Shown: one piece after another, positions 1 through 64,000 of the stretch
Layout: each line of letters begins with the position of its first letter
Position numbering within the stretch: the first letter of the stretch is position 1
NCBI GenBank assembly: GCA_963664705.1
Contig: OY761556.1
Coordinates: 2,912,001-2,976,000, forward strand
Length of the DNA stretch: 64,000 nt
Direction of reading: 5' to 3'
Source: Acidobacteriota bacterium
GTDB taxonomy: Bacteria; Acidobacteriota; UBA6911
The notes under the pieces: model-generated
Databases searched by the model: none
What the model saw: only the letters and a program-made list of their open reading frames with translations
Told to the model about the DNA's origin: nothing
Program-made: the position numbers and the translations under genes

Positions 1-232
1 ATCCATCCCATCGCTTGACGGTCCGGCCGTTCATGTCGATGACAACCACCGCCTGCGTGCCCAAGAGAGAGAGCACGGTGTAGCCGTTCCATGCACCCGC
101 GGGCTCGTAAATCGTTGTACCGGTCGGAAACACCGAAGGGCCGGCTTGTCCCATCAGCGACAGCACCATCAGGGTAATTGCGGTGAGGCCAAGTGTCCTT
201 TGACTGATTTCGGGCAAAAATAATCGAATCAT
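1..232 (-). CDS. Aryl-sulfate sulfotransferase-like secreted protein, N-terminal part (runs off the window edge)
   Basis: Manual translation MIRLFLPE...GPSVFPTGTTIYEPAGAWNGYTVLS...VIDMNGRTVKRW resembles the ASST-family N-terminus; GGAG RBS upstream. Confidence 0.6.
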   Translation of the reverse strand, partial: MIRLFLPEISQRTLGLTAITLMVLSLMGQAGPSVFPTGTTIYEPAGAWNGYTVLSLLGTQAVVVIDMNGRTVKRWDG

Positions 233-768
233 GTCCGTCTCCTTTGGCAATCCGTACCTGGTTATATTGTCCCTTGGCACTCTTCCCATGTTCCCGGTTA
301 GGAATGGGCACCCAATGGCTCCACCACGCAGCCCTTGCCCGGTTTGACTACTGCTCCAGTGAATTGCAGGATCGTCCCGATTTCAAAATCAGTATGCCAA
401 AGCGGTCCCAGGAGTGAGCCTGTTTTTGACGGCGTGGCGGCGTCCAGAATTGTCAATCGCCATCCCGACCACATAGCCTCGATTATCGTCTAAGGGAGAG
501 TTTTTTGGCATCACATTAATGTCAAGACCTCGCTTTCTGACCCAGAGCCTTGGTTCGCAACCGCCCGAATTTGCGGGGCCAACAATTATTTGCCAACAAT
601 TATTTGGCGCCGGCCTTGTACATGAATGATCCGGCTGTTGGGCTGTCTGCAGGCGAACAAACCAATGACGGCCAGCGCGGCATGCGCTTCAAGGCATTTA
701 AAATCTCAATCCCGATGGCACTATCTTACATTGACGTATGACGCTCGATCCGAAGATGTGGCTTCCCT

Positions 769-800
769 GGTTGTCCGGATGTCGCGTTCCAGGAAGTATG
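769..800 (-). repeat. Palindromic cassette-boundary site, GAC class (the only GAC copy on the minus strand)
   Basis: Minus strand ACTTCCTGGA-ACGCGAC-ATCCGGAC; spacer at 781-787 is identical to those at 14834, 20930 and 24415. Confidence 0.55.
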
Positions 801-854
801 AAATTTTAATTTCATGGGGGATTCAAGGACATTCCGGGTGGCAATAAATTCGCC

Positions 855-1478
855 TTATTCTCCGGGCTGCGCGGGGTAGGTCAGTATCGACAAGCCGGTT
901 GCTATATCCGAGCGGTCTCGCCGCTTCGGGTGGGCGAGGTGAATCATATTTCTAAGTGGTTTTTCGCCTGTAGAAAAGGATCCGCTAATTGTTATCGAGA
1001 CGGAACTCCCGCAAGGATCATTGTCTTCGGTGCAGTATGTCCAGATTAAAACATCGATCTCCTGATTCGGCTTTGTTGTTATTGGCGTAACTGTATGTCC
1101 TAATTCACGCATCCAGAGAATAGATCGTTTTGGCTTTATCGAGAAAGAGAAGGTCTTTCGCGGACTCTCTATAATTCTGCCGGGCTCTGCACGACATACT
1201 GGGACCTTTGTTTTGAACGCCGTCACCCCGTCCAGCTGTGCTTCCAACACCATCGAAATTCCGGATCGTTCTGCACCCATTCCAGGGAGCCGCTCACAGA
1301 CAGCGGTAACAGCCCCCAAAAAAGTCAAGGCGGTGATCGGCAGTCGCGAGTTTAGAAGGGCTCTCAGCATGACGGCTTCCAGGGAGACAATTATTTCCAT
1401 ACTGTTAGACACACGAAAGTCACCGAAGGTTCCCACCATCTGAGTTGTCTTTGTCAAACGGCTCTGTCGAACCGTCAA
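855..1478 (-). CDS. Hypothetical protein (start uncertain)
   Basis: 207-aa ORF filling the interval; no recognised motif. Confidence 0.4.
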   Translation of the reverse strand: MTVRQSRLTKTTQMVGTFGDFRVSNSMEIIVSLEAVMLRALLNSRLPITALTFLGAVTAVCERLPGMGAERSGISMVLEAQLDGVTAFKTKVPVCRAEPGRIIESPRKTFSFSIKPKRSILWMRELGHTVTPITTKPNQEIDVLIWTYCTEDNDPCGSSVSITISGSFSTGEKPLRNMIHLAHPKRRDRSDIATGLSILTYPAQPGE

Positions 1479-1850
1479 ATATGTGCACGTATATCTTTAT
1501 GCTTATGGCTCGATGAATGAAGCAAAAGAACGCATGAAGGTGTATCCGGAGTTTTACAACAGCTTAATCACAGATCGTGTGATTCTCCGGGGCTTGCCCA
1601 AATCAACCTGTTTATGTTCGCGTTGGAATTGTGATATATAAGTTATTGAGGAATCCTGATGCGGAACTAGCGACAAACTCTAGACAACGTTGTTGGGCAA
1701 CCAACCGCTTCTATTTCGGTCGGTATGGCAGCTGTTGTCTTGTTGCGTCGCGCGCATGAGGATGTTTTGCTTTCGCACTCCGGATCCCCGCCAACCCAAC
1801 AGACACGCAATGCACCATGCTCCTCCGACCGCGATTCAGAAGGAGGTAGC

Positions 1851-3365
1851 GTGACATCCCGATTTATTCTTTTCGACAATGTGTCATACCGTTATGAGTC
1901 TATGCCCGAGCCATTATTGCACGGCCTCAGTATAAGTTTTCCGACAGGCTGGACGGGCGTTGTTGGAGCAAACGGCACAGGAAAGACTACGGTGTTGAAA
2001 CTAGCCTGCGGTCTGCTGAGGCCAAGAGCCGGATTGATACAATCACCAGGAAGTGCTTCTTATTGCGCCCAGCGCACCGATGACCTTCCTGAGTTGTTTT
2101 TATCGCTCATTGAAGCCCTCGATGGTCCAGCTTGCGAGTTAAAAGGACGATTGGGCGTGCAAAGTGATTGGGGCCGGCGCTGGGACTCCCTCAGTCATGG
2201 CGAACGGAAGCGCGCACAGATAGCCGTCGCGCTCTGGCAGCAGCCGGCGGCGCTGGCGCTGGACGAACCCACCAACCATATCGATGTGGATGCGCGTGCA
2301 ATGCTCATCTCGGCTCTGCAAGACTATCGGGGGATCGGCCTGTTGGTAAGCCACGACCGTGATCTTCTTGACTCCTTGTGCCAACGCTGTCTCTTCCTTA
2401 ATCCGCCCGAGGCGGTCTTGCGCCAGGGCAACTACTCGTCCGGACGCCGCGAATTGACCCGGGAGGAGGAGCATGCACGGGACCTGAAGGAGCTTGCGAA
2501 GCAGCAGGTTGCGCGCTTGAAAACAGAAGTCGATAGGCGTGCTTCAAAAGCGCGGAACGCCGATCGCAGGCGTTCAAAAAGGGACTTGGATTTGAGAGAT
2601 CATGACGGGCGCAGGCGAATCGATTTCGCGCGATTGAGCGGAGTGGATGCTCATGCCGGCAAGTTGGCGAGGCAAATGCAATCCCGGCTGAACCGGGCTC
2701 GTCGTGTCGCAGAGGGAATCAATATCCGGAAACGATACGAACTTGGGATCTGGATTGAGGGAGAATGTTGCAGGCGTGACACACTATTCAGATTGGGCGC
2801 AGGCACTCTTCTGCTTGGAGGAGACCATAAACTCAGCCACCCTGACCTGACCATGCTGCCGTCAGATCGCATAGCCCTAACCGGCGCCAATGGGACGGGG
2901 AAAAGTACGCTCGTGTGCCGCATCCTGAACACAATCGATCTGCCGCCAGAGCGGCTGACCTACCTGCCCCAGGAGGTCGATGTAAAATCCTCCTGTAAAG
3001 TTTTGGCAGACATCCGGCGCCAACCGCCTGAAACGCTCGGGAAGATCATGAATGTGGTTAGCAGGCTCGGCTCGCGGCCGGATGCCTTACTGGACAGTGT
3101 CGAGCCTAGTCCGGGTGAACTTCGAAAGCTATTGCTGGCCATTGGTATCGCCTTGCGGCCCTATCTAATCATTATGGATGAACCGACCAATCACCTTGAT
3201 CTGCCTTCGATTGAGTGCCTGGAGGAAGCGCTAGCCGACTGTCCCTGTGGTCTGTTGCTGGTCAGTCATGACGGGCAGTTTCTGCGGCGACTTACGCAAA
3301 TACGCTGGCATATCACTCGAGTGGCATCCGATGAGCCTAATCAGATGCTGCTGAGCGTAACCTAA
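1851..3365 (+). CDS. ABC-F family ATPase (two ABC domains, no transmembrane segment)
   Basis: Two Walker A motifs (GANGTGKT, GANGTGKS), two DEPTNH motifs, VSHD, charged linker; GTG start at 1851 after AGGAGG. Confidence 0.9.
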   Translation: MTSRFILFDNVSYRYESMPEPLLHGLSISFPTGWTGVVGANGTGKTTVLKLACGLLRPRAGLIQSPGSASYCAQRTDDLPELFLSLIEALDGPACELKGRLGVQSDWGRRWDSLSHGERKRAQIAVALWQQPAALALDEPTNHIDVDARAMLISALQDYRGIGLLVSHDRDLLDSLCQRCLFLNPPEAVLRQGNYSSGRRELTREEEHARDLKELAKQQVARLKTEVDRRASKARNADRRRSKRDLDLRDHDGRRRIDFARLSGVDAHAGKLARQMQSRLNRARRVAEGINIRKRYELGIWIEGECCRRDTLFRLGAGTLLLGGDHKLSHPDLTMLPSDRIALTGANGTGKSTLVCRILNTIDLPPERLTYLPQEVDVKSSCKVLADIRRQPPETLGKIMNVVSRLGSRPDALLDSVEPSPGELRKLLLAIGIALRPYLIIMDEPTNHLDLPSIECLEEALADCPCGLLLVSHDGQFLRRLTQIRWHITRVASDEPNQMLLSVT

Positions 3366-3409
3366 CCCCATTTTCACAGCCTGTAAGAAGCGCCGGAGGA
3401 ATTTAAAAT

Positions 3410-3426
3410 CTAAGACTTCGCGGGAC
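3410..3426 (+). repeat. Degenerate boundary site (spacer plus R-arm), GAC class
   Basis: CTAAGAC-TTCGCGGGA; L-arm not recognisable. Confidence 0.4.
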
Positions 3427-3616
3427 TTGGCTCCGTCCTTTATGCCCTGAGGCTTCCAAAGAGTCGATCATGATTGTGCTGGCTACGAGAGATCGTCTCA
3501 TTGATAATTACTTGCAGCATACACCGCCGGCACGCGCGTGAAGATGTCGACTACTTTGCGGGCTGCAGACGAGTATTGGCCATTGTTGGTTAGCAGGAAC
3601 CTTAGCGAGGACGACC

Positions 3617-5098
3617 GTGAGAACGTTAGGATTGAGCGTGATCTTCCTGGTGTGGGGAGCATTTGTTCAGGCAGGGGACTTCGATCGAAAAGCGTGGTTG
3701 AGTGACTATGCGAGATTGAAGCAGGCCTTAGAGAAGAGCTATTCGAACCTCGCATGGTTTGCTTCGCCTGAGGGAGGAGTAGACTTGCCCGCTCTCGATA
3801 GACGCACCTTGGCAGCTTTGAAGGCTGCCGGCAGCGACGAAGACGCTCGAAGCGCCATTCTCACTTTTGTCCGGGGTTTTCACGACGGCCATTTCTCACA
3901 ACTTGCAATGCTTGCTCCTGCCTCCAGCGCTCATAACGCCATACCTGACGATCCAGTCTATGCGCGGCAGGATGCCGCCAGCGGTTGCGCCGCGCTGGGT
4001 TATGCACCCAATGGAAGCGTCGCCTTCTCACTAAAATTTGAATCACTGCCAGGCTTTTCCCTTTTAGAAGATGGAATCTCACAACCGTTTCGTGCAGGAA
4101 TCCTGACGTCCGGAACTCCGCCCGTCCGCCTCGGGATCGTGCGAATACCGCGTTTCGAGGCAACATCCCATCCAAGCGTTTGCATGGAAGCATGGCTGAG
4201 GAGCGACGTTTGGAACGAGCAAGGAAAATTCGTCGGCAGTGCGCTGGCCCAGGCGGCCGGACAGAATTGGTACCAGGCGTTAGCGACTATCCTGCATCGA
4301 TTTAAAACCCTGGGAGCAGCAGCAGTCATGGTGGACATCAGCAATAATTCAGGCGGCGATGATTCGGGGGATATCGCGGCCCGGCTTTTCACTGCCATCC
4401 CGCTCCATTCTGCGCCCTTATGGATGAGCCAAGACCCCAAGTCGTCCATGGAGTACTTCGACGAACAGATGCAGGCATTGAACCACATACTTGAGATCGA
4501 CTCGCAAAATGTCCAAGCGAAGGAATCTCTCTCCCGTTTCACTTCACAAAAAGCCAAGCTATCCAGGGCGAATTGTGCGATGGATTGGGTATGGCGGGAG
4601 CAGCGCTCGTGGAAAGCGCAAACGTGCCGGAGGCTCCTCGAAGCGGGATCGGCGGGTGGGCCGCTTTCCTATCTTCCGCTCAACAGTGGCACGGATCCGC
4701 GTGTTGCCTACGATCTCCACTGGCCGGCAATGGTGACATCGTACTGGGGATCCTGGAGCGGACCACTCTACGTGCTCACTAACTCCCGAACCTATTCTGC
4801 TGCCGAAATGTTCGCGGCCGTTCTGCAGAACAATCATGCCGCAAAAATCATTGGAGGCCGGACGGGCGGGGATGGCTGCGGTTTCATGAACAGTCCTGAA
4901 CCGGTCACGCTTCCGCACTCAGGGTTGCGCTTCCGCGTCCCAAACTGCGTTCGCATCCGAGTCGACGGAACCGATGAAGTCGCTGGGATCCAACCCGACA
5001 TTCCCGTCCTGCAGGCGGCAGGAGAAAATTCGCGCGCATTTGCCGCGCGAGTCCTGGACCAGTTGCTGGCCGACCTGCAACGGAACCAGGCAAAATGA
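3617..5098 (+). CDS. Secreted S41 family peptidase
   Basis: Signal peptide; DGHF, DISNNSGG, TYSAAEMFAA and GIQPDI motifs. Confidence 0.85.
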   Translation: MRTLGLSVIFLVWGAFVQAGDFDRKAWLSDYARLKQALEKSYSNLAWFASPEGGVDLPALDRRTLAALKAAGSDEDARSAILTFVRGFHDGHFSQLAMLAPASSAHNAIPDDPVYARQDAASGCAALGYAPNGSVAFSLKFESLPGFSLLEDGISQPFRAGILTSGTPPVRLGIVRIPRFEATSHPSVCMEAWLRSDVWNEQGKFVGSALAQAAGQNWYQALATILHRFKTLGAAAVMVDISNNSGGDDSGDIAARLFTAIPLHSAPLWMSQDPKSSMEYFDEQMQALNHILEIDSQNVQAKESLSRFTSQKAKLSRANCAMDWVWREQRSWKAQTCRRLLEAGSAGGPLSYLPLNSGTDPRVAYDLHWPAMVTSYWGSWSGPLYVLTNSRTYSAAEMFAAVLQNNHAAKIIGGRTGGDGCGFMNSPEPVTLPHSGLRFRVPNCVRIRVDGTDEVAGIQPDIPVLQAAGENSRAFAARVLDQLLADLQRNQAK

Positions 5099-5473
5099 TC
5101 GGCTCAATGCGCGAGAAATTCGTGGGATTCGTCTTAAGAATGCTTCACCTAATCTTCCGTCCTGCGTTCCACTCGCAAACTCCAACGCAAGCGTAAAAAC
5201 CAGCGGTCGTTCTAGCGGCCAACATTCTGGCGCAATTTTTCATATTGGGACTGCGGGACAATTGCATTGTGATTCCGAGACATTTGCCCTCCAGGGAGGA
5301 TCTCCGGACCCGAAACGAGATTTTGTATCCTGCAGAAACTTGGCTATGGAGTAGATGCAATATTCGATTCTATTTGCTCTTGAATTTTTCAATCATATGA
5401 TGATAAGTCCCAATTTACGACCATCCTGGAAACGCAAACCGCAGTAGAATGCAGTGTGGTCGGCAGCAGATAT

Positions 5474-5512
5474 ACATTTTGGCGTTATCTCCCACGAGGG
5501 GACTTTTTAGGA
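5474..5512 (+). repeat. Palindromic boundary site, GAC class
   Basis: ACATTTTGGCGTTATCTCCCACG-AGGGGAC-TTTTTAGGA (spacer 5497-5503). Confidence 0.75.
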
Positions 5513-5552
5513 TTTGCAGGCCCCCTTCATCTACATCGAGATCGGATAGGAG

Positions 5553-5945
5553 ATGAATATGAAAAAGGTAGCACTGCTGATACTGCTTGTTGCGCTGCCG
5601 TCCTACGCACAAGAAAAGAAGGGGCCGATAATGGAGAAGGCTCTTGTGCTATCGCAGCAATTAGGCGGCCTGCCTGGCTGGCTCACGCCACGGACTCCCT
5701 CGCCAGAGATGCTGGCACACGGCAACATGATGCCCCTGGGATCGAAGTCGCGCTTGGTCAATATTCTGCGGGTGCGGGTTGGGAACCTGGAAATGACATG
5801 GAGGGAAGAAGGAAAATTCGCGGTTCTCTGTCGGCCCAATGAGGCAATCCAGTTCTACCGCGATGGCGAGGTGATGGTTGTGACCGACAGCGCGAAGATA
5901 AAGCATAATTTCTGGGTGGTGGTTAGAAGGAAGCTGCCCCAATAA
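5553..5945 (+). CDS. Secreted hypothetical protein
   Basis: AGGAG RBS; signal peptide MNMKKVALLILLVALPSYA; stop codon lies within CCCCAATAA. Confidence 0.75.
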   Translation: MNMKKVALLILLVALPSYAQEKKGPIMEKALVLSQQLGGLPGWLTPRTPSPEMLAHGNMMPLGSKSRLVNILRVRVGNLEMTWREEGKFAVLCRPNEAIQFYRDGEVMVVTDSAKIKHNFWVVVRRKLPQ

Positions 5946-5984
5946 AAAAAGGAGCGGATAGCTTAACATGAACTCCAATGAGTT

Positions 5985-7082
5985 TTATGGCAAATTGCCG
6001 ATAAAAGCCTTCATTTCCTTCAGCACTTCTGCTTCGTTTGAAATATAGATTCCATGTTCGGCATTGGGCCAAACTATAACCTTCGCAGACGGAATCTTTT
6101 TCTTGATTGCTTCGAGGATTTTTTCGTTGGCCACGACGGATTTTTGGGCATAAAGTGCCAGCAAAGGCACCTTAATATCTGTATATTTCCGCCATCCGAC
6201 ATACATCAATAAAACTGGGGTTGGCGCCTTAGCGGCTTTAAGATTCTCAATGCTGCGCTTTGTGATCTCAGTGAATTGATCCGAATAGGATTCATCATAA
6301 AAAGCATACATCCATGCCGCATCAAGATAAACCAGCCCGGCTAACTTTTTGGGGTGTCGGGATGCTACCGAGCTCAATTCCTCACCTGCCAAAGAGTGCC
6401 CCACAAGCACCGGGCGTTTAAGCCTGAGAGCTTTAATCACAGCAAACACATCGTCTCCCAATCGATCAGCGTCATATCCGGCTAGGGGAATGCTGGATTC
6501 TCCAAATCCACGCCTGGAAATTCCATAGACATGATACCCCGCACTGACAAGCTTGGGCGCAAACTTGTCGAATGTGTGGGCATCATTGCCTGCACCCGCC
6601 AACAGAATCAACGCCTTCCCGGAACCACCCCAATCCAATACCTCCAATCTTACATTTGTATCAACCTTGATGAACTGCACGCGGTGGTTGCCTTCATCTG
6701 TCTTCCATTCATTATCCTTGTTTGCACGCTGGAGGCTGATCGGGACAGATAATTGATTCCATTTGTATATCCCGTTAAAGACAGTCCCATCCAGGCTTAA
6801 CCTTCCCTCATAGGATCCTTTTCCATCATCCCAGATAAGTTTGATATTGGGATCCAGCCAATCTATCGAATCCATTATTAGCGACTGTGGTATCGGATCC
6901 AGGGAATATGCCTTGCCTGCCCAGGCGCCGGAGTAGCCCTTGTATATTTTCAACACAATGCGGGATTCCTGAGGACCAAATTTGAGCTTTGTTTGCCAAT
7001 TCCCAGAAATGTCCTGCCGGCTGAATGAAAGCTGCGTGATCAGCAATATTCCAAGGAGAGTGGCCAAACGAATTACTTTCAT
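5985..7082 (-). CDS. Secreted alpha/beta hydrolase with an N-terminal beta domain
   Basis: Signal peptide; VLDWGGSG, RRGFGES, GHSLAG nucleophile elbow, C-terminal His. Confidence 0.9.
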   Translation of the reverse strand: MKVIRLATLLGILLITQLSFSRQDISGNWQTKLKFGPQESRIVLKIYKGYSGAWAGKAYSLDPIPQSLIMDSIDWLDPNIKLIWDDGKGSYEGRLSLDGTVFNGIYKWNQLSVPISLQRANKDNEWKTDEGNHRVQFIKVDTNVRLEVLDWGGSGKALILLAGAGNDAHTFDKFAPKLVSAGYHVYGISRRGFGESSIPLAGYDADRLGDDVFAVIKALRLKRPVLVGHSLAGEELSSVASRHPKKLAGLVYLDAAWMYAFYDESYSDQFTEITKRSIENLKAAKAPTPVLLMYVGWRKYTDIKVPLLALYAQKSVVANEKILEAIKKKIPSAKVIVWPNAEHGIYISNEAEVLKEMKAFIGNLP

Positions 7083-7532
7083 GATAGCTCCTTTATCTAA
7101 GAATGCGGTCGTCCAACTGTTCCTGAGAATGTGATTGCCCTATTCCTATATCTTATGGAATTCACAGTCAAACATTAACATGAATGGGATCAGTTCATTC
7201 TGTTATGGTTTCGCTGGAATCCATGAATCCCTACTAGACCGCTTGAAACAGAGAGTGAAGCTGTTCAATCTGCGAAAGGTACCCTTGATTTTGACTACCA
7301 TGATTCCAAGGAGGATGTGGCAATCAGTCCTGACTGACCTTGGATAAGGGCTCTTGTGTGGGTTCCTGAGGAATGGCTGGAAGCGGAGAAATAAAAAATA
7401 TTCATTTCGGTCTAGCGAAAGCTGCCACTCAATGTAGCTTTAACTTTTGCAATCAAGTCCTTATCATGACGCAGACAAGGGACTGTCACGGCGCTACACC
7501 GAAAAGCGGGAAATCAAATCAGGGCATGAATT

Positions 7533-7949
7533 ATGAAATCAGATCTCCAGCAGAAAGAAATCGAATCAGCAATAGATCAGGCCCACGCAAACGCACAATC
7601 CACTTTTGATGAAAAAAATCTGGATCGCTACATGGCAGGATTCTCTCGGAATTTGGTTTACAAACAACTAAATGGAAAGATCATTAAGTGGGAGCAGCTA
7701 AGAAAGGATGTAGCCTCTCAGTTTGCCCGGCTTTCAAAGGTGGAATCCAAATTTATCCGCGAAAGAATTGAATACAAGGGATCGAATGTTGTCGAATACG
7801 TCACTCAGAATGCTACCGCTGAGGAGAGAGTATTTTTCGTATTCAAACGGATCTGGCGGATTCGCCGTCGCGGTATTTATACGTGGTCTAAGGTCAATTC
7901 CGAATGGGTGATTTCGAAAGTCGACGTTTTGGAAGAGAATATCCGATAA
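7533..7949 (+). CDS. NTF2-like / DUF4440-type protein
   Basis: 138 aa with a SnoaL/NTF2-like pattern ending in W-x-I-x-K-V. Confidence 0.6.
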   Translation: MKSDLQQKEIESAIDQAHANAQSTFDEKNLDRYMAGFSRNLVYKQLNGKIIKWEQLRKDVASQFARLSKVESKFIRERIEYKGSNVVEYVTQNATAEERVFFVFKRIWRIRRRGIYTWSKVNSEWVISKVDVLEENIR

Positions 7950-8062
7950 CCGTTGTGAATTTGAGAAAACTCAAACCAGAGCTGTACAGAGTGCCGCAGG
8001 AATGAATTTCACCTTCTTGAAGCAACATCCTGGCCGAGATGAGTGGATTGGTTGTCTTGTCT

Positions 8063-8488
8063 CTATTTGTCCGGTTGCTCGGTCATCAGTCCCCAACGAA
8101 ATCCAAACCTGTCGATAAAAGATACCGTACAGGAACTATAGGTCGTACTTCTCATTGGAACAAGTGTGGTACTACCTTCGGCAAGGATCCCATAGGCTCT
8201 CTGCACTTGTTCTTTCGTCTCGAACGTAATCGTCAGGAAAAATGAAGTGCCTTTGATCAGTTCAAATTCGATTATATCGGAAAACATCAATCGTTGGGAT
8301 CCGATCTTCATTTCCGCATGATAGACCATATCCTTCTGTTTCTCGGTCAACGGTCCGTCCCAATCTTGTTTTTTTGCGTCAGAATAATGAAGAATAAAAT
8401 CTGCTTTCGTTACAAATGCTTTTTCGTACAGGTGAATGGCTTCTTCACAATTCCCTTGAAGATTGATGACCGGAGTAACAATAGGCAT
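8063..8488 (-). CDS. VOC family PhnB-like protein
   Basis: GNCEEAIHLYEKAF, VYHAEM and DRFGFRW motifs; AGGAG RBS before the ATG at 8488. Confidence 0.9.
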   Translation of the reverse strand: MPIVTPVINLQGNCEEAIHLYEKAFVTKADFILHYSDAKKQDWDGPLTEKQKDMVYHAEMKIGSQRLMFSDIIEFELIKGTSFFLTITFETKEQVQRAYGILAEGSTTLVPMRSTTYSSCTVSFIDRFGFRWGLMTEQPDK

Positions 8489-8579
8489 ATGGGTTATCTC
8501 CTGTAGCAATTTGGGGACATACTCAATCCTGTGTGAAGCCTATGTCAAGATCATTCAGTTTCGTTGATTATAACCATAC

Positions 8580-10541
8580 CTAATATCTCCCAATCAGCCT
8601 TGAAGCCGCATATGCGGTGCTGGTTGCATAAAGGATGTTTGCGGTTTTCCGGCATTCGCCGATCATGTGAAATTCCTTTGCGCAGCGGCTGAATTTCAAG
8701 GCTTCATCATGGAGCGGTTTCATACCAACGGCATATATCACCGCGTCGGCGGCATAAAATACCTCGCCATCCGGGCCCTGGCATTTTACGCCGTCATGGG
8801 TGATCTCAACAGCCTTCGTATTAAAGTAGATTGGTATATTTTTCTGAGCTACCCTATCGCAAATGGCCATCTTGTGCGTGCTGTTGCCACCGTCGCTGAT
8901 ATCACCGAGCATTTCAGCGATTTCGGCGTCGATTCCTAAGTCTTTGAGATAAATGGCCAGCTCTGTACCGGCAAAACCAGCCCCGAGAATAACAACTCTC
9001 CCTTTAACAAGCGACGGGTTTTTGTACACATCCATCGCCTGATACACGTTAGGGTTGTTGATCCCTGGGATGCTCGGCGTTACCGGGGCTGAACCGACAG
9101 CCGCAATAATGACGTCCGGGCTTTCCATCTGCGCGTATTCCAGCGTCACCTCCGTATTCAGCCTCAGATCAATATTCGATTTCGCTATCAGCGCTCGCTG
9201 CAGCAGTATGTAATGATGCAAATCCTGCTTAAACGACACTTCGGCTTCGCACAGGATTCCTCCGCCGAGTTCGCTGCTCTTTTCACACAAAACCACGTCA
9301 TGCCCGTTTTTACTCGCGGTTATAGCCGCCTGCATTCCGGCGATACCGCCGCCGATCACGAGCACACGCTGCTTTAATGGCGTGGGAAGGGCCCTGTACA
9401 CCTCGCGTTCTCGGCCTATTTCGGGGTTGATGGCGCAAATGAGCTCGCCGTGAAACACGCCATTGGCAAAACAGCTTAGGCAGCGCATACATCTGCGTAT
9501 TTCATCGACAAGACCGCGCCGCACCTTATTCGGGAACTCGGGGTCGCAGACAAGCGCACGGCCCATATAAATAATATCCGCTTTCCCCGTTGCCAGGATT
9601 TGCTCCATTTGATAAGGGTCGCTCAGGCCGCCGACAGTAGCGACGAGAGATTTTCTGACATGCTTTTTGACTTCCGCCGCGTATTCGACGTTGACGCCAT
9701 GTGGATAAAACATGCTGACGTGGGTGCGCGAGAATGTTTCGGCCCCGAATCTATTGATCGCGCCAACTGAGACATGGATGATATCCGCGTGCCCGTCGAG
9801 CTGCTCGGCGATTCGGCAGCCTTCGTCAATGCCGTAGCCGTCCTTGACTATTTCGCTGCCGCTGATTCGAATTTCCACGGGAAAATCCTGGCCGCAGCGC
9901 TGCTTGATTTGATCGATTGCCATGACTGCGAAGCGGCAGCGGTTTTCCGTACTGCCGCCCCATCGGTCAGTTCTGGTGTTTAAGGCCGGCGACATAAACT
10001 GCTGCAGGCCGAAGCCATGGGCGCCATGCAGGCATATCATTTCAAAACCGGCATTTTTCGCGGCAAATGCCGCATTTCCAAACTCGCCTATAATCTGGAG
10101 GATTTTCTCTTCAGGCATTGCGGCGATTTTTTTGCCGAATGGCTGGTCCATGTCGACCGGCCCCCAGGCGGGTTTATCGCCTCCCGTATACATACGGGCA
10201 TGGATGCCCGCAAAGCACAGCTCTAAGACAGGGACAGCACCCTGACGTTTTACCGCGCTTGCCAGTCGCGCGTAGTTATAATTGCTCATCCGGGTGATCT
10301 CACGGGGATACCGCCCTTCCCGATAATCTTCAGGGTCCACATCGGCTTCTCCGTACGTAACTGCCGCCGCACCGCCCATCGCCTTCCTTTCAAAATATGC
10401 GACCGCCTCAAGCGAAGGTTGACCATCGGGTATAATTTCAGCCGAGTTAACCGGTGCAGCGAACATCCTGTTACGGAATAGTACATTCCCTATTTTCAGT
10501 GGAGATATCAGGTGCGAAAACGATTCAAATGCATTTACCAT
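8580..10541 (-). CDS. NADH:flavin oxidoreductase (OYE barrel + 4Fe-4S + FAD/NAD domain; 2,4-dienoyl-CoA reductase/BaiCD-like)
   Basis: HGAHGF, RTDRWGGS, CMRCLSC...C, GGGIAG and GAGFAG motifs. Confidence 0.92.
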   Translation of the reverse strand: MVNAFESFSHLISPLKIGNVLFRNRMFAAPVNSAEIIPDGQPSLEAVAYFERKAMGGAAAVTYGEADVDPEDYREGRYPREITRMSNYNYARLASAVKRQGAVPVLELCFAGIHARMYTGGDKPAWGPVDMDQPFGKKIAAMPEEKILQIIGEFGNAAFAAKNAGFEMICLHGAHGFGLQQFMSPALNTRTDRWGGSTENRCRFAVMAIDQIKQRCGQDFPVEIRISGSEIVKDGYGIDEGCRIAEQLDGHADIIHVSVGAINRFGAETFSRTHVSMFYPHGVNVEYAAEVKKHVRKSLVATVGGLSDPYQMEQILATGKADIIYMGRALVCDPEFPNKVRRGLVDEIRRCMRCLSCFANGVFHGELICAINPEIGREREVYRALPTPLKQRVLVIGGGIAGMQAAITASKNGHDVVLCEKSSELGGGILCEAEVSFKQDLHHYILLQRALIAKSNIDLRLNTEVTLEYAQMESPDVIIAAVGSAPVTPSIPGINNPNVYQAMDVYKNPSLVKGRVVILGAGFAGTELAIYLKDLGIDAEIAEMLGDISDGGNSTHKMAICDRVAQKNIPIYFNTKAVEITHDGVKCQGPDGEVFYAADAVIYAVGMKPLHDEALKFSRCAKEFHMIGECRKTANILYATSTAYAASRLIGRY

Positions 10542-10566
10542 GGTAAATCACCCTCCCTTTTTTAAA

Positions 10567-10698
10567 AATGAAGCTCCCCGCAACCTGCGGTGGGGTATCA
10601 AGCGGAATTCGTCAATAGCCAACCCTCCTTCCCTTTTCGAGTTACGGCGGGTTCACATTGCCATTCATCCCTGCGGCAAGCCACAGGGTATTCTGCAA
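10567..10698. repeat. Short two-hairpin element, possibly an IS200/IS605-type non-autonomous remnant
   Basis: GAAGCTCCCCGC..GTGGGGTATC and ATTCATCCCTGCGGCAAGCCACAGGGTATTC hairpins. Confidence 0.5.
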
Positions 10699-10914
10699 TG
10701 TAGGGGTGCCCGGACGCTCTCGAAATCCATTTCAAAAGCCTTCATTTCTGGTTAGGATACCAGCGAATTCGATCAATTGGGCAATTTATAACCCCGAAGC
10801 CTACATAAGGCATACATATCATGACTTCTGAGACTGTCATGGCATGCGGACCCGGAGGTAATTGGGCAGCCTATTTCGCCTATCCATGCGGAAAGCCTGC
10901 AAATTGCAATGGTC

Positions 10915-10950
10915 GACAATTCCTCCAATGCGACTTCCATGGGAATTGTC
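10915..10950 (+). repeat. Palindromic boundary site, GAC class
   Basis: GACAATTCCTCCA-ATGCGAC-TTCCATGGGAATTGTC (spacer 10928-10934); outer arms are complementary. Confidence 0.7.
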
Positions 10951-11110
10951 CGAATATCTGTCCATTAGCAAACGTAACGCATTACCTATGTTGATTTGAT
11001 GTTTATCTTTGCCGGTAAGCTGCGCATCTCGCGCACATATTTTCCAATGATATAATGGGCATTGACCCACAAATTAACTTAAGTTCGAGTTCCGAAATTC
11101 GGAGGAACGG

Positions 11111-12256
11111 ATGAAGGAAATCCTTAATATCAGCCTTATGCTTCTTTTCTATGCAGGCGGTCAGCCGTATACCGTCAGTGATTATATTATTTCGACAATC
11201 GCTGGAGGCATGAAATCTGTTGGAGACGAACGGGAAGGCGGACCCGCCGAGCAGGCATATTTTGGTTCAATGTTGGGTCTTACGGTAGCTCCTAATGGCG
11301 CGATCTACGTTGCAGATCCAGGAAGGCACAGAATTTGCAAAATCACCCCTGATGGGAAGATGTTTAAGGTTGCGGGTAGAGGCAGCCTCCCGGAACCATG
11401 CTGTATCGAGACATCAGCACGGAAGGGATATCAATTCAGGGTCGAGGGGAAAGCCGCCTTTATTGACGGTGAACCGGCGTCTACCGTTGATCTGGATTTT
11501 CCAATCGGGGTAGCGATCGATATGGATGGTAACACTTACATATCGGATGCATCCAATAACCGCATAAATAAGGTGGATAAAGCAGGACTCATTTACACGA
11601 TAGCCGGTGATGGACTCCCAGGTTATAGCGGAGACGGCGGCCCCGCTAAGCAGGCGCGCCTCCATTATCCAACAGGCATAGCGGTGGACAATTTGGGGAA
11701 TTTATATATTGCCGATAGCGCCAATAATCGCATTCGAATGATCGACTCAAAGGGAATGATTCAGACCATAGCCGGAAATGGAAAATCAAAAGATAGCAAA
11801 AATGGAGATCTTGCAATAAAAGCCAGCCTCAAAAAACCATCCGGAGTTGCAGTTAACGCCAACAACATTGTCTACATTGCAGATAGCGTTGATGCTAGGA
11901 TCAAACGGATTAATCGAGATGGCCGTATTGAATTTGTTGCGGGTACAGGAAGACATGAATTTGTGGGGGACGAAATCCCTGCTATCCAATCGGGACTGTT
12001 TGCGCCCTCTGGCATTGCAATAGACGCGGCCGATAACCTGTACATTGCCGAAACGGGGCGCGTTCGGAAGATTGATCGAAATGGCATCATACACACAATT
12101 GCAGGTGGCGTAACAGCAGCAAGATCACGTCACGACGGCGTTCTTGGCATTCGATCCTACATATTTCCGGATGGGATTGCAGTTGATGCTGCGGGTAAGG
12201 TTTATATTGCGGATCAAGGCACAATCCGCCGCCTCACTGCTGATCACTCCCAATAA
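11111..12256 (+). CDS. NHL-repeat beta-propeller protein (teneurin-like)
   Basis: Repeated P-x-G-I-A-V-D...YIAD..N.RI units and GDGGPA. Confidence 0.92.
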   Translation: MKEILNISLMLLFYAGGQPYTVSDYIISTIAGGMKSVGDEREGGPAEQAYFGSMLGLTVAPNGAIYVADPGRHRICKITPDGKMFKVAGRGSLPEPCCIETSARKGYQFRVEGKAAFIDGEPASTVDLDFPIGVAIDMDGNTYISDASNNRINKVDKAGLIYTIAGDGLPGYSGDGGPAKQARLHYPTGIAVDNLGNLYIADSANNRIRMIDSKGMIQTIAGNGKSKDSKNGDLAIKASLKKPSGVAVNANNIVYIADSVDARIKRINRDGRIEFVAGTGRHEFVGDEIPAIQSGLFAPSGIAIDAADNLYIAETGRVRKIDRNGIIHTIAGGVTAARSRHDGVLGIRSYIFPDGIAVDAAGKVYIADQGTIRRLTADHSQ

Positions 12257-12279
12257 ACGGCATCCTGGGAGATTGCCCC
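12247..12279 (-). repeat. Palindromic boundary site, CGT class; arm contains the NHL gene stop codon
   Basis: Plus strand CTCCCAATAA-ACGGCAT-CCTGGGAGATTGCCCC (spacer 12257-12263). Confidence 0.7.
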
Positions 12280-12312
12280 CTGGAAGGTTTCCGTCGGTCC
12301 TGATGCTCATTC

Positions 12313-12342
12313 GACGCTTCCCCGACCGAGACTGCGGGAAAT
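12313..12342 (+). repeat. Palindromic boundary site, GAC class
   Basis: CTTCCCCGA-CCGAGAC-TGCGGGAA (spacer 12326-12332). Confidence 0.55.
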
Positions 12343-12592
12343 TTTCGCTAGTGATTGTGTGCCCAAAATACTGTCCAAGATAGTGATGAGGCTTTTGATC
12401 CTTGATGCGAGTGGACGAATGTTCATTCCTCGCCTGACCAAGGGAGTCCTCCGTGAATTAGCCCTAGCAGTTCCCGAGTCTTCTTTTCGTTTTCGCTGCA
12501 GTCATGCAGCCAATAAAAGAGAACGTCAAATTGTCATTGCCAAGTGTCTGGCAACGACTGAATTGGTGTCTGTCCTCGATTTTCCCGAATAT

Positions 12593-13918
12593 CTATTGCC
12601 GGATTTCGATCGCGAGATGGCTCCCGACGACGGAGATCCAGTCGTTATAACTAATTTTCGACACGGACCTGATGTGGCGGAAGTTGCACTTGAGCCTTCC
12701 CAATTCAGTGCCGGAATGGTCCTTCATATCAAAAACGAGATATGCGGCGGGATACTCGGCCGTCTTGTCGACAGCATCCAGGTAATACATAACATCCGTG
12801 TCATCCTTGCTCACCAGAAGGCGCTCTGCCAGATTGGCATCCCCCGGACGCCACGAGCAATAGTCCGCCCCTTCCCGCAGCTTGGCTGCCGTGCTGCTCG
12901 ACATTTTCTGATCTGACAGGATCTGGGGAAAACCGATCTTGCCCATCCACGTTTGAGGATTGAAGCTGATTCTAAACTCGTCTTTCCTCACATTGACAAT
13001 CATTGACTGGGCATCCGGTGTCAGCCAGCCGCCTGCAGGCTTCCCCGTCTCGCCATCTGCCAAAGGACCGCGTACAGGTGCGATGACAGATGGTGTGGGT
13101 CCCGGGGAATTGTCGGTCGGAGGCAGCCCCTCATCGCCAAATGACAGATTTACGCTCGTTTGAGCTTCCATCCCATCCGACAGAATGAAATAGGCGGATG
13201 CGCCGAAGCCGAGTTCCTGCCTGCTCAGGACTCCGCGGCGATCCACAATCGACGTCCGGCAAATCAGGAATTGATAGGTCACGTCGTTTGATCTTACAGC
13301 CTTGCATTCCCAGCGATTCGCCACTTCCGGTGCATATTTGTCTTCCCGAGTTGGTGCCATGAGACTGTAAATACCTCCGGACTTTCGTCGACCCGTCAGG
13401 TACAAGTATGGAAGTTCGAAATCATATGTTTGTTTCCTCGAGTCAAAGAAGGCACTTACCGGCGCATTATTATTAACGTCTACCTGACTCAGGGGGATTA
13501 GTCCATCGTGGTAGGCATCCATGCTCGATCCTACGGGAAACTGAGTCGTCACTTGTATCGATCCTCGATCGCCTTTGCAGGACCCCTTGAAGATATACAC
13601 GGACAGATCTGCCTTCGTTTCTTCAAGGCTGTTGCGGCACCAAGCGCCCAGGGTGCGATCTTCATTGAAGAAAGCAACCGTTCTCCACTGTCCTTTGCTG
13701 GCCACGAGATCGGGGCAACGGATCGGTTTAGCCATTTCAAATACGCGCCGAAGATCCTCCTCGCGGAATATGCCGAAGATCTTGTGCAGCTGCTCAAAGA
13801 ATTTTGAGCTAAAGGCGCTTTCATCCGGCTGCGGCAGCTGAAGCTGGCTCTGCGCAAATAGAACCTGGCTTCCGGACATGACAAAGGTAAGTAAAGCTAT
13901 TGCGGTTATTTTCCTAAT
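12593..13918 (-). CDS. Secreted hypothetical protein, probable ATT start
   Basis: The 428-aa ORF extends in frame by 13 codons to an ATT placed 6 nt after GGAGG, giving a complete signal peptide. Confidence 0.75.
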   Translation of the reverse strand: MRKITAIALLTFVMSGSQVLFAQSQLQLPQPDESAFSSKFFEQLHKIFGIFREEDLRRVFEMAKPIRCPDLVASKGQWRTVAFFNEDRTLGAWCRNSLEETKADLSVYIFKGSCKGDRGSIQVTTQFPVGSSMDAYHDGLIPLSQVDVNNNAPVSAFFDSRKQTYDFELPYLYLTGRRKSGGIYSLMAPTREDKYAPEVANRWECKAVRSNDVTYQFLICRTSIVDRRGVLSRQELGFGASAYFILSDGMEAQTSVNLSFGDEGLPPTDNSPGPTPSVIAPVRGPLADGETGKPAGGWLTPDAQSMIVNVRKDEFRISFNPQTWMGKIGFPQILSDQKMSSSTAAKLREGADYCSWRPGDANLAERLLVSKDDTDVMYYLDAVDKTAEYPAAYLVFDMKDHSGTELGRLKCNFRHIRSVSKISYNDWISVVGSHLAIEIRQ

Positions 13919-14291
13919 GGCGGTCCTCCACTACTTTTCCGGTTCAACCAGATCCTTTGCCGAGATCGATCGGACCGACAATGCTATCACCCTTTGACGA
14001 GTGCAGAAAGACCTTCCGCCCGGGGATGCTATTTGTCGAGGGGGATGCTCGAGTAAGATCGCGCTCCGGAAAGGAGCGGAACTAAAATCTTCGATAGGCG
14101 CGTTAACCGTCCGCTGACAAACCGATTCCAGTCATTGCAGCCTATCCAGCACACGCGCGGATCTCATTAATCCAATGGCTCATATCGTAACTCACACCGG
14201 CGGACTGCATGTCCATAGGAAATCGACTTTGGATGATTTAACTATCGCAAATTGCTAGAATGCTGCGCAAGAGCACTTCGGAGGATCAAAT

Positions 14292-14765
14292 ATGAAAACG
14301 GCATTAATCGCAGCATTTTTCATATGGCTATCTTGTTCTGCCTACGCGGCCGATCCAATAATCGGAGCGAGGAAGCTTGATACCGCCAAATCTCGCTTAT
14401 CCAATTCTCCAACTACTCCCAAGGAGCTTACGGATACATACGTTGAAACGGCTCAGGGCACAATCGAATTGGAGCGAAATGGAATTCAAAATGATGGAGC
14501 TGCAATTTCTTCAAAATGGTCCTGGCCAAAGCAGGGAGGCGTCGCCCAGCGCATCCTGCCGGAACCACTTCCCAAGGATATGTCGTATGTTGCAGTATTG
14601 GTGGCGCCCGGCAAATGGTATGTGTCAATCATGAATGCTGGGAAGCAGAGATCATTTTATGGGAAGGACATCAGTAAAAATGGCAAAAAGTTGCGCATCA
14701 CGCTCAAGGGCATGGATGAGAAAGGAAATCCATACGCTGAGCGATTTATCTTTAGACGGCAGTGA
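14292..14765 (+). CDS. Secreted beta-barrel-type hypothetical protein
   Basis: GGAGG RBS; signal peptide ending AYA-ADPIIG. Confidence 0.75.
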   Translation: MKTALIAAFFIWLSCSAYAADPIIGARKLDTAKSRLSNSPTTPKELTDTYVETAQGTIELERNGIQNDGAAISSKWSWPKQGGVAQRILPEPLPKDMSYVAVLVAPGKWYVSIMNAGKQRSFYGKDISKNGKKLRITLKGMDEKGNPYAERFIFRRQ

Positions 14766-14865
14766 GGTCGGTGCCGGTCCCATTTAACTACGCGGAGCGG
14801 CGCAGGCTTTGCGTTATGGCGTTATCTCCGCGAACGCGACATAACCGGCCAATCTCTGCCCGTTT

Positions 14866-16002
14866 TTAGGCTCTGCGGAGTTTGCCCGCCTCTATGATTA
14901 TTTTGGTAAGGCGATTGGAGAGCCGGTTGAGGCATTTGCGTTCAGCACTAATCGGCAGCCCTCGCCGAAACATCTCCATTGCACGTTGAGTTGCGTGCAA
15001 TGAATCGATTACCCCATCTAAACCAGTTCGAATCGGATCCGACGTTCTCGGCTGAGGGACTAAATGTCGAGGTTTTGAATGAGCCAGTTGAAACTCTCTC
15101 TGAAGATCCTTCAAGGCCACTTCGATATAGAGCATTGTCATATTCGGAGAAGTGTGGCCGAGTAATTTCATCAGCACAGGAAAACTGACGCCGGAGCGAA
15201 GCATCTCCGTGGCATAGGTATGGCGAAACTGGTGTGGAACGATGCGAGTGGAGATTTCGAGAGAATAACAAACTTCATGCAGATAATCGCGAAGGCCACG
15301 AACGAGCGCGTACTTGGTGCTGGGCCGCGCCAGAAGTCGACCATCAGGAGGACACGGATCTAGGAAACGAAAGAATCGCAAGCGTTGGATAATCGCGACT
15401 ATCGACGAATCCACCGGGACCATCCGTTCCGTTTTGAGTTTGCCAAGTGGTACGTGAATGGCCCACTGGCGGAGACCAGTCGAGCGGAGGCAATCGACGG
15501 GCAAATCGGCGCACTCGCCAATACGCATGCCGGTATGGCGGAGGAGCAGAAAGACATTCGATCCTAGATCGTTGCGCTTGACGAACTCCTTCTGCAGAAG
15601 CTGATCCTGTTCGGCGGTGAGCGGACGTGCAAGTCTATGCGGGCGGCGCGGAATATCTTCACGACGAATCAGGTGGGCAACTTGAGGAAGCTGTTTGGTC
15701 CACGCCAGTTCTATGAACAGAGGGCGCAAAGCAATGAGCTTACCAATATAGGTAGATGTGGCGAGCGGAGGCGTCTGGGCGCGCAAGTGGGACATCCAGC
15801 CGAGGAGGTGTGGCTCCCGCCGCAGTTGATCTAGGGCGTTTACCTCCGGGTAGTTGGTGCCGAGATAACTAAGGAAGTTACGTACGGTCCCGCGATATTG
15901 GACATGGCTTGCAGAGCCGAGTGCAGTGCAGAGCGAATCGACCGCGCGATCAAAGAGATCCACCAGTGGATGTGAGAGGGGAGGACGCCAGGAGCGTTTC
16001 AT
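14866..16002 (-). CDS. Tyrosine recombinase/integrase 2
   Basis: GMRIGE, K (GKLK), HQFRH and LGH...Y catalytic residues; ATGA overlap with the upstream recombinase. Confidence 0.95.
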   Translation of the reverse strand: MKRSWRPPLSHPLVDLFDRAVDSLCTALGSASHVQYRGTVRNFLSYLGTNYPEVNALDQLRREPHLLGWMSHLRAQTPPLATSTYIGKLIALRPLFIELAWTKQLPQVAHLIRREDIPRRPHRLARPLTAEQDQLLQKEFVKRNDLGSNVFLLLRHTGMRIGECADLPVDCLRSTGLRQWAIHVPLGKLKTERMVPVDSSIVAIIQRLRFFRFLDPCPPDGRLLARPSTKYALVRGLRDYLHEVCYSLEISTRIVPHQFRHTYATEMLRSGVSFPVLMKLLGHTSPNMTMLYIEVALKDLQREFQLAHSKPRHLVPQPRTSDPIRTGLDGVIDSLHATQRAMEMFRRGLPISAERKCLNRLSNRLTKIIIEAGKLRRA

Positions 16003-17045
16003 GAAGGAAGCCTCGGAAGGGGGCGGACTTGCAGCGCTACTGCGCGCGTATACTGCTGGTAAACGTCTTGTGGTGTGATCTGCACATAATGCAGGGTCGT
16101 CTGGATATCGGAATGCCCCATCAACTGCATAAGTGCCGGCAGGCTGATTCCGGCGCGTATCATATCGGAAGCGAATGTGTGCCGGAAGCGATGTGGGTGA
16201 GCAAGCGGAATGCCAGTGTGCTTGCGATGGTAACGGAACAATGACCGCAGTCCGGCCAGAGTCATACGGAACCCGCGGGCCGGTCCCTTGAGCGAGACGA
16301 AAAGCGCAGCGGTGGCAACCTGGGGTCGTTCCCTCCGCCGATAGTGGTCGAGGAGTTGCACTGTCTCCGGCGCCAGTGGCAGTAAGCGTATTTTGTTACC
16401 CTTGCCGCGTACGCGCAGCTGCGCTTCGGAGAGCAACAAGTCGTCCTCATTCAGCCCCAACACTTCGGCCGAGCGAAGCCCTTGAAGAAGCATTACTCCT
16501 ACGAGAGCCAAATCGCGAGCCGTACGGAAACTGGACCAAAAACGCGCCACCTCGTCCACCGAAAGCGGAACAAGTTGGCGTTTGGGCACTTTCACTCGCA
16601 GCCGGCTTATGGCTAGGCGCCGACGGCCTAGGCCCAGCGGTCCACGCCGCAAATAAACATGTTGGAAGCCCTGTGCCATGGACGATGGGGAGTCGGGGAA
16701 CTGGTTGCGAAGAGCACGATCGGCAACGCCAACACGGTGATTGATTGTGTAACTGGAAATCGGGGGTTGGTGGTTACACTGGAACTTCAGATAATCCTGG
16801 AGAGTCGATTCGGTCAGGTCGGCTGTGCAAACCTCAGCGGTGTGATGAAGACTCTCCCACCAGCGAACAAAATGTAGCAGGTAGTAAGCCCATGCTCGCA
16901 GAGTAGTATCCGCCAACCGACGGACATACTCGTGATCAAGGTAGCGATTGATCCAGCCAACCTCCTGACCGGTTTCTTGCTCGACCACACGAACCGGGCT
17001 TTGTGCTGTGTTGCGAATCTGCGGGCGAATCACACAAAATTTCAT
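15999..17045 (-). CDS. Tyrosine recombinase/integrase 1 (N-terminal SAM-like domain)
   Basis: GLRSAE, GKGNK, HRFRH, MGHSDIQTTLHY; likely start MKFCVIR at 17045. Confidence 0.95.
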   Translation of the reverse strand: MKFCVIRPQIRNTAQSPVRVVEQETGQEVGWINRYLDHEYVRRLADTTLRAWAYYLLHFVRWWESLHHTAEVCTADLTESTLQDYLKFQCNHQPPISSYTINHRVGVADRALRNQFPDSPSSMAQGFQHVYLRRGPLGLGRRRLAISRLRVKVPKRQLVPLSVDEVARFWSSFRTARDLALVGVMLLQGLRSAEVLGLNEDDLLLSEAQLRVRGKGNKIRLLPLAPETVQLLDHYRRRERPQVATAALFVSLKGPARGFRMTLAGLRSLFRYHRKHTGIPLAHPHRFRHTFASDMIRAGISLPALMQLMGHSDIQTTLHYVQITPQDVYQQYTRAVALQVRPLPRLPS

Positions 17046-17082
17046 AGCTGAGCCAAGCTCCAGAAAAGAATGTGTATCAGAG

Positions 17083-17400
17083 TCAGGCAGCAGGAAGTTC
17101 AAGTACCTGGTAGACTCCATCTTTGAATGCGATCAGATCTCGCGTCAGGAGTTCATCACGGGCGCCGGTAAGTTCGTGGCGGTGATGAATCTCGAGGAGT
17201 TCCGCCATACGTTCGTCGGAATAAAAACTCACACCATCCCGATTAGCAACAGCGACCAAGATTAAGTAGAGAAGCTTTTCCAATCGGGTTAGTCCCTGAT
17301 CGAAACCCTGCCGAAAAAAACGATGGTCAATCCAACTGAAAGAACCGCGGATGGTGCGGATTCGATCCGGCTGTAGTGGTTGAGGTCGTTTGTTCATCAT
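17083..17400 (-). CDS. Small winged-helix-like accessory protein
   Basis: FSWIDHRF...LYLILVAVANRDGVSFYSD...YQVLEL; resembles small ORFs I recall from IS21-like and recombinase elements. Confidence 0.7.
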   Translation of the reverse strand: MMNKRPQPLQPDRIRTIRGSFSWIDHRFFRQGFDQGLTRLEKLLYLILVAVANRDGVSFYSDERMAELLEIHHRHELTGARDELLTRDLIAFKDGVYQVLELPAA

Positions 17401-17479
17401 GCTTTCCCCATTTTGTACATGCCGAAATTAACGAAGCTATATGGAATGAATCAATATGTCGGGACTAAATCTAAAAAGC

Positions 17480-17983
17480 TCATGGGCGGCTGGGGCAACG
17501 ATCCGACCAACGTCTCTCTCGTTCCAGAACTCGTTCGAGAGCGCGGCGACATGCATAGGAACAGAAGCGTTGCAGGGGCGACCGCCGGCTGCGGTGGAAT
17601 TCTTGGTATCAACCAGGGCGATCGCAGGAACACGAAAATAAATTTCTTATAATGACCCTCGCGTCGCCGGCCGGGCCCTTGTTTTGTTGCGTGCGCTCCT
17701 TTTGCCGCACTCTGTATCTGTGGCTTTGAACGCGGCGAACCTGCTTTCCACCATCAGTTTTGCGGTACTTTTGCCGGGCTTTCCACTCTCTCCATTTTCC
17801 CGCCTCATTGCGGCAATGCTCGCTACAATAGCGTGCTCGGGGGTGTTCCGGCCGGAATATGCGACCGCAGCCTTTCAGCAAACACGCACGGGCGCGCGGC
17901 CATCTGGCTTTTCGCTTGGTATGGGGTCTTGTTCCTTTTGCTTGATTTTGAAGGAGAATTATCGGATGTTCACGAGGGCCCAT
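17480..17983 (-). pseudogene. Zinc-binding repeat protein with an in-frame TGA at a Cys position (nonsense mutation or Sec)
   Basis: CLLKGC..YCSEHCR is repeated as CDRPG*..FCSYACR; the frame stays open for 42 codons past the TGA at 17609-17611. Confidence 0.6.
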
Positions 17984-18348
17984 GGGAGTTGCCTCTCCCA
18001 GAAGCTCAAGCCTCGAGGGGGACCCATTCCCCTTCGGGGCGCACTGAGCACAATTGGATGCAATATCCTTAACCCTGCTCTTAGATTAGGATCGGAATTA
18101 AAACTGGCGGGATTACTCGTAAATCAAATTCAATTTTCCGAGCAGTCATAGTCCTTTGGGGTTGTAATTGCGGAGCACCCGAAAAAAGGCGGAGAAGAAT
18201 AAGGGAAAAGCTATTTATCTCACTTCATAATTTGAAGATTCACGGAAATTCTTTATAGACCATTTTTGATTATTGGCCGGTTATTTTGGACTTCGTGGGA
18301 GTAAGCCGAAAAAATCAAATACTTACACTTGATGGTACAATGATGTCG

Positions 18349-18876
18349 ATGCGGAAAAACTCTCTAATTGTATCCATAATCTGCTGGTTGTGCTTAGGCA
18401 TGAGTTCCAGCACTGCGTCGCCGAAGAACAAAAGATACTGTATTTCATCAGTAAACCAAGTTTCAGCAGCCCTGGCTGCAAGAGATTATCCAGCACTCGC
18501 AAAATTGTCTGCGCGAGTAATCGAGCAATGTGTTGAAACTCTTGATGGGGAGACTGTTGCTGGACTTTATGCCAATCTTGCCATCGCACACAATGAAATG
18601 GAAATGCCTCAACTTGCTCTCAAGGATTGTGAATTGTGCATTGATAAATTCAACGGGGATCCATTGTGCCATAGAGAGAAAGTAAGGGCTTTGATTGCGC
18701 TGCATCGCGAGAAAGAAGCTTTATCGCATTGCACAATTGCTGAAAAAATGACATCAGATCTTATGGAGCAATATAAGAAAAAACTTGATAGCGGCCAAAA
18801 CGAACTGACCAAGTCTCGTCTAAGTCTGGTTAATGCTGTGCGGATGTATTTGTTCCGAGTCTGTCCGCCAAAATAG
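18349..18876 (+). CDS. Secreted TPR-like helical protein
   Basis: Signal peptide MRKNSLIVSIICWLCLGMS; TPR-like helix LYANLAIAHNEM. Confidence 0.65.
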   Translation: MRKNSLIVSIICWLCLGMSSSTASPKNKRYCISSVNQVSAALAARDYPALAKLSARVIEQCVETLDGETVAGLYANLAIAHNEMEMPQLALKDCELCIDKFNGDPLCHREKVRALIALHREKEALSHCTIAEKMTSDLMEQYKKKLDSGQNELTKSRLSLVNAVRMYLFRVCPPK

Positions 18877-18903
18877 CCAAGATTTATCTGACCATGATGC
18901 TAA

Positions 18904-18943
18904 TTTACATTTTGGCGTCATCTCCCGCAATCGGACTTCTGGA
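18904..18943 (+). repeat. Palindromic boundary site, GAC class
   Basis: TTTACATTTTGGCGTCATCTCCCGCA-ATCGGAC-TTCTGGA; first 23 nt are identical to 23534-23556. Confidence 0.85.
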
Positions 18944-18995
18944 CCGGAATACTTTGGGATTTCGCAAATGGCGGATCAGCATCGGTTCAGGTAGA

Positions 18996-19400
18996 ATGAT
19001 TTTGTTAGATTATTTACTCCCACCCATTGCTTATGTCAAAAAGAGCGCAGCAAAAGTCAAAGGGTCTATTGAAGACTTTATTGATCTGCAGGAACACCGA
19101 TTAGATCCCGGTTATTGGACAACTGAGGTCTATGGTAAAGGGCGTAGATTTCCCATCTCGAAGGATGTTTTGCGGCAGCACCTTTCCAGTTTCCAACGGG
19201 CGCTTATGATTTTCGTTTTACTCTGCCCCATCGTTATTGGTTTGTTTCTGAAATTCGGAAATCAGCTTCAGCATCTCTGGTTCTGGGGTTCGATATCGCT
19301 TGTCGGCTTGTTTCTCGGACTCTGGCTCTTTATGCACAGATCAATGATCCGTAACGGATGCATACCAACCGCAAGGGGCGACAAAATAGACCGCACATGA
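18996..19400 (+). CDS. Hypothetical membrane protein
   Basis: Two C-terminal hydrophobic helices; start placed downstream of the boundary site. Confidence 0.6.
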   Translation: MILLDYLLPPIAYVKKSAAKVKGSIEDFIDLQEHRLDPGYWTTEVYGKGRRFPISKDVLRQHLSSFQRALMIFVLLCPIVIGLFLKFGNQLQHLWFWGSISLVGLFLGLWLFMHRSMIRNGCIPTARGDKIDRT

Positions 19401-19434
19401 CGGGTCCAGCTAAAAGATGTGATAACGGCCGGAT

Positions 19435-19470
19435 GGGTTACTTCCTCGAATCCGACTTCAGGACAATTGC
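19435..19470 (+). repeat. Palindromic boundary site, GAC class
   Basis: GGGTTACTTCCTCGA-ATCCGAC-TTCAGGACAATTGC (spacer 19450-19456). Confidence 0.75.
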
Positions 19471-19543
19471 ACCGGGCCTTATAGATAATGACGCCGATTT
19501 GTGAAATCATATAAGTGATTCCCTGTATCGTGAGCAAACACTT

Positions 19544-20173
19544 ATGTCCAAGTGGAACACACCTTCCGGTCTTCTGGTACTGTGTTTGTTTGTGTGCTCG
19601 AATTGCCAGCATTCCACCAAAAACGAGGAACTCGGTGTCTACTCTAGCTACTCTGACAAATATCTGATGGAGGACCTCGTTTACCATCTTCCCTACGATA
19701 TTGTGGTCCTTAGCGATCACACAGTGGAGTTGCCTTGCTTCATCATAGAGGATTTCAGCCGATTGTCACCTCATCCCAACCCGAGCACAATATCAAACTT
19801 TTTGATTCGTAACGGAGCACAGCACTTGGCTCATCTGACTTCAAGTGATTGCAATGGTAGCATTCACGGCACCGCATATCCCATCAAGAATAAGATCGTC
19901 TCGCGAGCCAATTTGGTGTTCATTCCAGCATCTGCAATTAATGAAGAATACAACCGAATACCGTGGCCTGAGATTTGTAAGCGACACGGAATACCGAACC
20001 CGCAACTTAACCATGGTCCGGTCATCCTGTCACGTATCGGATTCAACGAGCAGCGCACGGAGGCACTATTATACGTGGAGGATCATGCTGCTGGCGTCGG
20101 CGCATTATTCTTATTCATGGCAACATCGACGGGGTGGACTGAAAGGGCATCGGTAGGGTGCTGGGTTTCATGA
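19544..20173 (+). CDS. Hypothetical exported protein or lipoprotein
   Basis: Hydrophobic N-terminus with Cys; LSRIGFN...ALLY and C-terminal CWVS pattern. Confidence 0.7.
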   Translation: MSKWNTPSGLLVLCLFVCSNCQHSTKNEELGVYSSYSDKYLMEDLVYHLPYDIVVLSDHTVELPCFIIEDFSRLSPHPNPSTISNFLIRNGAQHLAHLTSSDCNGSIHGTAYPIKNKIVSRANLVFIPASAINEEYNRIPWPEICKRHGIPNPQLNHGPVILSRIGFNEQRTEALLYVEDHAAGVGALFLFMATSTGWTERASVGCWVS

Positions 20174-20257
20174 ATTTCCCAATAAACAAAACAGAAAACA
20201 GGATCTGCTACCAAAGTGACTCCTCATACTTTCGAGGAGATCTGACGTGTGCGTACC

Positions 20258-20285
20258 GATTTCCCACAATCGGACTTATGGGGAC
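20258..20285 (+). repeat. Palindromic boundary site, GAC class
   Basis: GATTTCCCACA-ATCGGAC-TTATGGGGAC (spacer 20269-20275). Confidence 0.75.
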
Positions 20286-20395
20286 CGTTATCCGGCGGAT
20301 GTGATAACATCGCCATCCTAACCGATGCGGATGTCGCCGCGTTGCAGAAGAAAGGCACATAAATCAGTACTGTCACTTACCCGACCGAGGCGCTC

Positions 20396-20911
20396 ATGCG
20401 GAATATATGCTATATCCTAATCGTCTTTGTGTTCTGCTTATTGCCTGTCCATTTCATACTGGCTCAAGAAAACACTATGGCTGTAAACAATAATATTTAC
20501 GCCGTTTCCTTGAAGGTTGGGATAGAAGAGATGAAAAAGCAATGGGACCAAATCGATGATAGTATGGGTGGCGAACGCGTAAGAACTGATTACAAAGATG
20601 TCATAGTACAACAGGATACTTTTATTACCGGTCACCTCCCATCGATGCTCGGAGACAGCCGAATTCAGTATTTAGATCACGATCAGTTGATTGCAAGATT
20701 CAAGAAACTGAAAAAATGTTTTTCGAGTTTGGTGATTCAGCCAGCCGAAATTGACAACGATCGGATTAAGGTTACTGTTACCGTTTATTGGATCAGCTAC
20801 AAAAAGCGAATGCTGCAATGTGCTCTTTCAGATTGGAGCACTGCCTATTTTCGTTTCGATTGTAATGAACGCAAGTATGTTTTCGACAAGGTTGAATTGG
20901 GCGGTATCTGA
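20396..20911 (+). CDS. Secreted hypothetical protein
   Basis: GAGG RBS; signal peptide. Confidence 0.75.
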   Translation: MRNICYILIVFVFCLLPVHFILAQENTMAVNNNIYAVSLKVGIEEMKKQWDQIDDSMGGERVRTDYKDVIVQQDTFITGHLPSMLGDSRIQYLDHDQLIARFKKLKKCFSSLVIQPAEIDNDRIKVTVTVYWISYKKRMLQCALSDWSTAYFRFDCNERKYVFDKVELGGI

Positions 20912-20916
20912 ATCGG

Positions 20917-20946
20917 ATTCTTTCCCATAACGCGACTTCTCAGGAG
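20917..20946 (+). repeat. Palindromic boundary site, GAC class
   Basis: TTCTTTCCCATA-ACGCGAC-TTCTCAGGAG (spacer 20930-20936). Confidence 0.75.
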
Positions 20947-21041
20947 CCAGCGAGAAAATTGTGGATTTCCAGAACTCTTTGCGACCACCAAAGCATTTAT
21001 TTGATAGGTGACTGTGGCTTCTATTGTCGATACGGATTTGC

Positions 21042-21998
21042 TCAGGGGTGAATTACTGCGTATCGGAAGTCCATCTGCTCTCTTTCAATGCCCTGCGAAA
21101 CAATCTGGATCGCGTAGATGGTTTGAGTATCTTCGAGAGTCCGGGCCAAGATCGTTTGGCCGACTTCTACCTGAATGGATTGCTCTCCAGCCCAATTTAT
21201 GCGGGTCTCGTCACCATGGGGATCGAATAGACCATAGAACTTTGCCTTCAGCATCGTGCCCTTCAGTTTTGTGATCGGTACGTCACAATGAGCAAATGCC
21301 CAAAAGGGAGACCAGCGCGAACGCTCCATTTTTTCGAAATAAAAATAGCCTGTCTTACCTGGATTGCCCTGGCTCCATTGAAGCTTATTACCATTCAGGT
21401 CAAGCCAAACTGCCTGATTCCTACCGCCCTCTGTGCTAGCTTGACGTATTTCACCCAGCGTGATCGGACCTTTGGATTTGAACCACACGGATGTTCGATC
21501 GTCGACCGCTTTCTCCAGAAGCCGCTTTTCTGTGAGAATCCGCCGATATTCCTTATCGACTTCAAAGAGGTAGCGCGAGAAAACGATTTGGACTTGTTCC
21601 TTCAACACTTTGCTGTCCAGGTCGGAAAATCTGAAATTGGACGGCAATGGCACAACCGAGAGCTCGGGAACCGCCAGAAAATCGCTGCCCATTCTACTTC
21701 CGCCCAAGCTGGACAACATGTATATGCGGCCCTTTTGAATCGGGTATAGCGAAGCGATCCGCAGTTCACCAGGCTTTCGGTTGCCCTTGAGCACCTTCAC
21801 AACTTTGACCTTTGCCGCTTGGAGTCCATCGGTGTCGACGTCGACCTTCTCTGCCTCAATTGAGATGCATTCCGCTATGATGATATCCTGGGCCCGCGCG
21901 ATGTAGCTGTCAGTGTCTTCGAATAAGGTGACTTTGATTGCGAATAGGGAGGACGCGCTCAGGCACAGCATCAATGTCGAAATAAGCCCTTTTTGCAT
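21042..21998 (-). CDS. Secreted hypothetical protein
   Basis: 318 aa; signal peptide ending SLFA. Confidence 0.75.
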   Translation of the reverse strand: MQKGLISTLMLCLSASSLFAIKVTLFEDTDSYIARAQDIIIAECISIEAEKVDVDTDGLQAAKVKVVKVLKGNRKPGELRIASLYPIQKGRIYMLSSLGGSRMGSDFLAVPELSVVPLPSNFRFSDLDSKVLKEQVQIVFSRYLFEVDKEYRRILTEKRLLEKAVDDRTSVWFKSKGPITLGEIRQASTEGGRNQAVWLDLNGNKLQWSQGNPGKTGYFYFEKMERSRWSPFWAFAHCDVPITKLKGTMLKAKFYGLFDPHGDETRINWAGEQSIQVEVGQTILARTLEDTQTIYAIQIVSQGIEREQMDFRYAVIHP

Positions 21999-22194
21999 AG
22001 CCTTACCCCAATAAATCCACTCGCTTGAGACGAGTGCGAATTCCGTGTATCAGCATGGTTATGTTGTTAACGGACGTCTTGCCAATTTGATGCAAACACC
22101 CAGCAATTGTTCCGTTAAGAATAGCCCTGCTGTAATACTTTTGTTAGAAAAATTCGATTCCGCATGGAACGCTCAATTATCGGTGTGGCGGCGA

Positions 22195-22226
22195 GGCAAC
22201 TTCCTCGATTCCGACTTCCTGGGACT
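22195..22226 (+). repeat. Palindromic boundary site, GAC class
   Basis: GGCAACTTCCTCGA-TTCCGAC-TTCCTGGGAC (spacer 22209-22215). Confidence 0.75.
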
Positions 22227-22291
22227 AATCCGGCCGCAGTGCTAAAATGCTTTGTAAAAAGGCGGCTGCAATCTTGTTACCATAACGGATC

Positions 22292-23461
22292 ATGCTGATA
22301 CCTATGGCTGAAGAGCAATGCAATTATGAAAGACTCTCAGTGGCACAGCGAGCGGCTTTGCGCATCGTATCCGATCGCGCGTCCCTCCTGGAATCCCAGG
22401 CTTACTCCAAATTGCCATCGCTTTTGAGGAACTGCGGTTGTGTCGAGGGCATGTTTGATGAAGCCATGCAGAGCATCCGCGCGAATGCAAGAGTAGCCGT
22501 GCATTTTCATCCTGACCGATTCGGTTCAAAGCCGTTAACCGTTGCTGAATCTCTTCTGAATGAGGGGCTCTACCTGAATCAATTTGAGACAGGCCTGTCG
22601 AGTGGTGGACGATCCGCGTTTCCCGGCGGTGATCGAGATCGATGGGAGAGAGACCTTTTTGGCGGCGCCTATCATGCTCCGGGTGTAACGGCAGCTGAGC
22701 GACCAAAGTATGGAGCGCTGATGCTGGTGCGCCATCCGGACGGGCCAACACCGCGTTTTGGTTCCTGCTATTTCATTCTTCGGCAATCCGTCTCCAATCG
22801 TTGCACGTTCACATTTTCAGGGAGTGAGCAAGCACTTGCGATTAAGCGTCTTGGGACCATGGAAAAGATGCTTAGCGTGATGGTGGCGTTACTGAGCGAA
22901 GTGGCGAGTGGTGAGGGCACAAAAGTTCCCTGGCCGCCATACGTAACCTCGACATTGGGCATTGAAAGCGTGACCATCGCTCAACTCCTCAATGTTTTTT
23001 GTCGGGATTTGTCCCTTCCCCCGACGGATCCTTCTACGGGAAAACCGGGACGCGTGCTGGATTCATGCGTTGAAGCGCAGGTTCATGGACCGATCGATTT
23101 GCGCTGTGACATTGAACAGCTTGTCGTTGACCCATCATTTGATGGAACTCCGATCGGAGAGACACTGATCGAAATCTCTCGAAAATACGATATTCCGATC
23201 CAGTATCATTGCGGATTTCAGCTTTCCATTCATGATGTCCCTGACAATTTTCGAGGCCCTGAAATGCCACGGCTTGCACGACGAATTGCGCTGAAGGGAC
23301 TAATGAATGCAGCCGTAATCGGTGCTGCCGAGGCCACTCTATGCTGGAAGCCTGAAACCTGGCAAGACTGGGGATCCTATGAGGAATCATTGCAACATCT
23401 AAAACAGCTCTGGCATGTGGTGGTGCACTATGGGAGCCCGCAACAGCAAGACAGTGCCTGA
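22292..23461 (+). CDS. DUF3626 domain protein
   Basis: HFHPDR, NQFETGLSSG, ERPKYGAL, PRFGSCY, EAQVHG, LKQLWHVVV. Confidence 0.85.
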   Translation: MLIPMAEEQCNYERLSVAQRAALRIVSDRASLLESQAYSKLPSLLRNCGCVEGMFDEAMQSIRANARVAVHFHPDRFGSKPLTVAESLLNEGLYLNQFETGLSSGGRSAFPGGDRDRWERDLFGGAYHAPGVTAAERPKYGALMLVRHPDGPTPRFGSCYFILRQSVSNRCTFTFSGSEQALAIKRLGTMEKMLSVMVALLSEVASGEGTKVPWPPYVTSTLGIESVTIAQLLNVFCRDLSLPPTDPSTGKPGRVLDSCVEAQVHGPIDLRCDIEQLVVDPSFDGTPIGETLIEISRKYDIPIQYHCGFQLSIHDVPDNFRGPEMPRLARRIALKGLMNAAVIGAAEATLCWKPETWQDWGSYEESLQHLKQLWHVVVHYGSPQQQDSA

Positions 23462-23490
23462 CATCACCTAGTGGGTAAACCGATTTGAAT

Positions 23491-23523
23491 TTCTAATAAA
23501 CGGCAATCGCAGAGACGGCACAA
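23491..23523 (-). repeat. Palindromic boundary site, CGT class
   Basis: Plus strand TTCTAATAA-ACGGCAA-TCGCAGAGACGGCACAA (spacer 23500-23506). Confidence 0.6.
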
Positions 23524-23533
23524 TCAAGGCTTC

Positions 23534-23576
23534 TTTACATTTTGGCGTCATCTCCCACAATGCGACTTCCTGGGAC
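23534..23576 (+). repeat. Palindromic boundary site, GAC class (closest to consensus)
   Basis: TTTACATTTTGGCGTCATCTCCCACA-ATGCGAC-TTCCTGGGAC (spacer 23560-23566). Confidence 0.85.
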
Positions 23577-23645
23577 TTTCGAACATTTTTCCAATTTGGG
23601 TAGGCATTATTGGGCCTTTTACGTTCTTGTCATCAGGAACCCGTG

Positions 23646-23676
23646 ATGTAATCCCAGATCCGGACTCTATTGGGAC
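23646..23676 (+). repeat. Palindromic boundary site, GAC class
   Basis: GTAATCCCAGA-TCCGGAC-TCTATTGGGAC (spacer 23659-23665). Confidence 0.6.
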
Positions 23677-23734
23677 TGTTTGAAATTAACACGTTTGATC
23701 CCGTGAGAAGCCGTTCTTATTTGCAGGAGCACAA

Positions 23735-24361
23735 ATGAACCGAATTCACCCTGTCGTGATTGCTTTTGCAGCCTTAATGTTTGCATATTGTCTTTGTGCA
23801 TTTGCGGGGGCTCCATTTCCAATGATTAGAGCAAGTAGTTCAAGCAATGGAAAGTTCCTCGTAATTGCGGAATACCAATATGAGAATCCCGCTGAAACAA
23901 TAAGACGGATCAACAAAATCATTTATCACGTGGATCAAAGGGAAGACTTCATTAATGATCAGTTCACAACCCTAGCTGCATACTGGTCGGATTCAGGGTC
24001 TTGGAATGTCCACCTCGATTGGCCTAAAGGAGTAATGGGAGGGCTATTGCCTTACATTTCCGATGATGGAGAGATTTTAGTTTTTATATCAGTTACGCCG
24101 CCCTTTTCGGGTATAGAGATTTTAAAAATTTATCGAAAAGACGGAAATCAAGGTGCGATGCTTAAGGCTTATCAGCTGAAGGATATTTGGACACCAGCGG
24201 AGATGAACTCACACGCTGATCTTATTTCCAATGGCCGACCATTATGGTTTACAGGGGGAAGTTTCAGTTTTTCGTCAGACAATCAGCAATTTATTCATAA
24301 GACTCCGTGGGGAAAAATAATTCGCATCAATTTGCAGGACGGTTCTGTTTCTAGAGAATAA
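23735..24361 (+). CDS. Secreted hypothetical protein (beta-propeller-like)
   Basis: AGGAG RBS; signal peptide; SSNGKF, ISDDGE and FSSDNQ blade-like motifs. Confidence 0.75.
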   Translation: MNRIHPVVIAFAALMFAYCLCAFAGAPFPMIRASSSSNGKFLVIAEYQYENPAETIRRINKIIYHVDQREDFINDQFTTLAAYWSDSGSWNVHLDWPKGVMGGLLPYISDDGEILVFISVTPPFSGIEILKIYRKDGNQGAMLKAYQLKDIWTPAEMNSHADLISNGRPLWFTGGSFSFSSDNQQFIHKTPWGKIIRINLQDGSVSRE

Positions 24362-24395
24362 ATCTGAGTAGCCATTTGAGGGCAGTGATTAACCA

Positions 24396-24428
24396 TTTGG
24401 CGTTATCTCCCACAACGCGACTTCAGGA
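24396..24428 (+). repeat. Palindromic boundary site, GAC class
   Basis: TTTGGCGTTATCTCCCACA-ACGCGAC-TTCAGGA (spacer 24415-24421). Confidence 0.85.
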
Positions 24429-24509
24429 TAAGAGCTTTCTTCCCAATCACTATTATGTTAGGCCAGGCAAGTTATATAATGACTGCACTCGGAGCAGACA
24501 GGAGTTGTT

Positions 24510-24677
24510 ATGAATACTGCACTTCTTTTTGTCGCAATGATAGGAAGTTCGGTTGCGACTGCTTGCGTTGCCGCAGCAAAACATAGGAGTGTCATTTTGT
24601 GGACGATTATAAGTTTAACTATTCCAATCCTGCCCTTGATCGTAGTACTCATCTTGCCAAGCAAGACTTCCGGATAA
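24510..24677 (+). CDS. 55-aa small membrane protein (not in the ORF track)
   Basis: AGGAG RBS; MNTALLFVAMIGSSVATACVAAAKHRSVILWTIISLTIPILPLIVVLILPSKTSG*. Confidence 0.7.
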   Translation: MNTALLFVAMIGSSVATACVAAAKHRSVILWTIISLTIPILPLIVVLILPSKTSG

Positions 24678-24684
24678 ACGGCCA
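24669..24684 (-). repeat. Partial boundary site, CGT class; arm contains a stop codon
   Basis: Plus strand TCCGGATAA-ACGGCCA (spacer 24678-24684). Confidence 0.5.
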
Positions 24685-24713
24685 GAACCGACGCAAGGAG
24701 GAGGAATTTGCAT

Positions 24714-24753
24714 TGTGGCGTTATGTCCTCGAATCGGACTACAGGACAATTAC
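24714..24753 (+). repeat. Palindromic boundary site, GAC class
   Basis: TGTGGCGTTATGTCCTCGA-ATCGGAC-TACAGGACAATTAC (spacer 24733-24739). Confidence 0.8.
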
Positions 24754-24781
24754 ATCCGGATTTCGGGACAGTTTAATTGAC

Positions 24782-25270
24782 TTATTTATCACTACGTATA
24801 TTTCTTCTGAAATAATATAGGTGAGGTTCTTTCGGATTGCGACCAAACTCAAATCCATCCTGGAAACGTGTTATCGGGCCGTATGATGAAAATGTGTTCA
24901 TGAAATAAATTCCTTCTTCAATGCCATCCCGGAGATTTAACACAATAGCTACATTTAACCGATGATTGTAGACTCGCACCGGCTTTAGTTCCTTTATGGC
25001 ATCAGACCAGCAAACGGATGGAATCTCGAATTCGCCCTTGTCAAAGAATTCTGGAGGAGACCATGCTTTTCCTGTCGACGGGAGCAAGTTTTCACACTTA
25101 CTGTTGCTTTCGAAAGCGGCTGCCCTTATTTCGTTAATGCTTCGATTCGATTTCAGAATTATGTGGCTGAAGCCAACTGCGCTTGTTATCAGTTCCTGAG
25201 AAAAGACGGCCATGCCAACAATGAGAATAATTAAAAGCAACGACGCCACGCATATTAGATAATTTTTCAT
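24782..25270 (-). CDS. Hypothetical membrane-anchored or exported protein
   Basis: GGAGG RBS before the ATG at 25270; hydrophobic N-terminus. Confidence 0.7.
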   Translation of the reverse strand: MKNYLICVASLLLIILIVGMAVFSQELITSAVGFSHIILKSNRSINEIRAAAFESNSKCENLLPSTGKAWSPPEFFDKGEFEIPSVCWSDAIKELKPVRVYNHRLNVAIVLNLRDGIEEGIYFMNTFSSYGPITRFQDGFEFGRNPKEPHLYYFRRNIRSDK

Positions 25271-25479
25271 AGAATGCCTCCATTGGCATGGAGCATTTTC
25301 AGCAGTCAATGGAATTTTCCATTGTGTTTATGCATCCCAGCAATTGTGTCCATTATATACAAAGTTAGAGGTTATCCCGATCAATATATTCGACAACTCC
25401 TCGCCGAGGAGCATTTGCTATCATATGTATTAAGAACGATTTGTGGCATTTTATGGCGCTTACTGGCCTGAAACGGGAA

Positions 25480-25729
25480 TTAACCGGCCAATATTGCACG
25501 TATTATGGAATTTCCCCATGAGATTTGGATAGGAAATCAGCTAAATAGCTTGTCCCATATTCTTCTTTTTTCTTCTTCAGATTTGATGCGAGCGGCTTAT
25601 TTACAGGGTGCTGCGACCAGCAAAAATGCGGGCCTACTTATCCACACATATTGGTTCTTGATCGTGTTATAGTCAAAGAAGCAATAGACTTCGCATACCC
25701 TGAAAAACTGGCAGAGATTGGCCGGTTAA
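25480..25729 (+). mobile_element. 250-bp non-autonomous relative of the dual-recombinase element, inserted into a CGT-class site
   Basis: Ends TTAACCGGCCAAT / ATTGGCCGGTTAA; both subterminal regions resemble the two ends of 14841-18284; flanked by ACGGGAA and ACGGCAA. Confidence 0.8.
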
Positions 25730-25758
25730 ACGGCAATGTGGGAAACTGTAAATTTCTG

Positions 25759-26022
25759 TTAATTAATCAGGTCTTTTACTTTTTGCCATTCGGATATTGC
25801 TGCCGCACAGACGTCATCAACGGGCCACATTTGCCCCCAGAGACGATCATGCCTTGTTGCGGCTTCCATAACCAATTCTATGTTGGCTCCCGTATTTACC
25901 AAAGCCAGTAAGACTGCCGAATCGGCAAGAAGTATCCGAAAAATTTGCCTGTCTTCAGCTTGGTGAGTCTTGTTTGCGGCTTGATCGAGGCTGATGATGT
26001 ACTGCGCAATCTTTCGTCTCAT
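25759..26022 (-). CDS. Hypothetical protein
   Basis: 87-aa ORF between two CGT-class sites. Confidence 0.55.
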   Translation of the reverse strand: MRRKIAQYIISLDQAANKTHQAEDRQIFRILLADSAVLLALVNTGANIELVMEAATRHDRLWGQMWPVDDVCAAAISEWQKVKDLIN

Positions 26023-26143
26023 ATTCTTTGCTTTCTAGCAGTAACCTCGCCGTTTTTATGTCAATTGGCTGCAAATAATGTCCTCGATTCAGAGGCATGA
26101 ATCAATGCGAAAACAAACAATTGGAATCATTCAAAGGGCATAG

Positions 26144-26174
26144 ATCCCAAGAAACGGCAATGTGGGAAGTAACC
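26144..26174 (-). repeat. Palindromic boundary site, CGT class
   Basis: Plus strand ATCCCAAGAA-ACGGCAA-TGTGGGAAGTAACC; 17 nt are identical to 25728-25744. Confidence 0.8.
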
Positions 26175-26223
26175 GGCTCCGGCGGGCATTGTGGAGTTAA
26201 TTGTGATTCCGGGACGGTAGTTT

Positions 26224-26538
26224 TCAAGCAGCGTCAATATTCACTCTCATCTTCAGACCTGCTTCATCAATAAGTTCCTGGAGTGAAAGGCGCACGAATT
26301 GCTCCGGACTGCGGCCCAGAATCTTGGCGAAGCGCGCGGCCCGTTCTGCGCCTACAACCTTGCGGCCTTTTTCGATGTCGCAAAGGTGCGAAGGGGAAAC
26401 GCCGAGTTTGCGAGCAAAGGCAGTTTGAGACATTTCCTCACCCAGGCGGATCGACTCTATAAGCCCCCCTAGGGTTAGCGGCCTACCGGCAACCCGTTCC
26501 AAATATTTCATTGTGTTGCTTTTTGTTTTAGTACGCAT
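26224..26538 (-). CDS. XRE-family HTH antitoxin (HigA-like)
   Basis: MSQTAFARKLGVSPSHLCDIEKGRK; start overlaps the end of the toxin gene. Confidence 0.85.
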   Translation of the reverse strand: MRTKTKSNTMKYLERVAGRPLTLGGLIESIRLGEEMSQTAFARKLGVSPSHLCDIEKGRKVVGAERAARFAKILGRSPEQFVRLSLQELIDEAGLKMRVNIDAA

Positions 26539-26771
26539 GCTTTGAAATCTCCTCCACCGAAACAAATTCGATAGAACCGTTGTCATACACTCGATAAATA
26601 GCCCTGTATGCTCGGCTCAATCGGATAGATCGCTGCCCCATTCGGTTGCCATGCAGGGGCTCGTCATGATAGACATAATGGAGTGATCGGTCTCTAGCAT
26701 GTAATATCGTGGGTTACAGCTGAAGTCGTGGTGACGAAGCTGCAGAGCCATAAAACATGAGGAGACCGATC

Positions 26772-27866
26772 ATGGCAGATTGTATCACTTGGGTAGGGAT
26801 GGATGATTCAGCAAAAAAGATAAACGTCGCAATTTTTCGCGGGCAGGAAAGTAACCCTCGAGAAGAACTTGTTGTATCAAACGACAGTACGGGGCTGGGT
26901 CGGTTAGCGAAAAAGCTAAGGGCATTTGAAGATGATGTACGGTGCGTCTACGAAGCGGGCGTTAATGGATACTATTTGCAGCGCTATTTGGCCAAACATG
27001 GGATTTCTTGTGAGGTTGCGGCCCCTTCGTTGACTCCGAGACGAGCGGGGAAAAAAGTAAAAACGGATAAGCTGGATGCGAAAGCCTTGGGCAAATTGTA
27101 CCGAGCGGGAGAACTAACATGTATTGTGATCCCGCAAAAAGAACAGGAAAGTCTGCGAGATCTGGTGCGTGCGCGAGAAGACGCATTGGAAGACCAGCAG
27201 CGAGCACGGCATCGATTAGCACGGTTTCTGATGCGACGTGGATTGAAATATCCGCAGGGCAAGAACTGGTCGCTTGGGCACCTAAAGTGGATTAAGAGCC
27301 TTGTGTTTGAGGATGATGGGGATCAAACAGTACTGGAGGAATATCGACAGGCGCTTGAGCAACAGACGGAGCGGTTGAAAACATTCCAGGGAAAAATCGA
27401 GGAAGTTGCAAAACAGCCGAACTATCAAAAGCGAGTCAGCTATTTGATGGCGCTAAAAGGCGTTCAGGTTCTGACGGCGATGACGATTATCGCAGAAGCG
27501 CTCGATTTAAGACGGTTCGTTGATGCGCCTTCGTTTATGGCCGCTATTGGGGTGGTGCCTTCGGAAAGCAGCTCAGGTGAACTTGAAAGACGGGGAAGGA
27601 TAACCAAAACGGGAAACAGCCACCTACGTAGGGTGCTGATCGAAAGCGCCTGGCACTACCGTCATTCTTCAGTAGCTGGCAAAACTCTCAAGAAACGACG
27701 AGAGTGTTTGCCGGCAGAAGTTATCGAGATTGCACAACGTTGCGATAAGCGATTGAATCAAAAATTCCGACGCATGCTCAACCGAGGGAAAGAAAGACAA
27801 AAGATCGCGGTTGCGGTAAGTCGAGAATTGGCAGGATTTATCTGGGCTATCGGTCGTGTTGCATGA
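26772..27866 (+). CDS. IS110 family DEDD recombinase/transposase
   Basis: VGMD, YEAG, KTDKLDA, ESSSG..RGRITKTGNSHLRRVLIESAW; GAGGAG RBS. Confidence 0.95.
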   Translation: MADCITWVGMDDSAKKINVAIFRGQESNPREELVVSNDSTGLGRLAKKLRAFEDDVRCVYEAGVNGYYLQRYLAKHGISCEVAAPSLTPRRAGKKVKTDKLDAKALGKLYRAGELTCIVIPQKEQESLRDLVRAREDALEDQQRARHRLARFLMRRGLKYPQGKNWSLGHLKWIKSLVFEDDGDQTVLEEYRQALEQQTERLKTFQGKIEEVAKQPNYQKRVSYLMALKGVQVLTAMTIIAEALDLRRFVDAPSFMAAIGVVPSESSSGELERRGRITKTGNSHLRRVLIESAWHYRHSSVAGKTLKKRRECLPAEVIEIAQRCDKRLNQKFRRMLNRGKERQKIAVAVSRELAGFIWAIGRVA

Positions 27867-27929
27867 CATAAGGCACCAGCTCTTGCAGCTATTTTGTTCT
27901 TCAATGGATTAATAACGGAAACATTCGGT

Positions 27930-28125
27930 TAGTGAACGGAACAGGAGATCGAGTTCCAGGCTTCGAAAGGAGAAACCTCGACCTGGCTATGTTGGTATGG
28001 GAAACCAGAATCCACGGAAGTAGAGTGAGGCCGCTCCCGATGAATCAGTTGTCATGCGTGCTTATCGACCCGCGAATATCAGATTGATTATCGTCGCTGT
28101 TGCCAACTCGATCCCCTGTTCTTTT
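27930..28125 (+). ncRNA. Putative bridge/seek RNA of the IS1111 element (boundaries approximate)
   Basis: 3' NCR contains ACCTGGCTAT (matches the target) and ATATCAGA (matches the circle junction); framed by pairing AACAGGAGATCGAGTT / AACTCGATCCCCTGTT. Confidence 0.7.
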
Positions 28126-28435
28126 TACTGGCTGATTTATTTATGAACCGAAGAAAACCAAAATGAACGAACAAGGAACGGATTGATTGTACTTGACCGA
28201 TCACTCCATATCAGCCAGGTATTTTTCTCACCTCTTCGAGTCCACGCTCCTCAACATCTTCCACCCAGGCGGCGAGGTTTTCCACGATGTGACGTGGTAC
28301 CGTTTGCAGCTGCTTACGCGCTCGCTTGCTTAGCTCCACCTGCAATATCATATCGATTCTAGTTATACACCTGTCAGGTGAATGTGTCTATCAAGTATTT
28401 GAATGCTTGCTTTTTCAAGTGGGAAATGAGGATGA

Positions 28436-28464
28436 CCCTAAGAAACGGCATTCGGAGAAACTAC
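28436..28464 (-). repeat. Palindromic boundary site, CGT class (last one before the tRNA)
   Basis: Plus strand CCCTAAGAA-ACGGCAT-TCGGAGAAACTAC (spacer 28445-28451). Confidence 0.65.
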
Positions 28465-29014
28465 TCTTGCCATCCAAAATCGCAATAAGGAGAGTCTTTT
28501 CTTTTGTGTGTGAATAGGAATTTGCACTTTGTTCTATTCAAACGAATCCGACTGATTGTTCATTTCTTTCACATTGTTTCACTGTTATTCAAATTACCTT
28601 GAATATGGCCCCTTCGACAGGCTCATGAATCGCCATCCACAAAAATTCATCAATACGCCACGGACAAAAAATACCTCTGAACTTGCCAGGTAGATGAAAG
28701 CAAGGGAGGTAGAGCAATAATGAATGTTGCCCACAGGTGATTGCTCTAAAGAGAACCACTTCCCTGCCCTGGCCGGAAATAGCAACCGACGCGTTCTATG
28801 GATTGCCTGGAAACCGGAAAACTGGAAAGGGCCCTGGCTTTCGGGATTAGCGCTGGTGAGATCGGCCGGGATCCGGAAGCAAACAGAATGTGGGAGGAAG
28901 TTTATGCCTCTCGCTGAGGGATGGCCTCTCCCTCCCTGCCCCCAAGGAGGATTTGAGCAATGAAAGGTCAGAGGGGTTCCAAGCTAAAGGCAAGCAAAAT
29001 AATCACTTGTAGAG

Positions 29015-29088
29015 TGCGCCTGGGGTGACTCGAACACCCGGCCCACGGTTTAGGAAACCGTTGCTCTATCCACCTGAGCTACAGGCGC
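29015..29088 (-). tRNA. tRNA-Arg(CCT), CCA not encoded
   Basis: GCGCCTG acceptor stem, TAGCTCAGGTGGATAGAGC D arm, ACGGT-TTCCTAA-ACCGT anticodon arm, GTTCGAG T loop. Confidence 0.97.
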
Positions 29089-29432
29089 ATATGGGGTAAG
29101 ATGCTTTTCTGCTCCTACGTCCTGACTCTCCGCTAACCGCCTCAGATCGGCAACTGCGGTTAAAGGCGCAGAGAGTGTACCACAGCATCCTTTGATAGTT
29201 GAAGCTGTCTTCTTCAAACGGCCCTATGAATTGCGCCTGCCTCCAGGGAACCGAGGGCAGGCAGGTTCCGTATTCTATTTATGGATACTGAAACGACTCC
29301 AAGACTGGATGGAGCGGATTAAACCTCTTGAGCGAGCTACTCCAATGATCTCTGCTTTGCTGGAACTGCTGATCGAAATTATTTTTGCGCTTGCAGAAAT
29401 GTTTCTGAGCGGAGAGAAGCGCGTCGCAGTCC

Positions 29433-29861
29433 CTATGTGATAACCAGACTCCGGGCAGGTGCCGCCACGGACCGCACTCCGAGCCACTCCAATGCGGCCT
29501 CCGGATCATCATTGAATATCTTTGAATGAACCCCTCGCCTTTGCGCAATACTCTCCGCAAACCTATCCGGATCAAAATGGGCAGACCGGATAACAAAGAC
29601 CAATCTGAGATCGGGGCTCAACTTGCCCTCGGCCGTTGCTTCTCTTATGGCCTTTGCGGAAGAGTCAATATGCTCATAACGGTCGATCACACTCATCTTC
29701 CACACGGATTCCCGGGCATCGATGAATACCTTCTCCGTTTTGTTCCGGATAGCATGGTTGATCACCTCGCCGGCAAGCCAGTTCGCCGCCGTTAGAGTCA
29801 ACTCACCCTTCAGGGTCAAGTGCAGATACTCCGGTTCATTCTTAAGGGTGTATTCCATCAT
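29433..29861 (-). CDS. Hypothetical STAS/SpoIIAA-like protein
   Basis: KVFIDAR and C-terminal F...EAALEWL motif. Confidence 0.65.
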   Translation of the reverse strand: MMEYTLKNEPEYLHLTLKGELTLTAANWLAGEVINHAIRNKTEKVFIDARESVWKMSVIDRYEHIDSSAKAIREATAEGKLSPDLRLVFVIRSAHFDPDRFAESIAQRRGVHSKIFNDDPEAALEWLGVRSVAAPARSLVIT

Positions 29862-30330
29862 CGGCTCCGAGTATTGCAAATTTCCGCAAGACAGACTTTT
29901 CCACGCGCTTCAAACACAAGAACGCAAAAGAAAGGTAATCGCCTACCGGAATTTTTCCGGAGCCGATCATGCCGAGCAGAAGCCACCCGGAATGAAATCG
30001 GGACCCACCGGGAGCGCTGCTGTCCCAGCGGCAACGGCTGTGGTGGAGGCAGATTTGCTCTTGCCGGCGAGACGCTGAGGCTCTCAGCGATAAACACACC
30101 CAGGAATATTAAAATTTTTTGATCTTTTTCTGACTGGCCGACATCCAATAACTATGGTGATGCGGAGGGTACTATGATGATTTCACCAGATATCAGACAC
30201 ATGCTCGGTGTGGTTCCTGCCTATGTCCTCATGATCCTGCTCTCTCCCATTTTTCTTGTGCTTGCCCTGCTCTACATGGTCATCCACTCGGAGCGGGCTT
30301 GCGAAACGGAGGAAGAATCGCCGCTTCCCG

Positions 30331-31728
30331 CTATCGGGAATATAGGTCCAGGACTCGCTCAATAGCCGCTCGACAGACCTGACAGAAGTAATCCGTTCTG
30401 GTAAACATGATGCAATTTACCTGTGGGCGGTAATATCCCTTGGCCTCGTAGTTGGCCCCTTCAAAAGCGCCGACTTTCCCGGCATACTTCTCTTCCGCAA
30501 ACGTCTTCTCCTCCCGGCTCTTCTGTTCCGAAAAGAGAGCATCAATTTCGGCTTCCGGCCGGTTCTGCTTTCTGAGCTGCTGCCTCTTGCCCTGCATATC
30601 CCGGGCATAGGCCTCAAAGGACTCCTTATTCCATGGCGTCGGAATCGGCGTGCCGGGAGAGGCCAGGTTCGCCCATTTCAGCGGCGAGCCGGGCAGTAAT
30701 GCCGTCGCATTCGGCTCCCAGGGTTCCACCTTTTCTGCCGGCGAATTGTAGGCGACATCGGAGGTGTAATACTCATCCGCAAGACCGGCCAGATGATGCC
30801 CAAACTCATGAACAAAAATGTAGGGAGCCCACAGGCTATCGGCCGCCACCGTTCCATAGAGGTTGAAGATGCCGCCGCCACCATAGGTATTGTTGTTCAC
30901 CAGTATTTCCACCAGTTCGTAGGGCGCCCAGGCTGCCGCATTTCTGAACGCTTTATTGTCAAATGTCAGAACGTACCTTTCGGACCCGAACGCGTCATAG
31001 GCGGATCCAAGTGCCGTCCGATGATGAATCCCCGCGGAAGGCCTGGAAATACCGGACTCGGGCGAGGCCGGGCAGATGCCCCAGACATTAAAATCGCTCC
31101 GGCGCGATTTGAATGGCTCCGTCTGGAAAAGGATCTCGATCATTCGACGCGCGTCCTTCTCAAACTTCCCCATTTCGCTCGCGGTATAGCCGTCTCCAAG
31201 AATCAGGAAATCCAGTTTTCGGGAGGGATCACCGTGCTTCTCAATTTCGAGGACAGGCAGGACAGGCAGTGGCCGGGCGGTGCTGATGCGCGTATCTTTT
31301 GGGTCGAGCGTAAATGTCCAGATTTCGCGGAAGGCATTCATGGAATCCCGCTTCTTTAAGACAACCTGGATTGGTTGGGACGGAGCTGGGAAACGCAGCG
31401 ACTCGCTGAACGTCCGGCTCATTGTTTTGGCTTCGTCCGTGGTCTCCCATTCCCCATATACCGATGCAAATCCACGCGAATATAGGATCCGATTCGTCGC
31501 CCGGTCCCGGACTTCGAACAGATACTTCCCAAGGTTTGTTTCGTCAATCGCCCGATCCGGATTTCCGGGCCACGGCAAAGGCTCCAGCATTACCTCATCC
31601 AGGCCGAAAATCTCGCGGGAGATATCGCCCGTGTGGTAGTAGTCCACGCGCATCGTTTTTGGGATATCCGCTGCCACCGCAATCTCCATCATCAGACTCA
31701 AAAGGAATGAAAGGATTGTTATTTTCAT
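30331..31728 (-). CDS. Secreted M64 family metallopeptidase (IgA peptidase-like)
   Basis: TMRVDYYHTG, LGDGYT, HEFGHHLAGLADEY, CIM..FCQVC. Confidence 0.92.
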   Translation of the reverse strand: MKITILSFLLSLMMEIAVAADIPKTMRVDYYHTGDISREIFGLDEVMLEPLPWPGNPDRAIDETNLGKYLFEVRDRATNRILYSRGFASVYGEWETTDEAKTMSRTFSESLRFPAPSQPIQVVLKKRDSMNAFREIWTFTLDPKDTRISTARPLPVLPVLEIEKHGDPSRKLDFLILGDGYTASEMGKFEKDARRMIEILFQTEPFKSRRSDFNVWGICPASPESGISRPSAGIHHRTALGSAYDAFGSERYVLTFDNKAFRNAAAWAPYELVEILVNNNTYGGGGIFNLYGTVAADSLWAPYIFVHEFGHHLAGLADEYYTSDVAYNSPAEKVEPWEPNATALLPGSPLKWANLASPGTPIPTPWNKESFEAYARDMQGKRQQLRKQNRPEAEIDALFSEQKSREEKTFAEEKYAGKVGAFEGANYEAKGYYRPQVNCIMFTRTDYFCQVCRAAIERVLDLYSR

Positions 31729-31868
31729 GATGTCAGGCCTGCAGAAAAAATGGGGGAAACTGCACGGAGGGATCCCACCAATCCTTCGGGAATCCGCGGC
31801 GGTTTTTGCGGAAGTCCAGCGCTTCCCCGCCGCGAGTTTCGCGAAAGATATGGATGAACGACAAGCTT

Positions 31869-32399
31869 TTAGTATTTCAGCACCGTGTGCAGATCGTACT
31901 TTGCCAGCTTGTCCCTGCCGTGCAGGAATCCGAGTTCCACCACAAAAGCCATACCCACCACAGTGGCGCCCATCGCCTCCACCATCTCGGCGACCGCCTT
32001 GGCGGTTCCGCCCGTAGCAATCAGGTCATCGACAATCAGGACACGCTGTCCGGGCTGAATGGCATCCTGGTGAATCTCCAGGGAATCGGTGCCGTATTCG
32101 AGTTCATAATTGACCTGGAGTTTTGCGGCGGGAAGCTTGCCCGGCTTGCGCACAGGGATGAACCCGGCTTTGAGCGCATAAGCTACAGGCGGGGCAAAGA
32201 TAAAACCACGGGCTTCAACTCCCAGCACCAGATCCACCTGCTTGTCCTGATATGGCTCGAGCAAAGCATTGATGGTCTGCTCAAAACACTTGCCCTGCTT
32301 CAGCAGCGTGGTGACGTCATAAAAGAGTATGCCTTGCTTTGGCCAGTCTGGAATCTCACGAATTGCAGCCTTGAGGTCTTGAACAGTTTGCGCTTCCAT
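31869..32399 (-). CDS. apt: Adenine phosphoribosyltransferase
   Basis: PDWPKQGILFYD, EARGF, RKPGKLP, LEYG, VDDLIATGGT. Confidence 0.97.
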   Translation of the reverse strand: MEAQTVQDLKAAIREIPDWPKQGILFYDVTTLLKQGKCFEQTINALLEPYQDKQVDLVLGVEARGFIFAPPVAYALKAGFIPVRKPGKLPAAKLQVNYELEYGTDSLEIHQDAIQPGQRVLIVDDLIATGGTAKAVAEMVEAMGATVVGMAFVVELGFLHGRDKLAKYDLHTVLKY

Positions 32400-32400
32400 T

Positions 32401-32682
32401 TCACCATCCTTCGATCGAGAAAGTACTGTAGGTATCCTGCACCGGGATATCGACAACATCCATGCGCTCTACTCTGGAAAGGGCCGGCCCTTTTTCAACC
32501 TGCTTGACGAATTCCGCAATTTTCTTTTCACTCCCCTGCACGACAATTTCGACCGTGGAGTCGGGGCAATTCCGCACATCCCCAACCACCCCAATCCGAT
32601 TTCCGACGTGCTGGACAAAATATCGGAATCCAACGCCCTGCACCCTTCCATGGACAATAATGTGCTTCGCCTGCGTTGCCAT
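32401..32682 (-). CDS. acyP: Acylphosphatase
   Basis: VHGRVQGVGFR motif. Confidence 0.96.
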   Translation of the reverse strand: MATQAKHIIVHGRVQGVGFRYFVQHVGNRIGVVGDVRNCPDSTVEIVVQGSEKKIAEFVKQVEKGPALSRVERMDVVDIPVQDTYSTFSIEGW

Positions 32683-32814
32683 GCCTTTAACTTAGCGCAT
32701 CTCGGACGCGTGCGGCAGAAAAAAACAGGAGGGTCGCCTCATTTTCTCAAAAATTGGGGACGTCCCCCGTGTTTTCTGTATTATAACGTTCTTTCACAAC
32801 CGATCGGGGCTGCG

Positions 32815-34446
32815 ATGGAAAATCCAAAGAACATCGGGAAATACGAAATTGAAGAATTCCTGGGCGGTGGCATGTCGCACGTATACAAGGCTCGCGACAC
32901 GTTGATGGGAAGAACTGTTGCCATAAAGGTACTGACGCAAACCGGCGTCATGGAACCGGAAACAAAAGCTCGATTTCTGCGCGAGGCGCAGATGGCCGGC
33001 AGCCTGTCCCACGAAAATATCATGAGCGTGTACGATTTCGGGGAGGATCAAGGCCAGCCCTTCATGGTTATGGAATTCCTGCGCGGAGAGGATCTGCGCA
33101 GCGCGATGAAAAACGGCAACACCGGCGACACGAACCGCCGGCTTGAAATTGCCCTGCAGGTTGCCAAGGCCCTGGAGTATATTCACCAGCAGAAGATCAT
33201 CCACCGCGACATCAAGCCGGAAAACATTCACATCGGGACCTCCGGGAAAGTAAAGCTCATGGACTTTGGCGTAGCCAAAACGGATGAGCTGAACCTCACG
33301 CGCCCGGGATTCACCATGGGAACGCCGTACTACATGGCACCGGAACAGGTGCTTGGAAAAGACGTGACTTCACTCGCGGACATCTATTCGTTCGGGATGC
33401 TTCTTTTTGAACTGCTTACCGGAAGCAAAGCCATCACGGGCGATACAGTGGAGCAGCTCTTCTATAAAATCCTGAATGAACCGGCAGACCTGACAGCCCT
33501 GCAAACGGCCGGAGTTCCGGAATCGATCAATGCGATCATCGCCCGATGTGTAGCCAAGAATCCCGCCGAGCGGCCGAAAAGCATGAGCGAAGTGCAGGCC
33601 TCGATCGAGAAGGCGCTCCGGCCGCAGCCGCAATCCGCGCCCCCGGTTGCCCAGGTTACGCCGGGCAGGAAGTGGATAATCCCCGCCGCCCTCATCGGAG
33701 TAGTGATTCTGGCGGTCATCCTTTATGCACTGATCCCGTCCAGGAATGGCAAGGATGTCGCGCAAAACACGGAAAAGACCTTGCAGAATAAGCCGCAGCC
33801 ACCCGCGACGCTGTCGACCGCCACGAGCGAAATGGTTCTGATTCCGGCCGGAGCCTCCAGGGCTTTCTATATAGATCGAACGGAGGTTTCCAATGAAGCC
33901 TATGGACGCTTCTGTACGGAAAAGGGCCGTCCGTTACCCTCGGGATTTCCCCAATCGCAACCGGAGCTTCCGGTCGTGAATATTACAATTGTGGATGCCC
34001 AGGAATTTGCCAAGTGGGCGCAGAAGCGCCTGCCGAGCAAAATCGAATGGGAAGCGGCCGCGCGCGGCAGCGATCAGAGAACCTACCCATGGGGAAATAC
34101 GCACGATCCTTCGCTTGCGAATGTGTCCGACAACACCGGGCTCAGCACCCATACTCTCATGGCAGCCGACGCATTCAAACAGGGAGCCAGCCCGTACGGC
34201 GTGCAGCAGATGGCGGGAAATGCGTGGGAGTTTGTCGATGAGTTGATTGCACCCAGTCCCGGAGCGTTGCAGGCCTTCGCCAAATTGATGACGCCGCCGC
34301 CGGCCGCGGATGAACCATGGTATACGATACGCGGGGGAGCCTTTGACACGCCCCTGGTTAAAAATGCCGCCTTCGAATGGAGTGCCGTGCCCGCGAGATT
34401 CAGAGCACCGGATATCGGATTCCGCTGTGCCAAAGATATTCCCTAA
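32815..34446 (+). CDS. Hanks-type Ser/Thr kinase with a TM helix and C-terminal FGE-sulfatase domain
   Basis: HRDIKPEN, DFG, YMAPE; RLPSKIEWEAAAR, MAGNAWE, GFRC. Confidence 0.95.
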   Translation: MENPKNIGKYEIEEFLGGGMSHVYKARDTLMGRTVAIKVLTQTGVMEPETKARFLREAQMAGSLSHENIMSVYDFGEDQGQPFMVMEFLRGEDLRSAMKNGNTGDTNRRLEIALQVAKALEYIHQQKIIHRDIKPENIHIGTSGKVKLMDFGVAKTDELNLTRPGFTMGTPYYMAPEQVLGKDVTSLADIYSFGMLLFELLTGSKAITGDTVEQLFYKILNEPADLTALQTAGVPESINAIIARCVAKNPAERPKSMSEVQASIEKALRPQPQSAPPVAQVTPGRKWIIPAALIGVVILAVILYALIPSRNGKDVAQNTEKTLQNKPQPPATLSTATSEMVLIPAGASRAFYIDRTEVSNEAYGRFCTEKGRPLPSGFPQSQPELPVVNITIVDAQEFAKWAQKRLPSKIEWEAAARGSDQRTYPWGNTHDPSLANVSDNTGLSTHTLMAADAFKQGASPYGVQQMAGNAWEFVDELIAPSPGALQAFAKLMTPPPAADEPWYTIRGGAFDTPLVKNAAFEWSAVPARFRAPDIGFRCAKDIP

Positions 34447-34541
34447 CCAATATCTCCGCACCGGATAATGACGCAAGTCACTTGTTGACGCCGGGGTTCC
34501 ACTACCTCCCGGCGTCTCGCCTGACACGATTTACTTCACGG

Positions 34542-34946
34542 GCGTTTTTCTTTCGCCCCTTCAGGGCTCCTATTTATTCGCTATTCTACCAGGGGTTCGC
34601 TCCGCTCACCCCTGGCTACTTGCTTTCGGCCCTGCCGGGCCTGGTGCCGCACTCGCATCACCAGGGCCCAGAACAATTGGTATTGGCATGAACCGTCCCG
34701 GCGGCATCCGTGCCATAGTAGCAAATACGCCCTTGCCGGCGAGACGCCTAATGCCATTTACTATTTTACAGCGCGTTTTTCTTTCGCCTCATCCAGCCCC
34801 GGCAGGGGCGATCAGAAAGTAGCCAGGGGTGAAGCGAAGCGAACCCCTGGTAAAGACAAGCGCGAGAAAGAGCCCTGAAGGGGCGAAAGATCCGGGCCTG
34901 GTGCCTCACTCGCGTCGCAGGGCTCAGAACAAATAGTATTAGTATG
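34542..34946. repeat. REP/BIME-like composite repeat between convergent genes
   Basis: TTTCGCCCCTTCAGGGCT..CCAGGGGTTCGC..CCCCTGGCTACT and an inverted copy, plus a ~55-bp direct repeat. Confidence 0.75.
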
Positions 34947-34979
34947 CAGCACTACTCGGGAGGGCGGCGTTCCCAGGAG

Positions 34980-37049
34980 TTATTTCCTGAGGGCGGCATC
35001 GATGCTGGCAATGTTCTTTCTCGCGTACTCCGCTTCCGCCATATCACTGTTCAGCTTCAGCATTGTCGCGAAATGCTGTCGTGCGGCGGGAAGGGTCTCA
35101 ATCTGGCCCGTTGCCTGCGCCTTTCGGGCATACACAAGTCCGAGAGCGTAATGAACGTACGGGTCTTCGGGATCATAGGACAGCGCACGCTGGCAACTAA
35201 CGATCGCAGCATCGAAGTTGGAAAGCTTGCGTTGGCTGTCGCAAACCCCGAAATGCGCCAGGCTGCGCAGGTCTTTCCAGATGTCCGGTTGAGCGGCACG
35301 CTTCTTCTTGCCAAAACCCGCGAGGAAACCGAGGACATAGTAATTCATCTTCCCCGCAAGCTTGCTGTTGTAATCGCTCAGCCGCAGATACTCATTGTAC
35401 TCGACGATGCTTTTATCATAGGCGCCTGTCAGTCTCAGGCTTTCAGCCAGCCAGAAATGCGGCTCCGGATTCGAAGGATTCAGCTTTATCGCCGTTCCGG
35501 CCGCTTCTATGGATGGGGCATACTGATCCTTGATGCGGAACGCCTGCGCCAGCAGATACTGGGCCATGGAATCCCGGGAGTCTCTCTGGACGACAACGGT
35601 CAACTGCCGTATCGCTTCATCGGTGTTGCCGATATCCAGCAGCATCCCTGCAAAACTGGCGCGCGCCTCCAGGTAATCCGGGTCGATGCTGATCGCTTTC
35701 CGAAAGGCCTGCTCCGCCTTCTGTTCTTCAAATAGAGCATTATAGGTACGACCGAGATAGAGCGCCGCCTGGCTGTAGGCAGGATCGGCTGCCAGCGCCT
35801 TTTCAAAACTCTCCGCGGCCTTTCGGTAGTTGTCCTGATACCCCTTCGTATAAAATTCCATCCCTTTATCGAAGGAATCGACCGCGGATTTGTTGCGCCG
35901 GCGAAGAATCAGAATCTTGATGCTGACCGTCTTTTCCTGCCCGGGGTACACCATTTCATCGCGCGGGCCATCGGGCTCATACCCCATCTTGACCCCTTGA
36001 ATGGTGTGGCTTCCCGGCGTGAGCCCCGGAAGCCGCAGAGGCTGCACCTTGTTGACGATGCCGACCGACTTGCCGTCCAGGAAAACCTCGACGGAATCGG
36101 CATTCGACTCGATGATCAGGGCGCCGAATTTGGGCGGGGGAGCATCGGCCACGGACGCCCTGGTCGGAACATAGGCGAGCAACATGCCCGGATCAAAACT
36201 GCTGCGGTCGGATGTCGGGTTCTGCTTGCTGTCGGTTGCTTCCCGAACATTGCTCCGTACATATTCGCCGAGCTCATCGGCGGTGACGAGACCGTCCCTG
36301 TTGTGATCCGCCTCGCCTTCAAGCCCCCTCACGACATAATAGGTAAAGATGCCGTGACCTCCGCCCCAGTCCGGACTCTCAAACGATCTCTCGCGGTCGC
36401 GGCTCGCTGTCAGGGAAAATACCGATCGCGACAAATCGATCAACGACCGGTTGATTGTCTGGACATCCGCATCAGGCGCAACCGCGCCGCTGTGGCAGGA
36501 ATCGGTCAACAGCACCTTCCACTTTGCTTTGACCTTCCCGAAGACCGATCCGAGCGTTGCCATCGGATATGCGGTTTGCGCAATCCGATTGAGCTCAATG
36601 TCGTAAGGAGCCAGGTATGCCTGCCCCTGCGCCACAAACCCATGGCCGGCGAAATAGACCAGCACACGATCCTCTTCTTTCGCCACGGAAGGCAGCCACT
36701 CTTCCATCTCCTTGCGTATCGAGGCCAGCGTGGCTTTGGCTCCGACCAGGGTATGAACATTCTCCGCCCGGAAATTGCCCCCTTCGGGGCTGATCAGAAC
36801 TGAATACACGGCCTCGGCATCTCTTTCGGAATATTGGAGCTGCTGCTGCGCCGAGAGATTTTTATATTTGGCAATTCCAATCACCAGGGCATAGCTGCGC
36901 GGGATCTGCGGCACGGCGCCGCCCTTATTTTCAACGGCGGACGGCACATCCTTTTCTATTTTGAGATCACGCTCGGATTTCGGTTTCTGTTGAGCGAATG
37001 CCAGAACTGCCATGGAGAAGGCGATAACCAGTCCGATTTTTCGCATCAT
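34980..37049 (-). CDS. Secreted caspase-like (peptidase C14) + PEGA + TPR protein
   Basis: YALVIGI, FAGHG and DSCHSG dyad, PEGA-like VFLDGK, multiple TPRs. Confidence 0.92.
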   Translation of the reverse strand: MMRKIGLVIAFSMAVLAFAQQKPKSERDLKIEKDVPSAVENKGGAVPQIPRSYALVIGIAKYKNLSAQQQLQYSERDAEAVYSVLISPEGGNFRAENVHTLVGAKATLASIRKEMEEWLPSVAKEEDRVLVYFAGHGFVAQGQAYLAPYDIELNRIAQTAYPMATLGSVFGKVKAKWKVLLTDSCHSGAVAPDADVQTINRSLIDLSRSVFSLTASRDRERSFESPDWGGGHGIFTYYVVRGLEGEADHNRDGLVTADELGEYVRSNVREATDSKQNPTSDRSSFDPGMLLAYVPTRASVADAPPPKFGALIIESNADSVEVFLDGKSVGIVNKVQPLRLPGLTPGSHTIQGVKMGYEPDGPRDEMVYPGQEKTVSIKILILRRRNKSAVDSFDKGMEFYTKGYQDNYRKAAESFEKALAADPAYSQAALYLGRTYNALFEEQKAEQAFRKAISIDPDYLEARASFAGMLLDIGNTDEAIRQLTVVVQRDSRDSMAQYLLAQAFRIKDQYAPSIEAAGTAIKLNPSNPEPHFWLAESLRLTGAYDKSIVEYNEYLRLSDYNSKLAGKMNYYVLGFLAGFGKKKRAAQPDIWKDLRSLAHFGVCDSQRKLSNFDAAIVSCQRALSYDPEDPYVHYALGLVYARKAQATGQIETLPAARQHFATMLKLNSDMAEAEYARKNIASIDAALRK

Positions 37050-37053
37050 AGGA

Positions 37054-37737
37054 TCACTTGTGAGCCAGCCGGAACTGGTAGATCACAGGCCCCGTCAGGG
37101 GGACCGGAGAAGAAACCAGGGAGCTGTCTTCCTTACGCATGATGATAAGTTCACGGGATTTTGCCCGCGGTATGCTCTGCAGGTTTTCCGGCAATTCGTC
37201 GGAATCAGGAATGCTTCGCACGCCGGCACTCGAATCAATGCAATCCCCACGGGCGCGCATCATTGTGTCGTCGCAGCGCGGCAGCAGCGTTTTGGGCGGC
37301 ATTTTGGGTTTTGGAAGCGGAGCGATGCTCCCATCGCCAATCCCTAACGGAACAGGACTGACCATCCAGTACACGACATCATGTCCCGGAGGCCCGTCGA
37401 CACGAAATAGAGCGCGGGTTGCAGGAACCTGATAATCCCGGCCGGCAACGATGCCATTTTCCTTGCCGGTCTCCTCCCTTGGGAAGAGCATGGTGTAGCT
37501 GCCGCTGGTTCCGTAATCCATCACATAAAGGTATCCGTTGAAATTCGCCCGGAATCGAAATCGGACATGATCGCCTTTAGAAAAGATGTATCCGGGATCG
37601 GCTGACTTCCAGGAATTTTCTTCCTGCCGTTCCAGGGTGATCTCCATTCTCTGCGACTGTCCGGGCTTTGGCGCATCAGTCTGGGCACACAGTCCGAGTG
37701 AAAACAAAAGTGGAAGAACCGTCAGTATCGGTTTCAT
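37054..37737 (-). CDS. Secreted DUF4384 domain protein
   Basis: FSKGDHVRF..NGYLYV..G.SG.Y..LFP, DGPPG. Confidence 0.85.
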   Translation of the reverse strand: MKPILTVLPLLFSLGLCAQTDAPKPGQSQRMEITLERQEENSWKSADPGYIFSKGDHVRFRFRANFNGYLYVMDYGTSGSYTMLFPREETGKENGIVAGRDYQVPATRALFRVDGPPGHDVVYWMVSPVPLGIGDGSIAPLPKPKMPPKTLLPRCDDTMMRARGDCIDSSAGVRSIPDSDELPENLQSIPRAKSRELIIMRKEDSSLVSSPVPLTGPVIYQFRLAHK

Positions 37738-37739
37738 GT

Positions 37740-38642
37740 CTATTGATGTGTGAGAGTCAGATCGGCAACCACGCGAGCATTTGCCGACCGCGAGGGATTG
37801 ACAATATATACCGCCTTCTCTTTCTCAGGAGCAGAAGGAGTGGGCGGCGCCGTTTCATCAACTTTCTCAATCACCAGATCCCTAGCCGAAATGTTGCGCA
37901 GTCGTTCGATCAGGTTGTCATGAATGTTTGCCTGGGCCAGTAAGACTTTGCCGCTGTCCGGACGGGCATTTTCCTTGGGCTTGGCTTTCTGCCCATCCGA
38001 CAAGGAATAGATCAGTTCTTCCAGATCGCTTACCGGCTGTCGTGAAAAGACAATGAAAAGCTTCTCTTTTCCAGGCTGTTCGTCAAAGGTAAACACATAC
38101 CCGGATGGGATGTCATATTGGGTCCCCTTCAACACATGGTTGTCGCCGCCGGCAATTTCTGAAGATGGGAACAGCGGCTTCCAGTTTCCGCTGGAACCAC
38201 GGCTGATAATGTACAGGTAGCCGGCCGTATTCACATCCACGCGAACGCGTATCCTGTCTCCTGAATGAAAAACCGTGTCGGTATCCACCTCCACCGAGGC
38301 TGAACCGGTCTTTTTGAGGAGGCTGTATCGAATCCCGAGCGGACCGGATTCACCCGGATTGAAGGCGACCTCCATCATGTCTCCGGATGATTTGGCCGGA
38401 ATGCCTGGCCTGGATTCCGGGGCTTTGGCCTCGGGGGCCTTGGCTTTTGCCACTTCGACCGGCTGCTTTTCTTTGGTTTTTGCTGACTGGGATGTCGTCT
38501 TCTTTGCGGGAGGCTCAGCGGACGGAGCGGAATAAAAAATCTCGCGGGCGCTGAGGTTCTTTGATGTCTGGCCAAAAGCCTGTACCGCACTGAGAACTAA
38601 AAGTAAAATCCAAAACGGGGATTGGATTTTGCATGATCGCAT
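37740..38642 (-). CDS. Secreted DUF4384 domain protein
   Basis: FHSGDRIRV..GYLYI..GSSG.W..LFP, FDEQPGKEKL; start at 38642 after GGAGG. Confidence 0.85.
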   Translation of the reverse strand: MRSCKIQSPFWILLLVLSAVQAFGQTSKNLSAREIFYSAPSAEPPAKKTTSQSAKTKEKQPVEVAKAKAPEAKAPESRPGIPAKSSGDMMEVAFNPGESGPLGIRYSLLKKTGSASVEVDTDTVFHSGDRIRVRVDVNTAGYLYIISRGSSGNWKPLFPSSEIAGGDNHVLKGTQYDIPSGYVFTFDEQPGKEKLFIVFSRQPVSDLEELIYSLSDGQKAKPKENARPDSGKVLLAQANIHDNLIERLRNISARDLVIEKVDETAPPTPSAPEKEKAVYIVNPSRSANARVVADLTLTHQ

Positions 38643-38790
38643 GGGTAGCCTCCTGAACGCACCCAGAATACCCCGAAGAATTCTAATAGTGCAAGTCCGC
38701 CCTGAATCGGGAGAATGCATGGCAAAATGAAAAAAGAGCTTTAAGTAGGTATTTGCTTTGGTCGATAATAGCCCGCAAAAAGGAGCTGAC

Positions 38791-39381
38791 ATGATGCATA
38801 GGTCTTTGCCGGTACGAATTGCTGTTTCAGTTGTTTTGATTCTCATGCTCGCGGTTCCCGATGCGCTGCGCTCTGCTTTCGCCGAGCCGCCGGCCGCCCC
38901 GGGACTCAATCTGGTGATTATTGAAGGAGAGGGCGCCATCAACAACGTAAAGCAGCGAACCGCGCGTGAACCGGTGGTGCAGGTGGAGGATGAAAATCAT
39001 AAGCCTGTTGCCGGCGCTGCTGTGCTGTTTACACTTCCGGATGGCGGGCCAAGCGGAGTTTTCGGAAATGGAGCAAAGACGCTTAAGGTCATGAGCGACG
39101 CTCAAGGCAGGGCTGTGGCCAAAGGACTGCGCCTTAATGACGTTTCCGGAAAATTCCAGATCAAAGTGGAAGCGTCCTACCAGGGAGCCAATACTTCCAC
39201 AACAATCAGCCAGACCAATGCAGTTCTATCAACCGTCGCCCACGCCGGGACGACATCGGCGCAGATTGCATCCATCGCACTGGCAGTCGGTGCTGCTGTG
39301 GCTGCCGTTGTGGTCGTTGCGACCCAGAAGAAAACGACAGCATCTCAAAACAGCCTGGGCTCACCGACCGCAGCGAAATAA
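38791..39381 (+). CDS. Exported Ig-like (carboxypeptidase regulatory-like) protein with a C-terminal TM helix
   Basis: VQVEDENHKPVAGAAVLF, SDAQGRA. Confidence 0.75.
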   Translation: MMHRSLPVRIAVSVVLILMLAVPDALRSAFAEPPAAPGLNLVIIEGEGAINNVKQRTAREPVVQVEDENHKPVAGAAVLFTLPDGGPSGVFGNGAKTLKVMSDAQGRAVAKGLRLNDVSGKFQIKVEASYQGANTSTTISQTNAVLSTVAHAGTTSAQIASIALAVGAAVAAVVVVATQKKTTASQNSLGSPTAAK

Positions 39382-39467
39382 GATTTCAAACTCTGCGGGC
39401 TGCTTTCAGGCAGCCCGCAGACCACGATCGATCAGATACACGCTGATAGTACGAACGGATTCCTCCT

Positions 39468-40172
39468 ATGAAAGCATCAAAACGTGAGTTTAACGAATTG
39501 GCCTCCGGGGAAACGCCCTCCGGTCTGAGCTCGAGGGACAAGCTGCTGAAATCCGCTGAGGAGCTGTTTGCGGAAAAAGGCTTTCGTGAAGTGTCCGTTC
39601 GGGAGATTGCGGCGCACGCGGGCGTCAATTCAGCCCTGGTAGGATATTATTTTCGCGGAAAGCAGTCTCTGTTCAACGAGGTTTACCGGACCCATGCAGC
39701 CCCCCTGGCCCAGGAGCGTATCAAGCGACTGGCAGCCATTACCGGGAAGAAACGAAAACCCACGCTTGAAGACTTGATGCGAGCCTGGATTATTCCATGG
39801 CTTCGCATCGGTACAGACTTGGACAAAGCCCTTCATGTCCGGTTTACGGCCAATCTTTCTGAAGAACGATGGGAAAATACGACCAAGGCATTTCCTTTGA
39901 CGCAAAAAGCCAATAAGCTTTTCTCGGAAGCTCTGCACAAGTGTCTGCCGCAACTCTCCAAAGAAACGGTGCAGTGGCGTTTGCATTTCATCGTGGGAGC
40001 CATTACGTTTGGATTGAGAGTGCCGGGCCCCCTGCTCGCCTTTTCGAGAGGCCGATGCAACCCGCGCGATCTGGAAATGCTGTTTGCCGAGATTCTCCCG
40101 TTTGCGGTGGCCGGCTTCGCGGCCCCGGAACCCGATGTTTCGCAAAAAGACCAGGAATACGCAGGCAGGTAA
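39468..40172 (+). CDS. TetR/AcrR family regulator
   Basis: AEELFAEKGFREVSVREIAAHAGVNSALVGYYF. Confidence 0.95.
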   Translation: MKASKREFNELASGETPSGLSSRDKLLKSAEELFAEKGFREVSVREIAAHAGVNSALVGYYFRGKQSLFNEVYRTHAAPLAQERIKRLAAITGKKRKPTLEDLMRAWIIPWLRIGTDLDKALHVRFTANLSEERWENTTKAFPLTQKANKLFSEALHKCLPQLSKETVQWRLHFIVGAITFGLRVPGPLLAFSRGRCNPRDLEMLFAEILPFAVAGFAAPEPDVSQKDQEYAGR

Positions 40173-40333
40173 GTCAGTTATCGATACGGTGAAGCAATTC
40201 ATCTGCGACGAATTACTCGACACCGACTGGGAGCGCCGGCTCTCAGTCGGATCTTTTCGAATCAATCCGAACAAAAACCTACCTTCCCAAAGCCGGAATC
40301 CCGAATCTTGAGTTTTTGAATGATGCCTGCGGA

Positions 40334-40915
40334 TTATGCTTCAGCGCGCCGCTTCAGGGTACGAACCAGAATGGCGAGCAGAATACAGCCGATCAGGATT
40401 AGCGATATGGTGGGATACTGTCTTTTGAGGACTTCGGCAGCCTGATCTCCAAAGTGAGCGGCAAGATAGCCCATCAGCGCATAGCGAATCAGCCGCCCGA
40501 TAAACACGCCGCCGGCCAGACGCATCTGCCCGATCCGGAGAACGCCGGACGCAAGGATAACAAGCTTGGTAGGAAACGGCGGGGGGGCAAGGACAGAGGC
40601 GATAATCGCCCACAGGCCGTACTTCTGCATCTTCTGTTCGACCCAGGCGATTTTCTCCGGGTTGAATCGCGACAGCGCTTTTTCCCCGCCCTTCTTGCCG
40701 ATTCCGTATAAAACCATGCAGCCCAGCGTGGATCCGATGGTAGCAGCCAAAACGATGAGATACATGACAGCCGGTCTCTTCCAGGCAAGTAGCAAAACCA
40801 GCGCATCCGGTCCACCGGCGAGGGGAACTGCGGCAGAATCCAAAAATGAGATCACCAGCAGGCCGGGGATGCCCATCAGGAGAAGAAAACCATTCAAGCG
40901 CTTCAGCACGTACAC
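40334..40915 (-). CDS. YqaA/DedA (VTT) membrane protein
   Basis: SFLDSA..P...D, PPPFP.K, GRLIRY. Confidence 0.85.
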   Translation of the reverse strand: MYVLKRLNGFLLLMGIPGLLVISFLDSAAVPLAGGPDALVLLLAWKRPAVMYLIVLAATIGSTLGCMVLYGIGKKGGEKALSRFNPEKIAWVEQKMQKYGLWAIIASVLAPPPFPTKLVILASGVLRIGQMRLAGGVFIGRLIRYALMGYLAAHFGDQAAEVLKRQYPTISLILIGCILLAILVRTLKRRAEA

Positions 40916-41102
40916 TCCAGTCTTTCAGTCCATTGCGGAATCGTACATAGTAGAGGTTTATGCGTCGACTCTCAACCGCAAAATGGCAGCGCACCTTTCT
41001 GTTCCTCCAAAATAGGTAGCGCCCCCTGATTTTCTATGCTTCTATACTGGCATACCCAAAAACGAGTCCGAGAACCAACCCGAGGAAAGAAGGAACGACA
41101 TT

Positions 41103-41567
41103 ATGGCCGATTTAAAGTATGCGAAATACATTGTCACGGAAGACCTGATGCCCCCCCAACCCGCTGCCGCCGTAAAAGCGATGGAGGATCAGGCCAAGGA
41201 AGGAAAAATACTCGACAGGACTATGCTGCTCGGCATCCAGGATTGCATTGTGCCGGGCTGTTCGCTCTTTGCCGGCTGCGAAATCCTCTGGGGGCTTCCG
41301 GGTGGCAAACCCGTGGCCATAGAAATCGAACACAGCCATGACTTCGATGAGGTTATAGGGTTCGGCGGCACCAATCGCAACTATCCCCGCGAACTTGGCG
41401 GCGAAATCGAGTTCCTCATTGGGGGAGAAAGACACATCATTACAAAGACCTGCCTTATCTTTGTCCCGAAAGGGGTGCTCCATTGTCCGGTTATTTTTAG
41501 GCGGATCGATACGCCGATTTTTATGTTTGAAGCGGCCAATAATCCCAATTACATCAAGGTGCTGTAA
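41103..41567 (+). CDS. Cupin-like conserved hypothetical protein
   Basis: HSHDFDEV..ELGGEIEF..FVPKGVLHCP. Confidence 0.8.
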   Translation: MADLKYAKYIVTEDLMPPQPAAAVKAMEDQAKEGKILDRTMLLGIQDCIVPGCSLFAGCEILWGLPGGKPVAIEIEHSHDFDEVIGFGGTNRNYPRELGGEIEFLIGGERHIITKTCLIFVPKGVLHCPVIFRRIDTPIFMFEAANNPNYIKVL

Positions 41568-41617
41568 TGCGCATCTGTGGGATTCGCAGCTTCCTGTAAA
41601 GCCGCGAATCCCACACA

Positions 41618-42127
41618 CTAGATCTTCCGGCTGTCATAAGCCCAATTCAACAGGGCCTGCCTCTGCCTCGGCCGGCAACACAAATCTCCCGGCCTGCAGT
41701 TCTTCACGAGCTGCGCAATGTGGCGGCGGATCGCTTTCCATCGCCTGATCTGCCGCTCGTCATCGGGACATCGTCGCCCCATGAAATACCGGCAGTACCA
41801 TTGAAACCACCCGCGAGGATCTTCGTGATAGATCCATCCCTTCTTGCGCCAGATTGCCAGCGATTGGGATGCATTGACTCCGTAGTAATTCATCTTCGGA
41901 TCGTGCCGCTCGGGACAGAGCCTGGCATGGGTAAACCAGTCCCGGGGAAACTCGCCGCGGCAATCGGTCATATACCTGCCGCCAAAAACTCCCATTCCCA
42001 GCATTTCCTTTGGCGTCAACTCAGGTAGAAATTCGGGATGAAAATTCCGGCCGACCGGTTCGACCCGGTAATATACGTAATTTTTCTGCATTCTATCGTT
42101 AACGACCACTTGTCGAGTGTTCTTCAT
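41618..42127 (-). CDS. Conserved hypothetical protein
   Basis: LTPKEML..GVFGG, DPRGWFQWYCRY, RQALLNWAYD. Confidence 0.8.
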   Translation of the reverse strand: MKNTRQVVVNDRMQKNYVYYRVEPVGRNFHPEFLPELTPKEMLGMGVFGGRYMTDCRGEFPRDWFTHARLCPERHDPKMNYYGVNASQSLAIWRKKGWIYHEDPRGWFQWYCRYFMGRRCPDDERQIRRWKAIRRHIAQLVKNCRPGDLCCRPRQRQALLNWAYDSRKI

Positions 42128-42166
42128 CTCGGAGCCTGAATTCAGGGGATACAGGATCGTCCCGCA

Positions 42167-43507
42167 TTAGTCGCCAATGCAGAATAGCGTTCCGTCACTT
42201 CTCATAAAAATGTTTCTGTTCGATATCGCCGGAGATGCAAGGATGCGCTCATCCAGTTCATTTTTTGCCAGGATTTCCGCGGTGCGGCCCGCGCGCAGGA
42301 CATAGGTTTCGCCGGTCTCACTTACCATGTATACCTTCCCGTCTCCGGCCACCGGCGATGCAAAAAAGATCCCGCCAAGGCGCTGCTTCCATATCGTTTT
42401 CCCATTCGAAGCGTCGGCGCACGTAACAATCCCCACCTCGCTGGTCACATAAACCAGCCCATCATAATACAGAATCGATGGCACATAGGACGCACCGTTG
42501 GGAACGCGCCATAGGATATTGGATTCGGAAACATCTCCGCTTCCACCTGGACGTAACGCCAGGAAATCGCTATTGCGGTACCCGCGGCTGATATAGATGA
42601 TTCCGTCATGAAAAACCGGAGTCGGAATGGGAGTCTGGCGCTGCGTCCCAGCATGCCACAGGAACCGGCCCGTCGCGGGATCGTAGGCATCGATGCGTTC
42701 GCTGGAGTTGATGATCATCTCATCCCTTTCCGGCCCCCGGACAATTAAGGGAGTGCTGTGGGAAATGCGCCCTTTTCCCCGATCCACCTTCCAGCGTTCC
42801 TTGCCCGTGGCTTTATCCAGGGCAAGCAGGTAGGAATTCTCCGAGTGGTCACACAGCAGAATGATCTCATTTTTATAGAGAGCCGGCGATCCGCCATGCC
42901 CCCAGGGAGTGAGAAAACTCCCATATTCCAGGCCAAGGTGGCGAGTCCAGACCAGCCGGCCCTCCATATCCAGCATAAAAAGTTGACCGTTTCCAAACCA
43001 GGCGAAAACATGATTCCCATCAGTAACAGGGGTTGGCGTCGCGAGATTGTGCTTTTCATGAAGCTGTGGAAAATTGCCGGTCGCCTTACTGCTGAACTTC
43101 CACAGACGAGTCCCATCCGATCGACGGAAAGCTTCAACAATCAGGGTCACGTCCCTCTTTAAATCCTTTGCCTGGTTCTGGCGTCCGCCGATCGGATTTT
43201 CGTGTCTGGACAGGTCGTCGTCATCGCGCGCAAGCAGCGGCTGAACGCCCTGCACAACCGGAACGATTCCTTCCTGGGAGGTCACGAATACGCGGTCTCC
43301 CGAAACGATTGGCGAGGAGGCCCCAAGCCCCGTGAGCGCAGCCTTCCACTTCACATGAGCACCCGCACTCCAGCGAACCGGCAGATCGGATTCATCGGAA
43401 ATGCCGTTGCTCGAAGGACCGCGCCACTGTGGCCAGTCGCCGGCATATGCGGCCGGAGTCACAAGAAAAACAAAAATAATGATGCGAGGGAGTATTGAGG
43501 GAATCAT
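42167..43507 (-). CDS. PQQ-binding-like beta-propeller (BamB-like) secreted protein
   Basis: DWPQWRGP and repeated ALD..TG...W blades. Confidence 0.92.
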   Translation of the reverse strand: MIPSILPRIIIFVFLVTPAAYAGDWPQWRGPSSNGISDESDLPVRWSAGAHVKWKAALTGLGASSPIVSGDRVFVTSQEGIVPVVQGVQPLLARDDDDLSRHENPIGGRQNQAKDLKRDVTLIVEAFRRSDGTRLWKFSSKATGNFPQLHEKHNLATPTPVTDGNHVFAWFGNGQLFMLDMEGRLVWTRHLGLEYGSFLTPWGHGGSPALYKNEIILLCDHSENSYLLALDKATGKERWKVDRGKGRISHSTPLIVRGPERDEMIINSSERIDAYDPATGRFLWHAGTQRQTPIPTPVFHDGIIYISRGYRNSDFLALRPGGSGDVSESNILWRVPNGASYVPSILYYDGLVYVTSEVGIVTCADASNGKTIWKQRLGGIFFASPVAGDGKVYMVSETGETYVLRAGRTAEILAKNELDERILASPAISNRNIFMRSDGTLFCIGD

Positions 43508-43613
43508 GCCGGAAGAATGGCAGGACCTTAAAATTCAGTCAACAGAATAACACCGCCGTTGTCGCCGTCCGGCTTAATGGGAATTGTGCGCTCGGAACGC
43601 AGCCGTCACGGTG

Positions 43614-44207
43614 TCAATCCGGCGTTTTCAGCAACGAGGTCTTGGTAACACGGATGGCTTGATAGCGGTGCAAGGCTTCCAGCAGGCCGTCGACTCTTTT
43701 GTTGACAAGAATCTGTGACTGGTGCTCTTCCTGAAGAAATTTCTCAGCCACGGCATGTTGAAAAAACCGGCAAACCAGATCGAAATATCCGCAGACATTC
43801 AGCAATCCCATGGGCTTTGTATGAATCCCAAGCTGCGACCATGTGGCGATTTCAAAAAACTCCTCCATCGTGCCCAGTCCTCCAGGCATCGCGATGAAAG
43901 CATCCGAAAGATCCGCCATCAGTGCCTTGCGCTCATGCATGCTTTCCACTACGCGGAGTTCCGATAGACCCGGATGCGCCAGCTCGAGCTGTTCCAGTTG
44001 ACGGGGGATCACTCCAATCACTTCCCCGCCGGCCTGTAGAGCCGCATCGGCCAGTTCGCCCATCAAACCACGTTTCCCGCCCCCATAAATCAAGCCAATA
44101 CCGCCTCCGGCGAGCAGGCGTCCCATCTCCCGCGCCGAGTCTCGATATTCAGTCCGCATCCCCGCACTGGAACCGCAAAAAACACAAATTCTGTTTAACT
44201 TGCTCAT
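43614..44207 (-). CDS. LOG family protein (TIGR00730)
   Basis: CVFCGSS, YGGG..GLMG, MHERK, PGGLGTMEE. Confidence 0.95.
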   Translation of the reverse strand: MSKLNRICVFCGSSAGMRTEYRDSAREMGRLLAGGGIGLIYGGGKRGLMGELADAALQAGGEVIGVIPRQLEQLELAHPGLSELRVVESMHERKALMADLSDAFIAMPGGLGTMEEFFEIATWSQLGIHTKPMGLLNVCGYFDLVCRFFQHAVAEKFLQEEHQSQILVNKRVDGLLEALHRYQAIRVTKTSLLKTPD

Positions 44208-44349
44208 CAAAGCTCCGCAAACGGGGATCTTTTCCCTGCTTTTGCCCACCATCCCACGCATATCAGCTCATGGTACCTGGGCACCAAAAATTTTCCAAAC
44301 TTTTGGTGAGCGGAATTCGTCTAAAGCAGCATCAGACAAAGGACGGGAC

Positions 44350-46578
44350 ATGATTCGATTGGCTATCATCTGCATCATAGTAGTTCTCTGCTCACCGCTT
44401 TCCCTTCTTCTCGCAGGACAAACAAAGGAAACACCCAAGCCGGCTGCAGGCAGGGGAATCGCTTTTTCCGAAATGGAACTGCATCGAACCGCAAGAAGCC
44501 CTCGGATTGATGGCAAGCTGGACGATCCGGCATGGCAGGAGGCTCCGCTCCCCACAAGCGACTGGTTAAGCTACAACCCGCTATATGGAACGCGGATGGT
44601 GCAGCGCACAAAAGTCTGGGCCACCTACGACGATACCGGTCTTTATTTCGCATTCCATTGCATCGACCCGGAACCGGAAAAGATCAAAACAGCCATCAGC
44701 CGGCGCGACACCATTTTCAATGATGACTGGGTGGGGCTAAGCCTGGATTCGCTCGGAAGCCACCAGAGTTCCTATGAGTTTTTTGTAAACCCCAGCGGAA
44801 TCCAGGCAGATATTTTGAACAGCAGTACGGCCGGAGAAGACACCTCCCCCGACTGGGTCTGGGAAAGTGCTTCGCAGCGAACCAATGACGGATACACTGT
44901 CGAGATCCATGTCCCGTTCAAAACAATCCGTTTCAGAAGCGGCAAAGATGTACGAATGGAAGTTCTGTTCTGGCGCCGCGTCAGCAGGCTGGGCATGTCG
45001 GCTTCCTGGCCGGATATGCCGCCAGGAACATCGATCTTTACGCGGCACGCCCCGCTGATCATGCACGATATAAAGAGGCCACGGACTCTGGAACTGATTC
45101 CCAATCTTACTTATGCAATGACTCAAACGCACACGGAGCCGAATCACTGGGACTCCAAATCGGATCCGGATGGAGGGATCACAGGAAAGTACGGCATTTC
45201 GTCAACCGTCACGCTCGATGGAACCTATCGCCCGGATTTCAGCCAGGTTGAAAGTGACGCATTCCAGGTAGAGGTGAACCAGCGATATCCAATCTTCTAT
45301 AGCGAAAAGCGTCCCTTCTTTATGGAAGGGATGGGCACGTTTGAACTGGCCGGTTCCGGTGGCGACGGCAACATCCTCACCGCCGTTCACACCCGCCGTA
45401 TCATTGACCCGGTGTTCGGAGCCAAACTCACGGGCACAGTGGGAAAGGTCACCTTTGCGGCGCTCTCCTCCTCTGATCGCGCTCCTGGAAACACCGAATC
45501 CACCGATCCCCTGTTCGGCGAACGAGAGTATTTCAATATTGCCAGGGGCCTGTATTCCCTGGGAAAAGGAACCTACATCGGTGGGCTCGTGACCGACACG
45601 GAACTGGCCAGCGGCTACAACCGGGTAGCGGCGGGAGATATCTCGCTGCGTTTCGGAAAAAATCACCAACTGACCGCCACTGCAATAACCACCACTTCCA
45701 GAGATGCCGACGGAAGCAACCGCCACGAGGGAATGGCGGGACAGGCCACCTACTCCTACAGCAGCAAGAAACAGGTGTTCATCAGTCAAACAGAGCATTA
45801 TGACAAGGATTTCCAGATGGATACGGCCTTTTACAACCGGACTGGAATCACATCCAACTGGACCTATTACTCCAGAAACTTTTATCCGGACGAATCGCGC
45901 TATGGCTGGTTCAAAAAAATCGCTCCCTTCGTCTGGGTCCACAACGACCGCGATCGTATCCAGGGTGGGAACGAGCGCTTCATCCTTGGGGGCGTGAGGC
46001 TTAATTTTACCCGCCAGGGTTCTTTCCGCCTGGATTATGGCGGCGGCACTGAAGCCTGGGCCGGAAAACGCTTCGATATCCACCAAACACGCTTCATGGG
46101 CGGCGCCCAAATCCTTCGCTGGCTCAACTTTTTCGGAATTGTCAATTTCGGGAGGTCCATCTATTACGATCCCGAAGAGCCGTTTTCCGGCAACAGCCGG
46201 GCCGTTCACCTTGAATGCAGGATCCAACCCACCAACAACCTGAGGCAGGAAATCAGCTATGATCGTGCCCTCTTCAACAGTGCATCCGACGGACATCGCG
46301 TCTACACCGTCGATATCATCAACACAAAGACAACCTACCAATTCAACAAACACTTGTCGGCCCGCGCCATTGAACGGTATGACAGTTCACGAAAAAACGT
46401 GTTGATGGATTACCTGGTTTCCTATGAGCCGGTGCCTGGCACCGTTGCCTATGCAGGGTATGGCACGCTTTTTGACAAACAGGACTGGGACGGAAATCAC
46501 TTTATCCACGATATTGGCAGGTATCTCAACTCTCAGCGCAGCCTGTTTTTCAAGCTCTCGTATCTCTATCGATTTTGA
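44350..46578 (+). CDS. CBM9-like / DUF5916 outer-membrane protein
   Basis: PRIDGKLDD..W, PDFSQVESD, EKRPFF.EG; C-terminal KLSYLYRF. Confidence 0.85.
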   Translation: MIRLAIICIIVVLCSPLSLLLAGQTKETPKPAAGRGIAFSEMELHRTARSPRIDGKLDDPAWQEAPLPTSDWLSYNPLYGTRMVQRTKVWATYDDTGLYFAFHCIDPEPEKIKTAISRRDTIFNDDWVGLSLDSLGSHQSSYEFFVNPSGIQADILNSSTAGEDTSPDWVWESASQRTNDGYTVEIHVPFKTIRFRSGKDVRMEVLFWRRVSRLGMSASWPDMPPGTSIFTRHAPLIMHDIKRPRTLELIPNLTYAMTQTHTEPNHWDSKSDPDGGITGKYGISSTVTLDGTYRPDFSQVESDAFQVEVNQRYPIFYSEKRPFFMEGMGTFELAGSGGDGNILTAVHTRRIIDPVFGAKLTGTVGKVTFAALSSSDRAPGNTESTDPLFGEREYFNIARGLYSLGKGTYIGGLVTDTELASGYNRVAAGDISLRFGKNHQLTATAITTTSRDADGSNRHEGMAGQATYSYSSKKQVFISQTEHYDKDFQMDTAFYNRTGITSNWTYYSRNFYPDESRYGWFKKIAPFVWVHNDRDRIQGGNERFILGGVRLNFTRQGSFRLDYGGGTEAWAGKRFDIHQTRFMGGAQILRWLNFFGIVNFGRSIYYDPEEPFSGNSRAVHLECRIQPTNNLRQEISYDRALFNSASDGHRVYTVDIINTKTTYQFNKHLSARAIERYDSSRKNVLMDYLVSYEPVPGTVAYAGYGTLFDKQDWDGNHFIHDIGRYLNSQRSLFFKLSYLYRF

Positions 46579-46696
46579 TCCGGGGATGATTCTGGATTTG
46601 GAATGCCGGATTCCGGATTTCAGATTTCGGATATTTGACGGGAACGATTTTCGATATCACTTCGTATTCCGACCATAGTAAGCTGAGGCAAATACT

Positions 46697-47566
46697 ATGG
46701 GAACACTGGACAGAACCTGGAGTCTCTACAAGCAAAGCTTCAATATTTTGAGCGCTGACCCGGAAATCGTCATTTTCCCGGTATTGAGCGCCCTATCGGC
46801 CGTGCTTATTTCCATCGGCTTCTTTTTTCCGCTGTATCAAAACGGCTTGATCCAGCAATTTACCAGCCGCAATCCCGACTGGCAGGTCTACGCCATCCTG
46901 TTCGCGTGGTATTACCTGAACTACCTGGCCATGATCTTTTTCAACAGCGCCTTAGTGGGCTGCGCCAATATCCGTTTATCCGGCGGGGATCCGACGGTGC
47001 GCGATGGCTTGCGCATAGCAATCCAGCACATCGGTACCATTGCCTGCTGGGCTTTTGTTGCCGCTACGGTCGGCGTCATCCTCGATTCCCTGAAGAACAA
47101 AAGCAACAAGCTCATTGGCCGACTGGTCGCCGGGGGGCTTGGGCTCGCATGGACTTTGATCACCTATCTGATAGTTCCCGTCCTCATCCTGGAGCACCGT
47201 ACGATTTATGAATCCATGCAACGCTCATCCGAATTGTTTCGCAAACAATGGGGCGAACAGATTGCCGGAAATTTCGGCTTCGGCTTACTGAATCTGCTGC
47301 TGCTTCTCCCCGCCGCCGCGGTTGGCCTGCTCCTGTTCAAGCTGGATCCTGCCCTGGCCGCCATTATGGTTATCTGGTACATCATCATCCTGGCCGCCAT
47401 CAGTTCAGCAGTAAAAGGAGTCTTTACGGTAGTGCTGTATCGATTCGCCAGCACGGGTGAACTCCCGAAAGGGTTCTCGGGACGCGAGATTGATGGAGCG
47501 CTGGGAGTGCAGAGGCAGCCTTCACCCTGGGATATTCCCCCTCTGGCTGGAAGCGACCGGCTCTGA
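46697..47566 (+). CDS. DUF6159-like membrane protein
   Basis: FFNSALV, SSELFRKQWGE and multiple TM helices. Confidence 0.8.
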   Translation: MGTLDRTWSLYKQSFNILSADPEIVIFPVLSALSAVLISIGFFFPLYQNGLIQQFTSRNPDWQVYAILFAWYYLNYLAMIFFNSALVGCANIRLSGGDPTVRDGLRIAIQHIGTIACWAFVAATVGVILDSLKNKSNKLIGRLVAGGLGLAWTLITYLIVPVLILEHRTIYESMQRSSELFRKQWGEQIAGNFGFGLLNLLLLLPAAAVGLLLFKLDPALAAIMVIWYIIILAAISSAVKGVFTVVLYRFASTGELPKGFSGREIDGALGVQRQPSPWDIPPLAGSDRL

Positions 47567-47573
47567 TGGTTGG

Positions 47574-48260
47574 CTATTCGGTTTTCAGCCGATCCTTGAA
47601 GATTTTTTTAAATTTCTCGATTTTGGGAGTAATAACAATCGCACAGTAACTCTTCGAGGTATGGGTATTGTAATAATTCCGGTGGTAGTCTTCCGCAGGC
47701 CAGAATTTTGTAAAGGGAACGATTTCGGTAACGATCGGATTTTTCCAGATCTGCTCCGCTGACAGCTTGCTCTTGTAGGCCTCTGCAATACGCTTCTGCT
47801 CGGGATCATGATAAAAAACCACCGATCTGTACTGGGTTCCGACATCCTCTCCCTGCCGATTCAGCGTTGTGGGATCGTGCGTTTTCCAGAAAACCTCGAG
47901 CAGTTCGTCGTAGGAAACCTTTGAAGGATCATAGGAAACCTGGATCGACTCCGCATGTCCCGTGGTCCCGGTACAAACCTGTTCATAGGTCGGGTGATCG
48001 ACGCGCCCGCCGGAATATCCGGGCTCCACTTTCACCACACCCTCGAGTCTTTGAAAGATTGCCTCTGTGCACCAGAAACAGCCGCCGCCAAACGTTGCCA
48101 ACTTGATTTCGGGCTTACCATCCATAGGCTTTCTTGTGACCCCTTTGGAGCTATTCTGCAGGTTTGCAGAAATGTCTTTCTCACGAGAGGAAATCGAACC
48201 GCCGCATCCGGCGCTCAGGAAAAGAAGCAACCAGACTGCACACGCTGCCGACTTTTTCAT
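47574..48260 (-). CDS. msrA: Peptide methionine-S-sulfoxide reductase with a lipoprotein signal
   Basis: GGGCFWC, HDPTTLNRQG, AEDYH; lipobox SAGC. Confidence 0.96.
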   Translation of the reverse strand: MKKSAACAVWLLLFLSAGCGGSISSREKDISANLQNSSKGVTRKPMDGKPEIKLATFGGGCFWCTEAIFQRLEGVVKVEPGYSGGRVDHPTYEQVCTGTTGHAESIQVSYDPSKVSYDELLEVFWKTHDPTTLNRQGEDVGTQYRSVVFYHDPEQKRIAEAYKSKLSAEQIWKNPIVTEIVPFTKFWPAEDYHRNYYNTHTSKSYCAIVITPKIEKFKKIFKDRLKTE

Positions 48261-48523
48261 AACTCTCCCTACAAAACTATACCACCGCACCCGGCAACTG
48301 CCCATCTCGCGGTGTCCCGGCCGGAACCGTCAATGAATCTCTTTCCTATCCTCTTACGTATTATTTAGCTCGGGGGCTCCCCGTCTCCTGCCGATAAACT
48401 CTGCTGGAAAAAGGGAACCTTGTTGTATTCTTAGGCATCAGGCAATGCGGAGCGATTCCACTCGAGCGGGCAGTCTCGCACTGGCTCACCCCGCAACCCG
48501 GACATTAAAAAGGAGCTGTAACC

Positions 48524-49633
48524 ATGGGCATCTGGGATAAGGTACGTGGCGAATTCATTGACATCATTCAATGGATTGACGACTCAAACGACACAATGGT
48601 GTACCGGTTCGAGCGGTACAACAACCAGATCAAGTACGGGGCACAACTGACGGTGCGTGAAGGTCAGGCGGCGGTATTCGTCAATGAAGGCAAAATTGCG
48701 GATATCTTCCAGCCCGGAATGTACACCCTGGAAACCAAAAACCTTCCGGTGCTCTCCACGCTCCAGGGATGGAAATACGGATTCAATAGTCCGTTCATGG
48801 CAGAAGTTTACTTCTGTTCATTGCGTCAGTTTACCGACCTGAAATGGGGCACCATGAATCCGATCATCGTCCGCGATGCAGAATTCGGTCCCACACGTTT
48901 GCGTGCCTTCGGTACCTATGTGATGAAGGTAAACGACCCCGCGGTTCTGATACGACAGATTGTGGGAACGGATGGCCATTTCACGGTCGATGAGGTCGTC
49001 AATCAGCTGCGAAACCTGATTGTTTCGCGCTTTGCCGAAATCGTGGGCCAGAGCAAGATTCCGGTGCTCGATATGGCGGCCAACTACAGCGAATTGGGAG
49101 ACTTTCTCACCAAACGGATTGCTCTCGAATTCCAGACCTACGGCCTTGAACTGACCAAGCTTTTGGTCGAGAACATTTCATTGCCGCCGGCCGTGGAAGA
49201 AGCGCTCGACAAGCGCACGAGCATGGGAGTTGTCGGCAACCTCGCAGCGTTCACACAATTCAACATCGCAAACTCGATACCGGATGCCGCCAAAAATCCG
49301 GGCGGCCTGGCTGCTGCGGGAGCGGGACTGGGCATGGGAATGGCAATGGCTGGGCCGATTGGACAGGCAATGGCCGCCCAGCAACCGTCAGCCGCGGCTG
49401 CGGCCACGCCTCCTCCTATTCCGGGCGCCGTAACCTATTTCGTCGCGATGGACGGGAAACAGACCGGCCCCTTCGACCTGCAGACGCTCACCTCACAGGC
49501 ATCGATGGGCCGCCTCACAAGAGAGACGCTCGTGTGGACGCAGGGAATGGCGCAATGGACGGCTGCAGGGCAAGTCCCTGCGCTGGCCGGGATTTTTGCA
49601 AACGTTCCTCCGCCACTGCCGCCGACTCAATAA
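48524..49633 (+). CDS. SPFH domain protein with a C-terminal GYF_2 domain
   Basis: LTVREGQ.AVF, KWGT..P, QTGPF..LVW..GM..W. Confidence 0.9.
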   Translation: MGIWDKVRGEFIDIIQWIDDSNDTMVYRFERYNNQIKYGAQLTVREGQAAVFVNEGKIADIFQPGMYTLETKNLPVLSTLQGWKYGFNSPFMAEVYFCSLRQFTDLKWGTMNPIIVRDAEFGPTRLRAFGTYVMKVNDPAVLIRQIVGTDGHFTVDEVVNQLRNLIVSRFAEIVGQSKIPVLDMAANYSELGDFLTKRIALEFQTYGLELTKLLVENISLPPAVEEALDKRTSMGVVGNLAAFTQFNIANSIPDAAKNPGGLAAAGAGLGMGMAMAGPIGQAMAAQQPSAAAAATPPPIPGAVTYFVAMDGKQTGPFDLQTLTSQASMGRLTRETLVWTQGMAQWTAAGQVPALAGIFANVPPPLPPTQ

Positions 49634-49638
49634 ATAAT

Positions 49639-49681
49639 CGGGGCGCTTCCCCTTCCTTTTCCATCGGGAAGCGCCCCTTTT
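49639..49681 (+). terminator. Intrinsic terminator or intercistronic hairpin
   Basis: GGGGCGCTTCCC...GGGAAGCGCCCC followed by TTTT. Confidence 0.65.
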
Positions 49682-49696
49682 CCCATTTTTCAAATT

Positions 49697-50803
49697 ATGG
49701 AAAACCAAGGAAGCCCGGTTTCTGCGGAACAATATTCATGTGCTCAATGCGGGGCAAAGCTGGATTTCGCCCCGGGCACCACTGCGATGAAATGTCCCTA
49801 TTGCGGCTTTGAATCGCAGATAGCTCCATCGGACGTTCAGGTTACAGAACTCGACTACCGGACCTATCTCGAAAAGTCCGCTGACGAAAAGCAAACCCAG
49901 GAAGCCAAGCGCGTCAAATGCAATCAATGCGGCGCGGAAACGACCATGTCGGCCAATGCCACCGCAGACATGTGCCCCTTCTGCGGAGCCAATCTCGTAT
50001 TTTCCGAAAGCGTAAGCCGCCTCATAAAGCCCGAAGGGCTTCTTCCCTTCAAAGTCTCTCAGCGGGAAGCCTTTGACAAATTCAGACAGTGGATCCAGGG
50101 GCTGTGGTTTGCTCCCGGCGGGCTGAAACAGTATGCCCGCACCGAGGCGAAGCTGGCGGGCGTCTATATCCCGTTCTGGACATATGACAGCGATACCACC
50201 ACCGCTTACCAGGGAGAGCGCGGCGATTACTACTATACCAACGAAACGTACACGACCACGGAGAACGGCCAGACAGTAACCCGCACCCGTCGCGTACGAC
50301 ACACTCGCTGGACACCCACCAGCGGAACCGTCTGGAACAACTTCGACGATATCCTGATATTGGCCGGAAAATCTCTGCCCCGGAAATACGCAGACCGGCT
50401 GGAGCCATGGGATCTGGCCAATATCGTCCCTTATACGGATGAATATCTGAGCGGCTTTCGCGCCGAAAGCTACCAGGTGTCATTGTCCGAAGGATTCGAG
50501 GAAGCGAAAGGAGTCATGGCCTCCGCCATCGATACTTCGATCCGTCAGGATATCGGCGGAGATGAGCAGCAAATCCATTCCAGGCAGACGCAATACGGCA
50601 GCATCACGTTCAAGCATATCCTGCTGCCGGTGTGGTTGACAGCCTACCGGTTCAAGGAAAAGATCTTTCGAATCCTGATCAACGCGCGAACCGGAGAGGT
50701 CCAGGGCGAGCGTCCCTACAGCGCGTGGAAGATTGCGCTCGCAGTCATTGCCGCGCTGATTGCTCTTGGAATTGTGGTGCTGATTGGGGCGTCCCAGAAG
50801 TAA
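49697..50803 (+). CDS. Zinc-ribbon membrane-anchored protein (SPFH partner)
   Basis: Four CxxC motifs, YIPFW, LLPVW, NARTGEVQGERP, C-terminal TM. Confidence 0.85.
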   Translation: MENQGSPVSAEQYSCAQCGAKLDFAPGTTAMKCPYCGFESQIAPSDVQVTELDYRTYLEKSADEKQTQEAKRVKCNQCGAETTMSANATADMCPFCGANLVFSESVSRLIKPEGLLPFKVSQREAFDKFRQWIQGLWFAPGGLKQYARTEAKLAGVYIPFWTYDSDTTTAYQGERGDYYYTNETYTTTENGQTVTRTRRVRHTRWTPTSGTVWNNFDDILILAGKSLPRKYADRLEPWDLANIVPYTDEYLSGFRAESYQVSLSEGFEEAKGVMASAIDTSIRQDIGGDEQQIHSRQTQYGSITFKHILLPVWLTAYRFKEKIFRILINARTGEVQGERPYSAWKIALAVIAALIALGIVVLIGASQK

Positions 50804-50815
50804 ATAGCGAAAGCT

Positions 50816-50854
50816 CGCGAAATTCGCGGCAATAGGCACGCCGCGAATTTCGCG
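50816..50854. terminator. Hairpin between convergent genes
   Basis: CGCGAAATTCGCGGC...GCCGCGAATTTCGCG. Confidence 0.65.
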
Positions 50855-50867
50855 CAGTTTATGGCAG

Positions 50868-52088
50868 TTATGCTGCGGCAGCCATCGTCACAACTTTCTT
50901 GCGTGGACGGGTTTCCTTAAGGGTAAGGGTCAGGAAAGCCGTAACCATCAGAAGTAATGCAGCCGCCAGCATCATCGAAGGCAATCCCTGGGAATCCGCA
51001 ATTTTACCGGCAACAACCGGCCAAACAGCCGCGCCCAGCAAATCTCCCATTCCCTGCACCAGGGCTCCCACCGTCGCCACCAGACCGACCGGCACCGACT
51101 CCATCGGAACCATCGTCATATAGATAGGGATGACCGCGGCGGTAAAGCCAAAAAAGAAGATGTATGCATAAACCGAAATCATCGCGCCGGGGAACAGATA
51201 CATGAACAGCGGCGGGATAATGCTGAACAGCAAGCCGACAAACATCACCGGCTTCCGGCCGAAATTGTCCGCCAGCTTCGGGACAAAAATACAATAGATA
51301 ATATAGAGAATGCCCATGGCCGCCGTCACCCAGCCCATCGACTGCAGATTGAAATGCGAAATGTTGACAAGGTAAACCGAGGCAAACAGCATCATGGTCC
51401 AATACCCGGACAAACCGAGTACACACATGATCAGGCAGATAACGACATTCCGATACTTAAACAAATCGGCAAAGCCGGTGCTCTTTTCTCCATCCGCAAC
51501 CACTTCCTTCTCCACATGAATCTCTCTGACAAAGAAGAGCACGACAAAAAACATGACGAATGTCGGCAGACTGGAAAGGAGGAAAGTCATCTGCCAGGAA
51601 TACCCTACCGCCAATTGCGTGATGAAAACCGGACCGATCGTGGTCCCAAGAGTCCCGATGGACGAGTTGAGGATTCCGCAGTTGCGGCCAAAGCTCTCCT
51701 TATTAACGCTAAAAAGCATGGAGTAAATCAAAGGAGAAACCGGCCCTTCACAGAAACCCACCAATCCGCGGATCATCAGCAATTGAGGGAATGTGTGAAC
51801 AAACACGCCCGCAGCGGAGAAGATGGCCGTTCCAAGAAGAAAGGGAAGCAGAATTTTTTTTCTATAGCCCAGCCGATCGGAGATAAATCCAAATACGATG
51901 GAAGAAACCGCAAAACAGGCGGCAGTCGCAAACCCGACCCACCCGATGTCGGCATTATTCATGTTCAGTTTGGGCGACACGATCGGGGCTAAAAAGGAAA
52001 TCGCCAACCGGTCCATGAAAACGATGCCCCAGGTAATGAAGAATATTGCCAGAAGCTTGTATTCATATCCGCGACTTGTACTTGTCAT
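50868..52088 (-). CDS. MFS transporter
   Basis: 12 TM helices; FMDR, SDRLGYRK, ADNFGRK. Confidence 0.93.
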   Translation of the reverse strand: MTSTSRGYEYKLLAIFFITWGIVFMDRLAISFLAPIVSPKLNMNNADIGWVGFATAACFAVSSIVFGFISDRLGYRKKILLPFLLGTAIFSAAGVFVHTFPQLLMIRGLVGFCEGPVSPLIYSMLFSVNKESFGRNCGILNSSIGTLGTTIGPVFITQLAVGYSWQMTFLLSSLPTFVMFFVVLFFVREIHVEKEVVADGEKSTGFADLFKYRNVVICLIMCVLGLSGYWTMMLFASVYLVNISHFNLQSMGWVTAAMGILYIIYCIFVPKLADNFGRKPVMFVGLLFSIIPPLFMYLFPGAMISVYAYIFFFGFTAAVIPIYMTMVPMESVPVGLVATVGALVQGMGDLLGAAVWPVVAGKIADSQGLPSMMLAAALLLMVTAFLTLTLKETRPRKKVVTMAAAA

Positions 52089-52470
52089 GGAAGTACCGTC
52101 TCCTAGTGAATGACAGCATCTTTAAGATGCTCTGGATTTTGGCCAAAGAGAAAACTCATCTTTCGTTTTTTTGCGGCAAAAATCAAGGATATCCGACTGC
52201 GGTTCCCATTTTGGGAAATCGGTAACGCCATCTTTGGAAATAACAAGGGCCACCCCCGTGGGTGGCCCGCTATAGGAGAGGAGTAAGTTCGCAAATACAA
52301 TACTGCGTTTAGCGAGCGGACACATCGACTGCCGTGACCTTTTTCAATGGTCGTCCACTGCCGGTTCCGATGGCCCCCGATGGCAGAAATTGGCCATGGG
52401 GCGTAATCATGACACTGCGCACCGCTTTTGGGCATTCCGGTTTAAACCAATACATATCAATAATTTATCG

Positions 52471-52519
52471 TGTGGATAATTTAACTTTCCACAGGTTTTT
52501 CCACAGCTTCTGTGGATTC
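52471..52519. promoter_or_regulatory. Cluster of four DnaA-box-like 9-mers
   Basis: TGTGGATAA (perfect), CTTTCCACA, TTTTCCACA and TGTGGATTC within 49 bp, next to an AT-rich tract. Confidence 0.55.
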
Positions 52520-52695
52520 TGGCAGCTCGATGAAATCGGAAATTCTGTGTAATGTGTGAAATATATGTCCCTCCCCAAGAGGAGATGCCCGCCCAACACC
52601 GGTTCTCCCCATCGGCTCATTTCGGGGTCGGAACCCCCTTGACGCCGGTGGGTGTTGTCGTTAGGCTCTTGAATATTGCCCGGAGGCCCGGTCCG

Positions 52696-54006
52696 ATGGA
52701 AAGAATTCAAATGCCAGACTGGATTACAAGAAAAAGAAACGGTGAAAGCCTTGCGGAGGAGGAAATTTCCGCTTTGATCCGAGCCTACACCCTGGGAGAA
52801 ATACCCGACTCTCAAATGGCGGCCTGGCTGATGGCAGTGTTTTTCCAGGGCATGAATGCCCAGGAAACCCTGGCTCTGACCCGCTGCATGGTAGATTCCG
52901 GGCTCCGGCTGGATCTGTCCGGGCTGGGTTGTCCGCGCGCCGACAAGCACAGCACGGGCGGGGTCGGCGACAAAACATCCCTGGTGTTGGCTCCGCTCGT
53001 GGCGGCGGCCGGAGTTGCCGTGCCGATGATTTCAGGCCGCACGCTGGGATTCACGGGAGGAACACTCAATAAACTGGAGTCCATTCCGGGGTTCCGCGTA
53101 GATCTTACAGTCCCGGAGTTCCAGAGAGTTCTGGAAAAGGTCGGATGCGCGATGATCGGTCAGACAGCCGAACTCGCGCCTGCGGACCGGAAGATCTATG
53201 CGCTTCGCGATGCGACCTCCACCGTTGAATGCATCCCCCTGATCGTGGCCAGCATTCTCAGCAAAAAACTGGTTGAAGATCTGGATGCCTTGGTGCTGGA
53301 TGTCAAGTTTGGCAGTGGCGCATTTATGCCCAGCGCGGAGAAAGCCGCGGAGCTTGCCGGAAAGCTCGTGGAAGTAGCCAACAGTTTCGGCACCAGAACT
53401 TGTGCGCTTCTGACCGACATGAATCAGCCCCTGGGGGCCGCGATTGGAAACGCACTGGAGGTATCGGAAGCCATTGAGGCGCTGCAGGGAGGCGGACCGG
53501 CCGATTTTGTCGGATTATGTGAAGACCTGGCGACTTACATGGTGGTTCTAGCCCTTCCACAGGAGGATCCAGAGAAGGTCCGCCAAAGGATATCCAAACT
53601 TATGAGCTCCGGAAAGGCACTGGAGTACTTCGGACGGATGGTGGAGGCTCAGGGGGGAGATCCACGCATTGTGGATCACGCCGATTTGCTGCCCCGGTCG
53701 CGCCATCAGCACGTGGTTCGGGCGGCAAGCCCCGGATACCTCGCCGAAGCCGGGGCGCGCGGGCTGGCAATTGCATCCATGAATATCGGGGCCGCACTTA
53801 ATGATCCGGCTGTCGGGCTGGTCGTTCATAAGAAGGTAGCCGATCTCGTGGAAAAGGGAGAACCCCTCTGCACCATTCACTATAATAAGGAGGCCTTGCT
53901 TTCGCAGGTTCTGCCCTCCGTGGAGATGTCGTTCCGGATCCGGCAAGAGAAGGTGCAACCGCCGGCCCTTGTAGCCGGAATCATTGGAGCCAAACCGGGA
54001 AAATGA
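52696..54006 (+). CDS. pdp: Pyrimidine-nucleoside / thymidine phosphorylase
   Basis: DKHSTGGVGDKTS, SGRTLG.TGGT, SILSKK, LDVKFGSGAF. Confidence 0.95.
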   Translation: MERIQMPDWITRKRNGESLAEEEISALIRAYTLGEIPDSQMAAWLMAVFFQGMNAQETLALTRCMVDSGLRLDLSGLGCPRADKHSTGGVGDKTSLVLAPLVAAAGVAVPMISGRTLGFTGGTLNKLESIPGFRVDLTVPEFQRVLEKVGCAMIGQTAELAPADRKIYALRDATSTVECIPLIVASILSKKLVEDLDALVLDVKFGSGAFMPSAEKAAELAGKLVEVANSFGTRTCALLTDMNQPLGAAIGNALEVSEAIEALQGGGPADFVGLCEDLATYMVVLALPQEDPEKVRQRISKLMSSGKALEYFGRMVEAQGGDPRIVDHADLLPRSRHQHVVRAASPGYLAEAGARGLAIASMNIGAALNDPAVGLVVHKKVADLVEKGEPLCTIHYNKEALLSQVLPSVEMSFRIRQEKVQPPALVAGIIGAKPGK

Positions 54007-54009
54007 AAG

Positions 54010-54426
54010 GTGCGCGAAATGGAAAATGTCGATAGTGCTCTATATCAAGCCGCGGTTGCCTCCCGTGAAAAAGCGCTGGCACTGTATTCTCAGTTTCGCG
54101 TTGGCGCAGCGCTTCAGTGCACAGACGGAACCATTTTCACCGGATGCAATATAGAAAGCGCCAGCTACGGATTGACTATTTGCGCAGAAAGAACCGCCCT
54201 GTTCAAAGCTCTTAGCGACGGTCAGCACAAGTTCAGCCGTATCCTGGTCGTTGCCGATACCCAAGAACTGACTCCCCCCTGCGGTGCTTGCCGGCAGGTT
54301 TTGTGGGATTTCGCACCCCAAATTGAGGTCGTCATTGCCAACCTGAGTGGCGACGCCAAGATCTTTCGGATGACGGATCTGTTCCCTAACCCTTTTGGCA
54401 GCCACCTGTTAGGACCCACCCAATGA
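54010..54426 (+). CDS. cdd: Cytidine deaminase (homotetrameric type)
   Basis: GCNIE, CAER, PCGACRQ. Confidence 0.95.
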   Translation: MREMENVDSALYQAAVASREKALALYSQFRVGAALQCTDGTIFTGCNIESASYGLTICAERTALFKALSDGQHKFSRILVVADTQELTPPCGACRQVLWDFAPQIEVVIANLSGDAKIFRMTDLFPNPFGSHLLGPTQ

Positions 54427-54436
54427 TTTCTGCGTA

Positions 54437-54590
54437 AGAACCGGAAGAACCGGGCGAAGAACCGGGACGGAAGAACCGGGACACCCATTATCTGCCGTCT
54501 ATAAGGCAACTGAAACAACCGAAATTGATGGGTGTCCCGGTTCTTCCGGTTCTTTTTCCCGGTTCTTCCGGCTTCCGGTTCTTTCCGGTC
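54437..54590. repeat. Long inverted repeat built from tandem GAAGAACCGG units
   Basis: (AAGAACCGG)n-GGACACCCAT ... ATGGGTGTCC-(CCGGTTCTT)n. Confidence 0.75.
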
Positions 54591-54771
54591 TTAGGGGATC
54601 GAGAAATAACTTTGTGGCATTTTTTGCACTTTTTTTATTTTTCCGGTAGGCGATTACCGAGGAATTACGTTCTTGCTTAATGTACGGATGGACCAGAAAT
54701 CTGGCATTCGGAGCAGAAATGGAATTCTGTGACAAACCGCCTAGTATTATTCGGGAAGGTGCAATAGAACG

Positions 54772-55086
54772 ATGCCACACTTACCTTTTGTAGCAGGAGA
54801 CATTGTTTCGGTCTTATCCCAAGACGGAAAGTACCGCATATTGAAGATTCTTGTAGTGGATGAACTGGGATTGTATACACAACTGTTTGCGCAACAGTTT
54901 ACGGAACGGCCGCGCCTGATCAACATCAGCAAGCTGAGTACGCCGGCTTTTGGTCCTGTAAATTTTCCCGTCACTCATGAGCAGTTCGCACTTTGTAAAC
55001 CGGAAGTAATTGCTTACCAGCGGGTCAGCGACGAGGATTTGAAAGATTATCGGCTGTGGATCAATGACAAGGGGACATATTGTTAA
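54772..55086 (+). CDS. Hypothetical protein
   Basis: 104-aa ORF with GDIVSV..GKYRILKIL. Confidence 0.65.
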   Translation: MPHLPFVAGDIVSVLSQDGKYRILKILVVDELGLYTQLFAQQFTERPRLINISKLSTPAFGPVNFPVTHEQFALCKPEVIAYQRVSDEDLKDYRLWINDKGTYC

Positions 55087-55107
55087 AGAGGGCAGTCCCC
55101 GGGGTTC

Positions 55108-55728
55108 CTAGAACCTGGAGAAACGACCGCGCGGACCCACAAAACGCTTTTCGATCTGGGATAAAATGATTTCGGCTTCCGGTGGATTGCAGCCCTTCTT
55201 CTGCAGAAATGGCTGGAAGCCGACTCCGATTCGATACCGGTATCCGATGCTTTGAACCGGCAAGGCATAGATCACCCTCGCCTCCAGCATCAAATCCTCT
55301 TCACCCAGCGGGAAACAAAGGCCGAGCGATATCTTCTGCCCGGGCTTTTCGGCCTCATCTGCCAAAAAAGCCATCCCGCCCCTGTTAATGTCCAGGATTG
55401 GATACCTCTTCTGGCATTTTGAGAGCCGGCGGCGCCCCCCGGTGCTATAGCGTACCAGCGCACCGGGGATCGTCAACCGCGGATTCGTCCTTTGCTTTTG
55501 ATGTCCTTTGTGATGCGTGGAACCACGAGTCTCCCTGATGGAGTCGAAGGCACGCACCAGCCGGCGACTTTCAGAGTACTCGCGAAAGGTTGCCCCCTCT
55601 GCTTTTTGAACGGCTTTTTCGATATCTGCTACCTTCACATTCAGCGTGGATGCCAGACTTGCGGACGTGATCTCGGGGTAGATGATCAGGTGCGTTTCGA
55701 TATCTTTCAAGAGCTCGCCATAATTCAT
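55108..55728 (-). CDS. PilZ domain protein with an N-terminal HTH-like region
   Basis: QRTNPR (RxxxR) and DINRGG motifs. Confidence 0.8.
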   Translation of the reverse strand: MNYGELLKDIETHLIIYPEITSASLASTLNVKVADIEKAVQKAEGATFREYSESRRLVRAFDSIRETRGSTHHKGHQKQRTNPRLTIPGALVRYSTGGRRRLSKCQKRYPILDINRGGMAFLADEAEKPGQKISLGLCFPLGEEDLMLEARVIYALPVQSIGYRYRIGVGFQPFLQKKGCNPPEAEIILSQIEKRFVGPRGRFSRF

Positions 55729-55816
55729 ATCGATCTTCTCCCATTAAGCCTGGCTGCAAGCAGCCAGGCTTGCCTCCCGGTAGCCTCAGCGGCTGCCGGA
55801 AAATGAGAAGACCCAG

Positions 55817-56014
55817 CTACCCAAAATTTCGAACCACGGTGGAATGATCCACCATTTGGAAAAACGCCGTCATTCTCTTTCGGCAATTTGGGCACTGTTC
55901 TACATGCATTTCGAGCAGATACTTCATCTCGGGACTCAAACGGCCACATCTCATCTCATAGCATATGAGATCACACAGCAGTTCCTCACAGACCTGTTTT
56001 TCAGAGATTCGCAT
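55817..56014 (-). CDS. Small zf-HC2 (anti-sigma-like zinc finger) protein
   Basis: H-x3-C-x2-C (MHVEQCPNCR); GAGGGG RBS. Confidence 0.7.
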   Translation of the reverse strand: MRISEKQVCEELLCDLICYEMRCGRLSPEMKYLLEMHVEQCPNCRKRMTAFFQMVDHSTVVRNFG

Positions 56015-56056
56015 AAGGTCCCCTCATTTCCTGGAAACTGGACACGCTGTTGGGAA

Positions 56057-56395
56057 TCAAGCTTTTTGCGTCAAACTCTCAGGCAGTGCCCAATAAAGCT
56101 CCCTGGGAGCTAAAGCCAGATCAGCCTGATCAACCGCCCTCTCTGGAAGCAACGCCGGGGTTTCGAATGTCAACAGTTGGGCAATAGGATCGGGGACAGG
56201 CTGTCCCTCCTCAACCGGTGTTATCGCATCGGTATCGACAAGGATGATGAAGGTCCCATCCTCTAACGGCAGCACAATAACCGAGTCGCAGCATGGAGGC
56301 GGTGAATCCTCCTGGGCAAAAGAAGCAACGGGGGCAAGCAGTCCAACCATGAACAACAAACCCAAAAGGACAAGGCTCGATCGCAGAGTTTTCAT
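56057..56395 (-). CDS. Small secreted acidic protein
   Basis: AGGAG RBS; signal peptide ending SFA-QEDSPPPCC. Confidence 0.7.
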   Translation of the reverse strand: MKTLRSSLVLLGLLFMVGLLAPVASFAQEDSPPPCCDSVIVLPLEDGTFIILVDTDAITPVEEGQPVPDPIAQLLTFETPALLPERAVDQADLALAPRELYWALPESLTQKA

Positions 56396-56652
56396 TTTTT
56401 CTCCTGGTCTTGAAATCTCGGGTTGCACCTGAAGATAAGGCAAGCTAGAGTAGGCAGTGAAAAGACTACGCCCTCTCGCTCATTCTGTAGCCCGAGGCGG
56501 TTAATGAATGTGAGCGCTCCTGTTGCGGCAACAACGGAGCGCTCTTTTTTTGCTCATTACGAGCTTTCAATAACCAAGAACGCAAAATCTCGAGAATCGC
56601 CTACCGGATTTTAAAAATATTTTTGGGAGCGCTCCCGGTTGAATGGAATTAC

Positions 56653-59600
56653 CTACTGAGGATTTCCGACAAGGATGTACGGGACCCAGGATTGGGGGCC
56701 GCCGGCGGAGTGCTTTCGGGCGGCGGCGAGCAGGGTAAGTTGAGCGGTTTGGAGCGCTTTGGCTTTGCCCGCTCCTTGGCGCAGCATTTCATAGAACTGG
56801 CAATCCAGTTTCCTGGTGGCTTCGTCATCCACGGGCAGGAGGCTGGCGATAACCGAAGGCGCTCCGGCATTCAGAAATGCCGGGATCAGCCCCCAGGGCC
56901 CTTCTCCTTCAGCGACCGGACCCGTCGCAGTCTCGCACCCGGCCAGATTCACCAGGCGGTTTGCCGCACATTTCCAGCCGCTGATCGTCTGGCTGTCGAG
57001 ATAAATCTTCTGCGGTATTGTTTGAAGCACCAGCACAGGTTTCCCCTCCGGCTTCAATGAATGGCCGGAAAAATGCACGATGGCAGAATTCTCCGTTTCG
57101 CGGACCAGGGCCGGCCAATCATTGGCGCTGACACTGCGGGCATTCTTTCCAAACAGCTTTGATAGATACGCCAGTTCTTCGCGGGCAAATGGCAATCCTT
57201 GTGTCCCGTCAATCATGACAACACTATTGGACGAGGCCATCCTGTGATTCAGGCAGTAACTGTACACCGTCTGTGAAGGTGCGTAAGCAATGGGCATTCT
57301 CTCGATCAGGTGCCGCCTGTTTGCATCCATCAGCCCGGCAAATGGAAGCGTGTGAAGCGGACCGTCCGGCAAAATGGCCAGCGTCTCGGTTCCCTGTCCG
57401 TCGAGATGTTTTTCTATGGGTAGTATCAGCTCCTGGTAGAGTTTTCCCGCCAATTCTGCAAACCGCCCCAAATTGTTGTGTTGAATGGAGAGGACGAATG
57501 AACGGACCTGCTGGGAAATCTCATCGCGGGTCAGCTTTTGAAGAGAGGCTTCGAGCCGCCCTTGCCCGATGTAAAAGACCAGCAACCCTTCATCGACGAA
57601 AAAATATTCGATCATTGGCGAAGGCCCGGCAACCAGTTTCCTGCGGCTCTTTGCGGAAAGGGTTGCCACCGTAAGATCGTCTCTCAGGGTAGCAGCCTTT
57701 GCCCGGTCAACGAACTCCAGAGCTTTCTCCTTGTCTCCACGGCGAAAGAGCAAAGAAACCACTGCTTTGAATGGATCGTAACGATTATTGTAAAATGAGT
57801 GCTTTAAATCTCCGCGGGGGACCTTCTGACGCATTCGTTCAAGAATCGAAATGGACTGAACGTAAAGCGAGTGCGCCGCTTTCGGCTGATTCGTATATTC
57901 TAAAACTCTCCCTTTCAGAAATTTCGCTTCCCACTCCGTATCCAAATAGCGCCCGGATTGGCTGATCCTGATCGCTCTGTTCAAGAGATCCTTCGCTTCG
58001 GGAAAGCGCTTTTTGCTTAGATATATTTCAGCCACTGCGACGAGAGCGCGAGATTCTGCCTCTTTCATTCCGGCCTGGGCTGTGGCAAGGCTTTCGGAAA
58101 AGGCATTTTCCGCTTTGTCCAGATCGCCAAGGCGCATGGCCAGATTACCCTGGCGCAGCAACAGGTTGACGTGGCGAACGCTCATTTCCTGGACCCGGGC
58201 AGGATCATCGGCAATCCATTCGTCCTGAAGCCGCACGGCTTGAGCATAAAAAGCACCTGCATCCAGGAACCGCTCCTGCTGCTCCATCACTAGCCCTGCA
58301 TTCTCCAACGCCTCCGCCAGCTTAATTGTCTCCCCAATGTGGGCAGCCGCCCCCATGGCAAAAGAATATTCCTTCAGAGCCAAGTCCAACCGGCCCATCC
58401 TGCGATATTGATTCCCCCGGGTCATCGCAACGTAGAGAGGCCATTCATTCAAATGATATTGATCGGCGATGTTTTTAAGTTTCCGGGCGTATGTCAGGCT
58501 CTCGCCGAATTTCCGCTCCTGACCCATTATTATGGCCAGGCCCGCGAGTGCCCTTGCCGTCGGCTCCGGGGCATCCAGATTCTTCGCAACAGTCAGCATT
58601 TCGAAAAATTCACGTTCAGACGCCTGAAATTCCGCCTTGCATGTATACAGGATATTGGCGCGCAGGTGATGCAAATCCGCCAACTTCCAGTAGTCTTTTA
58701 GCTGGGTATACTGCGCTTCCAGATATTTGCTTCGGGTCAATATGCGGTCACAAAGGCGGTGGTTTTGCTGCAGTTTATTGAGTTTCTGGAATTCGTCGTC
58801 CAGTTCTCTCTTGAATCGGCGTTCCGGTGGAGAGAGCCCCACATAAAACTGTATCAGGTTTTTAAGACTATGATCGCCCGTGGCTTCACTATAGGAAGCT
58901 TCCATAGCCTTGGCTGCCCAGACCAGATCATCCGCACTGGGAGGCTCGCTCAAGTCAGAATCTTTCTCCGATTCCCTTCCCAGGCTCCGCCTCATTGAAG
59001 TAATAATGGCTCCTACGGTTTTGTCCGGGAGGAGCCTGGCAAGATCCGATATCGCAGCTGCTTCCCTCAGCCTGGCAGCGTGATCCATCTCCTCTCTGAA
59101 AACGGAGGAACGGCTCATCTGCATTCTCGTTTTGAGCGTCTTCAGTTCTTCCGCCCAGGCGGAATTGGGATCCTGTTTCAGGTACAACTCAATCTCTTTA
59201 AGTGCTTCCTGGTGCAATCCGGATCCGAAAAGCACCATGATTTTGTCATAGCGGGCTTCTACGGAATTGGGATCGAATGCCAGCACTCTCTCAAAATCAG
59301 CTTGCGCAGCCTTCAATTGGTTGATCCGATCGAGAGGATCATTACTCTGCTGCGCCTCCTCATACCAGGCCACTCCGCGCCCGATCAACGCCTGTTTGTC
59401 ATCTTTTTGAATTTTGAGGATTGACTCGAATTCACCACGGGCTTTTCCATACTCCGTCCCGCTCAAATAGATGTATCCCAAGCCTAGTCGCGCTTCGACC
59501 ATGTTTTCCTGGATAGCCAAAGCCTGGTACAGGCGATTTTCTGCGGAACGCAGAGAGCCTTGCTGGTCAGCAGCGCGCATGCCGGACTCTGCACTGAAGG

Positions 59601-60063
59601 GGAGGGCGAGGCGAAGTTTTGACCGACTCGAATCCATGTAGCTTTGGTCGATAATCTTCTTTGCCTCGGCAAAGAACTCTTCCGATCGGCTCCTGTCGCT
59701 AAAATGCCTGAACACGAGAAGGGATGCGGAAATAATGCCGATCGCCGCTGCCGCGGCTATGGGCCAGCGGACCCAGGCAGGAATGCCGGTTTTCTTTTTC
59801 TGTTCGCTGCGTGCAACATTCTGGACCAGTTGCACGGTTTGCTGCAGCTCTGAAGCCGTCGGCTGCGAAACTGGCTCAGAACCCTGGATGTCCTCCGGAT
59901 GCAGCAGCTCAATCAAATCAGCCAGCGCCTTGCGGCATTTCGAACAACCCGCGAGATGCGCCTCCAGTTGAGGGGTTCGCCATCCGCTGCCATTCTGCGT
60001 TAGATACGAATAAAGATTCTCGTCGGTCAGACAGGCTTTATTCGCCGTACCGTTCGTGTTCAT
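56653..60063 (-). CDS. zf-HC2 + TM + TPR + CHAT protease fusion
   Basis: HLAGCSKC, TM helix, TPRs, ILPDGPLH.LPF, HFSGH and LAGCET dyad, W.PYILVG. Confidence 0.92.
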   Translation of the reverse strand: MNTNGTANKACLTDENLYSYLTQNGSGWRTPQLEAHLAGCSKCRKALADLIELLHPEDIQGSEPVSQPTASELQQTVQLVQNVARSEQKKKTGIPAWVRWPIAAAAAIGIISASLLVFRHFSDRSRSEEFFAEAKKIIDQSYMDSSRSKLRLALPFSAESGMRAADQQGSLRSAENRLYQALAIQENMVEARLGLGYIYLSGTEYGKARGEFESILKIQKDDKQALIGRGVAWYEEAQQSNDPLDRINQLKAAQADFERVLAFDPNSVEARYDKIMVLFGSGLHQEALKEIELYLKQDPNSAWAEELKTLKTRMQMSRSSVFREEMDHAARLREAAAISDLARLLPDKTVGAIITSMRRSLGRESEKDSDLSEPPSADDLVWAAKAMEASYSEATGDHSLKNLIQFYVGLSPPERRFKRELDDEFQKLNKLQQNHRLCDRILTRSKYLEAQYTQLKDYWKLADLHHLRANILYTCKAEFQASEREFFEMLTVAKNLDAPEPTARALAGLAIIMGQERKFGESLTYARKLKNIADQYHLNEWPLYVAMTRGNQYRRMGRLDLALKEYSFAMGAAAHIGETIKLAEALENAGLVMEQQERFLDAGAFYAQAVRLQDEWIADDPARVQEMSVRHVNLLLRQGNLAMRLGDLDKAENAFSESLATAQAGMKEAESRALVAVAEIYLSKKRFPEAKDLLNRAIRISQSGRYLDTEWEAKFLKGRVLEYTNQPKAAHSLYVQSISILERMRQKVPRGDLKHSFYNNRYDPFKAVVSLLFRRGDKEKALEFVDRAKAATLRDDLTVATLSAKSRRKLVAGPSPMIEYFFVDEGLLVFYIGQGRLEASLQKLTRDEISQQVRSFVLSIQHNNLGRFAELAGKLYQELILPIEKHLDGQGTETLAILPDGPLHTLPFAGLMDANRRHLIERMPIAYAPSQTVYSYCLNHRMASSNSVVMIDGTQGLPFAREELAYLSKLFGKNARSVSANDWPALVRETENSAIVHFSGHSLKPEGKPVLVLQTIPQKIYLDSQTISGWKCAANRLVNLAGCETATGPVAEGEGPWGLIPAFLNAGAPSVIASLLPVDDEATRKLDCQFYEMLRQGAGKAKALQTAQLTLLAAARKHSAGGPQSWVPYILVGNPQ

Positions 60064-60743
60064 AGCACCGTTCCATCCGTTTTGCCTGCAGTGGCAAGCG
60101 TTTGGACTCGAGAAATAAGCCTTTTTAAAAGTTTCTCAACACCGGCCTTGGAAAGATTGACTCCCTTACACTGAGAGATCTGACTAAAGGATAGTCCATT
60201 ATAAAAATGAAGATCAAAAATCAGCTTATCCCGGAGCGAAGTCGGACCGGAGTCGGATTCAATCGTGTTCCTGGTCAGAGACATGAGCTCGCGAATCAAC
60301 ACCTTGCGGTCCAAGTCCTCGATTTCATCTTTATCGGCCAGGGCGATATCGACCTCGCCTCCTCCATCGCGATCCAACGTGCGTTTGACCGCCGCTGTCC
60401 GGCGCAAAGTATCCAACACCGATGATCGGCAGATTACCGCAAGATATGCCAGCAATTCGTCTTCATTTTTTCCGGAGAACCGCTTCATCGCGGCGCACTC
60501 GTTTGAGACAAGACGGATAATGGAGTTTTGAAAAAGATCGCTTTCCTGAACACCACACGCCTGCATGGAGGAGCCCGAGGCGGTTTGACTTGCAAGTTGT
60601 CTCAGGGTGCCACCGATAAAATATTTGATCTTAATGGTATACCGTCGTAGAAATTCGGTCCAGGCTTCCGAATTCCCGGTATCATCCGCACAGATATGAA
60701 ACAACTCCACTGCATCCAATGAGCGCAACTTGAACCTCTTCAC
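60060..60743 (-). CDS. ECF-type RNA polymerase sigma factor
   Basis: AWTEFLRRY, DLFQ, YLAVI..S..LD.LR and region 4 GLSFSQIS; overlaps the CHAT gene start. Confidence 0.8.
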   Translation of the reverse strand: MKRFKLRSLDAVELFHICADDTGNSEAWTEFLRRYTIKIKYFIGGTLRQLASQTASGSSMQACGVQESDLFQNSIIRLVSNECAAMKRFSGKNEDELLAYLAVICRSSVLDTLRRTAAVKRTLDRDGGGEVDIALADKDEIEDLDRKVLIRELMSLTRNTIESDSGPTSLRDKLIFDLHFYNGLSFSQISQCKGVNLSKAGVEKLLKRLISRVQTLATAGKTDGTVL

Positions 60744-60911
60744 CGCAACTGTCTAAGCCATGAGGAACCCGCCCATTATACACAGTTCTACAAAACCACA
60801 AACAATAGAAGTGAAATAACATGTGGACCGGCATCCCGTTGTCTGCTGCTGCAGGCACATTGAATAGAATTCGATGCCGTTGAAAGGGTGACCTTGGAAA
60901 TGACCGCACCG

Positions 60912-61517
60912 TCAGAGAGTCTTGCTGCGACGAGGATTGTAAATAATGCCGCCGGACTCCCGATATTCTCTTAGGACCGCGGCAGCCTCCTGCCGGCATA
61001 TATCGCGCAGAACGGAAATCCCCCGGCGCTCCAGGGCTTCCACCCAGTTGGGCGGCTTTTCCCCTTCATCGAAGCCGGTATCTTCGGCATCCGAACCGCG
61101 TGCGCCGCAGACCAGTCGCCGGACTCCCGACCACGTGACCGCCCCAAGACACATCGCGCACGGTTCCGTGCTGGTGATCAGCTCATAGTGCCTTGATTCC
61201 GATGCGCTGAAATCGTAGGTGCCAAGTTCCTTCTGCCCGGCCATGATGGCCACAATTTCCCCATGAAGCACGGAGCAGCCGCCGCTCAACACCAGGTTCA
61301 CTCCCGCCGCCAGCAACGAGCCATCCTCGATATGAAAAAGCCCCGCGGCGAAAGGCCCACCCCCGTGGTGGACATTCAGGCGCGAAAGCTCGACTGCAAA
61401 CTGCATTCGCTCTTCAACCGTGGAAAATGCGCGTCTCTCTTTTGAGACAAATGCCTCAAGCCAGTCCGGCAGATTCAGCGAAAAAGATGGTTGATCCACA
61501 AAATGTCTCCGTCCCAT
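60912..61517 (-). CDS. Nucleoside deaminase (guanine deaminase/TadA-like; start uncertain)
   Basis: GGPFAA, HGE, EPCAMC. Confidence 0.9.
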   Translation of the reverse strand: MGRRHFVDQPSFSLNLPDWLEAFVSKERRAFSTVEERMQFAVELSRLNVHHGGGPFAAGLFHIEDGSLLAAGVNLVLSGGCSVLHGEIVAIMAGQKELGTYDFSASESRHYELITSTEPCAMCLGAVTWSGVRRLVCGARGSDAEDTGFDEGEKPPNWVEALERRGISVLRDICRQEAAAVLREYRESGGIIYNPRRSKTL

Positions 61518-61552
61518 GCCCTTCCCCGGGGCAATTACCAACGCTTCGGAGA

Positions 61553-61951
61553 TCAGTTTACTGCATTATTCGAGGAATTCGTGGCAGATTTGTCCTGCGG
61601 CTTATATTCAAATTCGTCCGGACTGTTGTTTTTCCAGACCACACGCGCTACGTCATAGGAATTTCGGAGATTCGTGTTTGGACTATAAAAGAGCATGGTA
61701 ATCTCACTCTCCGGCTCATTCAGCGTGTTCGAGAGGGTGACCAGCGTGGATCGAACCGCGCTTTCTGAATAGTGGGAAGGCAACGATACTTTGACCAGGA
61801 ATCTCCGGTGCTTTGCCGTACTGGTATTCTGTATCTCCGCAATTCTGAAATCGGGCACACGCCCGGCGCTTTTGCTATCGGAACCTTTGAGTCCGCATCC
61901 GCCCATCAGGAGCATACAGACTCCGCACAAGACCCACGCAACGGTTCTCAT
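61553..61951 (-). CDS. Hypothetical lipoprotein
   Basis: AGGAGG RBS; lipobox MGGC. Confidence 0.75.
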   Translation of the reverse strand: MRTVAWVLCGVCMLLMGGCGLKGSDSKSAGRVPDFRIAEIQNTSTAKHRRFLVKVSLPSHYSESAVRSTLVTLSNTLNEPESEITMLFYSPNTNLRNSYDVARVVWKNNSPDEFEYKPQDKSATNSSNNAVN

Positions 61952-62398
61952 CCCAGCCTCCTATCCTATTGATCGGCACAGCCAGAGACTTCTTGAGATC
62001 GAGGAAGACAAATTGTCTCAGACACTCTTCCCCGCAAGAGTGATCTTCCGCACAGACATGAAGTCTTTCTTTCCTTTTCTTTTAGAAAAATCGAAATCCT
62101 ATTTTTGCCTGAAACCAAAACCGGACCGGCCCCGTATACAAAATAACGCATAAGAATCCATTCCTGATTCGTAAGGATGGGGGGAGCCGCGTGGATGGTT
62201 CCCCCCTTTGCTTTTTTTGCTCGCCGATCTCCGCGGACACAGCCTCCAGATAACATTTTTGCCATCCGCCTTTTTCCATTGAACCAGGTAGTTTTCATTG
62301 AACACAAAAGAGCGCATCATATGCAGGTAATCGAACAACGATCGTCAGGACGATGTCGGTGACAAGTGTTCTCCCCGACTTTGTGGCGATCATGCGGG

Positions 62399-63448
62399 AT
62401 GCGGGAACAGGCTCCGCGGCATGTGAGGAAACCGGCAGTGAAAGAACTGGAATGGATTACCGAAATTCGTCTCGACGACAGAACCGAAGGGCCGAACCAA
62501 GGCCAGAGGGTAATGATGTTTTCAGGGTTCGCCAGCAGCCCCGAAGTATTGAGGGACCTTGGAACCGCGATTCACGAAAGGCTATCGGTAACGGTGCTGA
62601 TGCGCGGCTTGCCGCGACACGACGGTGACAAACACAACTTCTATAGCAGTCGTGCCTGGCATTACTGGCGGGAGGCGGAAGAACCCTTCCTGCGCTTCTG
62701 GAAGGAAAAGGGCACGCCGGTAACACTGATCGGCTATTCAACGGGCGCGAACATCGCCATCACAATTGCGGCGCGCCACCCCAGTAAAGTTGCGGGTATT
62801 GTTTTGCTCAGTCCCTATCTCCGTGCCAGGAGTGCTGCAACCCGGACTTTGAGCTATGGCGTTTCCGGATTGTATTACCTGGCTCTGCCGCTCGGAGCTC
62901 TCGGCGGTCTCGCCTACATCTGCTATAAACGCTATCGTCGCGACTGGACGCCACGACGCACATTCGCCGTGGCCGCAGGATCGCTGCTGGGATTCGCATC
63001 CGCAGCAAAGATTCTGGATCGCGCCACGGTGGGAATCGGCCAGGCACCGGCACTGATGCGAGACGGGGAGGAAGTGCATGCTCCCCACTTCGAGCGGGTA
63101 TCCCTCGTAGGAGGATCCACGCTCGTTCCATTCCAGCTCCTCACTCGATGGATCCATCGCCATACGGTTGTGCCCATCACCTATGTATTCGGCGAAAAGG
63201 ATAGCGTTGTGGATGTGGAGAGCGGCGTGATGATTGCACGGCAGAATCCCAAGGCGGAGCTGTTCGTACTTTCCAATGCCCCGCACCGCATTGTCACAGA
63301 GCCGCGCATTTACGATATCGTCTGCGCGGCCGTTCTCCGCTGCTTTGATGAAAGCGCGGCAAGGCAGCAGGATTTCGAAGATGTGGATATTATTCCATCC
63401 GATCTTGAACTCAGCGACCTGGAAGCAGCGCCCTATATCATGGCCTGA
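62399..63448 (+). CDS. Alpha/beta hydrolase (carboxylesterase-like) with a membrane insert
   Basis: GYSTG, GEKDSVV, NAPH. Confidence 0.8.
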   Translation: MREQAPRHVRKPAVKELEWITEIRLDDRTEGPNQGQRVMMFSGFASSPEVLRDLGTAIHERLSVTVLMRGLPRHDGDKHNFYSSRAWHYWREAEEPFLRFWKEKGTPVTLIGYSTGANIAITIAARHPSKVAGIVLLSPYLRARSAATRTLSYGVSGLYYLALPLGALGGLAYICYKRYRRDWTPRRTFAVAAGSLLGFASAAKILDRATVGIGQAPALMRDGEEVHAPHFERVSLVGGSTLVPFQLLTRWIHRHTVVPITYVFGEKDSVVDVESGVMIARQNPKAELFVLSNAPHRIVTEPRIYDIVCAAVLRCFDESAARQQDFEDVDIIPSDLELSDLEAAPYIMA

Positions 63449-63482
63449 TCAGCTCGAAGCAAGGAAGCCCCGCCGGCTGTGA

Positions 63483-64000
63483 TTATTGCAACAGGCTGGC
63501 TACCAATGCATCTATTTCCTGTTCATGTCCCAGCTCGATGAATTTCCCGGCCAGCCTTCCCTGCCGATCGATGACAAAAACGGTAGGGATGGCGGATACA
63601 TTTCCCAACGGCTTCAAATCGATGATCGTTTTGAACTGAAAGGCAGCGACTGGATACGGAACGGCAATGGTGCAACTGATTTCCGGATGCTTTTTGAGAA
63701 ATGGCTTCACCTTTTCCCAACCTTCATCGTCTACATCAACGCCGATGATTTCGACGGGCAGATCGCGATATTTCTTCTGCAAATCGACAATCTTGGGGAT
63801 GCTATGAAGGCATGTCCCACACCACGTGGCCCACACATCCACTACCGCAACCTTGCCCTTGAGATCCGCGATGGTCCGATGATCACCGGCAAGAGTTTCA
63901 TAGCCGAATCCCGTAACATCCGGTCTCTCGGAAGCGCTTGAATAGACCCCTTGCTGCTTGCCTGCCTTTATCAGCGGAGCCACTCTGCCAAAATAGTAGC
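63483..64000 (-). CDS. TlpA/ResA-like thiol-disulfide oxidoreductase (5' end beyond the window)
   Basis: WATWCGTC, IPTVFVIDRQG; frame is open to the window edge. Confidence 0.9.
   Translation of the reverse strand, partial: YYFGRVAPLIKAGKQQGVYSSASERPDVTGFGYETLAGDHRTIADLKGKVAVVDVWATWCGTCLHSIPKIVDLQKKYRDLPVEIIGVDVDDEGWEKVKPFLKKHPEISCTIAVPYPVAAFQFKTIIDLKPLGNVSAIPTVFVIDRQGRLAGKFIELGHEQEIDALVASLLQ

Follow-up and report, generated by a model that had tools for sequence, protein, structure and literature searches.

According to the accessible part of the source (PMC8618304), integrons and CALINs are made mostly of single-gene modules in arrays which outlast the enzyme, and integrons have a tyrosine recombinase beside the site, a variable first module and a conserved triplet at the crossover. 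The site arrays described here, and the loci of a candidate recombinase which we call YRx, are like them in all of these characteristics, in the last one by analogy. In the pdif/xrs dif modules of Acinetobacter, as far as the available portions of the reports describe them (PMC13141974, 10.1101/2022.12.17.520857, PMC12907356), sites have an 11-6-11 geometry with a XerC-like arm, modules lie between inverted as well as between direct sites, the centre sets the choice of partner and parasitic elements target the sites. The same holds for our arrays, where the choice of partner is proposed. IMEX, for example VGJ-phi and TLC-phi, likewise have a Xer-type site with centre identity on one side only and a degenerate second arm, and this one-sided identity permits a single strand exchange (PMC5357621, in the part available). 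IMEX integrate at dif via host XerCD, whereas the arrays lie far from dif and comprise many sites (same source and part). The window, i.e. the whole stretch of 64,000 nucleotides of an Acidobacteriota genome that was analysed, holds an array of mostly single-gene modules which is one of six site clusters in that genome.

Sites in the window

An earlier note had listed 23 positions at which a palindromic site recurs in the window, and 19 of them proved to be sites or halves of split sites (Table 1). In a position-weight model, built from 124 sites of the source genome and its relatives with the window sites included, 17 of the 23 coordinates score at least 16 bits: 781 (minus strand), 5497, 12257, 12326, 14834, 18930, 19450, 20269, 20930, 22209, 23500, 23560, 24415, 24733, 25730, 26154 and 28445. 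At 18285 and 25473 lie the second halves of sites that inserted elements have split, while 10928 (9.3 bits) and 24678 (-0.5 bits) are probable degenerate sites. Positions 3410 and 23659 did not hold up, scoring below zero and keeping at most the right arm. Missing from the list were 5245, which is a good site, and 5417, where the site has decayed (11.7 bits). Training on 18 sites from outside the window gave a model that found 13 of the listed positions again, along with site 5245 and a single match at 39591, in a test which is not fully independent because those 18 sites came from a window-trained model. The statement that no copy lies to the right of the tRNA stands, the best score of the final model there being 15.9 bits. 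A scan of window positions 1-30000 with Rfam returned nothing except the tRNA.

Table 1. Sites, modules and inserted elements of the array, in window coordinates.
Feature	Position	Strand	Score or basis
Type A site, left-pointing	770..797	-	27.8 bits
Type A site with left extension (5245)	5217..5262	+	23.0 bits
Composite of decayed B (5417), 80-nt linker and extended A (5497)	5406..5514	+	
A-to-B module: degenerate A (10928), NHL-repeat gene 11111-12256, B (12257)	10918..12273	+	
A site (12326) and module with ORF 12593-13879 (minus strand)	12316..14058	+	
Extended A site, left part, split by the two-recombinase element	14806..14840	+	
Two-recombinase element, 3.45 kb	14841..18291	-	terminal inverted repeats, PF00589
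Extended A site (18930)	18902..18947	+	26.7 bits
A site (19450)	19440..19467	+	36.4 bits
A site (20269)	20259..20286	+	30.3 bits
A site (20930)	20920..20947	+	31.0 bits
A-to-B module: A (22209), DUF3626 gene 22292-23461, B (23500)	22199..23516	+	
Extended A site (23560), 60 nt past B 23500	23532..23577	+	34.0 bits
Extended A site (24415)	24387..24432	+	31.7 bits
Degenerate B (24678), then extended A (24733)	24667..24750	+	
B site split by a 250-nt gene-less element derivative (25480-25729)	25462..25746	-	
B site (26154)	26143..26170	-	36.9 bits
IS110-family insertion sequence inside the last module	26670..28219	+	Pfam
Terminal B site (28445), end of the array	28434..28461	-	27.3 bits
tRNA-Arg(CCT) bordering the array; no site past it	29014..29088	-	

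The first two sites of the table bracket a divergent central segment, which is the position held by YRx in relatives, where divergent A sites flank its gene. Several parts of the array have counterparts elsewhere. The linker of the composite at 5406 also matches genome positions 5,028,307-5,028,382, the match stopping at that site, and a 308-nt match of 86% between the region of A site 18930 and genome positions 5,876,103-5,876,409 ends at the site in both. In two relatives (loci L022 and L047) the module that starts at 12316 has an A site on one side and a B site on the other; the two loci are 95.3% identical to each other over 1715 nt with both ends at sites, and 86% identical to the window module. 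The DUF3626 gene has a 73% identical counterpart in another array locus (L058), and the B site at 12257 overlaps the stop codon of the NHL-repeat gene. The insertion sequence at 26670 lies outside the site system and has 10 more full-length copies. About one gene per interval, as had been noticed, is indeed the usual arrangement: a single ORF of at least 100 aa was found in 61/91 A-to-A and in 30/43 A-to-B intervals.

Two site classes and their geometry

The sites had been taken for a single repeat, and the repeat is real, but it comprises two classes of opposite orientation. Type A consists of a left arm, three variable bases, GAC and a right arm, and points along the array; type B has the same arms with CGT and points against it. 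In relatives this rule is obeyed by 188 of 197 adjacent site pairs, among which 94 are direct A-A repeats and 88 inverted A/B pairs. The centres are hybrids split at the triplet, in which the left arm keeps the variable part and the right arm the triplet. Sites are mostly intergenic (20/322 lie inside ORFs of at least 150 aa), and the largest genes are co-oriented in 60 of 74 A-to-A intervals, while genes between A and B show no orientation bias (20 with, 20 against).

The 7-nt spacer described earlier is the frame used by the inserted element, while the dyad of the site itself fits a 6-bp centre. The supposed departure from the 6-bp geometry of dif and pdif was mistaken, since an 11-6-11 arrangement fits and the arms are XerC-like; the claimed lack of a XerD arm was borne out for the core site. 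The long left extension, TTTTGGCG, does exist, on only 47 of 124 sites. Its commonest hexamers are TTAACA, TTTACA and TTGACA. A unit of B, linker and A, 77-83 nt long, is strongly conserved and accounts for 39 of 147 extended sites. A hairpin substrate of the attC or CTX kind was considered for this unit and rejected: in 36 units the mean folding z was -0.5 and 0.0 without a consensus structure, inner arms showed no covariation (p 0.20) and outer arms were slightly alike (p 0.025).

Clustering of sites and ends of homology

The genome has 46 strong sites (at least 21 bits), 44 of which lie in six regions totalling 140 kb, while about two would be expected in a shuffled genome, so neither an even spread over the genome nor a chance frequency, which the earlier note had named as grounds for dismissal, was found. 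Its further expectation, that related loci break at the sites, agrees with what was observed. Homology ended at a site in both partners in 49 of 224 cases (chance 0.05), and in 40 of 184 (chance 0.10, maximum 2 in 300 draws) after the inserted element and one tandem-repeat locus were dropped; the loci had been chosen for holding sites and many pairs are related, so these counts are not independent events. Entire modules with both ends at sites were found from A to B (L022/L047) and from A to A (L022/L025), the latter unit moving whole, as is also seen in a duplication in L021.

Sites which are mostly intergenic and carry a TTGACA-like hexamer in the extension could in principle be transcription-factor sites, promoter elements or REP-like repeats. 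They are, however, restricted to six variable regions, obey an orientation rule with two classes and stand on either side of genes of both orientations, and extended sites show no enrichment of a -10 box at the distance where one would be expected. The enrichment of breakpoints, as judged from alignments, largely refutes this explanation, which we regard as extremely improbable.

Among the proteins encoded near sites, 464 of 543 clusters are singletons. No exact extended site was found in viral contigs. Of eight pattern matches outside Acidobacteriota six contained no site by the model and another contained just one; the eighth, in a bin titled Desulfomonilaceae, had an array and could be a case of mis-binning. 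The first, loose pattern search was too noisy for counts. The contigs of the source sample, a weak test as it covers contigs only, contained no excised circle or empty allele. Contig joints seen at the locus were short-sided, with other arrays and copies of the element accounting for them, and the single raw-read run held 4 reads. The higher contig depth at 18.8-26.3 kb (1.5-1.8x the left neighbour) was rejected as a signal, since ordinary contigs vary equally (12.7 to 19.5, X3).

The two-recombinase element

Both recombinase genes of the window are carried by a parasite of the cassette sites. The 3.45-kb element encodes two tyrosine recombinases of 373 and 378 aa (15999-17120 and 14866-16002) and is inserted at the GAC of an A site, with a fixed TTTGGAC at its right end. 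All four copies in the source genome lie inside A sites, and an 82% identical copy in a relative (G018) has the same footprint. Crossover at the triplet is seen in these four copies, in that of G018, in the derivative in a B site of the window and in one end in locus L171, and the right-end heptamer is identical in five copies from two genomes.

As far as the accessible parts of the sources go (PMC10214605, PMC8138268), the element resembles Tn554, SE and RIT elements in having several tyrosine recombinases, terminal inverted repeats, the centre of the target at its left end and its own centre at its right end. It differs from them in that its two recombinases are of similar size, its lineage targets cassette sites and its right-end heptamer is constant, while theirs changes at each hop. 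Each copy has two PF00589 genes, whereas three are needed for a RIT element.

It is tempting to credit these two recombinases with creating or moving the cassettes, given their preference for A sites, the derivative in a B site and one site elsewhere which carries the TTTGGAC centre of the element. We consider this very unlikely, since the arms of the element differ from those of the cassettes, the element occurs in 9 of 51 family genomes without tracking site number (Fisher p 0.49), and more distant relatives with the same terminal repeat sit in other target types. The integrase of the tRNA-Arg island was likewise rejected as the enzyme; it is present in 13/51 genomes with no link to site number (p 0.34).

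A candidate recombinase

YRx is a Xer-like tyrosine recombinase of 324 aa present in 19 of 50 family genomes. Its catalytic residues are conserved, and no large insertion interrupts its alignment to XerC/XerD; its predicted structure is poor (pLDDT 61) and a fold search returned generic recombinases only. A site lies within about 1.5 kb of 22 of 30 YRx loci, compared with 8 of 57 loci of other recombinases, and no site is near the remaining 8 of the 30. The nearest sites point away from the YRx gene in 29 of 32 cases. The 3' end of the gene and the adjacent site are common to seven loci, after which the DNA differs in all seven. At least five pattern matches were found in 16/19 YRx-positive and 12/32 YRx-negative genomes (Fisher p 0.0015, kin not being independent). 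Outside the class, homologues of 64-66% identity in G343 and in plasmid pACIX905 of the cultured Granulicella tundricola MP5ACTX9 (ACIX9_RS23090) are flanked by both GAC and CGT sites with shifted arms. Some homologues of 62-67% adjoin only decayed sites; at 35-50% none were found alongside, nor beside one 35% relative in phages.

The source genome (G000), one of the 12 site-rich YRx-negative genomes, has no YRx, its best match being to XerC at 29%, and three others (G037, G005, G096) stayed negative at E 1e-8. Because the source genome is without YRx, its arrays look orphaned, probably as do those of the 11 others.

The persistence of arrays in such genomes also speaks for host XerC and XerD, both encoded in the source genome, as the enzymes recombining the sites in the manner of Acinetobacter pdif modules, with YRx a passenger turned cassette. 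Among the matches listed (30/35 and 30/67) these are the sole recombinases common to six array-bearing genomes. The XerC arm of the genome's dif agrees with the left-arm profile in no register other than 11-6-11 (p 9e-4) and fits the right arm better (p 5e-3) than the XerD arm does (p 0.045). The left extension is one that the XerD arm does fit (p 3e-3, in a register picked after looking), and the hexamers of this extension mirror XerD-arm variants in the dif sites of relatives. Degenerate XerD arms are known in TLC and GGI sites (PMC5357621, in the part available). Against this stands, apart from the poor fit of the right arm to XerD, the distribution: the dif pattern is class-wide (65/121 genomes), whereas the strict site pattern matched 9/401 genomes of the phylum. 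Arrays lie on both replichores without any polarity seen, with the nearest cluster about 0.7 Mb from dif (genome position 2,036,985). Host Xer recombination also leaves unexplained why sites face away from YRx on both sides and why the arms are shifted beside its more distant homologues. That the host enzymes are the main agents seems unlikely to us; some host Xer action on the sites is possible, going by the resemblance of the arms to the host XerC arm and of the extension to the host XerD arm.

Some YRx modules are preceded by a B site and followed by an A site, each of which faces outward. These modules resemble an autonomous element and, with the conserved B-linker-A unit, its deletion derivative, so that sites might be ends of small nested YRx transposons in the manner of Tn916/Tn554, the left arms being the ends and the right-arm/right-arm junction the target. 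We find this quite improbable, as direct A-to-A repeats are the commonest pairs and move as units, and the centres are triplet-split hybrids and not whole coupling sequences.

Proposed mechanism

From the sequence comparisons we consider it likely that the six clusters of 28-bp two-armed sites are a cassette-exchange system of YRx, with arrays probably orphaned in the source genome. YRx would bind both arms of the double-stranded site and exchange strands beside the right arm, where, by analogy, three bases of identity would suffice, and replication would complete the event. A would recombine with A only and B with B only. Through A-by-A events, modules in direct repeat would be inserted or excised much as integrons do it, the main entry point being the site behind YRx. 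If an A event and a B event were paired, the gene lying between the two sites would be exchanged without inversion, which is cassette exchange with two non-matching sites. The conserved B-linker-A unit of about 80 bp may represent the YRx module in gene-less form.

Comparison with known systems

The earlier idea of a gene-shuffling platform gains support from clustered, intergenic sites at which homology ends, and from the lack of integron components. No protein of the source genome matched IntI above the TIGR02249 cut-off, and YRx scores 43.5 bits where 265 are needed. A simple pattern screen of window positions 1-29000 found 0 attC core pairs (RYYYAAC/GTTRRRY) versus 5.1 in shuffles, in agreement with the earlier note. 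As to a cassette promoter (Pc), the extension offers the TTGACA-like hexamer, and no -10 box is enriched with it. Unlike integrons, as portrayed in the accessible part of PMC8618304, the site arrays have no IntI or IntI-type insertion, no attC cores and no supported hairpin; their sites are of 28 bp and of two opposite classes, arrays extend from the recombinase gene in both directions, and genes between A and B lack orientation bias. Unlike dif modules, within the available portions of PMC13141974, 10.1101/2022.12.17.520857 and PMC12907356, the core site is without a conserved XerD arm, a separate recombinase is linked to the sites, direct repeats dominate over alternation, and of the centre only three bases are fixed, which come in two classes.

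A literature search, largely of papers outside subscription journals, brought up no description of the sites or of YRx. The system occurs in at least two classes of Acidobacteriota, both on chromosomes and on a plasmid, and screens with attC or dif models would likely miss its arrays, leaving a pool of accessory genes uncounted. If the proposal is true, the system would be recombinase-mediated cassette exchange as it occurs in nature, and a dominant soil phylum would draw on it as a main source of its accessory genes. One small enzyme acting on a 28-bp site that has two orthogonal centres would also make a compact tool for such exchange. By the features that define integrons and pdif modules the system is neither, yet it behaves like a cassette system. 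We lean slightly towards regarding it as a third, independently evolved cassette platform beside integrons and dif modules, in which the members of a large acidobacterial family of Xer-like recombinases would each start arrays both ways from their own gene, with two non-interchangeable double-stranded sites (GAC and CGT) at which genes are inserted, excised or swapped in place.

Recombination-like sites and their distribution

At the positions listed in the earlier note, type A sites consist of a left arm, a centre ending in GAC and a right arm, and type B sites have the same arms around a centre ending in CGT, on the opposite strand. That note named 23 positions, of which 17 score at least 16 bits in the final position-weight model and two are halves of split sites, while two are degenerate and two found no support. 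It saw no copy right of the tRNA, and indeed nothing in the window beyond tRNA-Arg scores 16 bits in the final model. The 6.89-Mb genome (G000) holds 46 sites of at least 21 bits, compared with about two expected in a shuffled genome, and 44 of them lie within six regions totalling 140 kb; since the region outlines were fitted to the site matches, the meaningful result is the clustering and not the boundaries. The even spread or shuffled-level frequency that the earlier note had set against its own claim is thereby contradicted. The genes between sites are unrelated, as it had described, and most also lack annotation.

In five G000 sites the extended left arm is fused to the right arm with most of the centre gone, three of them retaining just two centre bases; faulty excision may have left them as dead sites. 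The short gene split by IS110 presumably resembles a toxin gene from bacterial toxin-antitoxin pairs.

Coordinates of features in the window, in G000 and in compared loci
Feature	Sequence	Position	Remark
Divergent sites	window	781 and 5245	
ORF	window	12593-13879	homologue in module of L022 and L047
3.45-kb element	window	14841-18291	two tyrosine recombinases
105-aa ORF of this element	window	17083-17400	weak match to phage replication-initiator family
B site	window	25473/25730	split by 250-nt derivative of the element
HTH gene (Pfam) and adjoining short gene	window	26224-28350	short gene split by IS110 copy
Dispersed palindromic repeat family	window	34549-34940	right of tRNA; unrelated to cassette sites
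dif	G000	2,036,985	close to skew switch and xerD
4Fe-4S gene	G000 (locus L009)	2,898,638-2,899,795	92% identical to L185/L033 module; no scoring sites in L009
Centre-deleted sites	G000	5,884,050; 5,887,818; 5,894,159; 5,019,483; 4,129,870	
Intact A site	G000	5,876,395	centre TTTGGAC, heptamer of the 3.45-kb element
Homologue of ~250-aa gene	G000	6,405,696-6,406,340	65% identical
tRNA-Arg island	L006	4000-15400	three-site array as cargo; integrase related to that of L007; primase-type genes, as in L007
tRNA-Arg island	L007		

The exact extended motif was found in 27 genome stretches, 19 of them titled Acidobacteriota; the extended motif occurs in 14 of 29 same-genus genomes, where control patterns gave zero matches. 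With one mismatch allowed, the core pattern occurs in 42 of 50 family genomes, at least five times in 27 of them; control patterns give 0 to 4 matches per genome, so single matches may be due to chance. The exact core pattern matches in 9 of 401 phylum genomes, and metagenomes yielded a further 67 loci, in which the model scores 169 sites.

Orientation of sites and relation to dif

Adjacent sites less than 4 kb apart (197 pairs) follow an orientation rule: 94 pairs are A to A, 46 A to reversed B, 42 reversed B to A and 6 B to B, and nine violate the rule. The gap from B to A peaks at 77-83 nt, which reflects a conserved unit of reversed B, linker and extended A site (an A site with a long left extension); 39 of 147 extended sites belong to such units. 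Hairpin behaviour was tested in this unit and not found. The dif site of G000 is conserved in the family; its XerC arm matches both cassette-site arms, solely in 11-6-11 register, and its XerD arm matches the left extension and, poorly, the right arm. G032 (with seven), G091, G109 and other genomes of the family have several additional dif-like sites whose XerD arm is complete, which suggests ordinary Xer-exploiting elements separate from the cassette system.

Probable exchange at sites and the nested element

When array loci were compared all against all, 49 of 224 informative homology ends lay no more than 16 nt from a site centre in each of the two partners (chance 0.05), as did 40 of 184 once the inserted element had been removed together with one tandem-repeat locus (chance 0.10), although the compared locus pairs are not independent events. 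The majority of homology ends lie away from sites; many of these alignments probably come from insertion sequences, from flanking genes or from copies that have decayed. In loci L022 and L047 a module with the homologue of a window ORF extends between an A centre and a B site (95.3%, 1715 nt), an A-to-A module is common to L022 and L025, and another is present twice in L021. The 7-nt frame differs in its first four bases between L022 and L047, and the module takes the triplet and right arm along with it. Judging from these sequences, the sites are likely exchange points between array loci. The array may formerly have extended further left, as the 4Fe-4S gene of L009 indicates.

All four copies of the 3.45-kb element, a parasite of the sites, lie inside A sites, keeping the target centre at the left end and carrying TTTGGAC at the right, as does an 82% identical copy in the related genome G018, and it is thus a tyrosine-recombinase element that crosses over at the triplet. 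As a driver of the arrays it was rejected, because its presence does not track them. The G000 A site with the element's heptamer is possibly a scar of its excision, and the 105-aa ORF of the element is perhaps an accessory factor.

Candidate enzyme

G000 has 27 matches to the tyrosine-recombinase family PF00589, and no IntI was found in it. Among the recombinase matches compared, XerC and XerD are the only ones common to six array-bearing genomes, which at first favoured host Xer; recombination of the sites by host XerCD, the main rival explanation, would also account for site-rich genomes without YRx. YRx, a Xer-like tyrosine recombinase of 324 aa, was revealed by clustering site-proximal proteins, and from the end of its gene to an extended A site it is about 90 nt. 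Of 50 other family genomes, 19 carry it, frequently as a broken gene; G000 lacks it. A site lies within about 1.5 kb of 22 of 30 YRx loci compared with 8 of 57 loci of other recombinases, some loci being two views of one place, and 29 of 32 distinct nearest sites are directed away from the gene. In 20-kb views A sites are mostly close and B sites farther out facing back (exceptions L278 and L280). Seven loci have the 3' end of YRx and the extended site in common, and beyond these the sequence differs in all.

Outside the class, homologues in G343 (66% identical) and on plasmid pACIX905 of Granulicella tundricola (64%) are surrounded by sites of both the GAC and the CGT type, whose arms are shifted; the plasmid carries six more sites farther along, between annotated genes, with zero control matches there. 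Granulicella tundricola provides a cultured strain with both site types and a YRx homologue. No such sites were found at homologues of 35-50% identity. A protein search gave at least 7990 sequences at E 1e-30 among 8000 scored, some share of which may use these sites. YRx retains R161, K188, H258, R261, H283 and Y293; compared with XerC/XerD it contains no large insertion. Among the simple-recombinase subgroups that section 7 of PMC8138268 lists, none is described for Acidobacteria. In several loci the back-to-back neighbour of YRx is a gene of about 250 aa with a weak MarR-type HTH match; within about 8 kb of this gene's G000 homologue neither a site nor a YRx remnant was found.

Proposed mechanism

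The sites, their two classes, the orientation rule, the breakpoints and the YRx linkage are directly supported, and the rest of the mechanism we infer. YRx would act on double-stranded sites, with A and B as separate addresses. In VGJ-phi the junction is resolved by replication. By analogy with VGJ-phi (PMC5357621), the three identical bases beside the right arm would permit one strand exchange, after which replication would complete the event. In G000, YRx would sit in the segment between two divergent window sites. The split, collapsed and IS-interrupted sites of this genome fit an array after enzyme loss, similar to a CALIN as described in PMC8618304. YRx and host XerCD may both act.

Comparison with known systems

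A search of accessible papers found no published description of this system. It was compared with known systems from PMC5357621, PMC8138268, PMC10214605, PMC13141974, PMC3025954, PMC8618304, bioRxiv 2022.12.17.520857 and PMC12907356. From its sequence features this is a real, apparently undescribed system of putative cassettes with YRx as candidate enzyme. It resembles integrons in array layout and dif modules in site shape, but the tests that define each place it outside both, which agrees with the integron-like or pdif-like candidate platform with a different site family that the earlier note had proposed.

Follow-up and report, generated by a model that had tools for sequence, protein, structure and literature searches.

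The closest described systems are transposons that move by tyrosine recombinases of the Tn554 family. Tn554/Tn6260-type TnpABC elements of Bacillota show target specificity without target duplication, and passages in PMC10214605 report that the donor's left 6 bp are relayed to the next right junction and call the transposition route of Tn554-like elements unresolved. The family in its strict sense has an abnormally long TnpB (611-828 aa). Van Houdt et al. 2012 (PMC3414803) list members without TnpC, i.e., the absence of TnpC is not an absolute criterion. The same paper describes Tn554-related transposons of Actinobacteria (e.g., on Rhodococcus erythropolis pBD2), while section 10 gives no inverted repeats (IRs), spacers or targets for this class. 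RIT elements, as presented in sections of PMC3414803 and PMC8138268, are also small, IR-bounded and equipped with overlapping tyrosine recombinase genes, but encode the three recombinases RitA/B/C; BIM modules combine one recombinase with an unrelated protein. For CTnDOT, passages in PMC2817482 describe a conjugative element with one arm-binding integrase (IntDOT) that exchanges both strands. Here, a short one-sided overlap identity decides first exchange and orientation, i.e., the first cleavage needs two identical base pairs, whereas the second exchange is independent of identity. SEs, finally, need IntA, Tfp, large IntB and Srap; their strand-biased recombination leaves the target spacer left and the circle spacer right, likely by a copy-out/copy-in route.

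Within the window, i.e., the whole analysed stretch of 64,000 nucleotides, we find a 3.4-kb element (14841-18284) that is bounded by perfect 13-bp IRs. Sequence comparison places it in the broad Tn554 recombinase family. The locus comprises the following features.

14817-14833, plus strand: left part of the target site, TGGCGTTATCTCCGCGA (TGGCGTTAT extension and palindrome arm, whose last A is base 1 of the 7-nt spacer)
14834-14840, plus strand: left 7-nt spacer ACGCGAC, target-derived, differing among copies
14841-14853, plus strand: left terminal IR ATAACCGGCCAAT, conserved in relatives
14866-16002, minus strand: recombinase B, 378 aa, homologous to the C-terminal portion of TnpB from Tn554-type elements, with a C-terminal helical hairpin
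15999-17045, minus strand: recombinase A, 348 aa from the ATG at 17045, Tn554 TnpA-like
17083-17400, minus strand: winged-helix (wHTH) protein, 105 aa (HTH_36, E 0.014; phrog_19658, E 4e-7)
17609-17983, minus strand: Cys-rich (Zn-finger-like) protein, 124 aa
18272-18284, plus strand: right terminal IR ATTGGCCGGTTAT
18285-18291, plus strand: right 7-nt spacer TTTGGAC, element-fixed, identical in the four genomic copies, L029 and L043
18292-18302, plus strand: right arm of the target site, TTCGTGGGAGT (with TTCGTGGGA at 18292-18300)
18919-24749, plus strand: eight unoccupied target sites of the GAC type, mostly one gene apart (arms start at 18919, 19439, 20258, 20919, 22198, 23549, 24404 and 24722)
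25480-25729, minus strand: 250-bp non-coding miniature with the same IRs, in a CGT-type array site (spacers TTGCCGT/TTCCCGT)

The first-pass annotation had proposed two coupled recombinases with intact catalytic motifs as well as a wHTH and a Zn-finger gene, all of which is confirmed. The TnpB-family recombinase lies downstream of A, whose stop overlaps the start of B via ATGA, and both proteins carry the R-K-H-R-H-Y motifs; among 27 aligned homologs of B, residues R160, K188, H257, R260, H283 and Y292 are invariant. Homologs of A begin at the ATG at 17045 (348 aa), while a start at 17120 yields 373 aa. According to Pfam, the element encodes tyrosine recombinase domains only and no DDE transposase. 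Structure prediction for B was unusable from the single sequence (pLDDT 38.7), and the alignment-based model (63.5) matched generic recombinases only. Cargo genes are absent, and the target is not radC.

With regard to ancestry, both recombinases are placed with their Tn554 counterparts in a quick tree, in which two frameshifted rows (L146) and unrelated rows form long branches: A groups with the TnpA of L161/L055/L164 (SH-aLRT 96) and B with TnpB (SH-aLRT 93; 29% identity over 312 aa, E 6e-30). The actinobacterial Tn554-like recombinases form sister clades with the same gene order, and they include the closest plasmid homologs (about 35% identity for A and 30% for B). In all 12 of their loci examined, each end bears the terminal repeat TTRWCCGGCTAAT that is also found here. 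The earlier claim of a type distinct from RIT elements and TnpABC thus holds for gene content, and the RIT-like rows L051 and L067 branch apart from A and B; it understated the kinship to Tn554, given the homology of A and B to TnpA and TnpB and an IR in common with actinobacterial Tn554-like elements. On the other hand, the latter encode a TnpB of ~640 aa and usually TnpC, whereas B lacks ~240 N-terminal residues, its 378 aa lying within the 367-381 aa of the best 120 homologs from a length-limited search. TnpC (DUF6262) is missing, as the IR follows 12 bp past the stop of B and B shows no similarity to TnpC. Also unlike the actinobacterial transposons, the element and its relatives carry an upstream primase or wHTH module, and the 4-nt spacer match described below is absent from the 12 actinobacterial loci.

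This upstream module is exchangeable. In its slot, 31/40 relatives have a primase (CHC2, DNAG_N, Toprim) and 9/40 the wHTH gene, while the slot of the Cys-rich gene is held by DUF6431 in most relatives; the Cys-rich gene is frameshifted in the copy at C1:5024300. The wHTH and Zn-finger genes thus form a replaceable module found in a minority of relatives (9/40). The phrog_19658 match of the wHTH protein is a weak one to the N-terminus of a phage replication-initiation protein, and a search of representatives returned 1080 unnamed homologs and no function. In the open-access full texts searched, we found no description of the element, its IRs, the primase form or the miniatures. Passages in two Solibacter papers (PMC3174227, PMC3469429) list only phage integrases, the word 'primase' does not occur in the SE paper PMC9345347, and one scan of viral contigs gave no relatives of recombinase A.

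The genome holds four copies of the element, the other three being 99.7, 93.4 and 93.1% identical to the window copy. All four follow GAC in the same family of palindromic sites, which bears out the proposed exact insertion into a site spacer. Excision would restore a consensus site as predicted, i.e., the rejoined target outscores all 200,000 random genome positions. The sites are short palindromes that separate small accessory genes; the family has 33 matches in the genome compared to 0 in a shuffled genome, and its aligned members have a short 11-6-11 core in which no AAC/GTT boxes are conserved. Between the arms, the target site has 6 bp and the element's own junction 7. Within contigs of the short-read runs X19, X20 and X23 (X19 and X20 are one sample, possibly the assembly's source), flanks of the other copies end loosely at the junctions, which argues against an assembly artefact; these contigs contain neither the circle junction nor the empty-site joint, and the raw-read run X24 contributed just two reads.

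Sites occur in 21/29 genomes of the genus and 35/50 of the family, the full element in 2/29 and 7/50, respectively. Miniatures (184-255 bp) are found in the arrays of four other genus genomes, and the site-rich genomes G112, G119, G123 and G124 have miniatures and no full element, which weakens any argument from the latter's absence. Eleven of 12 miniatures are located in array sites of the same family at the same base (p<0.001). Moreover, the left arm of the arrays appears in the same register at 13/24 distinct junctions of IS91-like elements (p<0.01). Two unrelated element types at the same repeat base are strong indirect evidence that these Acidobacteriota arrays rest on real recombination sites, as had been suggested from the window junction and as the 4/4 genomic copies and 11/12 miniatures affirm. 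The proposed likeness of the IR to the distal arm has some backing in this genome, where TGGCGTTAT accompanies 4/4 occupied sites compared to 12/37 GAC sites (p=0.0075). It is dispensable in relatives, being missing from L029, L043, L046 and L133 as well as from the miniatures.

To compare spacers, we examined 66 loci, of which 40 have both ends and 26 lack one; the duplicates L039 and L041 were excluded and the right ends of L032, L033 and L045 were read separately from the automatic end finder. Left and right spacers are identical at positions 1-7 in 12, 12, 12, 34, 34, 38 and 38 of 40 elements, compared to 10.7, 8.8, 9.2, 14.8, 13.7, 16.8 and 20.4 for shuffled pairing. That is, positions 4-7 match in 34-38/40 while positions 1-3 are at chance (12/40), where relatedness of the copies makes such counts overstate independence. 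In two of the 40 elements the spacers have no terminal base in common, and in four they agree at just two. Miniatures show the same profile (3, 2, 1, 11, 12, 12 and 12 of 12). The right spacer is constant in 6/6 clusters (at least 90% B identity and at least two right ends) and two further pairs, while left spacers differ in 7/8 of these. Relatives keep the IR and the 7-nt geometry down to about 40% protein identity, so boundaries are kept among homologs as expected, whereas the palindromic flank is kept only in part: it is the target of 8/37 scored relatives, and 29/37 use other targets.

We give a probability of roughly 0.6 to the following reading: a Tn554-family transposon enters pre-existing palindromic cassette-boundary sites, likely as a circle and by a one-strand exchange finished by replication, and parasitizes the array. 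A and B would join the ends to a circle with the predicted junction IR-TTTGGAC-IR. Cleavage would then fall on the bottom strand at the right edge of the spacer, in circle and target alike, where the final 3-4 bases agree. Mismatch at the remaining three would block the second exchange and leave the intermediate to be resolved by replication. Copying of the displaced strand would be primed or aided by the upstream module, i.e., a primase in most relatives and the wHTH protein in this element. Such strand use with a blocked second exchange would leave the target spacer left and the element spacer right, and exit via the same strand would preserve the element spacer over successive transpositions. 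It is thus the one-sided 4-nt match together with the constant right spacer that makes this route likely. The outcome resembles that of SEs, but the element's ORFs do not form their four-gene set, and SEs carry the left flank in the circle and hence a changing footprint. A fixed right spacer (8/8 clusters) also differs from the Tn554/SE relay.

If instead both strands were exchanged as in CTnDOT, with strand-biased repair or selection fixing the right spacer, the 7-nt overlap with one-sided identity would resemble that of IntDOT (passages in PMC2817482), and an empty site carrying the element's TTTGGAC (C1:5876376) would be a possible footprint. But segregation of the heteroduplex predicts both product types and changing spacers, which is at odds with the constancy in 8/8 clusters, and we consider this quite improbable. 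The empty site, along with a miniature subfamily with right spacer TTCCTGT four times and TTTGGAC once, speaks against an immutable right spacer and thus against a strict form of the preferred reading; the other strand may sometimes be used. The four terminal bases shared by left and right spacers in most elements could also reflect a 3-4 bp target duplication by IS-like cut-and-paste at asymmetric ends (IR plus TTT). Given that GGAC is kept where the target has CGAC (2/4 genomic copies), with similar mismatches in L030, L059, L137 and L153, and given the lack of a DDE transposase, we reject duplication and rate this route as highly implausible. The first-pass annotation was therefore right to see no target duplication; its shared GAC has to be extended to a family-wide core of 4 nt. 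Equally remote is an exchange performed or assisted by host XerC/XerD at dif-like array sites (an IMEX-/pdif-like route): the 11-6-11 geometry fits and some arms resemble a candidate chromosomal dif (ACTTCTGATAA-GATATA-TTATGTAAACT at C1:2036985), but array sites show little conservation of the XerD-side arm, the element has two intact recombinases of its own, and most relatives sit at non-dif targets.

Whether the element is engine or parasite of the array had been left as alternatives; the evidence leans towards a parasite. A different system probably owns the sites, with the Phage_int_SAM_4 recombinase of IS91-like elements as the prime candidate, which would make the element a likely parasite. 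The IS91-like elements, which encode a recombinase of their own, have an inverted site shaped like those of the array behind their transposase. In the present genome (G000), neither an intact IS91-type recombinase nor an integron integrase is present, so the proposed owner is missing here. An integron/attC owner was rejected, as TIGR02249 (IntI) has 0 matches at E<=1e-40 in G000, G123, G124 and G125 (13/51 family genomes have such matches). Likewise, the 27 PF00589 matches include no dedicated resident recombinase beside arrays, the 19 inspected non-element ones being XerC/D or prophage-/island-type, and, fragments excepted, no recombinase is common to the array regions. Since A and B must engage array arms to insert, they may also catalyse recombination between array sites in trans and thereby reshuffle cassettes, and the two copies that flank one gene (C1:5621690-5622430) could mobilise it. 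The location of all four copies inside arrays, the lack of an intact IntI or IS91-type recombinase in G000, the miniatures in the arrays of four other genus genomes and the TGGCGTTAT preference in this genome speak for such an engine. We nevertheless hold it to be unlikely, because the array arms are unlike the IR, 29/37 relatives use other targets, the IR is common to elements of Actinobacteria, and IS91-like elements bear their own copy of the site.

More broadly, the parasitic transposon proposed here might represent a widespread undescribed class, i.e., small replicative tyrosine-recombinase transposons with own primase or initiator and a reprogrammable 4-nt address, whose miniatures colonise and possibly drive a non-integron cassette system of Acidobacteriota; this is a tentative view that we find possible yet doubtful. 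The family offers a minimal model of 3.4-4 kb whose junctions record the strand used, and the 184-255 bp miniatures define its cis needs. A primase in so small an element would explain how a single-strand product becomes double-stranded. Should the target class be determined by the four spacer bases, the system would be a candidate for a compact, retargetable integration tool.

The junctions, inverted repeats (IRs), four ORFs, ATGA overlap and catalytic motifs that the first-pass annotation had reported for the 3.4-kb element were all recovered when the sequence was re-read. The genome itself (G000, contig C1) has four copies of two subtypes, all four inserted after GAC in one family of palindromic array sites. 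Their left spacers, i.e., the 7 nt between IR and target arm, vary (ACGCGAC, ATGGGAC, ACGCGAC, ATCGGAC), and the right spacer has the single form TTTGGAC throughout. The site family shows 33 matches in G000 compared to 0 in the shuffled genome, concentrated in roughly six regions where small accessory genes abound. A matrix trained on the relatives' arms only and ignoring the spacer yielded 137 matches versus 42 expected. Since GAC (21) and CGT (13) are the commonest spacer ends among these, we distinguish two spacer classes.

CGT-type array sites and miniature in the window
12247-12274, minus strand: CGT-type array site, spacer TGCCGT
25480-25729: 250-bp non-coding miniature derivative, inserted in a CGT-type site
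26144-26171, minus strand: CGT-type array site, spacer TGCCGT
28435-28462, minus strand: CGT-type array site, spacer TGCCGT

The CGT-type sites of the window are oriented opposite to the GAC-type ones, and this GAC(+)/CGT(-) layout is repeated in other G000 arrays. Near the array end lies a 369-aa ORF (26757-27866), which we take to resemble an IS110-family transposase.

For the junction comparison 66 loci were examined, 40 of which have both ends present. Among these copies and genomes, which are related to each other, the left and right spacers have the same base at positions 1 to 7 in, respectively, 12, 12, 12, 34, 34, 38 and 38 of 40 cases, compared to 10.7, 8.8, 9.2, 14.8, 13.7, 16.8 and 20.4 for shuffled pairing. 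The right spacer is invariant in 6/6 clusters (at least 90% identity, each with at least two right ends) and in another two pairs; mismatches such as GGAC in the element facing CGAC in the target show that the target is not its source. Tyrosine recombinases cleave each strand at one spacer edge. Given this standard geometry, a target spacer on the left and an element spacer on the right identify the bottom-strand product. No other product is seen, and homology lies solely next to the bottom-strand cut, as would be expected from a single exchange with subsequent replication. Neither circle nor empty site was seen in the contigs. The left flanks of three loci (L059, L144, L045) show the element adjoining IR-like sequence (IR + 7 nt + IR), like a circle junction or a tandem insertion.

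The IR pattern was also searched across five site-rich genomes without recombinase A. From 31 matches, 19 regions were inspected; these added 11 miniatures, 183-255 bp long and spread over four genomes. Array-site insertion is found for 11/12 miniatures (p<0.001, scored with a matrix of unoccupied G000 sites), and their two spacers match at positions 1-7 in 3, 2, 1, 11, 12, 12 and 12 of 12 cases. Their 4-nt cores (GGAC, CGAC, GCGT, CGCGT, CTGT, CCGT) vary with the class of target, and a core switch has occurred in one subfamily.

The best plasmid homologs of recombinases A and B are actinobacterial Tn554-like TnpA/TnpB pairs, with B aligning to residues 243-546 of a 637-aa TnpB; no TnpC similarity was found in B, and its predicted structure gave no specific insight. 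In a quick maximum-likelihood tree (64 proteins, no bootstrap, midpoint root), A falls within the TnpA clade (96) and B within the TnpB clade (93), both separate from XerC/D, RIT-like and IS91-associated recombinases. The terminal repeat of our element recurs in the actinobacterial elements (12/12 loci). The element belongs to a large family, for which 4010 protein clusters were recovered at E<=1e-20 (a cutoff that also admits other recombinases); the best 120 of them show at least 75% identity. Members occur in 8/137 genomes at class level, G000 included, and in 38/251 genomes of another taxonomic family of the phylum.

According to the relevant passages of PMC10214605, the strand-biased circularizing SEs and Tn554 place the spacer on entry as our element does, and take the left flank on exit such that the footprint changes. 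IntDOT also shows one-sided identity, yet exchanges both strands (PMC2817482, in part). The element acts like SE/Tn554 but lacks the strict-family features, i.e., long TnpB, TnpC and relay; the TnpC-bearing actinobacterial relatives, in turn, lack its 4-nt spacer match. L055 and L164-L174, actinobacterial Tn554-like elements without this match, carry a near-constant CAGGCA beside the TnpA-side IR, either a fixed spacer or a conserved target. The parent class of actinobacterial Tn554-related transposons was described in 2012 (PMC3414803, in part). A search of open-access main texts found no account of the element, junction rule, primase form or miniatures.

A DnaG-type primase of roughly 330 aa (CHC2, DNAG_N, Toprim) is present in 31/40 elements, mostly with DUF6431 upstream. 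The wHTH form (9/40) is found in two separate clades, and its wHTH aligns with the N-terminal part of a replication-initiation family from phages (E 4e-7). Such a module would prime the displaced strand.

We consider the element to be only a parasite of array sites (probability roughly 65-70%); that it also drives the array appears unlikely. Array sites occur in 21/29 genus genomes and the full element in 2/29, but this argument is weak, since many assemblies are fragmented and miniatures record past exposure. The array palindrome is the target of just 8/37 scored relatives; several others show, by eye, left flanks like the arms at IS91-like junctions. IS91-like elements encode a Phage_int_SAM_4 recombinase and a Y2 transposase. 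At 13/24 distinct junctions an array-type left arm precedes them and their start keeps the same register; 11/24 depart from this pattern. Downstream, these elements carry an inverted site shaped like those of the array. Given shared register, arm and own inverted site, their recombinase is the best candidate owner of the array sites, although G000 retains just a fragment of this type, 4 kb from one array. No IntI was found in G000 (TIGR02249, E<=1e-40).

Two inverted 11-6-11 sites, whose spacers often share the last 3 bases, flank the IS91-like elements that encode an IntI-type N-terminal recombinase (L103-L120, L067, L070, G000:C1:5017958-5018343); such elements may constitute an undescribed cassette engine. 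Three array sites lack exactly 5/6 spacer bases (C1:5884031, 5887798, 5894139), all with the TGGCGTTAT extension, and are possibly scars or inactivated sites. An empty site at C1:5876376 has the element's own spacer TTTGGAC, a possible footprint of rare other-strand excision. At C1:5618149-5625914, one 246-aa gene lies between two element copies in direct orientation; in another genome (G123, L065:16126-17007), the homolog of this gene has array sites on both sides. The long left extension (AATTTACATTTTGGCGTTATCTCCCACAAT) of window 14795-14833 and other type-A sites shows, by eye, a promoter-like TTTACA...CACAAT spacing toward the next cassette. Finally, a candidate chromosomal dif (C1:2036985-2037012) is located close to the GC-skew maximum and a Xer gene.
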